Notes: generated by a model from the sequence alone, not told the origin. A stretch of DNA of 42,471 nt from Macrostomum lignano (GCA_002269645.1 NIVC01003509.1:1-42471), one strand, 5' to 3'; shown: positions 1 to 42,471, numbered from the stretch's first letter. Numbers and translations are program-made.

Positions 1-951
1 TCAAATTTGGGTTTGATGGACATACTCTCGCGAGGGGGGGGGTGAACGCTCGGCTTTTCGCTCTCGTTTTCAAGCTTTTGTCTGCCTTTTCCTCGCAGCT
101 ATAGAGTTATCGTGGCCCTCTCTTCGATGTGTGTGTGGTAAGCGTTCGCATGAAATTGTCTAGGTAAGGAACTCGGGCTTGCTACACTTATTTGCTTGCC
201 TCGATTCTTATAACGCAGCTGTACATCGGATTGAGTTTCTTTGGAGAGGTTAGTAGATGAAAAATGGTATTTTCTTTCGTTCTTTGTGAATGTCAATTTG
301 GGTAGAATAGTTCCATATTCTACAGATGGTTCGGTACCTTACCCATTGATTCGTATTCGTAATGGAAAAACGGCTCTTGTTCTTGTCTTGTCTTATCTTG
401 TCTTGCTACAGGCACTTGTACCCCAGTGTCTAGAAGCGGGAATTTTAGAGTGATTGATCACCAGTCTTAATCTCTTCAGCAGTTTTTATTAACTGTGACC
501 GTATAAATAGTGACCCTGTTATATTTCAACATAAAACAAATACTATTTGGGCTCAAGTAGTTAACTAAATAGCAAAGGCATTATTGTATTGCTCTACCAA
601 TACAAAAGAATGGTCCTAGTCTAAAATTTAATCCATAAAATCTATGAAACTAATGGCATTACATTAAAATAATACATAGTACATACCGGTTCAAATTAAG
701 TTTTTTAACTTACTCCGCTAGTTGCTGTCAATGCCGAAGCATCAACAATAACAAGCTGTGCGTTTAAACTCACCAAAACAGAACCGTTCGTATAGAATTT
801 AAAGAATTTCAGCCGTCTAAAAGCCATGGTGAGGGAGAGACGACCACGACTGCCGAGCAGCGCGTGTGCTGATATAGTGTATAGAAAGGCCGCTTGTGCA
901 TGCACAGGGGTTGCTGGACTCCGGGGCATATGTGGGCAATCCAGATTGGCC

Positions 952-992
952 GAGAGGGAGAGGGAGAGAGAGGGAGAGAGAGGGAGAGAGAG
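952..992. repeat. (GA)-rich microsatellite
   Basis: gagagggagagggagagagagggagagagagggagagagagg. Confidence 0.9.
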
Positions 993-1012
993 GCTTATAG
1001 TTTTCTGTACAG

Positions 1013-1090
1013 GTCCAAGGCTTCATTCTGGATTGTGAAAGCGCTTGCCTGCAAGACTGCTGTGTTTGCTCTAAATTTCCTGCCCAATGT
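1013..1090 (+). CDS. Possible 78-nt internal exon
   Basis: ttttctgtacag| acceptor and |GTGAGT donor; two frames are open. Phase-compatible with a possible 39-nt exon at 99-137 (tttcctcgcag| ... |GTAAGC). No secure homology. Confidence 0.3.
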
Positions 1091-2115
1091 GTGAGTCAGA
1101 CTCAAAAGATTCTAGAATTCTAATCTAACTGGAAGTGAAGGCGGACCCCCCTCTTCTCAGGGGGCTTGGGGTTTGTGTTCCGCCTGTTGACCAAGTTTGC
1201 ATGTGCGCGTGACTCCAACCCCACACTTTTCAATTCCTCTTTTACATGTAGGGTGTAGGGCAGAAAGCACAGAAGATAAGGGGAGAGGGCTTGAAATTGG
1301 TCCTTCTGCTTTGCATGGGATGACTCATTGACACCTGAATAGTAGAAGAAGGTCTAGACAGGAAACAGAAAAGGAAAATGTTTATTTAGCGTACGACAGA
1401 AGGCCAAGGCCCAAAGCGAATGAGTGGGTCCACATTTTCTCCTTTGGCGCGAAACCCAGAGGTCCTCTCTCCCTCACTCTCTATTTTGAGACTGCTCCAT
1501 CTAGGGACCTTTTGGTCTCTATGTGGGTGGGTTAAGGGCAAGGAAATCTAGATCTACCAGCTGGAATACCAATTCTTGAGTGAAGATGCTCGGACCCGGA
1601 CCCTAGTATAAGCGAGCAAGTGAGAAAAAATGGGGAAGAGATGAGAGAGAATATAGGGATGAAAATCACATACTATTATACATTGTCTTTTATCATACAA
1701 AAACATACGGGTACAAATGTGCGTTGAATTTCCAGTTAGTCATCGTAATTCTGAGTCTAAAGCTGTGTGTGCACACAAAGGCAGAGCTGAGGCGGTGAGT
1801 CGCATGCATTTTTCATGATTTCAAGTTCCCTGCTTTTTCTTAGCTCTTTGTCTTTGACTTTACTCATACTAAGGACAGGTAAAATGCACTTTTCCGAATG
1901 CCATGCGGACACACCTGCCGGGCCATGTCAGATTTAGCCGACTAAATATGTTCAGTCAGCTCAGCTGCGGCAGCTACATCATCTCTATTCGTCAGTAATC
2001 TGAGAGCGATAGGAAACTCAGAGCTGTTTCCCTATTGAAGTACTCCAGTATTAATGTCACCGACGTGGAACTGGTGCTAGAAGTTCTGTGGCTAGTTCTA
2101 GTTCTAGATCTCTAT

Positions 2116-2308
2116 GGGCCGTATGCAGAAAGCTCTGTCTAGGGTAGTCCGGTCTTGAAAAGCTAGTCTGGACTTGGATTTGGTATGCAGAAACGCAAAG
2201 TTAGACCAGTCTACTATAGCAGAACTAGGCTAGCTAGACCATAGACTATAGACTGAACTACACAAGTCCGGACTAGCTAGTCTGGACTTGGCTTTCTGCA
2301 TACGGCCC
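2116..2308. mobile_element. MITE, 193 bp, PIF/Harbinger-like
   Basis: Perfect 18-bp TIRs GGGCCGTATGCAGAAAGC (2116-2133) / GCTTTCTGCATACGGCCC (2291-2308), with a 3-bp direct repeat TAT on both sides. No ORF. Confidence 0.75.
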
Positions 2309-2453
2309 TATGAGTAGGGGGATAGACGAAGCACAAGCTCGTTAGCTCAGTGCTTCAGCTTTATTTTTTGCGCTTCGGAACCAAGTCTGAGTTAAAAGCA
2401 GAGACCATAAGAATTTCATTGTCTGTGGTTAAAAAGTAAGGGAAGCGATTGCG

Positions 2454-2928
2454 CCAAGGAGTTCTATAAGTAGCAGCCTGGAGTGGAAGCGAGTTACCTC
2501 ATGAGGCGAGACCATGGATGAATAATATAACTGGATCGCCAGAAGCTCGATTTTTTTGTCCTAGCCATAGACAAGCACCAGCATCACAAGAAGCTCAGAA
2601 TGCCGTACTTTCACACATTTTCACTTATCCTACTAAGTATACTTATAAATAAAGGTTTGCAGCTTCTGCAGCGGCTATTTGTCTATGTGTGAAAGTACGG
2701 CATTCTGAGCTTCTTGTGATGATGGTGCTTGTCTATGGCTAGAACCAAAAAAATCGAGCTTCTGGCGATCCAGTTATATTATTCATCCATGGGCCAGACT
2801 AGCATAGACAGAGCCATAGACATTCTGTGCTGGCTCCTTATGTTTACAATTGGCGTGGCCTCATGACATGAGGTAAAACTCGCTTCCGCTCCAGATTGCT
2901 AATTGTAGAGATCCTTGGATTGCGCATG
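2454..2928. mobile_element. Foldback/palindromic non-autonomous DNA transposon
   Basis: Near-perfect ~107-bp inverted arms 2512-2618 / 2685-2792, plus diverged outer arms 2454-2503 / 2867-2918. Right end reads GGATTGCGCATG. Confidence 0.7.
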
Positions 2929-3030
2929 CAAGGCTTCTAGGGATTTCAGTGTACAGCCTGGGCTTCGTGTGACTCAACTTACTCAACTCAACCCTAGCAT
3001 GCCCCTTCTTCTTATCTCACTCTTATTTCT

Positions 3031-3270
3031 TTGACATTTCATTCTTTTCCGAAAGATGGAGCTCTTGAAGCTTTGTGGGTGAAAGCCAACTCAAGAAAGG
3101 ACATAGTTCCTTCCTTCCAAGCACTCGAGAATGTCCTCCCTGCACTTTGTGCGCAGTGACTTCATCGAGGAACATTCCGACAGCAATTTTCGCCGTTCGA
3201 AGAACTTTTGCACGAAGGAGCTGACAAAAGTCGAAAAGGTGCTTGAAGGACGCACTGTCAACTAGCTTTG
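3031..3270 (+). pseudogene. Degenerate THAP zinc-finger domain, probably from a P-element/THAP9-type transposase
   Basis: LTFHSFPKDGALEALWVKANSRKDIVPS; then after a 4-nt TTCC duplication (~3109-3118), KHSRMSSLHFVRSDFIEEHSDSN..; then after another shift, RCLKDALSTSF. Matches THAP consensus FPKD..W..P..CSxHFxxxDF..LKxxAVPT. The conserved Cys is Ser here. Confidence 0.6.
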
Positions 3271-3552
3271 CTAATGCATATCCTGTCGTCAAAGCCAGCC
3301 GCTGTTCGACACTGCGCTTCCATGGCAACTGCCTTTGGTCGTCTAGAAGACATGGGAGAGGAATTCGAAGATTAAGATGATACTAAAAGATACAGAGGAA
3401 CTCAAGTGGAAGGGGTGTGGCAAATATCGGAGGCTTAGCTTCATTCTTGAGCAAATCGGGCTGGCTTCTTTAGTTCAGCAGCCGACAGAATATTATTCGT
3501 CTACTTATAAAATAGTAATGCAGTTTAGATGCTCTCAGTGGATGTTTATGTA

Positions 3553-4310
3553 GAGTCATGGCATCAAAATGAGAACCATGGCATCAAAATGAGAATCATG
3601 GCATCAATATGAGAATCATTGCATCAAAATGAGAGTCATTGCATCAAAATGAGAGTCATGGCATCAAAATGAGAGTCATGGCATCAATATGAGAATCATT
3701 GCATCAAAATGAGAGTCATTGCATCAAAATGAGAGTCATGGCATCAAAATGAGAATCATTGCATCATAATGAGAATCATGGCATCAAAATGAGAGTCATG
3801 GCATCAAAATGAGAATCATGGCATCAAAATGAGAATCATGGCATCAAAATGAGAGTCATGGCATCAAAATGAGAATCATTGCATCATAATGAGAATCATT
3901 GCATCATAATGAGAATCATGGCATCATAATGAGAATCATGGCATCAAAATGAGAACCATGGCATCAAAATGAGAATCATGGCATCAAAATGAGAATCATG
4001 GCTCCAAAATGAGAATCATTGCATCATAATGAGAATCATGGCATCAAAATGAGACTTGACTTAGCTGCAGGGGGCGTCCGGCGGATGTAGCGAGGAGGCG
4101 GAGGAGACCGCCCATTTCGCTAGCCCCTGGCGACCAATGACTTCCGTTGAAGTGATGTCGCTCAGGGGGACCCGTCGGTCTCGCCTGCAGCGCGGTCCTC
4201 CTCACCGGCGGTGGGGAAGAAGTCAGCTGCATCAAAATGAGAATCATGGTATCAAAATGAGAATTATGGCATCAAAATGAGAATCATGGCATCAAAATGA
4301 GAATCATGGC
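3553..4310. repeat. 20-bp minisatellite (catggcatcaaaatgagaat), interrupted at 4055-4228 by a unique GC-rich segment
   Basis: About 25 copies in 3553-4054 and about 4 more in 4229-4310. Confidence 0.95.
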
Positions 4311-4363
4311 AAATCAAATAGAGAAATTCAAATAGTCATAGCCAAATAGACCCGCATCCGCAG

Positions 4364-4713
4364 TCAAGGCGCAGGCGTGGCTGCACTCGAGCGGTGAGCA
4401 CAGACCGGACAGTGTCCGAGAAGTCGGAGCTCACGCAGTCCAGCCCAGTGGTTGGGTGGAAAGCGGCTCTGGGGGAGCTGCAGGACTCGGACAGCAGCTG
4501 CGGAGGCGCCGCCCACAGCAGCAGCAGCAGCAGGGCGTGCGGGTGGCATGAGACCAGCGTCCACGTCGCGCACCTGGACACCCCGACAATGTGGCCAGGA
4601 GCTCCGTGCGTCCCTGCCATCGACGGGGTGACGAATTGGTCTCACCCCGGGTATGCAGCCTGGGGGAGCTGTCCCCCACTGTTGGGTTGGCGGTGGATGG
4701 CGGTTTTTACAGC
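4364..4713 (+). CDS. Probable penultimate coding exon of an unidentified plus-strand gene convergent with TIMM13
   Basis: Acceptor catccgcag (4362-4363; alternative cgcag at 4373-4374), perfect donor GC|GTAAGT at 4714, open frame with high GC3 (VSTDRTVSEKSELTQSS...WMAVFT). No family recognised. The opposite-strand frame sharing wobble positions lacks good splice sites. Confidence 0.4.
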
Positions 4714-4831
4714 GTAAGTCGGTCTGCGGAGGAGCCCTGCGCACCGGGACTCGGGTCCCCACGCTCTCTGGCCACCCGCCGCAGGCCGCAAATTGGATTC
4801 CGCCGTCTACCGCCAGTGCCCACCCGCGCAG

Positions 4832-4886
4832 AGTCAGCGCCCCGGCTGCATGGTGCTACGCACCCGGTCCCATTAGCTACGTCTAG
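4832..4886 (+). CDS. Probable terminal coding exon of the same plus-strand gene (...VSAPAAWCYAPGPISYV*)
   Basis: Phase-2 acceptor cccgcgcag| (alternative ccgccag| at 4816) is in phase with the 4714 donor. Ends in an S-x-V-COOH motif. Plus-strand AATAAA at 5630-5635. Confidence 0.35.
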
Positions 4887-5880
4887 CTACAATGTCCGTG
4901 ACCCGAAGAAGAAGAAGAAGAAGAAGCAGGGCGTGCAGCATTCTGGCAGCTTTGGCTTGAGACCAGTTAGGACCCGTGGGATTTAGTGCCAAGCTCCCGG
5001 AGACTTGATGCAGAGCAGCAAAGCAACGCGCAGCTCTGGCTTAAACAGAGTCGCGGCTATTTACATTACTCCGAGTCACTGAGCTGTAATACAAAAAATT
5101 CAGGCAGCTGCTACTGCTACGGTGGTATCAGGTATTCGCGGCCCAGAGTGCAATATTTCTGCCTCAGCTTAAACAGAATCGCAGCAATTTTTATTCCGCG
5201 CCACTGAGCTGCAGCTCGGGAAGCTGACAATACAATTGACTATGAGCAGAGCAAGAACGACAATCGATATTTATCAGCTAGCTTCGCCCCAGCCAAGCAG
5301 AATAGGCAGGCACCGAATCCATTCAACTGTTTTCCGCTACAGTCGGAAGCCAGTTCAAGCAACCATTGCCTTGGAAAAGCTACATTGGGGTAGCCCGGCA
5401 AATGATACCATTAGATTAGATTTGTCATCGGAAGCAGATGGAATGCTCATGCATCTGCCATAATCCTTTATTATGACTTGTTCACTGCGTCATCGATTTG
5501 TTTTGCAAGAAGAATCCAATTTCTCGAGAGCATGCTAAATGCACTGGCGACAAGTTCCCTACCGGCCTCCAGCTCTAAGCGAGTGTAGCCAGCGTTCAGC
5601 TGTCCAAGGCTTAAATCGAGTCAGAAGTTAATAAAGAGAAAAGATTTGAAACAAATGCGCCATGATTTTTTTAATTCGCTTCGCAGGACAGCCTGGACTG
5701 CATCAAATTTATTAATATTTTACACGCTGAAGCGCTCAATCTTCAGGTATGCGAAAATAGACTGATTGGATTAGTGTAAAAATCATAATTTAGCTAGCTA
5801 AAAGTGCAACAAACAGGACTGCAGCTACAGACAGGTGTTGAATAGTGCTGAAGCCAGCATCAGCAAGCACTGCTGTGCCT

Positions 5881-6198
5881 TCACTGGAAGGAGATGCCGC
5901 TGCTGCCGCCGCCGCCGCCGCCGCTCTCCCTGGCGATGCGGCTGCCGTACACTTTGCTGACGATGTTCCAGGTCTCCACGTACCTGTCCAGGCACATGCT
6001 CACGCACTTCTGCTCGGAGGTGGCCAGCTCCCCGCCGGGGCTGGGCACGCACTTCTCGAAGCACTTCTCCGTGGAGGTGTTCACCAGCGACTGGATGAGG
6101 TTCAGCGCCGTCTGCTGCTGAAGCTGTTCAAGGATTTGGCGCTTATCGGAGTCCGACCCGCCGCCACCGCCGACACCGCTGGAGCTGAGGCTGTCCAT
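5881..6198 (-). CDS. TIMM13: Mitochondrial import inner membrane translocase subunit Tim13 (small Tim chaperone), single exon, 105 aa
   Basis: Twin CX3C motif (CFEKC...CVSMC). TEKCFEKCVPSPGGELATSEQKCVSMCLDRYVETWNIVSKVYGSRIARE closely parallels remembered human TIMM13 ([49 protein letters not shown]). Minus-strand AATAAA at 5708-5713. Confidence 0.93.
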   Translation of the reverse strand: MDSLSSSGVGGGGGSDSDKRQILEQLQQQTALNLIQSLVNTSTEKCFEKCVPSPGGELATSEQKCVSMCLDRYVETWNIVSKVYGSRIARESGGGGGGSSGISFQ

Positions 6199-6264
6199 GC
6201 TGGCTGGGGAGCTGCGGGGGTCCGTTGCAATTTGAGCTGGGGAATTGAGACTTTCGGAGCGAAT

Positions 6265-6790
6265 GCCGAAGTAGCAAGTAAATTGGGGTTGGCGGGGATG
6301 ACCAGGGAGAGTAAATTGGGTTTATGGGGGTAGTGATGGAGAGTGTACAATCTGGTTTATGGGGGTGGTGAAGATGTACTTGGGGTTGGCCATGGAGAGT
6401 GTACATGGGGTTGATGAGGATAGCCAGGAAGAGTGTACATTAGGTACGGGGTGGTAAAAGAGAGTGTACATTAGGGTTGGCGGGGCCGGTTTCCAGGGAG
6501 TGTATATTGGGCTGGCGAGGATGGCCAGGGAGACTGTACATTGGGTTCGCGGATATGGCAAGGGAGACTGTACATTGGGTTGGCGGGGATGGCAAGGGAG
6601 ACTGTACATTGGGTTGGCGGGGTTGGCCATAGAGAGTGTACATTGGATTGGCGGGGATAGCCAGGGAGAGTGCACATTGGGTTAACGGGGATGGAAAGGG
6701 AGGGTGTACATTGGGGTTGGTGGGAATAGCCAGGGAGAGTGTATATTGAGTTGGCGGGGCCGGTGGCCAGGGAGTGTATATTGGGTTGGC
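6265..6790. repeat. Degenerate G-rich ~35-bp minisatellite (gggagagtgtacattgggttggcggggatggcca)
   Basis: Recurring gagtgtacattggg core; immediately upstream of the TIMM13 acceptor. Confidence 0.9.
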
Positions 6791-7001
6791 TAATAAATAA
6801 ACAAGCGCAGACACCAGAAGTCCAGTCGGCCCGGGAGAGGACCATTTTATTTTCTTTAATCGGCAGCAAAAACGGCAGAATTCCCGGCGCGAGCACACGG
6901 AAGGCGCGGACGCAAACAAGGAGAGGCTGAGATGCGCGCCTTGTTTTAGCCTCATGGACACAACAGACGGAACACAAAATATAGCAGGCCAACAGCAAAG
7001 A

Positions 7002-7007
7002 TTTATT
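7002..7007 (-). promoter_or_regulatory. Candidate polyadenylation signal for EIF3J
   Basis: Minus-strand AATAAA followed by a GU-rich tract (tattttgtgttccgtctgttgtgt). A second AATAAA lies at 6846-6851. Confidence 0.4.
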
Positions 7008-7632
7008 ATCAAACAAAAAAATAAACTAACACAGGTCACAGACAGGCTGGCGGAGGCCAAGATCGACAATAAATGTACTTAAATAAGATCGTCAGAATAA
7101 CAAAGGTAAGCAGAACTCATTAGATGCCAAAACCGGAGAATGGGAGAAGGGCGCGCGCGCATTTCTAAGCCAGCCGAAACTCTGACTCCCGAATGCACAC
7201 CTGGGCAATTAAGCGGACACTTAACCTGCTCACGGAATTGGAAGATGCAAAGCCGACAGCTCCATATAACAATGAACTGATAAGCAATGTTTAAGCCGCA
7301 AAATAGCACAAAATAGCAATTACAGGGTGGCTACTGGGCAGTTCAAAGGGGCAAATCGCGAAATAAGAATTCAGCTAATAAAGGGCTTGATAACAGCTTC
7401 TGGATAGATGCATTATCATATGCTAAATAGAATGAGCTGATGTTTAAACTGGATCTCATCAAATACAGGGACTCAGGATTCCGAACTTCTCAGGCGCGAA
7501 TTAAGTAGGAGAAAAAACTGCAAAACTGTACTAGCAAAACTTGACAAGAATAAAAATTCTGCAAAAATATAGTCAACTACTTCAGGCTTCCCTAAATCTC
7601 AAACTGCAGATCTGAAAATCTTCGGGTTCGTA

Positions 7633-8165
7633 GGAAATCCCCAGTTGACAAGGGAAATTCTCAACAGAAAGAGGAATCCCCAGTTGACAAGGGAAATTCC
7701 TGACGGAAAGAGGAATCCCCAGTTGCCAAGGTAAACCCTCAGTTGTCACAGGAAATCCCTTTCGGCAAAGGGAATCCCCCTGTTTCCAAGGGAAATCATT
7801 TTCGGCAAGGAAAATCCCCAGTTGTCAAAGGAAATTCCTGACGGAAAGAGGAATCCCCAGATATCAAGGGAAAACCCAGCTGCCAAGGAAAACCTTCAGT
7901 TGCCACGGGAAATCCTTTTCGGACAGGGGAATCCCTAGTTGGAAAGGGCATTCCCCAGTTTCCAAGGGAAATCCCTCCTCAGTTGTCAAGGGAAATCTCT
8001 GTCGGCAAGGGGAAACCCAATTTGGCAAGGAAAATCCACAGTTGCTAAGGGAAATCTCAAGTCAGCAAGGGAATTTCCAAGGAAATTGATTCTTGAGTGT
8101 TTGACTAAAAAACCCCAGTGCTGGCGCGAAATCCTCAGTCGACAAAGGAAATCCCCAGTTGCTAT
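7633..8165. repeat. Degenerate minisatellite (aagggaaatccccagttg core) downstream of the EIF3J stop
   Basis: Recurring ggaaatcccc/cagttg motifs. Confidence 0.85.
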
Positions 8166-8202
8166 GCAAAAGGGACTCGGCACAAGCGGAGAGATCAGGG
8201 GG

Positions 8203-8973
8203 TCACATAAAGTCGTCAAAGTCGTCATAATCGTCGTAGCCCTCGCCGTCGAGAGCCGCCGGGTCCCGCTCGACCTTCACAGTGCCCTTGGCCTTCTTCG
8301 GCTTGCCCTTAGCCGTCTTTTGCATTTTTTGTTTCTCAGTCGCCAGCGCGCCAAAAGAAGTGGAGAGGCGGCGCAGGCACTCGGGGTCCAGCTCGAGCGC
8401 GCACTCCCTGTAGACGCCTTCAATGAATCCCGGGTAGTGCGGCGAGGTCTCCAGGCTGCGCAGCTTCTGGGAGAGCAGCCGGGCCAGCTTGTCGAAGTCC
8501 TCCTTGCCGCTCGGCTGCAGCAGGTCGATTGACTTCTCCGGGATGATGCCAGCAGCCGCAGCTGCTTCGTTGACCCCGAAGGTGTCCTTGGTGATGAGCA
8601 GGTCGGACTCCTCCTGCAGCTTGCGCAGCTCCTCCGCTGTCAGGTTCTTGGCGGCGGCTCCGCCCGCCTCCGCTGAGTCCGGAGCGCTCTGCTTTTTTCG
8701 CTCTTCGACTTCGGTTTTCTTCTTCTCCAGCGCCTCGGCCAGCGCTTTTTTGCCCTTCTTCGGCTTCGTGGAGGTCGCGGCGGCGGCCGGCTTCTTGTCG
8801 GCTAAGGCGGCGGAGGCAGCCGCGGGCGCGGCCGGCTCGGCGTCCCAGGCGTCGGGCACCTCGTCCTCGTCTTCGCCCTCCCACTTGTCCGTCTTCGGCG
8901 GCACCGACAGCGGAATCAGCGAGGGCCCGCCGGCCTCCAGGGTTTCGGCTTCGTCCTCCCAGGTGTCGGCCAT
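8203..8973 (-). CDS. EIF3J: Eukaryotic translation initiation factor 3 subunit J, single exon, 256 aa (start MADTWEDE)
   Basis: Acidic N-terminus with DKWEGEDEDEVPDAWD, then LRKLQEESDL, P-x-x-KEDFDKLARLL, HYPGFIE, a Lys-rich tail and the terminal YDDYDDFDDFM, all typical of eIF3j. ATG at 8973 preferred over 9015 because the in-between sequence is a pyrimidine tract plus CAG acceptor. Confidence 0.95.
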   Translation of the reverse strand: MADTWEDEAETLEAGGPSLIPLSVPPKTDKWEGEDEDEVPDAWDAEPAAPAAASAALADKKPAAAATSTKPKKGKKALAEALEKKKTEVEERKKQSAPDSAEAGGAAAKNLTAEELRKLQEESDLLITKDTFGVNEAAAAAGIIPEKSIDLLQPSGKEDFDKLARLLSQKLRSLETSPHYPGFIEGVYRECALELDPECLRRLSTSFGALATEKQKMQKTAKGKPKKAKGTVKVERDPAALDGEGYDDYDDFDDFM

Positions 8974-9137
8974 GCGAACTGCAGCTGGTGCGGCTGCGGG
9001 GTCGGGGGGAGGCATAATTTGTCTACCTGCTTTGGGAGTTACCGGCAGCCTCTATGACTTTCCTATAGATAATTTAGGGATACTAAACAAAAGAGATCTT
9101 AAAGCAGGGCTTGAAATGCCAACTCTCGTAAAAAGTC

Positions 9138-9373
9138 ACTGACAGTCAAGTGTCACCGACAGTCAAGTGTCACCGATAGTCAAATGTCACTGACAGTCAA
9201 ATGTCACTGACATTCAAGTGTTACTGACAGTCAAATGTCACTGACAGTCAAGTGTTACTGACAGTCAAATGTCACTGACAGTCAAATGTCACTGACAGTC
9301 AAATGTCACTGACATTCAAGTGTTACTGACAGTCAAATGTCACTGACAGTCAAGTGTTACTGACAGTCAAATG
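9138..9373. repeat. 17-bp minisatellite (actgacagtcaaatgtc)
   Basis: About 14 copies between MRPL38 and EIF3J. Confidence 0.95.
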
Positions 9374-9734
9374 ACGGTATCCTGGTTTGTTTGATCAATC
9401 TCTAATTACTTAACTAACCGAATACTCCAGCCAGCTATTTATCGGACAGAGATGTACTTTGAAATGAAACGACAAGCAGAGACGACAAGCAGTTAAAGGC
9501 TCAACAGCAAAGCTGCAGGTGAGCACACGTGTATTTCCAGTCAATGAGCCTCAGGTTGAGTTCATGACAATGGAAGCGAATATTTTTAGTATTTGAAACT
9601 CTACAGCACAGTGAATTGCTGGTATGCATGTGGCTAAAACACTGGACAAAATGCCATCTTCTACGCTGCATCGCAACTTATACTGCTGGACAAAGCAATG
9701 AGTAGTCAGCAAAGGATTTTTATAAAGAATTTTG

Positions 9735-9942
9735 CTAATCGAGGTCGCGCCACTGCCCTTGGCGCAGAATCTTCTGAGCCTCTCGCTCCTTCAGCCAGCT
9801 GGGCTGGTAGCCCTCGGCCGGCACCGCCAGGGGATACTTGGACTCCGGCCTGCGGCGGCCCAGGAACGGGTGCACTGACTTCAGCTTCTCCTTCAGGGTC
9901 TCCTCGGCGATGTCCTTGGTGTCCCGGTACTTGTCCAGGTAG
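9735..9942 (-). CDS. MRPL38: MRPL38 exon 4 of 4 (68 aa plus TAG); not in the supplied ORF track
   Basis: Acceptor cccgcccag|C TAC completes ...EPFNL-YLDKYRD..., ending WLKEREAQKILRQGQWRDLD*. Phase matches exon 3. Whole protein is 434 aa. Confidence 0.9.
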
Positions 9943-10004
9943 CTGGGCGGGTGGAGTGGGATGACCAGGTATAGCTAGGAAATAATGTACATCTAGTGAG
10001 ATTC

Positions 10005-11665
10005 AATGAGAAATGAGGTGGATCAAATGAGACATGAGATGCATCTAATGAGACATGAGGTGGATCTAATGAGACATGAGGTGCATCCAAAGAGATATGA
10101 GATGCATCCAATGAGACATGAGGTGAATCTAATGAGACATGAGGTGCATCCAAAGAGATATGAGATGCATCCAATGAGACATGAGGTGGATCAAATGAGA
10201 CATGAGGTGCATCCAAAGAGATATGAGATGCATCCAATGAGACATGAGGTGAATCTAATGAGACATGAGGTGCATCCAAAGAGATATGAGATGCATCCAA
10301 TGAGACATGTGTAGTGAGTATTCCTCTCCCAGCCGTTTAAAGGACGCATGGTCCTTCCCGTGTTGTTTATTTACGTGTACTTTCTCGCGCGTACCGGTGA
10401 AAACCGGCCCACCAATATGTCTATCTCTGCTATCGTTGGGGTTTGGGTGAGCCTGGGTGCAGTCAGTTTTTGGGCTTAGCTGGGGGAGTCGCGCTGTTTG
10501 TTTGGGCCGTGGCGCCGGCTGATTGGCTGAGCCCACCCCTCCTTTGCGCTGGTTGGGGGGTTGGCCTCTCTTAGCTGCATGTGTGGCTACCCTCTGCCCC
10601 ACCCCGCTCCGCCGGTCTATTTAGGTGAGCCCCCTGCTGAGTTGTTTTTAGTTAAGTGTTGTGGCCCGTCTCGACTTGCGGCCCCACCGGCTTTTGCTAC
10701 TGAATTTGCGCTACGTTTCCAATAGCGACAACCTATTTCTGTGCTGTGCTCTGTTCGTGTACGAGCCCCTGTTCTCTGCGACCCTGCGCTCTTTTCCTGT
10801 GCGACCCCGAGCATTCGTTCTCTGCGCTTCTGCCTGCGTTTCAAACTGCGCTGAAATAGACTGCGCACCACCGAAACCGTGAGACCTTTTGCCGTGTTGT
10901 TCTTTGGGGTTAGCTGCTTAGGCTCTAGGCGGGATTGGAGCGTCGTACGCGTGCTGGGGGCAATTGGGCTGCTCAAACCGCCTGCTTTTCCCTCCCGACT
11001 CCGCGTCGTACGCGAGTGGGTGGGCGACCGCAGTGAGGGTCAGAACACGAGCCCGAACTCCGGGAGAAACGACCCGGATCCCCCCCGTGTCACCACACAT
11101 GAGATGCATCCAACAAGACATGAGATGCATCCAATGAGACATGAGGTGAATCTAATGAGACATGAGGTGCATCCAAAGAGATATGAGATCCATCCAATGA
11201 GACATGAGGTGAATCTAATGAGACATGAGGTGAATCTAATGAGACATGAGGTGAATCTAATGAGACATGAGTTGGATCAAATGAGACATGAGTTGGATCA
11301 AATGAGACATGAGTTGGATCAAATGAGACATGAGGTGAATCTAATGAGACATGAGTTGGATCAAATGAGACATGAGGTGAATCTAATGAGACATGAGTTG
11401 GATCAAATGATACATGAGGTGAATCTAATGAGACATGAGGTGGATCAAATGAGACATGAGGTGGATCAAATGAGACATGAGGTGGATCAAATGAGACATG
11501 AGGTGGATCAAATGAGACATGAGGTGGATCAAATGAGACATGAGGTGGATCAAATGAGACATGAGGTGGATCAAATGAGACATGAGGTGGATCAAATGAG
11601 ACATGAGGTGGATCAAATGAGACATGAGGTGGATCAAATGAGACATGAGGTGGATCAAATGAGAC
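10005..11665. repeat. 21-bp minisatellite (atgagacatgaggtggatcaa) in MRPL38 intron 3, split by the solo LTR
   Basis: Arrays 10005-10309 and 11098-11665; source of the MRHEVDQ pseudo-ORFs. Confidence 0.95.
10310..11097. mobile_element. Solo LTR (788 bp) of an LTR retrotransposon, inserted in MRPL38 intron 3
   Basis: Termini TGTAGTG...CACCACA (TG..CA, 6/7 inverted). Flanked by a 4-bp TSD CATG (10306-10309 and 11098-11101). Removing it restores the satellite unit atgagacatgagatgcatcc. Minus-strand AATAAA at 10366-10371. Confidence 0.88.
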
Positions 11666-11693
11666 GAGATCTCTCAATCCCCAGGGTGCTCAC

Positions 11694-12238
11694 AGATTGA
11701 AGGGCTCGGAAAAGGCGAACTGCTGCATCTTCGGTCTGTAGGGCGCCGGCCAGCGGAACTCGAAGACGGGCTCGGCGCCCATGTCGGTCAGCCGATGCCG
11801 GTAGACGGTCCGCACCGACGGGTCCCAGGCGGCCTGGAAGAAGCAGAGGCCGGCCGGGGTCAGCCGGTCCTGGTGGCGCCGGTAGAACTCAGCGGTGCTG
11901 AAGTCGCGCTCAGCCAGTCGGTCTCCGGCCAGCTGTTGGTTCTCCTGCTGGTCCTCCAGAGGCGCGGACTGCACGAAGAGCACCAGCGCGTAGCGGTGCA
12001 GGCCGGTGCCCAGCGGCGGGATTGGCTGCAGGTAGGGGAGGCGGACGCGGCCCTCCGCCACGCGGCCGCTGCCGGGGATGTCGGTGACCAGCCAGTGCGC
12101 GTACTCGCGCTCCGCCGACTGCAGGTGCTCATCGGGACAGGTGAGCAGCACCGCCCACTTCAGCTGCTGCTGCTGACCAGAGCTGCTGCTGTTGAAATCC
12201 TGCGGCTCCTGCCAGCGCAGGTCTGGGGCCTCGGAACA
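11694..12238 (-). CDS. MRPL38: MRPL38 exon 3 of 4 (PEBP-like domain)
   Basis: Acceptor caattccag|TGT, donor CT|GTGAGC (phase 2). Contains EYAHWLVTDIPG, YLQPIPPLGTGLHRY, LTPAGLCFFQAAWD, EPVFEF: a PEBP fold with mL38-specific motifs. Confidence 0.95.
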
Positions 12239-12267
12239 CTGGAATTGCGGGACAGCGGAGATTTTGG

Positions 12268-13212
12268 CTGGGATCTGGGAGGGCTGCTATCCCAGTTTGG
12301 GATCTGGGAGGGTTGCTATCCCAGTTGGGATCTGGGAGGGCTGCTATTCCAGTTTGGGATCTGGGAGGGTTGCTATCCCAGTAAGGGAATCTGGGAGGGT
12401 TGCTATCCCAGTAAGGGAATCTGGGAGGGTTGCTATCCCAGTAAGGGAATCTGGGAGGGTTGCTATCCCAGTAAGGGAATCTGGGAGGGTTGCTATCCCA
12501 GTAAGGGAATCTGGGAGGGTTGCTATCCCAGTAAGGGAATCTGGGAGGGTTGCTATCCCAGTTGGGGATCTGGGAGGGTTGCTATCCCAGTTTGGGATCT
12601 GGGAGGGTTGCTATCCCAGTAAGGGAATCTGGGAGGGTTGCTATCCCAGTAAGGGAATCTGGGAGGGTTGCTATCCCAGTAAGGGAATCTGGGAGGGTTG
12701 CTATCCCAGTTGGGGATCTGGGAGGGTTGCTATCCCAGTTTGGGATCTGGGAGGGTTGCTATCCCAGTAAGGGAATCTGGGAGGGTTGCTATCCCAGTAA
12801 GGGAATCTGGGAGGGTTGCTATCCCAGTAAGGGAATCTGGGAGGGTTGCTATCCCAGTAAGGGAATCTGGGAGGGTTGCTATCCCAGTAAGGGAATCTGG
12901 GAGGGTTGCTATCCCAGTTGGGGATCTGGGAGGGTTGCTATCCCAGTTTGGGATCTGGGAGGGTTGCTATCCCAGTAAGGGAATCTGGGAGGGTTGCTAT
13001 CCCAGTAAGGGAATCTGGGAGGGTTGCTATCCCAGTAAGGGAATCTGGGAGGGTTGCTATCCCAGTAAGGGAATCTGGGAGGGTTGCTATCCCAGTTGGG
13101 GATCTGGGAGGGTTGCTATCCCAGTTTGGGATCTGGGAGGGTTGCTATCCCAGTTTGGGATCTGGGAGGGTTGCTATCCCAGTTGGGGATCTGGGAGGGT
13201 TGCTACCCCAGT
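12268..13212. repeat. 29/30-bp minisatellite (gggaatctgggagggttgctatcccagtaa) in MRPL38 intron 2
   Basis: Period 30 visible line-to-line; runs of 30-mers punctuated by pairs of 29-mers. Confidence 0.97.
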
Positions 13213-13754
13213 CTGAGATCTGAGTTAGATTCTCTAAGTCGAAGAGGGGATAAGGAGGCGCCATAACCGAAGGCAGTCATCAGATTGAATGTGCTCAGCA
13301 GTCAACTGCAGCCTAGCAACTAAAAACAAATAGTCAAGAAGCTGCAATCGCTAAGGCGCAAATTACATCATCACGTGACCGAGTTCTTATAGAACAATGA
13401 GTGCTGGATACTGCATCAGACAGACTGAATCAGCAGTCACTTGCGCACGTTTTTACGACGAGTTAGGCGCTCGTCCGTCGCGCAAGGCTAAGGCGCAAAT
13501 TACGTCATCACGAGCAGCGAAACAGCACTATCTAGCTACAGTGTGATAATATCCCAACTGATTGACTACTGAGAGTACTATAAAATAGATAATAGGTGAT
13601 ATATAAGCCAGGCACTGCGGTCAGACAGATTCTGTCAGCAGTCACTCGCGCACGTTTTTTAAAACGAGTTAGGCGCTCGTCCGTCACGCGAGGCTAAGGC
13701 GCAAATTACGTCATCACGCGCAGAGGCTGGCGAAGAAGACTATCGTACGCGATC

Positions 13755-14305
13755 TTGCATTCAAGATTTGCAGATTTGAATGCAAGATCCCGACAAAGAC
13801 CAGATCTGAATTGTAACATCCCGACAAAGACCAGATCTGAATTGTAACATCCCGACAAAGACCAGATCTGAATTGTAACATCCCGACAAAGACCAGATCT
13901 CAATGCAAGATCCCAACAAAGACCAGATCTGAATTGTAACATCCCGACAAAGACCAGATCTGAATTGTAACATCCCGACAAAGACCAGATCTGAATTGTA
14001 ACATCCCGACAAAGACCAGATCTGAATTGTAAGATCGCGACAAAGACCAGATCTGAATTGTAACATCCCGACAAAGACCAGATCTGAATTGTAACATCCC
14101 GACAAAGACCAGATCTGAATTGTAAGATCGCGACAAAGACCAGATCTGAATTGTAACATCCCGACAAAGACCAGATCTGAATTGTAACATCCCGACAACG
14201 ACCAGATCTGAATTGTAAGATCGCGACAAAGACCAGATCTGAATGCAAGATCCCGACAAAGACTAGATCTCAATGCAAGATCCCAACAAAGACCAGATCT
14301 TATCC
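13755..14305. repeat. 31-bp minisatellite (ccgacaaagaccagatctgaattgtaacatc) in MRPL38 intron 2
   Basis: About 17 copies. Confidence 0.96.
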
Positions 14306-14470
14306 CAACAGGATCTTGCCATTCTACCAGAAAATGACACGACAGAGCAGCCATCAGACAGATTTTACTCAGCATCGATCAGCTCCAGTTATAAGGAAGC
14401 TGGCTAAGGCGCAAATTACGTCATCAGTTGGACTGCTCTATAAAAATGAGACAGTATGGGGAAATCTCAC

Positions 14471-14731
14471 CTGTCTCGGCGTCATTACGTTGCCAAGGGC
14501 AATGGGACGAACTCGGCCGGGCAGATCCGGATCGGCAAAGTGAGCCCTCAGCGGCACCACCGGGTAGAAGAAGCAGCCGGTCCCGAACAGGTGCTCCATG
14601 ATGGAGTAGTGCCTGGCGGCAGACAGGGCGTGCTCGGGCCGCCGCTCCGACTCCCAGGCGAGCTCCACCGCGTCGAGGTCGACGCGCAGCTGCTGATTGC
14701 GGGCCAGGCGCTCCAGCTCCTGCTGGCGCTT
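14471..14731 (-). CDS. MRPL38: MRPL38 exon 2 of 4 (87 codons)
   Basis: Acceptor ttccgccacag|AAG, donor CAG|GTGAGA. Translates KRQQELERLAR...VDLDAVELAWE...ARHYSIMEHLF...GNVMTPRQ, matching the mL38 region VPLDAVRAEW...AEYYGLYRDLF...GNEVTP. Confidence 0.92.
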
Positions 14732-14887
14732 CTGTGGCGGAATAGAAAATATAGTTATTTTCAACACATATCGGTCAGTGGCATTGAACCCCATATTTGT
14801 AGTGCACGTGCTGTATAAAATGCTTTAAACTCGCGCACTTAGTGCGGTTCCAATGCCTTTCTAGCGCGTGTGCTTCCAAGCATCACA

Positions 14888-15020
14888 TGTTTAATGTGCT
14901 TCTGGCGGCCTGTTTAATGTGCTTCTGGCGGCCTGTTTCATGTGCTTCTGGCGGCCTGTTTAATGTGCTTCTGGCGGCCTGTTTAATGTGCTTCTGGCGG
15001 CTTGTTTAATGTGCTTCTGA
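14888..15020. repeat. 23-bp minisatellite (tgtttaatgtgcttctggcggcc) in MRPL38 intron 1
   Basis: About 6 copies. Confidence 0.93.
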
Positions 15021-15135
15021 TGCCTTCATTAAAGTGCTTTGAGCACCTTATTATTCTTTTGCGGCGCCCTACACTATTTGGGAGAACTCCAGTCCATCAC
15101 TGGTAGAACAGAAGCCACAATAATTTCGCTCGCAC

Positions 15136-15426
15136 CTCATCGGGCGGCTCCGACCGGGAGGCGGTGAGCAGCGACCGCGGTAGGCCGATGTTGCAGGCGG
15201 GCGGCTCCGGGTGGTGGCGGGCGCGCCACTCGGCCATGCGCTGCCGGAAGCTGAGCTTGGCCTCCTCCGGCACCTCCTGCTTGACGCGGACTTTCACGCC
15301 GGGTTCCTCGTCCTCCGGAGTGCGCGGGTCGTACGGCCCCATCATGAATATTGTGCGGGCCGGGGTTCGAGTCTGCGCGGCTGGTGGCCGCAGGCCGCGA
15401 AGTAGGCCGATGAGGGAGCTGCGCAT
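15136..15426 (-). CDS. MRPL38: 39S ribosomal protein L38, mitochondrial, exon 1 of 4 (97 codons, includes presequence-like N-terminus)
   Basis: Arg/Leu/Ser-rich MRSSLIGLLRGLRPP start and NIGLP motif. Donor GAG|GTGCGA, phase 0, matches the exon 2 acceptor. The start codon choice (15426 versus upstream ATGs) is inferred. Confidence 0.8.
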
Positions 15427-15497
15427 CTGGGTGGCTGTGGGCATGCAGTACATGCTCTCGCATTGGTATTTGCGAGCGATACCAGAACTACAATGTG

Positions 15498-16020
15498 ACT
15501 AGAGACCAATCCTAATCAAATGTCTAGAGACCAATCCTAGGGAGATGTCTAGGGACTGATCCTACATGCGCAACCTTGGGAATCACCCGGCCGTTTCTAA
15601 TGGCAACACGCACATGTAAGTCGCTATTGGCTGAGAGCAGTCACGTGACTACTATTCCGTCCAATAGCGACTTCCATGTGTGTGTTGCCAATAGAAACGG
15701 CCGGGTGAATCCCTAGGTTGCGCCCAAGCATGATCCTAGCCAGATGTCTAGACTCTGACCCTAGCCAGATGTCTAGAGACTCTGATCCTACTAGCCAGAT
15801 GTCTAGGGACTGATTCTAGCCAGATGTCTAGAGACTCAGATCCTAGCCAGATGTCTAGAGACTCAGATCCTAGCCAGATGTCTAGAGACTCAGATCCTAG
15901 CCAGATGTCTAGAGACTCAGATCCTAGCCAGATGTCTAGAGACTCAGATCCTAGCCAGATGTCTAGAGACTCAGATCCTAGCCAGATGTCTAGAGACTCA
16001 GATTCTAGCGAGATGTCTAA
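15498..16020. repeat. 27-bp minisatellite (ctagccagatgtctagagactcagatc), interrupted by a hairpin MITE
   Basis: Homogeneous copies 15810-16010, degenerate copies toward 15500. Confidence 0.93.
15565..15732. mobile_element. Hairpin MITE inserted in a 27-bp minisatellite upstream of MRPL38
   Basis: 63-bp inverted arms 15568-15630 / 15661-15723 (58/63 identical by eye). CATG at both ends; ATCCTA duplicated on both flanks. Confidence 0.7.
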
Positions 16021-16564
16021 AAACGAAATCATTCTTACAATGTCTAAGGACACATGCCATTGACACCTAGATAGCCAATCTAATAAAAAAGGCTCTATCC
16101 AGTAATAATAAAAGTACATAACGCACCAATATCGCAAAACGAAGCCGACTAAGACTGGCAAACTACAGTACGTATATTTTATTACGAGCGTAATTTGGCA
16201 AAAATATTAACTACTGACTTCAAAGGAATGCTGGAAAATGAGTGAAAATTAAACAAAGAAAACAATAAAAAGATGCAGCACGATAACTGACGCACAAAAA
16301 CTGCAAACAGAACACAAGGCACAGTTTTAATTTTATGGCTAGATAATAAATTTTCTAAGACACAAATAGGCATATATTCATTTTTGGGCAAATAAAACAA
16401 CCAAAAATGCAAGTCAGTTTCTCGTTAACAAGCGCTATGTGACTGGATAAATAAATAACTACATGTGCCTTATATAGCAACCTGTGAGTGCAGCAGCTGT
16501 ACCAGAGGGCCAATCACAATGAGCTGCTACTGGCTAATGCGACAGGTGAGGAGCGCCATCATTT

Positions 16565-17392
16565 GGGAATTGGAGGGCGATTCTTCAGGAATTGGAGGGC
16601 GATTCTTCAGGAATTGGAGGGCGATTCTTCAGGAATTAGAGGGCGATTTTTCAGGAATCGGATGGCGATTCTTCAGGAATCGGAGGGCGATTCTTCAGGA
16701 ATTGAAGGGAGATTCTACAGGAATGGGAGGGCGATTCTTCAGGAATTGGAGGGCGATTTTTCAGGAATTGGAGGGAGATTCTTCAGGAATTGGAGAGCGA
16801 TTCTTCAGGAATTGGAGGGCGATTTTTCAGGAATCGGAGGGCGATTTTTCAGGAATTGGAGGGCGATTTTTCAGGAATCGGAGGGCGATTCTTCAGGAAT
16901 TGGAGAGCGATTCTTCAGGAATTGAAGGGAGATTCTACAGGAATGGGAGGGCGATTCTTCAGGAATCGGAGGGCGATTCTTCAGGAATTAGAGGGCGATT
17001 TTTCAGGAATCGGAGGGCGATTCTTCAGGAATTGGAGGGCGATTCTTCAGGAATCGGAGGGCGATTTTTCAGGAATTGGAGGGCGATTTTTCAGGAATCG
17101 GAGGGCGATTCTTCAGGAATCGGAGGGCGATTTTTCAGGAATTGGAGGGAGATTCTTCAGGAATTGGAGAGCGATTCTTCAGGAATTGGAGGGCGATTTT
17201 TCAGGAATCGGAGGGCGATTCTTCAGGAATTGGAGAGCGATTCTTCAGGAATCGGAGGGCGATTCTTCAGGAATTGAAGGGAGATTCTACAGGAATGGGA
17301 GGGCGATTCTTCAGGAATCGGAGGGCGATTCTTGAGGGATTGGAGGGCGATTCTTCTGGAATCGGAGGGCGATTCTTCAGGAATCGGAGGGC
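16565..17392. repeat. 22-bp minisatellite (gaattggagggcgattcttcag)
   Basis: About 37 copies. Confidence 0.96.
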
Positions 17393-17981
17393 GGAAGGCC
17401 AAATGTAGTCCAGAGCTGGGAATGACGGCAGCAGCTCAAGAGAACAATTCTCAGACAACCTGAAGCCCCAGTTTCTTGTCACCCAGCCAATAATTAAGTA
17501 AATTGTTGCCATCCGCCTGTCTCAGAGCTGCTCACAATTATGAATAAAACTAGATTAAGACTAAGGCGAAAAGTTGATGGAAAAAAGTACAATAAAAACT
17601 GTCCGAAGTATGCAACTGGCAAGGTGAGCCAACGTGTTACAGACTGCATAGCAACAAGAAAGCTGTTCCTCAAAAAGCTTGTGACTTAGGAGTGAAACGT
17701 AGCATGAGGGGGCGGAGGGTGGGCCAAAGCACGGCAAGCAGCACTGCAAACAGACAGCCAGCCACTCTGCTGTCACCTGCACCGAAATCAGCGAGTCATC
17801 TAATTTTAATAATAAATAATTAGATGATATAAAGTTTTTGGCTGCCAATCGCCTGGTGGACCAAATCTCACCGCGAAATCTTACTAGTAGATAAATTAAT
17901 AAGATCTTTAACCCGAACTCTGATCGCTAGGTTCAAACAACTCTAATCAGAAATCTCACGCTAGATTTTAAATCTACCCCT

Positions 17982-19150
17982 ATCACCCCTAGATCTGACA
18001 CCTCTAATCTCACCCCTAGATCTGACACCTAATCTCACCCCTAGATCTGACACCTCTAATCTCACCCCTAGATCTGACACCTCCAATCTCACCCCTAGAT
18101 CTGACACCTCCAATCTCACCCCTAGATCTGACACCTCTAATCTCACCCCTAGATCTGACACCTCTAATCTCACCCCTAGATCTGACACCTCTAATCTCAC
18201 CCCTAGATCTGACACCTAATCTCACCCCTAGATCTGACACCTCTAATCTCACCCCTAGATCTGACACCTCTAATGTCACCCCTAGATCTGATACATCTAA
18301 CCTCACCCCTAGATCTGACACCTCTAATCTCACCCCTAGATCTGACACCTCTAATGTCACCCCTAGATCTGACACCTCTAATGTCACCCCTAGATCTGAC
18401 ACCTCTAATCTCACCCCTAGATCTGACACCTCTAATCTCACCCCTAGATCTGACACCTAATCTCACCCCTAGATCTGACACCTCTAATCTCACCCCTAGA
18501 TCTGACACCTAATCTCACCCCTAGATCTGACACCTCTAATCTCACCCCTAGATCTGACACCTCTAATGTCACGGTCACCCCTAGATCTGATACATCTAAC
18601 CTCACCCCTAGATCTGACACCTCTAATCTCACCCCTAGATCTGACACCTCCAATCTCACCCCTAGATCTGACACCTCTAATGTCACCCCTAGATCTGATA
18701 CATCTAACCTCACCCCTAGATCTGACACCTCCAATCTCACCCCTAGATCTGACACCTCTAATGTCACCCCTAGATCTGACACCTCTAATCTCACCCCTAG
18801 ATCTGACACCTCTAATGTCACCCCTAGATCTGACACCTCTAATCTCACCCCTAGATCTGACACCTAATCTCACCCCTAGATCTGACACCTCTAATCTCAC
18901 CCCTAGATCTGACACCTAATCTCACCCCTAGATCTGACACCTCTAATCTCACCCCTAGATCTGACACCTAATCTCACCCCTAGATCTGACACCTCTAATG
19001 TCACGGTCACCCCTAGATCTGATACATCTAACCTCACCCCTAGATCTGACACCTCTAATCTCACCCCTAGATCTGACACCTCTAATGTCACCCCTAGATC
19101 TGACACCTCTAATCTCACCCCTAGATCTGACACCTCTAGTCTCTCCTAGA
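17982..19150. repeat. 27-bp minisatellite (cacccctagatctgacacctctaatct) with 25-bp variants
   Basis: About 43 copies just downstream of the DNAJC22 stop. Confidence 0.97.
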
Positions 19151-19314
19151 TCTGACATCTCAAACCCGAAACCTGGCCCCTAATCCTAAAATCTCTAATC
19201 CGAAAACTTCTACACGGTGGATTATGGCCCAGACAGGTGGTCAGGAGCCGCAGCAGTTTCAGCCATACAATTTGACTGCCCTGGCTGACACAGTCACAAA
19301 GCCAGACAGGCGCA

Positions 19315-19506
19315 TCACGTCTCCTTCCGGCTGGCCCGCTTCCGACCCAGCAGGATGTCGCAGGCGGCGCTGACATCCTGGAACTTGGCCTGGAATTCCG
19401 CTTTTTTGTCCGGGTCCTGTTGCCGGTCCGGGTGCAGCTCCACCTTCAGCTTGCGGCAGCGGGACCGAATCTCGTCCGGGCCGGCGCCCTCTTTGATGCC
19501 AATTAT
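19315..19506 (-). CDS. DNAJC22: DNAJC22 exon 4 of 4 (J domain, HPD motif); reading frame not in the supplied ORF track
   Basis: Acceptor ttcccgcag|ATA, phase 0. IIGIKEGAGPDEIRSRCRKLKVELHPDRQQDPDKKAEFQAKFQDVSAACDILLGRKRASRKET*. Whole protein is 390 aa. Confidence 0.92.
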   Translation of the reverse strand: MIGIKEGAGPDEIRSRCRKLKVELHPDRQQDPDKKAEFQAKFQDVSAACDILLGRKRASRKET

Positions 19507-19664
19507 CTGCGGGAATTTTATTGTTCATAAGATATGCTGATGCCAACAAACTACTGCAAGTAGAAGTATGGAGCATGAATTTTATTTCAATTTTCTATGC
19601 GGTTCATGGAGCGATTGAAAGTCAGGTGGGATTCAGGGCGGTTTTCTCACGTGGAGATTATTAA

Positions 19665-19975
19665 TGGGGATTTCAGGGCGATTCTGTCATGGGGAGATTA
19701 TCGATGGGGATTTCAGGGCGATTCTGTCATGAGGAGATTATCGATGGGATTTCAGGGCGATTATCATGTGAATCCAGGGCGATTGTCACGGGGAGATAAT
19801 CGATGGGATTTCAGAACGATTCTGTCACGGATAGTTTATCAAAGGGGATTTCAGGGCGATTGTCACGGGGAGATAATCGATGGGGAATTCAGGGCGATTC
19901 TGTCATGGGGAGATTATCGATGGGGATTTCAGGGCGATTGTCACGGGGAGATTATCGATAGGATTCGGGGCGACT
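19665..19975. repeat. ~38-40-bp degenerate minisatellite (ggggatttcagggcgattgtcacggggagattatcgat) in DNAJC22 intron 3
   Basis: About 8 copies. Confidence 0.9.
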
Positions 19976-20015
19976 CTACAGTGGCCCAGTTTCTAGAGCC
20001 AGTATATGCTCTTAC

Positions 20016-20476
20016 ACTGGCGGCATCTTTTAATCCCTGCGGATCCAGGGCGTCCCACAGCTGCTTGAGAATCTCCTTGAAGCCGTGAATCTTGTAATAC
20101 TCGTACAGCTTGCCCACCGTGTCGCGCATCTCCCGCCAGAGCGGCGATTTAAAGAAATTCCTGACGGCCTCGCGCAGCGGCACGGACTCGCCTTCGTAGG
20201 TGACGCGGGCGTTGTTGAGCAGGCTGAAGGCCAGCAGCGAGTAGAACAGACAGGCGCCGAGGCTCACCGCGCAGGCGCGGCCGCAGCGCGACTTCGGCTT
20301 GGCTGGCCGGCTGCGCCAGTCGCGGCAGAACCAGTTGGCCAGGGAGACAGTGAGCAGTGAGCCGTAAAGGATGTTGTTGAAGTCAGTTGAGTAGACAACG
20401 AATGAGCAGTACGAGCAGATGGCCAGCTTCGTGAAGGACATTTGATGAACACCGATGTTGCCAACTAGGTACACGC
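20016..20476 (-). CDS. DNAJC22: DNAJC22 exon 3 of 4
   Basis: Acceptor ctacccag|GC, donor AGT|GTAAGA. Contains GVYLVGNIG, VPLREAVRNFFKSPLW and LWDALDPQG, characteristic of wurst/DNAJC22 in invertebrates. Confidence 0.92.
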
Positions 20477-20491
20477 CTGGGTAGTGGGTGG

Positions 20492-20856
20492 ATAGTGGGT
20501 ATGGTAGAGGGCGGATAGAGGGTATGGCGGGGGGCGGATAGAGGGTATGGCAGGGGGCGGATAAGGCGGATAGTATCTATAGGTATGGTAGGGGGCGGAT
20601 AGTAGGTATGGTAGGGGGCGGATAGTAGGTATGGTAGGGGCGGATAGTAGGTATGGTAGGGGCGGATAGTAGGTATGGTAGGGGCGGATAGTAGGTATGG
20701 TAGGGGCGGATAGTAGGTATGGTAGGGGCGGATAGTAGGTATGGTAGGGGGCGGATAGTAGGTATGGTAGGGGCGGATAGTAGGTATGGTAGGGGCGGAT
20801 AGTAGGTATGGTAGGGGCGGATAGTAGGTATGGTAGGGGCGGATAGTAGGTATGGT
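20492..20856. repeat. 22-bp G-rich minisatellite (ggggcggatagtaggtatggta) in DNAJC22 intron 2
   Basis: About 16 copies abutting the exon 3 acceptor. Confidence 0.96.
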
Positions 20857-21495
20857 AAAGTACACATAGAACTTGTGGCAAAGAACAAATAGGTGAAACT
20901 GGATGATATTATATCAGACTTGGTCAGCGCACTTTCTGTTGCTAGGGGGGGGGGGAGATTTCTACATCCTGAATTGCTTTTATCTCGTCAAGAAAGTAGA
21001 AAGCCATCAAAGCAGTGCAACAAATGAACAACCCTGTGGTCAGGAAATTGACACAAGAAGGCCATTAAGTGCATAAAAATAAAAGCACTACAAGAGCGTC
21101 AGTCTCCGGAAGTTAGAAGAATCGAGCAGATTGCCAGGTACAAGGCACAAATGAAAACAGTCAAACAAGCCCGAGCGACAGGTGTGGGGAATTACTGAGC
21201 CAGACACATTGTGAGTGCACATGTAGCAAGGTGATGGGCTCTGCTTTAGGCGAAAAAACAATAAATTTACACAAAAGCAAACTGTTTACCGCATACCAAT
21301 AGCCATTGCCAAAGGTGACAATAATTCAATCACGAAGCGAACCTCCTCGACCGTCAATGCCAACTCATCCGATTCTAAAAGTAAATTGTCAATCACGAGA
21401 GGTTAAATCATGGACAGTTGCCGATATTTGAGCTGCACATCACGCAAAATTTCCGATTAATCACGAAAGCAAAAATACAAGCTATATTAAACAGA

Positions 21496-22040
21496 TCCCC
21501 GCATTCCCATCTGGCACCAATCGGATTCCCATCTGACACCAATTAGATTCCCATCTGACACCACTCGGATTCCCATCTGACACCCATCGGATTCCCATCT
21601 GACACCAATTAGATTCCCATCTGGCACCAATCGGATTCCTATCTGACACCAATTGGATTCCCATCTGACACCACTCGGATTCCCATCTGACACCACTCGG
21701 ATATTCCCATCTGACACCCATCGGATTCCCATCTGACACCCATCGGATTCCCATCTGACACTCATCGGATTCCCATCTGGCACCCATCGGATTCCCATCT
21801 GACACCCATCGGATTCCCATCTGGCACCAATCAGATTCCCATCTGGCACCCATCGGATCCCCATCTGACACTCATCGGATTCCTATCTGACACCCATCGG
21901 ATTCCCATCTGACACAAATTTGATTCCTATCTGACACCCATCGGATTCCCATCTGACACCAATCGGATTCCCATCTGACACCTATCGGATTCCCATCTGA
22001 CACCCATCGGATTCCTATCTGACATATATAATTGGATTCC
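21496..22040. repeat. 22-bp minisatellite (ggattcccatctgacaccaatc) in DNAJC22 intron 2
   Basis: About 24 copies. Confidence 0.95.
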
Positions 22041-22557
22041 AGCAAACAGCAACAGAATTTAATTGGTTTCCAAGTTCGCCCAAGCAGACGAGCATCAATA
22101 GGTTACCTATTTTCCCCAATGAGTTTTGCCTTCCCCAGCCTCCCATTGCGGGCAGGATAAGCTCCGCAGCTTAAGAAAATAGCAAGAAAATCGCTCCGGG
22201 CCGCTGAGGAACCCCAAAGGATCGCCAGGCCGCAGCCTTGCAGCTGTCGGCGGTAAAAGTGCGCGCAGGCCAAGACCAGCGCGTGCGGGCGAAAGTTGCG
22301 GCCATAAATAAATACAGAGCAATAAATTATCCGGGCAAAGCCAGTTACAGGATGCGGCCCGCAATCTCCGCGTGGGAAATCAGCTGGGAAGTCGCGGCCT
22401 AAATGGGACCGAAAGTGCAATTCGGACTTGAAAAGATCAAACGATCCGGCAGTTCGGAATCGAATAGATCAATTTTTTGTATGCAGTTCAAAAGTACATG
22501 CCAGCTACTGGATGATGGAGAGCCGCAAGTGCCAAACAGAACTCAAAGCTGACTCAC

Positions 22558-22680
22558 CCAGAGCAATGGGCAGCGGCCAGGTGAGGCGGATCAGCTGTTT
22601 GCGATTGTCGTCATCGAACCATTCGGTTGGGAAGGCGCCGAGCCACAGCATGGCGCAGGTCAGGCCGAACAGGATCTCAC
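22558..22680 (-). CDS. DNAJC22: DNAJC22 exon 2 of 4 (123 nt); not in the supplied ORF track
   Basis: Acceptor catctcag|GT, donor CTGG|GTGAGT, phase 1-1. Translates GEILFGLTCAMLWLGAFPTEWFDDDNRKQLIRLTWPLPIAL, continuing the hydrophobic segments expected before (G)VYLVGNIG. Confidence 0.85.
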
Positions 22681-23003
22681 CTGAGATGATGGGGCGGGAA
22701 TCTGTGCATCTGGGAACTTCTGATTGACTGCTGCCTGTGATTAAAGCCAGCCTCCCTCCTCATCAGCTTATAATTTTCACTTGTAAATCTTAATATTCAC
22801 CAGCAGCTGGTTTCTCGCATTTGTTTTATTGTTTACACAGACCACTTAAAAACTTTTAATACATTATCAACAGGAAAGGTACACGGGTGGGAGTGGGCGA
22901 TGATGGGAGCAGCTGGAAACTGGGAGATCTGCCACTTGGATGAAGAAAACAGGTTTGCCTGCTGGCTGGGAACAGCGGCGAGCTCCAGACTGGCTTTCTG
23001 GGG

Positions 23004-23487
23004 GTGAATTTCAGGGGTGAGACTGGTTTCAATGTAGTGAATCCCAGGGGTGAGATTGGTTTCAATGTAATGAATCTCAGGGTTGAGGCTAGTTTCAATG
23101 TAATAAATCCCAGGGGTGAGATTGGTTTCAATGTAATGAATCTCAGGGGTGAGACTGGTTTCAATGTAGTGAATCCCAGGGGTGAGATTGGTTTCAATGT
23201 AATGAATCTCAGGGTTGAGGCTAGTTTCAATGTAATAAATCCCAGGGGTGAGACTGGTTTCAATGTAGTGAATCCCAGGGGTGAGATTGGTTTCAATGTA
23301 ATGAATCTCAGGGTTGAGGCTAGTTTCAATGTAATAAATCCCAGGGGTGAGACTGGTTTCAATGTAGTGAATCCCAGGGGTGAGATTGGTTTCAATGTAA
23401 TGAATCTCAGGGTTGAGGCTAGTTTCAATGTAATAAATCCCAGGGGTGAGACTGGTTTCAATGTAGTGAATCCCAGGGGTGAGATTG
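23004..23487. repeat. 33-bp minisatellite organised as a 99-bp three-subunit higher-order repeat, DNAJC22 intron 1
   Basis: Subunits gagactggtttc/gagattggtttc/gaggctagtttc recur in a fixed order; 33-aa periodicity in the pseudo-ORFs. Confidence 0.95.
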
Positions 23488-23959
23488 GCCTTCAAGGACA
23501 ATCTGAACGATATGCTGGTTAATATACTGAATATCCATAAAGCAATTTAGCGCAGCAAAACTGCATTGGGCAAGTTTTTTGCAAAGCAGAAAGCAAGCAA
23601 TGTATTGCGTCGCGCGGGACAAGAGAGAATAAACGCTATTAAAGACAAAAATACGAACTGCGCATGGTAAACCGGGATACAGGGAAGGCACAGGGGGATT
23701 GGGTTGCCACACAGCGATCTGTGATCTGCAATGGCCAGCGCCTGAAGCTCTGATTCTCATCACACTAAAATATAGATTTATTACCTGCAGATAAGCCATT
23801 TGCGCTGTGGAATATCCTCTATGGGTTTTTAGGGAAGTTCAGTGGACAGCCTGATGGATCTGGGAAAGACAGAATAGTAGGGAGCCGATAGCAGATTTGT
23901 AAGGTGGTGGGTGGATAGTAGAAGATTACATATGTAGAGGAAGAGGGACGGTAGAGGAT

Positions 23960-24537
23960 GGCTGGGGTGATAAAGGGTGGTAGGGGCGGATGGTAGGGGG
24001 CAGTAAGGGCGGATGGTAGGGGGAAGTATGGGCGGATGGTAGGGGGAAGTAGGGGATGGCAGGGGCAGATGGTAGGGGGAAGTAGGGGATGGCAGGGGCG
24101 GATGGTAGGGGATGGCAGGGGCGGATGGTAGGGGATGGCAGGGGCGGATGGTAGGGGATGGCAGGGCGGATTGTAGGGGATGGCAGGGGCGGATTGTAGG
24201 GGATGGCAGGGGCGGATTGTAGGGGATGGCAGGGGCGGATTGTAGGGATGGCAGGGGCGGATTGTAGGGGATGGCAGGGGCGGATTGTAGGGGATGGCAG
24301 GGGCGGATGGTAGGGGATGGCAGGGGCGGATGGTAGGGGATGGCAGGGGCGGATGGTAGGGGATGGCAGGGGCGGATGGTAGGGGATGGCAGGGGCGGAT
24401 GGTAGGGGATGGCAGGGGCGGATTGTAGGGGCGGCAGGGGCGGATTGTAGGGGCGGCAGGGGCGGATTGTAGGGGCGGCAGGGGCGGATGGTAGGGGATG
24501 GCAGGGGCGGATTGTAGGGGGCGGCAGGGGCGGATGT
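23960..24537. repeat. 23-bp G-rich minisatellite (ggggcggatggtaggggatggca) in DNAJC22 intron 1
   Basis: About 24 copies starting ~60 nt after the exon 1 donor. Confidence 0.96.
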
Positions 24538-24595
24538 GCATCCTAGTGGCAATAGACGCATGTGGCGGAAGTCCATCAGCGGCAGAGCAGCTCAC

Positions 24596-24992
24596 CGAAA
24601 TACCTGGACCAGCTGCACCTGGGCGCCTTGTCTCGCAGCTTGTCCCGGAAAAATATGGACCCGGCCAGGCGCCGCTTCAAGGCTTCGTAGTCGTCGCGCA
24701 GCCGGCCGCGGTCCTGCGTCTCCGGTTGGCCGGGCGCAGGCGCTGACTGCAGGATCTGCTGCACCGAGGTGAACCTGCTCAGGTCGGCCTGGTACTCCTC
24801 GGTCAGAAACTGGTCCTCAGACTCCCGGATGTAGCGCTCTAGGTTGAACAGGTCGTGCAGCCAGCCGGCGAAGAAGCCGCCAAGGCTGCACAGCATCACG
24901 AAGCCGTGCAGACTGCGGCCGAGATAAAACTGGTGCGCGCCGAGCAGGCCGAGGGTGAACAGCAGAATGTAGGCAATTGTGCGGGACGCCAT
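24596..24992 (-). CDS. DNAJC22: DnaJ homolog subfamily C member 22 (wurst-like; TM2 domain plus C-terminal J domain), exon 1 of 4
   Basis: MASRTIAYILLFTLGLLGAHQFYLGRSLHGFVMLCSLGGFFAGWLHDLF is a TM2-domain signature (GxHxFYLG...GxxW). Donor TTCG|GTGAGC, phase 1. Confidence 0.92.
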
Positions 24993-25064
24993 GGCTGATT
25001 CGCTTCTCTGCTTTGGGCAACTGCCTGCTGCAAGTTTGGTGGAAGTGGACATCTTGATAATTGG

Positions 25065-25225
25065 GATCTGAGTAAATTATGATAATTGGGATCTGAGTGC
25101 ATCCCGGTAATTGGGATCTGAGTGCATCCCGGTAATTGGGATCTGAGTGCATCCCGATAATTGGGATCTGAGTGCATCCCGGTAATTGGGATTTGAGTAC
25201 ATCCCGGTAATTGGGATCTGAGCAC
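25065..25225. repeat. 25-bp minisatellite (gggatctgagtgcatcccggtaatt) upstream of DNAJC22
   Basis: About 6 copies. Confidence 0.92.
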
Positions 25226-25344
25226 AACCTGATAATCGGGATCCGAGTATATTTGGACAGTTGGGATTTAACGAAGCAGCCATCCAGAATTGGAGCTAGC
25301 CAAGACACCCTGGTAATCAATGTACTCAGGGTACTTAAGAATAA

Positions 25345-28170
25345 GTCAAGAGCGGACATACTGACAAAAGGAGTCGAAGCCTGGAGCGGACATCCTGACA
25401 ATAAGAGTCAAAGCCTGGAGCGGACATACTGACAATAAGAGTCAAAGCATGGAGCGTACATGCTGACAAGAAGAGTCAAAGCCTGGAGCGGACATCCTGA
25501 CAAGAAGAGTCGAAGCCTGGAGCGGACATCCTGACAATAAGAGTCGAAGCCTGGAGCGGACATCCTGACAATAGGAGTCAAAGCCTGGAGCGGACATCCT
25601 GACAATAGGAGTCAAAGCCTGGAGCGGAAATCCTGACAAGAAGAGTCAAAGCCTAGAGCGGATATCCTGACAAGAAGAGTCAAAGCCTGGAGCGGACATC
25701 CTGACAATAAGAGTCAAAGCCTGGAGCGGACATCCTGACAATAGGAGTCAAAGCCTGGAGCGGACATCCTGACAATAGGAGTCAAAGCCTGGAGCGGAAA
25801 TCCTGACAAGAAGAGTCAAAGCCTAGAGCGGATATCCTGACAAGAAGAGTCAAAGCCTGGAGCGGACATCCTGACAATAAGAGTCAAAGCCTGGAGCGTA
25901 CATGCTGACAAGAAGAGTCAAAGCCTGGAGCGGACATCCTGACAAGCGTCAAAGCCTGGAGCGGACATCCTGACAAGAAGAGTCAAAGCCTGGAGCGTAC
26001 ATGCTGACAAGAAGAGTCAAAGCCTGGATCGGACATTCTGACAATAAGTCAAAGCCTGGAGCGGACATCCTGACAATAAGAGTCAAAGCCTGGAGCGGAC
26101 ATCCTGACAATAAGAGTCAAAGCCTGGAGCGGACATCCTGACAATAAGAGTCAAAGCCTGGAGCGGACATACTGACAATAAGAGTCAAAGCATGGAGCGT
26201 ACATCCTGACAAGAAGAGTCAAAGCCTGGAGCGTACATGCTGACAAGAAGAGTCAAAGCCTGGATCGGACATTCTGACAATAAGTCAAAGCCTGGAGCGG
26301 ACATCCTGACAATAAGAGTCAAAGCCTGGAGCGGACATCCTGACAATAAGAGTCAAAGCCTGGAGCGGACATCCTGACAATAAGAGTCAAAGCCTGGAGC
26401 GGACATCCTGACAAGAAGAGTCAAAGTCTGGAGCGGAAATCCTGACAAGAAGAGTCAAAGCCTGGAGCGGACATTCTGACAAAAGAGTCGAAGCCTGGAG
26501 CGGACATCCTGACAATAAGAGTCGAAGCCTGGAGCGGACATCCTGACAATAGGAGTCAAAGCCTGGAGCGTACATGCTGACAAGAAGAGTCAAAGCCTGG
26601 AGCGGATATCCTGACAAGAAGAGTCAAAGCCTGGAGCGGACATCCTGACAAGAGTCAAAGCCTGGAGCGGACATCCTGACAAGAAGAGTCAAAGCCTGGA
26701 GCAGATATCCTGACAAGAGTCAAAGCCTGGAGCGGACATCCTGACAAGAAGAGTCAAAGCCTGGATCGGACATTCTGACAATAAGAGTCAAAGCCTGGAG
26801 CGTACATGCTGACAAGAAGAGTCAAAGCCTGGATCGGACATTCTGACAATAAGTCAAAGCCTGGAGCGGACATCCTGACAAGAAGAGTCAAAGCCTGGAG
26901 CGGACATCCTGACAATAGGAGTCAAAGCCTGGAGCGGAAATCCTGACAAGAAGAGTCAAAGCCTAGAGCGGATATCCTGACAAGAAGAGTCAAAGCCTGG
27001 AGCGGACATCCTGACAATAAGAGTCAAAGCCTGGAGCGTACATGCTGACAAGAAGAGTCAAAGCCTGGAGCGGACATCCTGACAAGCGTCAAAGCCTGGA
27101 GCGGACATCCTGACAAGAAGAGTCAAAGCCTGGAGCGTACATGCTGACAAGAAGAGTCAAAGCCTGGATCGGACATTCTGACAATAAGTCAAAGCCTGGA
27201 GCGGACATCCTGACAATAAGAGTCAAAGCCTGGAGCGGACATCCTGACAATAAGAGTCAAAGCCTGGAGCGGACATCCTGACAATAAGAGTCAAAGCCTG
27301 GAGCGGACATACTGACAATAAGAGTCAAAGCATGGAGCGTACATCCTGACAAGAAGAGTCAAAGCCTGGAGCGTACATGCTGACAAGAAGAGTCAAAGCC
27401 TGGATCGGACATTCTGACAATAAGTCAAAGCCTGGAGCGGACATCCTGACAATAAGAGTCAAAGCCTGGAGCGGACATCCTGACAATAAGAGTCAAAGCC
27501 TGGAGCGGACATCCTGACAATAAGAGTCAAAGCCTGGAGCGGACATCCTGACAAGAAGAGTCAAAGTCTGGAGCGGAAATCCTGACAAGAAGAGTCAAAG
27601 CCTGGAGCGGACATTCTGACAAAAGAGTCGAAGCCTGGAGCGGACATCCTGACAATAAGAGTCGAAGCCTGGAGCGGACATCCTGACAATAGGAGTCAAA
27701 GCCTGGAGCGTACATGCTGACAAGAAGAGTCAAAGCCTGGAGCGGATATCCTGACAAGAAGAGTCAAAGCCTGGAGCGGACATCCTGACAAGAGTCAAAG
27801 CCTGGAGCGGACATCCTGACAAGAAGAGTCAAAGCCTGGAGCAGATATCCTGACAAGAGTCAAAGCCTGGAGCGGACATCCTGACAAGAAGAGTCAAAGC
27901 CTGGATCGGACATTCTGACAATAAGAGTCAAAGCCTGGAGCGTACATGCTGACAAGAAGAGTCAAAGCCTGGATCGGACATTCTGACAATAAGTCAAAGC
28001 CTGGAGCGGACATCCTGACAAGAAGAGTCAAAGCCTGGAGCGGACATTCTGACAATAAGTCAAAGCCTGGAGCGGACATCCTGACAAGAAGAGTCAAAGT
28101 CTGGAGCGGAAATCCTGACAAGAAGAGTCAAAGCCTGGAGCGGACATCCTGACAAGAAGAGTCAAAGCCA
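25345..28170. repeat. ~34-bp satellite (gagtcaaagcctggagcggacatcctgacaataa) with a 1140-bp internal tandem duplication
   Basis: About 83 units; lines compared between 25745-26884 and 26885-28024 read identically. Confidence 0.97.
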
Positions 28171-29134
28171 CGAGCTGTTACTGAACTGGAGTGAACAAGC
28201 TAACAATCGGGATTTAAGGAACGACACTGGCAATGGGATTCCAGGCGAGGAGCCGTTCGCTGGGAACAGGGGCTCCAAGTAGCGAATATAGCTAAGCTTT
28301 AACTGCATTTGAAATTACAAAAAGAAAGCCAGCCGGCCTCTCAACTAGCAAGATCGCAGAAGATGCAAACAATTAAAGCAGCAGCAAAAGCTACACGCCC
28401 ACCCTGAAGAGCCCGCAGCTGCAAGTGCGAGCGCTAATAACAAGGCGAGCCCCGGGAATCCAAGCAGATGCAAACAGCAGATCTAACTACCGCCAACCCC
28501 AAGACCTGTCCGTCAGGCAAAATTACACAAGAAACAAGAAAAATCTGGCCAAAGTGCACCTGGCCGGGAGCAGACAAGCGGAGAAATAGTAGGGCATCCA
28601 GATTCGATTGATATCCCATTAGAAATCGCAAAAATCCCAATGGCGCACAATGGGGAACAGCTCTAGTGCAGAAATACGAGCGGCATAGCAGGCAGAGAAA
28701 ATCTGCATTCAACCCCTACACAGGCCTGACAAAGGAAGTTGAACTGGCGAATGAAAGGCCGACTGGATGCGGCCAGACCGCATTAGGCATTGCCGGAAAG
28801 AAGAAGCCAGTGTTTCCCATTTCAATATTTGGCCATCAGAGCTTTCATTTTATGGCAATAAAAATGCGGTGTCAGAGGCAGACCCCATCTAAACTGCAGT
28901 AAAGCCACCCGACACTGAAGTGATGCCCACTGAATGAAGGAAAAATAGGATGAGAATGTCTTCTATACAAGTGCACTTAAGAGTACTTCAATGCTCGCTG
29001 TAACCCAAAACTGCTATCAAATTTAAGAGTTGAATCCACTACAAATTCCACTGGCTTCAAATAGAAGTTAGATTACTTTGACGACACCAAATGCAAAAAG
29101 CGGTTGAGTTAAATGCGATTATATAAGAGTGAGA

Positions 29135-32100
29135 TTTGCATTCTATTCCTGCACTCACGATAGGCTAGATTAGCAATCCATTCTAATCCTGCACCCATCA
29201 TAGGCTAGATTAGCAATCCATTCTATTCCTGCACTCACGATAGGCTAGATTAGCAATCCATTCTATTCCTGCATCCATGATAGGCTAGATTAGCAATCCA
29301 TTCTATTCCTGCAGCCATGATAGGCTAGATTAGCAATCCATTCTGTTCCTGCACCCATGATAGGCTAGATTAGCAATCCATTCTATTCCTGCACTCACGA
29401 TAGGCTAGATTAGCAATCCATTCTATTCCTGCACTCACGATAGGCTAGATTAGCAATCCATTCTATTCCTGCACTCACGATAGGCTAGATTAGCAATCCA
29501 TTCTATTCCTGCACTCACGATAGGCTAGATTAGCAATCCATTCTATTCCTGCACTCACGATAGGCTAGATTAGCAATCCATTCTATTCCTGCACTCACAA
29601 TAGGCTAGATTAGCAATCCATTCTAATCCTGGACCCACGATAGGCTAGATAAGCAATCCATTCTATTCCTGCATCCATGATAGGCTAGATTAGCAATCCA
29701 TTCTATTCCTGCATCCATGATAGGCTAGATTAGCAATCCATTCTATTCCTGCACCCATGATAGGCTAGATTAGCAATCCATTCTATTCCTGCACCATGAT
29801 AGGCTAGATTAGCAATCCATTCTATTCCTGCATCCATGATAGGCTAGATTAGCAATCCATTCTATTCCTGCACCATGATAGGCTAGATTAGCAATCCATT
29901 CTATTCCTGCACCCATGATAGGCTAGATTAGCAATCCATTCTATTCCTGCATCCATGATAGGCTAGATTAGCAATCCATTCTATTCCTGCATCCATGATA
30001 GGCTAGATTAGCAATCCATTCTATTCCTGCATCCATGATAGGCTAGATTAGCAATCCATTCTATTCCTGCATCCATGATAGGCTAGATTAGCAATCCATT
30101 CTATTCCTGCATCCATGATAGGCTAGATTAGCAATCCATTCTATTCCTGCATCCATGATAGGCTAGATTAGCAATCCATTCTATTCCTGCATCCATGATA
30201 GGCTAGATTAGCAATCCATTCTATTCCTGCATCCATGATAGGCTAGATTAGCAATCCATTCTATTCCTGCACCATGATAGGCTAGATTAGCAATCCATTC
30301 TATTCCTGCATCCATGATAGGCTAGATTAGCAATCCATTCTATTCCTGCATCCATGATAGGCTAGATTAGCAATCCATTCTATTCCTGCATCCATGATAG
30401 GCTAGATTAGCAATCCATTCTATTCCTGCATCCATGATAGGCTAGATTAGCAATCCATTCTATTCCTGCACCCATGATAGGCTAGATTAGCAATCCATTC
30501 TATTCCTGCATCCATGATAGGCTAGATTAGCAATCCATTCTATTCCTGCACCATGATAGGCTAGATTAGCAATCCATTCTATTCCTGCACCATGATAGGC
30601 TAGATTAGCAATCCATTCTATTCCTGCATCCATGATAGGCTAGATTAGCAATCCATTCTATTCCTGCATCCATGATAGGCTAGATTAGCAATCCATTCTA
30701 TTCCTGCACCATGATAGGCTAGATTAGCAATCCATTCTATTCCTGCACCATGATAGGCTAGATTAGCAATCCATTCTATTCCTGCACCATGATAGGCTAG
30801 ATTAGCAATCCATTCTATTCCTGCACCCATGATAGGCTAGATTAGCAATCCATTCTATTCCTGCATCCATGATAGGCTAGATTAGCAATCCATTCTATTC
30901 CTGCATCCATGATAGGCTAGATTAGCAATCCATTCTATTCCTGCTCCATGATAGGCTAGATTAGCAATCCATTCTATTCCTGCATCCATGATAGGCTAGA
31001 TTAGCAATCCATTCTATTCCTGCATCCATGATAGGCTAGATTAGCAATCCATTCTATTCCTGCATCCATGATAGGCTAGATTAGCAATCCATTCTATTCC
31101 TGCACCCATGATAGGCTAGATTAGCAATCCATTATATTCCTGCATCCATGATAGGCTAGATTAGCAATCCATTATATTCCTGCATCCATGATAGGCTAGA
31201 TTAGCAATCCATTCTATTCCTGCATCCATGATAGGCTAGATTAGCAATCCATTCTATTCCTGCATCCATGATAGGCTAGATTAGCAATCCATTCTATTCC
31301 TGCACCCATGATAGGCTAGATTAGCAATCCATTCTATTCCTGCACCCATGATAGGCTAGATTAGCAATCCATTCTATTCCTGCATCCATGATAGGCTAGA
31401 TTAGCAATCCATTCTATTCCTGCACCCATGATAGGCTAGATTAGCAATCCATTCTATTCCTGCACCCATGATAGGCTAGATTAGCAATCCATTCTATTCC
31501 TGCACCCATGATAGGCTAGATTAGCAATCCATTCTATTCCTGCACCCATGATAGGCTAGATTAGCAATCCATTCTATTCCTGCACCCATGATAGGCTAGA
31601 TTAGCAATCCATTCTATTCCTGCATCCATGATAGGCTAGATTAGCAATCCATTCTATTCCTGCATCCATGATAGGCTAGATTAGCAATCCATTCTATTCC
31701 TGCATCCATGATAGGCTAGATTAGCAATCCATTCTATTCCTGCATCCATGATAGGCTAGATTAGCAATCCATTCTATTCCTGCATCCATGATAGGCTAGA
31801 TTAGCAATCCATTCTATTCCTGCATCCATGATAGGCTAGATTAGCAATCCATTCTATTCCTGCATCCATGATAGGCTAGATTAGCAATCCATTCTATTCC
31901 TGCATCCATGATAGGCTAGATTAGCAATCCATTCTATTCCTGCATCCATGATAGGCTAGATTAGCAATCCATTCTATTCCTGCACCATGATAGGCTAGAT
32001 TAGCAATCCATTCTATTCCTGCATCCATGATAGGCTAGATTAGCAATCCATTCTATTCCTGCATCCATGATAGGCTAGATTAGCAATCCATTCTATTCCT

Positions 32101-35100
32101 GCATCCATGATAGGCTAGATTAGCAATCCATTCTATTCCTGCATCCATGATAGGCTAGATTAGCAATCCATTCTATTCCTGCACCATGATAGGCTAGATT
32201 AGCAATCCATTCTATTCCTGCACCATGATAGGCTAGATTAGCAATCCATTCTATTCCTGCACCATGATAGGCTAGATTAGCAATCCATTCTATTCCTGCA
32301 TCCATGATAGGCTAGATTAGCAATCCATTCTATTCCTGCATCCATGATAGGCTAGATTAGCAATCCATTCTATTCCTGCACCATGATAGGCTAGATTAGC
32401 AATCCATTCTATTCCTGCACCATGATAGGCTAGATTAGCAATCCATTCTATTCCTGCACCATGATAGGCTAGATTAGCAATCCATTCTATTCCTGCACCA
32501 TGATAGGCTAGATTAGCAATCCATTCTATTCCTGCATCCATGATAGGCTAGATTAGCAATCCATTCTATTCCTGCATCCATGATAGGCTAGATTAGCAAT
32601 CCATTCTATTCCTGCATCCATGATAGGCTAGATTAGCAATCCATTCTATTCCTGCATCCATGATAGGCTAGATTAGCAATCCATTCTATTCCTGCATCCA
32701 TGATAGGCTAGATTAGCAATCCATTCTATTCCTGCATCCATGATAGGCTAGATTAGCAATCCATTCTATTCCTGCCCATGATAGGCTAGATTAGCAATCC
32801 ATTCTATTCCTGCACCCATGATAGGCTAGATTAGCAATCCATTCTATTCCTGCACCCATGATAGGCTAGATTAGCAATCCATTCTATTCCTGCACCCATG
32901 ATAGGCTAGATTAGCAATCCATTCTATTCCTGCACCCATGATAGGCTAGATTAGCAATCCATTCTATTCCTGCACCCATGATAGGCTAGATTAGCAATCC
33001 ATTCTATTCCTGCACCCATGATAGGCTAGATTAGCAATCCATTCTATTCCTGCATCCATGATAGGCTAGATTAGCAATCCATTCTATTCCTGCATCCATG
33101 ATAGGCTAGATTAGCAATCCATTCTATTCCTGCATCCATGATAGGCTAGATTAGCAATCCATTCTATTCCTGCATCCATGATAGGCTAGATTAGCAATCC
33201 ATTCTATTCCTGCATCCATGATAGGCTAGATTAGCAATCCATTCTATTCCTGCATCCATGATAGGCTAGATTAGCAATCCATTCTATTCCTGCATCCATG
33301 ATAGGCTAGATTAGCAATCCATTCTATTCCTGCATCCATGATAGGCTAGATTAGCAATCCATTCTATTCCTGCATCCATGATAGGCTAGATTAGCAATCC
33401 ATTCTATTCCTGCCCATGATAGGCTAGATTAGCAATCCATTCTATTCCTGCATCCATGATAGGCTAGATTAGCAATCCATTCTATTCCTGCATCCATGAT
33501 AGGCTAGATTAGCAATCCATTCTATTCCTGCACCATGATAGGCTAGATTAGCAATCCATTCTATTCCTGCACCATGATAGGCTAGATTAGCAATCCATTC
33601 TATTCCTGCACCATGATAGGCTAGATTAGCAATCCATTCTATTCCTGCACCCATGATAGGCTAGATTAGCAATCCATTCTATTCCTGCATCCATGATAGG
33701 CTAGATTAGCAATCCATTCTATTCCTGCATCCATGATAGGCTAGATTAGCAATCCATTCTATTCCTGCATCCATGATAGGCTAGATTAGCAATCCATTCT
33801 ATTCCTGCATCCATGATAGGCTAGATTAGCAATCCATTCTATTCCTGCATCCATGATAGGCTAGATTAGCAATCCATTCTATTCCTGCATCCATGATAGG
33901 CTAGATTAGCAATCCATTCTATTCCTGCACCCATGATAGGCTAGATTAGCAATCCATTCTATTCCTGCACCCATGATAGGCTAGATTAGCAATCCATTCT
34001 ATTCCTGCACCCATGATAGGCTAGATTAGCAATCCATTCTATTCCTGCACCCATGATAGGCTAGATTAGCAATCCATTCTATTCCTGCACCCATGATAGG
34101 CTAGATTAGCAATCCATTCTATTCCTGCATCCATGATAGGCTAGATTAGCAATCCATTCTATTCCTGCATCCATGATAGGCTAGATTAGCAATCCATTCT
34201 ATTCCTGCATCCATGATAGGCTAGATTAGCAATCCATTCTATTCCTGCATCCATGATAGGCTAGATTAGCAATCCATTCTATTCCTGCATCCATGATAGG
34301 CTAGATTAGCAATCCATTCTATTCCTGCATCCATGATAGGCTAGATTAGCAATCCATTCTATTCCTGCATCCATGATAGGCTAGATTAGCAATCCATTCT
34401 ATTCCTGCATCCATGATAGGCTAGATTAGCAATCCATTCTATTCCTGCATCCATGATAGGCTAGATTAGCAATCCATTCTATTCCTGCATCCATGATAGG
34501 CTAGATTAGCAATCCATTCTATTCCTGCATCCATGATAGGCTAGATTAGCAATCCATTCTATTCCTGCATCCATGATAGGCTAGATTAGCAATCCATTCT
34601 ATTCCTGCATCCATGATAGGCTAGATTAGCAATCCATTCTATTCCTGCATCCATGATAGGCTAGATTAGCAATCCATTCTATTCCTGCATCCATGATAGG
34701 CTAGATTAGCAATCCATTCTATTCCTGCATCCATGATAGGCTAGATTAGCAATCCATTCTATTCCTGCATCCATGATAGGCTAGATTAGCAATCCATTCT
34801 ATTCCTGCATCCATGATAGGCTAGATTAGCAATCCATTCTATTCCTGCTCATGATAGGCTAGATTAGCAATCCATTCTATTCCTGCATCCATGATAGGCT
34901 AGATTAGCAATCCATTCTATTCCTGCACCATGATAGGCTAGATTAGCAATCCATTCTATTCCTGCACCCATGATAGGCTAGATTAGCAATCCATTCTATT
35001 CCTGCATCCATGATAGGCTAGATTAGCAATCCATTCTATTCCTGCACCATGATAGGCTAGATTAGCAATCCATTCTATTCCTGCACCATGATAGGCTAGA

Positions 35101-36907
35101 TTAGCAATCCATTCTATTCCTGCACCATGATAGGCTAGATTAGCAATCCATTCTATTCCTGCACCATGATAGGCTAGATTAGCAATCCATTCTATTCCTG
35201 CACCCATGATAGGCTAGATTAGCAATCCATTCTATTCCTGCACCCATGATAGGCTAGATTAGCAATCCATTCTATTCCTGCACCATGATAGGCTAGATTA
35301 GCAATCCATTCTATTCCTGCACCCATGATAGGCTAGATTAGCAATCCATTCTATTCCTGCACCATGATAGGCTAGATTAGCAATCCATTCTATTCCTGCA
35401 TCCATGATAGGCTAGATTAGCAATCCATTCTATTCCTGCATCCATGATAGGCTAGATTAGCAATCCATTCTATTCCTGCACCCATGATAGGCTAGATTAG
35501 CAATCCATTCTATTCCTGCATCCATGATAGGCTAGATTAGCAATCCATTCTATTCCTGCATCCATGATAGGCTAGATTAGCAATCCATTCTATTCCTGCA
35601 TCCATGATAGGCTAGATTAGCAATCCATTCTATTCCTGCACCCATGATAGGCTAGATTAGCAATCCATTCTATTCCTGCATCCATGATAGGCTAGATTAG
35701 CAATCCATTCTATTCCTGCATCCATGATAGGCTAGATTAGCAATCCATTCTATTCCTGCATCCATGATAGGCTAGATTAGCAATCCATTCTATTCCTGCA
35801 TCCATGATAGGCTAGATTAGCAATCCATTCTATTCCTGCATCCATGATAGGCTAGATTAGCAATCCATTCTATTCCTGCATCCATGATAGGCTAGATTAG
35901 CAATCCATTCTATTCCTGCATCCATGATAGGCTAGATTAGCAATCCATTCTATTCCTGCATCCATGATAGGCTAGATTAGCAATCCATTCTATTCCTGCA
36001 TCCATGATAGGCTAGATTAGCAATCCATTCTATTCCTGCATCCATGATAGGCTAGATTAGCAATCCATTCTATTCCTGCATCCATGATAGGCTAGATTAG
36101 CAATCCATTCTATTCCTGCATCCATGATAGGCTAGATTAGCAATCCATTCTATTCCTGCATCCATGATAGGCTAGATTAGCAATCCATTCTATTCCTGCA
36201 TCCATGATAGGCTAGATTAGCAATCCATTCTATTCCTGCACCCATGATAGGCTAGATTAGCAATCCATTATATTCCTGCACCCATGATAGGCTAGATTAG
36301 CAATCCATTCTATTCCTGCACCCATGATAGGCTAGATTAGCAATCCATTCTATTCCTGCACCCATGATAGGCTAGATTAGCAATCCATTATATTCCTGCA
36401 CCCATGATAGGCTAGATTAGCAATCCATTATATTCCTGCACCCATGATAGGCTAGATTAGCAATCCATTCTATTCCTGCAACCATGATAGGCTAGATTAG
36501 CAATCCATTCTATTCCAGCACCATGATAGGCTAGATTAGCAATCCATTCTATTCCTGCAACCATGATAGGCTAGATTAGCAATCCATTCTATTCCTGCAC
36601 CCATGATAGGCTAGATTAGCAATCCATTCTATTCCTGCATCCATGATAGGCTAGATTAGCAATCCATTCTATTCCTGCACCCATGATAGGCTAGATTAGC
36701 AATCCATTATATTCCTGCACCCATGATAGGCTAGATTAGCAATCCATTCTATTCCTGCATCCATGATAGGCTAGATTAGCAATCCATTCTATTCCTGCAT
36801 TTATGTAGGCTAGATTAGCAATCCATTCTATTCCTGCATCCATGTAGGCTAGATTAGCAATCCATTCTATTCCTGCATCCATGATAGGCTAGATTAGCAA
36901 TCCATTC
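29135..36907. repeat. 40-bp satellite (ctattcctgcatccatgataggctagattagcaatccatt), ~7.8 kb, ~195 units
   Basis: Period 40 (lines repeat every 120 nt). Variation is largely confined to one site (atcc/accc/acc); variant units cluster at the edges. Confidence 0.99.
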
Positions 36908-37904
36908 AATGACTGAATACATGCAGAATACAATAATCTTTTAATAAGCCGCGCCTAAACCAGATTCGAGAAGCTGCCATGCTTCTGAAGCACTTCAGAA
37001 GAGGCCGGATGCACAGCGGGACACAACAAAAAGCCTTCCTTATTTACCTAATTGGCCTCGGCCGCCCTCTCCAGACTCAAGACCGGTCTCCAATCACGCA
37101 TAAAAAATAAAATTCCTCAAAAAGCGATCTTAAATTAAACTCTGCCGTCTCCTCCCCACCCTCCGCCCGTCACCCGGCTGAAGCGGGATGAGCAATTACG
37201 ATCGCGCAGATCCCCCGCCCAGCCATAGCAGAATTCATTTCATAACTGGCAGTTTATTATTTAAGAAAAACAGCCAGCAGGAAACGCGAAATTCGAGCGA
37301 GGATTTTTGGCTACTGGGGCCGGCCCGACACAGCAGGCTTATCGCTAATGCGCCACAGGGGAATTTAGAACTTAGTTATAATACGCTCGTATGAGAGCCT
37401 GCCTCTCAGGCGGTCTTTTAATGCCATCGGAACAGGGATTAGCATGGCATGGCGTCAAGTTTTTATAGCGAAGCTTTGGCTTAATCTAGACAGAAATCTT
37501 AATGAGCAGCCGGGTCTATGCTTACTTGGAAAGGCGCTTCGCTTTGCTCTGCCTAATAAGAAGATTAATTCACAGTTGAACCACTGAGAGGAGTCGAACC
37601 CCGTGACGATAATTCTCTGCCTACTTTCAACTAGGCCTAGTTAAAAATATAAAATTATGCTTTTGGCTGAAGGTCCGCCACGGTATTGCAAGTGTCAGGC
37701 AGAATTGCCTGGTGGGAATAGAAACAGGAGGAGAATTATCAGAGGGAATCTTCCCCTGGACATAAACACGGGCTATTGCCAAATAGGGAATCCTATCAAT
37801 GCCATACAGATGTGTCAGGGGGAATCCTGTGCTACAGTAAAGACTGGGGTATTGCCATGGCCCATGGGGAATATTCTCTTGACAAAAGGACCGGGGCGTT
37901 GCCA

Positions 37905-38735
37905 GGGGGAATTTTCTGCTGGCAAAAAAGACGGGGTGTCAGGGGGAATTTTCTGCTGGAAACAAGACGGTGTCAGGGGGAATTTTCTGCTGGCAAAAGA
38001 CGGGGTGTCAGGGGGGAATTCTATGCTGGCAAAAAGACGGGGTGTCAGGGGGGGGAATTCTATGCTGGCAAAAAGACGGTGTCAGGGGGAATTCTATGCT
38101 GGCAAAAAGACGGTGTCAGGGGGGGAATTCTATGCTGGCAAAAAGACGGTGTCAGGGGAAATTCTATGCTGGCAAAAAGACGGGGTGTCAGGGGGAGATT
38201 CTATGCTGGCAAAAAGACGGGGTGTCAGGGGGGAATTCTATGCTGGCAAAAAGACGGTGTCAGGGGGAATTCTATGCTTGCAAAAAGACGGGGTGTCAGG
38301 GGGGGGGAATTCTATGCTGGCAAAAAGACGGTGTCAGGGGGAATTCTATGCTGGCAAAAAGACGGGGTGTCAGGGGGGGGAATTCTATGCTGGCAAAAAG
38401 ACGGTGTCAGGGGAAATTCTATGCTGGCAAAAAGACGGGGTGTCAGGGGGAGATTCTATGCTGGCAAAAAGACGGGGTGTCAGGGGGGGAATTCTATGCT
38501 GGCAAAAAGACGGTGTCAGGGGGAATTCTATGCTTGCAAAAAGACGGGGTGTCAGGGGGGGGGAATTCTATGCTGGCAAAAAGACGGTGTCAGGGGGAAT
38601 TCTATGCTGGCAAAAAGACGGGGTGTCAGGGGGGGATTCTATGCTGGCAAAAAGACGGGGTGTCAGGGGGGGAATTCTATGCTGGCAAAAAAGACGATGT
38701 CAGAGGGAATTCTCTGCTGGCAAAAAGACGGGTGT
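37905..38735. repeat. ~31-37-bp minisatellite (ggggaattctatgctggcaaaaagacggtgtca)
   Basis: About 24 copies with variable G/A homopolymer lengths; explains three overlapping long ORFs. Confidence 0.96.
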
Positions 38736-39049
38736 CTGGGATAATTTTCACCTGGCATAAATACCGGGGGAACTGTCTGGGGGAATCACATCCTAGCATA
38801 AAGACTGCTGCGGGGATTTTCATAGGGAATTCTCTACAATAAAAGACTCTGTAGGAAAAACTGTTACAGAGGAAATTGTAAAGATCACTAAAAGAGAGTG
38901 CATCATGGTGCGGTGTTAAATTTCCTAATTATTTAGACATACAAGAGTCCTCCGCCTTGGGGCAAGAGTCCAGGTTAGGGCTGCAGTAGGAAAAACTTTC
39001 GCATCATATCCTGTCTTGCCCCATGCTGATAATGGGCAGTTAATGGAAA

Positions 39050-39900
39050 GTGGGACGCAGAAGAGCGGCGGCTCGCACAAAAATTCACTTCGAAGACGCA
39101 GCGAAATGCGATTTGCGACCGGCGCCGCCCCCCCCCCGCTGGCTCCCGGGCATCTCCGACCAGCAGACGAAAGTCGGCGAGGCGGCGCCGCAGGGGAGGC
39201 CCGGGCCTCAATTTTTCCCGATTAGATATTCCGGCGCTCCTCTCTGGCCCGCCCGCCATCATTTTCATGACTACCGGGGCTCCCAGAAGACTCTCCCCCC
39301 CCAGCGGTGTCCACTCCGCCCTCCTGTCCGGGCCGCCACTTTTTCCTTCATTTTATCGAATTACGCGGCGCATGAGGGCGCCCGGGCAGCGGCGGTTGCT
39401 CAACTAATTTTACACTTTGCGATGGAGGAAAGACCGGAGAGGCGGCGGCCCCCGGAGCTGACGAAATGAGACCGGGGGAGAAAATGGGATAGGCAGGCAG
39501 GGGTGCGCTAAACTTTTCCAGCTGAGAGAGACTTTGCCATTCGAATAGGCAGGCGCCCAGGTCGAGAGAAGAGGCAGCAGTAGCAAAGCGATGAAGCCCG
39601 CGCGTCCCAGCTTCCCGACTGACTGGCGGTTAATCAGCAATTGGGGGGGGGGGGAATTTTACTCCCCAGCCCGCTTGAGCCTCTCAACTGGGACAAGCTG
39701 AGTGAGAGTGAAAGAGAAAAGAAGAGGTGGAGAAGGCAAAGTGGGAGGCAGGGAAAGGGCGATTGAGTGGGCGCTCTGAGGGGATTAAGAGGCTGCGTTC
39801 GCCCACCCCTCTGCTCAGCAGGCGGAATCCCCATAGCACGGGAACCCCGACAGCCCCCCCCCCGCTGGTTGACTGACTGGCACACAGAAAGACAGCGGGG
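39050..39900. promoter_or_regulatory. GC/CpG-rich non-coding island, possible promoter or 5' region
   Basis: CpG-dense unique sequence without a convincing spliced ORF, upstream of the minus-strand cluster. Confidence 0.25.
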
Positions 39901-40835
39901 AGAATTCTCCCTATCTCTAATCTCTTCCCTTTAGTAGGAAAAGAAGCAGCGGAATTGCCAAAGACAAAAGTCCCCATGCGGTGGATGAATTCATGCCGGC
40001 GGACGGGGAACCGATACAAACGGATAGGGGATAGAGAGGATTAATCAATATGACGAAGACTCAAGCAACTTAATTAGCATACATTAAGTTTGGTAGCGGG
40101 CCACCCATGCCAGAGCCGGCAACCCTGTGGCATGATCAGCAGCGCTAAACTAAATAAAATGACCCCGGGGGTAGGCAGGCGAGGGCATAACTAATGAGGA
40201 TGAAAGATTAAACAGCTCAGGCCATTTAGAAAACTCATCACGCTCACACAGAGATAGGATGCAGTGTTTGATCACAGTGTTGGAGTGTTGGACAGCGGCA
40301 ATGGACAGTCTATAATACTCAACTGATGAAGAGGTTAGAGGCTCAAATTCTCGCCAAGCTCAGCTCACAGCAGCCCATACAGCAGCTTAACTTTACACAG
40401 CTATAAAGTCGGTGTGAAAAAAGAAGCAAGGTGAGAGAAAACACTTCAAACAATAAGAGCATGAGCAATAGGGGCCTGGGTTTAGGCCCAGTGCGGCCTG
40501 CTCGTGTGCTCAGTACAGCTGCTTCATTTATTATCGCGTCCCGACACGATAAACTGCGGGGCTCTGCGACAACCGGCCAGAGAAGCACAATCTCCCTCAC
40601 CTGACAGCAGTTTACACAATAAGCAACTTGCAACAAAGGGGCTCAGGGAAGCCAGGGTTAGTCTGTGTAAATTACCGATGCACAACAAACTGGTAGCTAG
40701 AAAATATAAAATGGACATCTGCACACTCAATGAGAGCAGAGGGCATGTACATGAGCAATGTATGTACAGTGGAAGGGTGGCCTGTGAGTCTTCTTTGCGA
40801 AAGATAATTGAACTGTCTGTTTAGCCTATAATAGA

Positions 40836-42125
40836 TTCTCCGTGGCTTACTGGAGATTCTCCGTGGCTTACTGGGAGATTCTCTGTGGCTTAAGGGGGCG
40901 ATTCTCTGTGGCTTAATGGGAGATTCTCTGTTGCCTAATGGGCGATTCTCTGTGGCTTAATGGGAGATTCTCTGTAGCTTAAGGGGGCGATTCTCTGTGG
41001 CTCAGGCTTAAGGGAGATTCTCTGTGGCTTAATGGGAGATTCTCTGTGGCTTAAGGGGAGATTCTCTGTGGCTTAAGGGGAGATTCTCTGTGGCTTAATG
41101 GGAGATTCTCTGTGGCTTAATGGGAGATTCTCTGTAGCTTAAGGGGCGATTCTCTGTGGCTCAGGCTTAAGGGGAGATTCTCTGTGGCTTAAGGGAGATT
41201 CTCTGTGGCTTAATGGGAGATTCTCTGTGGCTTAAGGGGAGATTCTCTGTGCTTAAGGGGAGATTCTCTGTGGCTTAATGGGAGATTCTCTGAGGCTTAA
41301 TGGGAGATTCTCTGTGATTTAATGGGAGATTCTCCGTGGCTTACTGGGAGATTCTCTGTAGCTTAAGGGGGCGATTCTCTGTGGCTTAGGCTTAAGGGGA
41401 GATTCTCTGTGGCTTAAGGGGAGATTCTCTGAGGCTTAATGGAGATTCTCTGTTGCCTAATGGGGCGATTCTCTGTGGCTTAAGGGGAGATTCTCTGTGG
41501 CTTAAGGGGCGATTCTCTGTGGCTTAATGGGAGATTCTCTGTAGCTTAAGGGGGCGATTCTCTGTGGCTTAAGGGGAGATTCTCTGTGGCTTAAGGGCGA
41601 TTCTCTGTGGCTTAATGAGATTCTCTGTAGCTTAAGGGGGCGATTCTCTGTGCTCAGGCTTAAGGGGAGATTCTCTGTGGCTTAATGGGAGATTCTCTGT
41701 GGCTTAATGGGAGATTCTCTGTGGCTTAATGGGAGATTCTCTGTGGCTTAATGGGAGATTCTCTGAGGCTTAATGGGAGATTATCTGTGGCTTAATGGGA
41801 GATTCTCTGAGGCTTAATGGGAGATTCTCTGTGATTTAATGGGAGATTCTCCGTGCTTACTGGGAGATTCTCTGTAGCTTAAGGGGGCGATTCTCTGTGG
41901 CTTAGGCTTAAGGGAGATTCTCTGTGGCTTAATGGGAGATTCTCTGTGTTTAAGGGGAGATTCTCTGAGGCTTAATGGGAGATTCTCTGTGGTTTAAGGG
42001 GAGATTCTCTGAGGCTTAATGGGAGATTCTCTGTGGTTTAAGGGGAGATTCTCTGTGGCTTAATGGGAGATTCTCTGTGGTTTAAGGGGAGATTTTCTGT
42101 GGCTTAAGGGGAGATTTTCTGTAGC
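40836..42125. repeat. 22-23-bp minisatellite (ggcttaatgggagattctctgt)
   Basis: About 57 copies. Confidence 0.96.
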
Positions 42126-42471
42126 AGATTTTATACCATAATCCCATCGTTCTGCAATCCGTCTACATCAAAATTAGCCCGATGTACGAAGGAGGCGAGA
42201 TTGGTGCAACGAGGCAGATGAAAACACGAATTAAATGAATACAGCAGTTGCAGCAGCAAAGTAAATTGGGTTTTACACTGGGAAGCTTCTTCTAAAGAGT
42301 TTCTTGCTTGACAACAATTAGATTATCGGAGAACTCCTAACGACAGAGATTATCCGGAAAGATAATAATAAGTGTCCCTATGCCGGCAGGCCTGAGACTA
42401 TAATACAATCGATCTATCGGATTAGGGAAAAGGGCGAATGAATTACCACGCGCCGCCAGCGAGTCCAGCTT

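What the first reader, a model, noticed from the sequence alone, without database searches (positions are those of the whole stretch)
5881..25010. Candidate SL trans-spliced eukaryotic operon: DNAJC22 > MRPL38 > EIF3J > TIMM13
Seen: four unrelated conserved genes, all on the minus strand, head-to-tail, with stop-to-start gaps of about 3.9 kb, 0.76 kb and 2.0 kb that are largely minisatellite. Each ATG has a C-rich YAG acceptor just upstream: TIMM13 ccccgcag| (AG at 6212-6213, 13 nt before ATG), EIF3J ccccgcag| (8994-8995), MRPL38 cccacag| (15435-15436, 8 nt), DNAJC22 cccaaagcag| (25008-25009, 15 nt). CCCAAAGCAG also recurs upstream of EIF3J (9027-9036). I found no convincing upstream donor or exon for any of them. 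Known: flatworms use spliced-leader trans-splicing, and animal operons are enriched for mitochondrial, translation and chaperone housekeeping genes. Inferred: this is one polycistronic unit resolved by polyadenylation plus SL addition, with satellite-filled intercistronic spacers.
Basis: partly seen in the sequence, partly recalled or inferred. Interest (0 to 1): 0.75.

Follow-up and report, generated by a model that had tools for sequence, protein, structure and literature searches.

The report
Flatworm trans-spliced gene cluster, already annotated
This is a stretch of the flatworm Macrostomum lignano genome in which four same-strand housekeeping genes start at spliced-leader-type acceptor sites; at least two of them are already recorded as one polycistronic transcription unit, so it is an ordinary example of a published feature of this species.

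Summary
The window is Macrostomum lignano scaffold NIVC01003509.1 (assembly Mlig_3_7). The four genes are real: DNAJC22, mL38/MRPL38, eIF3j and Tim13. All lie on the minus strand, head to tail, with stop-to-ATG gaps of 3888, 761 and 2004 nt. These gaps are 61%, 32% and 46% tandem repeat.

However, a YAG within 20 nt upstream of an ATG occurs at 38-75% of random ATGs in this window, so it is not evidence on its own.

Better evidence comes from the deposited annotation:
- The 5'-partial CDSs of TIMM13, EIF3J and DNAJC22 begin within about 1 nt of an AG acceptor, in several near-identical genome copies.
EIF3J uses CTGCAG|/CACCAG|, and DNAJC22 uses TTGCAG|CAG|.
- MRPL38 and EIF3J share the locus prefix Mlig010225. 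In the authors' naming scheme this means they were cut from one assembled transcriptional unit.
- TIMM13 and DNAJC22 carry other prefixes.

Repeat-inflated spliced-leader operons are already published for this species (about 15% of genes). I could not inspect any reads.

The core is an MRPL38>EIF3J operon, TIMM13 is a likely member, and DNAJC22 is uncertain. Novelty and interest are low.

The parts
19315..25025 (-). DNAJC22 gene (TM2 + DnaJ domains). CDS exons: 25025-24596 (ATG at 24992), 22680-22558, 21374-21297, 20476-20016, 19506-19315.
   Evidence: These exons reproduce NCBI protein PAA51074.1 (P0026, 427 aa, 5' partial) exactly. Without the 78-nt exon they give UniRef A0A1I8GQ27, 'DnaJ homolog subfamily C member 22'. 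Pfam finds TM2 and DnaJ.
25025..25029 (-). Tandem acceptors cTTGCAG|CAG| at the annotated 5' end of DNAJC22 mRNA (AG at 25029-25028 and 25026-25025).
Evidence: The 5'-partial CDS starts at 25025, reading 'GSCPKQRSESAM'. TTGCAG fits the published trans-splice motif [T/C]TNCAG. Copy L006 has TTGCTG yet the same annotated start, which points to the CAG| at 25026-25025.
15427..19314 (-). Spacer between DNAJC22 stop and MRPL38 ATG: 3888 nt, of which 2361 nt is tandem repeat (27-mer x44, 22-mer x38, 27-mer x11) and 1527 nt is not.
   Evidence: There is no AATAAA or ATTAAA within 1.5 kb after the stop; the first are at 17810, 16331 and 16183. The spacer contains a 156-nt palindrome at 15568-15723.
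9735..15426 (-). MRPL38 (mL38) gene. CDS exons: 15426-15136, 14731-14471, 12238-11694, 9942-9735 (434 aa).
Evidence: Residues 2-434 equal NCBI PAA51073.1, BOX15_Mlig010225g9. Human mL38 chains match at E=2.6e-50. Annotated 5' ends are 15423-15425 (window, L004) or 15438-15440 (L003), and none abuts an AG.
8980..9734 (-). Spacer between MRPL38 stop and EIF3J 5' end: 755 nt, of which 243 nt is a 17-mer array and 512 nt is non-repeat.
   Evidence: There is no canonical poly(A) signal; a TATAAA lies 14 nt after the stop. The spacer lies inside the published transcriptional unit Mlig010225, inferred from shared gene names.
8979..8986 (-). EIF3J acceptor cluster caCCAG|ctGCAG| (AG at 8986-8985 and 8980-8979).
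Evidence: 5'-partial CDSs start directly after CTGCAG| in L002 and L003, after CACCAG| in L004, and 1 nt off in the window. CTGCAG fits [T/C]TNCAG.
8203..8973 (-). EIF3J CDS, single exon, 256 aa from ATG 8973.
   Evidence: Pfam eIF3_subunit at 2e-49. Homologues start at the equivalent Met. The NCBI models are P0001, P0010 and P0011.
6212..8202 (-). Spacer between EIF3J stop and TIMM13 acceptor: 1991 nt, of which 916 nt is tandem repeat and 1075 nt is not. Minus-strand AATAAA/ATTAAA lie at 7007, 6860 and 6851.
6212..6213 (-).
   Evidence: The 5'-partial CDS 'SPASMDSL...' starts at 6210, directly after this AG, in the four copies examined. The same AG serves as a cis-acceptor in an older chimeric gene model.
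5881..6198 (-). TIMM13 CDS, single exon, 105 aa.
   Evidence: Pfam zf-Tim10_DDP at 2.7e-21. The best PDB match is yeast Tim13. The copy of this gene in L004 is NCBI BOX15_Mlig019025g1 (PAA68494.1); the name of the window's own record is not shown.
5708..5713 (-). AATAAA 168 nt after the TIMM13 stop; likely poly(A) signal of the last gene.
   Evidence: This is inferred; no 3'-end reads were seen.

Best explanation
The locus is a co-oriented cluster of four housekeeping genes in Macrostomum lignano. Their mature mRNAs most likely receive the species' 35-nt spliced leader (SL) at AG acceptors a few nucleotides upstream of each start codon.

MRPL38 and EIF3J are transcribed as one precursor, which is resolved by 3'-end formation of MRPL38 and SL addition at CTGCAG|/CACCAG| in front of EIF3J. 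This pair is already recorded as transcriptional unit Mlig010225.

TIMM13 is probably a third cistron of the same unit. The RNA-seq-based unit was probably broken by the minisatellite-rich 2-kb spacer.

DNAJC22 is SL-type at its 5' end, but it may be a separate unit or an upstream cistron.

The minisatellites in the spacers are the same neutral repeat load that fills the introns.

Shown: gene identities, order, distances, and annotated 5' ends at acceptors.
Taken from published annotation: the shared unit name.
Inferred: TIMM13 membership, SL use at each site, and poly(A) sites.
For: - The organism and scaffold are identified.
- The published SL, the acceptor motif [T/C]TNCAG, the operon frequency and the repeat-inflated intergenic distances are all established for this species (PMC8629364).
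- MRPL38 and EIF3J proteins share the prefix Mlig010225, with paired g-numbers where both names are shown: g1/g2 in L004 and g3/g4 in L002.
- The authors assign one prefix per transcriptional-unit cluster and then cut units into genes at SL and poly(A) signals. [quoted passage not shown]
- Deposited 5'-partial CDSs begin at or within 1 nt of an AG for TIMM13 (the four copies examined), EIF3J (4 copies, two alternative AGs) and DNAJC22 (3 copies). Two of these AGs match the published 6-nt motif. That motif lies within 40 nt upstream of only 6-9% of random ATGs here.
- Upper bounds for the repeat-adjusted intergenic distance are 512 nt (MRPL38>EIF3J) and 1075 nt before subtracting any 3'UTR (EIF3J>TIMM13). 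The published operon threshold is 1 kb.
- An older independent gene model (UniParc UPI0007A2870F) fuses MRPL38, EIF3J and TIMM13 through GT-AG joins, and the second join uses the TIMM13 acceptor.
- No opposite-strand gene interrupts the cluster.
Against: - No SL-containing read, poly(A) read or spanning transcript could be inspected. SL use is inferred from where the annotation starts.
- A shared unit name could result from read-through or from assembly across adjacent genes rather than from an obligatory precursor.
- TIMM13 (Mlig019025) and DNAJC22 (Mlig012715/Mlig019715) have their own unit names.
- The annotated MRPL38 5' ends differ between copies and abut no AG. MRPL38 may therefore start at a conventional promoter.
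- No canonical AAUAAA follows the MRPL38 or DNAJC22 stop within 1.5 kb.
- The other genome copies are 94-99.5% identical to the window in the aligned stretches. Their shared gene order is not independent evolutionary evidence.
Confidence: 0.62

Rival explanations
1. One promoter upstream of DNAJC22 drives a single precursor of at least 19 kb covering DNAJC22>MRPL38>EIF3J>TIMM13. It may extend from the co-oriented PID-domain gene further upstream. All four mRNAs are released by polyadenylation plus spliced-leader (SL) addition.
For: - All four genes are co-oriented with nothing annotated on the other strand.
- DNAJC22 itself starts at an SL-type acceptor, so it has an outron or an upstream cistron.
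- The region upstream of DNAJC22 is about 90% satellite for 12 kb, leaving little unique sequence for a promoter.
- In copy L006 a same-strand 754-aa PID-domain gene ends about 7.9 kb upstream.
- If the DNAJC22 3' end lies near the AATAAA at 16183, the repeat-adjusted distance to MRPL38 falls to about 400 nt, under the 1-kb rule (my estimate).
- The published maximum operon size is nine genes.
Against: - DNAJC22 and MRPL38 carry different transcriptional-unit names.
- The stop-to-ATG non-repeat distance is 1527 nt, above the 1-kb rule unless more than 500 nt of it is 3'UTR.
- The MRPL38 annotated 5' end is not acceptor-exact.
- A palindromic element with CCAAT and CACGTG motifs lies 140-300 nt upstream of MRPL38 and could supply promoter activity.
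Confidence: 0.25
2. Four (or three) independent genes. Each has its own promoter in the spacer upstream of it and is SL trans-spliced as a monocistronic outron-containing transcript. The shared Mlig010225 unit reflects read-through or assembly merging.
For: - About 60% of SL trans-spliced genes in this species are not in operons.
- The spacers hold 512-1527 nt of non-repeat sequence, which is enough for a compact promoter.
- TIMM13 and DNAJC22 have their own unit names.
Against: - The published annotation keeps MRPL38 and EIF3J in one unit in all four copies.
- The 512-nt repeat-adjusted gap falls in the operon mode of the published bimodal distribution.
- An independent older gene model also fuses the genes.
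Confidence: 0.15
3. No trans-splicing here. The genes have conventional capped mRNAs with very short 5'UTRs, and the upstream AGs are coincidental.
For: - A YAG near an ATG is common by chance in this window, at 38-75% of ATGs.
- The annotated MRPL38 5' ends are not at an AG.
Against: - The annotated 5' ends of TIMM13, EIF3J and DNAJC22 fall exactly at AG| boundaries in multiple copies. Two of these match the 6-nt published motif.
- The annotation pipeline sets such boundaries from SL-read peaks.
- About 45% of human-conserved genes are SL trans-spliced in this species.
Confidence: 0.03

Closest known systems
Macrostomum lignano SL trans-spliced operons and transcriptional units (Wudarski et al. 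2017, PMC5730564; Ustyantsev & Berezikov 2021, PMC8629364)
   Same: - Same species and same genome assembly.
- Co-oriented conserved housekeeping genes.
- Downstream genes begin at AG acceptors, some matching [T/C]TNCAG.
- Intergenic spacers are inflated by tandem repeats but short once repeats are subtracted.
- MRPL38 and EIF3J already carry one transcriptional-unit prefix.
   Different: - Nothing differs in kind.
- Four-gene membership (DNAJC22, TIMM13) is not shown by the names I could see.
- The DNAJC22>MRPL38 spacer may exceed the published 1-kb repeat-adjusted cut-off.
Caenorhabditis elegans SL2-type operons
   Same: - Polycistronic precursor.
- 3'-end formation of the upstream gene is coupled to spliced-leader addition on the downstream gene.
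- Enriched for housekeeping, mitochondrial and translation genes (my background knowledge).
- After repeat subtraction the typical M. lignano spacing is also about 100 nt.
   Different: - M. lignano has a single SL and no specialised SL2.
- Raw spacers here are 0.76-3.9 kb because of minisatellites, against about 100 nt in C. elegans.
Parasitic flatworm polycistrons (e.g. the trematode cytochrome b-c1 subunit 7-enolase pair; PMC12582326)
   Same: - Flatworm SL ending in AUG (for parasitic flatworms such as S. mansoni this is my background knowledge; for M. lignano).
- SL acceptors are also usable as cis-acceptors.
- Chimeric gene models arise from polycistronic precursors, as with UniParc UPI0007A2870F here.
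   Different: - Candidate operons there are defined by intergenic distances of 300 bp or less.
- This gene combination is not mentioned there.
- Synteny with parasitic flatworms could not be tested.

Membership tests
SL trans-spliced operon, criteria of Ustyantsev & Berezikov 2021 for M. lignano | Immediately adjacent genes, same orientation, no opposite-strand transcript between them. | tested here: met
   All four genes are on the minus strand, in order. The deposited annotation lists no other protein gene between them. Non-coding transcripts were not visible to me.
SL trans-spliced operon, criteria of Ustyantsev & Berezikov 2021 for M. lignano | The downstream gene is SL trans-spliced (SL-containing reads at its 5' end). 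| tested here: inconclusive
   No reads were accessible. Indirect evidence: 5'-partial deposited CDSs start at or within 1 nt of AG| for EIF3J, TIMM13 and DNAJC22 in several copies. The annotation pipeline defines such ends from SL-read peaks. MRPL38 ends do not abut an AG.
SL trans-spliced operon, criteria of Ustyantsev & Berezikov 2021 for M. lignano | Repeat-subtracted intergenic distance below 1 kb. | tested here: inconclusive
   Upper bounds (stop to 5' end, minus TRF repeats):
- MRPL38>EIF3J 512 nt: met.
- EIF3J>TIMM13 1075 nt before removing the 3'UTR: met if the 3'UTR has more than 75 non-repeat nt.
- DNAJC22>MRPL38 1527 nt: depends on an unknown poly(A) site.
Sources. RepeatMasker repeats, which the authors also subtract, were not available.
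SL trans-spliced operon (general definition) | A precursor RNA spanning two or more cistrons. | tested here: inconclusive
   For MRPL38+EIF3J this is implied by the shared transcriptional-unit prefix Mlig010225. For the other two junctions there is no such evidence. The chimeric model UPI0007A2870F may be ab initio. No RNA data were inspected.
SL trans-spliced operon (general definition) | A single promoter; no internal promoters driving downstream cistrons. | not testable with these tools
   Needs RAMPAGE/CAGE, chromatin marks or reporter transgenes.
DNAJC22 (Wurst) family | N-terminal TM2 domain, multi-pass membrane region and C-terminal J domain. | tested here: met
   Pfam TM2 (1.5e-11) at residues 14-60 and DnaJ (5e-8) at 365-418 of PAA51074.1. 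UniRef names the 390-aa isoform DNAJC22.
Mitoribosomal protein mL38 (MRPL38) | PEBP-fold protein homologous along its length to mL38 of solved mitoribosomes. | tested here: met
   phmmer gives 2.6e-50 to human mL38 (6nu2_6, 3j7y_6) over about 260 residues, far better than cytosolic PEBPs at 1e-17 or weaker. Pfam finds PBP.
eIF3 subunit j | Full-length match to the eIF3j family profile. | tested here: met
   PF08597 at 2e-49, covering profile positions 2-250 of 250. Named eIF3j homologues match at 33-39% identity.
Small Tim protein Tim13 | Twin CX3C Tim10/DDP fold, closest to Tim13 rather than Tim8, Tim9 or Tim10. | tested here: met
   PF02953 at 2.7e-21. PDB E-values: yeast Tim13 2.7e-12, Tim10 5.6e-6, Tim8 3.3e-5, Tim9 4e-3.

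The most novel reading that the evidence does not exclude
All four genes, perhaps together with the co-oriented PID-domain gene upstream, are cistrons of one very long precursor of 19 kb or more. It could exceed 36 kb if the 12-kb satellite block upstream of DNAJC22 is an outron or spacer. RNA polymerase II would then read through kilobase-scale minisatellite arrays between cistrons, and 3'-end cleavage would be uncoupled from termination over distances 10-40 times longer than in nematode operons.
Probability: 0.2. Interest if true: 0.4.

Novelty: already known. Interest (0 to 1): 0.15.

Why it matters
It matters little beyond bookkeeping. Spliced-leader (SL) trans-splicing, operons covering about 15% of genes, and repeat-inflated operon spacers are published for M. 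lignano, and the deposited annotation already treats MRPL38 and EIF3J as two genes of one transcriptional unit.

The locus is a clean worked example for three practical points:
- A YAG next to an ATG is not evidence of an SL acceptor without read support.
- RNA-seq-based units break at minisatellite spacers, so operon size is probably underestimated.
- Anyone choosing a 'promoter' for EIF3J or TIMM13 transgenes in this model should not simply take the upstream 2 kb.

Tried and rejected
- **Rfam and tRNA scans of the window:** nothing found, and no spliced-leader (SL) RNA gene. The 35-nt SL is absent from the window even with 3 mismatches.
- **SL-bearing transcripts in the protein/contig collection:** the clusters of all four proteins contain only M. 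lignano genome-derived or UniRef/UniParc entries and no transcriptome contigs. A direct test was therefore not possible.
- **Synteny in other flatworms:** The eIF3j search returned nothing closer than 39% identity outside M. lignano.
- **Paralogous copies as comparative evidence:** rejected as independent support, because the other copies are 94-99.5% identical to the window in the aligned stretches, including the satellites. They were still useful for single-base changes at acceptors.
- **Gene identifiers in paper supplements:** not present in the files held.
- **Blind enumeration of MRPL38 exon chains:** gave spurious paths through repeats. It was resolved only with splice-consensus filters and an exact database match.
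- **Poly(A)-signal scan:** uninformative for DNAJC22 and MRPL38, which have no canonical hexamer.
- **The 15568-15723 palindrome as a dispersed repeat:** it has no other copy in the window.
- **Candidate ORFs at 38.9-40.6 kb and 3.0-4.8 kb:** no Pfam hits.

Full report
**Identity of the window**

The eIF3j ORF belongs to a 90%-identity cluster. Its other members are GenBank proteins PAA51077.1/PAA86573.1 (BOX15_Mlig010225g3) and PAA68495.1 (BOX15_Mlig010225g2) of Macrostomum lignano. An exact look-up places the window's own protein on NIVC01003509.1, a 42,471-bp scaffold of assembly GCA_002269645.1 (Mlig_3_7).

Three further copies of the locus exist, on NIVC01000273.1, NIVC01003508.1 and NIVC01001391.1. 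In the stretches aligned to the window they are 94-99.5% identical, satellites included. This fits the known partial genome duplication of the sequenced line (PMC8629364). Their shared gene order is not independent evidence.

**The genes**

Pfam identifies four domains:
- Tim10/DDP at 5881-6198.
- eIF3_subunit at 8203-9015.
- PBP at 11690-12151.
- TM2 at 24576-25052.

I built exon models and checked them by exact database look-up.

*DNAJC22.* The exons are 25025-24596, 22680-22558, 21374-21297, 20476-20016 and 19506-19315. They reproduce PAA51074.1, which is 427 aa with TM2 + DnaJ domains. Without the 78-nt exon they give UniRef A0A1I8GQ27, 'DnaJ homolog subfamily C member 22'.

*MRPL38.* The exons are 15426-15136, 14731-14471, 12238-11694 and 9942-9735. 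Residues 2-434 equal PAA51073.1. The protein matches human mL38 chains at 2.6e-50.

*EIF3J.* It is a single exon, 8973-8203. Its homologues start at the same methionine.

*TIMM13.* It is a single exon, 6198-5881. It is closest to yeast Tim13 among solved small Tims.

**Gaps and repeats**

TRF repeats cover 61%, 32% and 46% of them. The introns carry the same load, at 38-69%, and the whole window is 52% tandem repeat. The satellites are therefore a property of all non-coding DNA here, not a special feature of the spacers.

**The acceptor observation**

However, each ATG has 4-9 AGs in the 60 nt upstream. A YAG within 20 nt upstream is found at 38% (plus strand) to 75% (minus strand) of all ATGs in the window. 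The observation alone carries no weight.

**What the literature says about this species**

M. lignano has one 35-nt spliced leader (SL), CGGTCTCTTACTGCGAAGACTCAATTTATTGCATG. [quoted passage not shown] About 15% of genes are assigned to operons. [quoted passage not shown] The authors conclude that repeats inflate operon spacers and use a 1-kb repeat-adjusted threshold (PMC8629364).

The genome paper describes the annotation procedure (PMC5730564):
- Transcripts were assembled into 'transcriptional units', which were often precursor RNAs with several trans-splice sites.
- Units were clustered at 95% identity and each cluster was given one name prefix.
- Units were then cut into genes at SL-read and poly(A)-read peaks.

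**What the deposited annotation implies for this locus**

*Shared unit name.* MRPL38 proteins are BOX15_Mlig010225g9 (window), g7, g1 and g4. EIF3J proteins are BOX15_Mlig010225g3 and g2. Where both names are shown the g-numbers are paired: g1/g2 in L004 and g3/g4 in L002. Two unrelated proteins can share a prefix only if they were cut from one transcriptional unit. The MRPL38>EIF3J pair is therefore already recorded as polycistronic.

TIMM13 carries the prefix Mlig019025g1 in copy L004, and DNAJC22 is Mlig012715g1/Mlig019715g2. Both are separate units. The 2021 paper warns that such units tend to split in repeat-rich operon spacers.

*5' ends.* The deposited CDSs are 5'-partial, so their first codon marks the mRNA 5' end to within 2 nt.
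- TIMM13 starts directly after ccccgcAG| (6213-6212) in the four copies examined.
- EIF3J starts directly after CTGCAG| (8980-8979) in two copies, after CACCAG| (8986-8985) in L004, and 1 nt off in the window.
- DNAJC22 starts at 25025, at the tandem acceptors cTTGCAG|CAG|. In L006 TTGCAG is mutated to TTGCTG yet the start is unchanged.
- MRPL38 is the exception. Its starts are 15423-15425 (window, L004) or 15438-15440 (L003), and neither abuts an AG.

CTGCAG and TTGCAG match the published motif. That motif lies within 40 nt upstream of only 6-9% of random ATGs here.

One possible explanation for the MRPL38 start is as follows. The SL ends in AUG and may be joined at ACCCAG|ATG (15428-15427), giving ...GCAUGAUG. 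The second ATG could then have been trimmed as SL suffix. This fits the start at 15423 but is speculation. Alternatively, MRPL38 is the non-trans-spliced first gene of its unit, as in 18% of published operons.

**Distances under the published rule**

From stop codon to annotated 5' end, minus TRF repeats, the distances are:
- MRPL38>EIF3J: 512 nt.
- EIF3J>TIMM13: 1075 nt.
- DNAJC22>MRPL38: 1527 nt.

These are upper bounds because the 3'UTRs and any transposon-derived repeats still have to be subtracted. The first pair passes. The second passes with any 3'UTR above 75 non-repeat nt; minus-strand AATAAA/ATTAAA lie at 7007, 6860 and 6851. The third depends on where DNAJC22 ends. There is no canonical signal within 1.5 kb, and the candidates are at 17810, 16331 and 16183.

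**Other supporting and complicating observations**

A 604-aa UniParc entry (UPI0007A2870F) comes from an M. lignano gene set other than the GenBank annotation; I assume it is the older one. It is a chimera of MRPL38 exons 3-4, EIF3J and TIMM13. I reproduced it with GT-AG joins at 9753-9023 and 8206-6212, and the latter uses the TIMM13 acceptor. Such chimeras are typical of polycistronic loci (PMC12582326), but this one may be purely ab initio.

Upstream of DNAJC22 lie 12 kb that are about 90% satellite. In copy L006 a co-oriented 754-aa PID-domain gene ends about 7.9 kb upstream. In the window it would lie at or beyond the 42-kb end.

A 156-nt palindrome at 15568-15723 has 63-nt arms and folds at -123 kcal/mol, with z = -17. 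It interrupts the 27-mer array and is flanked by TAGGATCA on both sides. It looks like a foldback or MITE insertion. It carries two CCAAT boxes and GTCACGTGAC, so promoter activity upstream of MRPL38 cannot be excluded.

**Conclusion**

It is well supported for MRPL38>EIF3J, plausible for TIMM13 and open for DNAJC22. Nothing here departs from what is published for this organism, and the core of the unit is already in the deposited annotation. No SL-containing read or spanning RNA was examined.

Noticed in passing
window 15568-15723: A 156-nt near-perfect palindrome with 63-nt arms that are 92% complementary and a 30-nt loop. As RNA it folds at -123 kcal/mol, z = -17. It interrupts the 27-mer minisatellite, is flanked by TAGGATCA on both sides, and carries two CCAAT boxes and a central GTCACGTGAC. 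It looks like a foldback or MITE insertion, lies 140-300 nt upstream of the MRPL38 start, and has only one copy in the window.
   Followed up: partly
window 8332 (EIF3J), and the equivalent position in L002 and L003: The deposited EIF3J CDSs in three of four genome copies stop without a stop codon at ...ATEK, just before GAGAAACAAAAAATGCAAAAG, although the ORF continues to 8203. Only the L004 model is complete. This looks like a false poly(A) cut from internal priming on an A-rich stretch.
   Followed up: partly
window 25024-25029; L006 about 9989-10001: DNAJC22 has tandem NAGNAG-type acceptors, TTGCAG|CAG|. In copy L006 the first AG is mutated to TG while the annotated 5' end is unchanged.
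   Followed up: yes
window 9027-9036 and 25008-25017: CCCAAAGCAG occurs exactly twice in the window, both on the minus strand: 53 nt upstream of the EIF3J ATG and 15 nt upstream of the DNAJC22 ATG. The chance expectation is 0.13, and 1 of 100 shuffles reached 2 matches. Neither copy coincides with an annotated 5' end. Unexplained.
   Followed up: partly
window 5881-12238 (UniParc UPI0007A2870F, P0018): A chimeric 604-aa gene model from an M. lignano gene set other than the GenBank annotation fuses MRPL38 exons 3-4, EIF3J and TIMM13. It uses cryptic donors at 9753 (GTGGCG) and 8206 (GTGACC, overlapping the EIF3J stop) and acceptors at 9023 and 6212.
   Followed up: yes
window 6211, 8978/8984, 25024/25027, 15426: The spliced leader ends in AUG. 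At the TIMM13, EIF3J and DNAJC22 acceptors this AUG is out of frame and would open overlapping 21-44-codon upstream ORFs. At ACCCAG|ATG of MRPL38 it would sit in frame directly next to the genomic ATG.
   Followed up: partly
window 25049-36907 and throughout: Tandem repeats cover 52% of the window. Examples are a 40-mer x195 at 98% identity (29139-36907) and a 34-mer x84 (25350-28169). Arrays in different introns and spacers appear related from their consensus units, for example GGGCGGAT(A/G)G units at 20480-20857 and 23978-24536, and ...AGGGCGATTCT... units at 16566-17393 and 19628-19977.
   Followed up: no
window 21297-21374: A 78-nt exon (ESDELALTVEEVRFVIELLSPLAMAI) is present in the GenBank DNAJC22 model but absent from the UniRef 390-aa model. 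It is a possible alternative cassette exon.
   Followed up: partly
L006 1-2054 (NIVC01001391.1); window beyond about 41.9 kb: A co-oriented 754-aa PID-domain gene ends about 7.9 kb upstream of DNAJC22 in another copy of the locus. The co-directional cluster may therefore be longer than four genes.
   Followed up: partly
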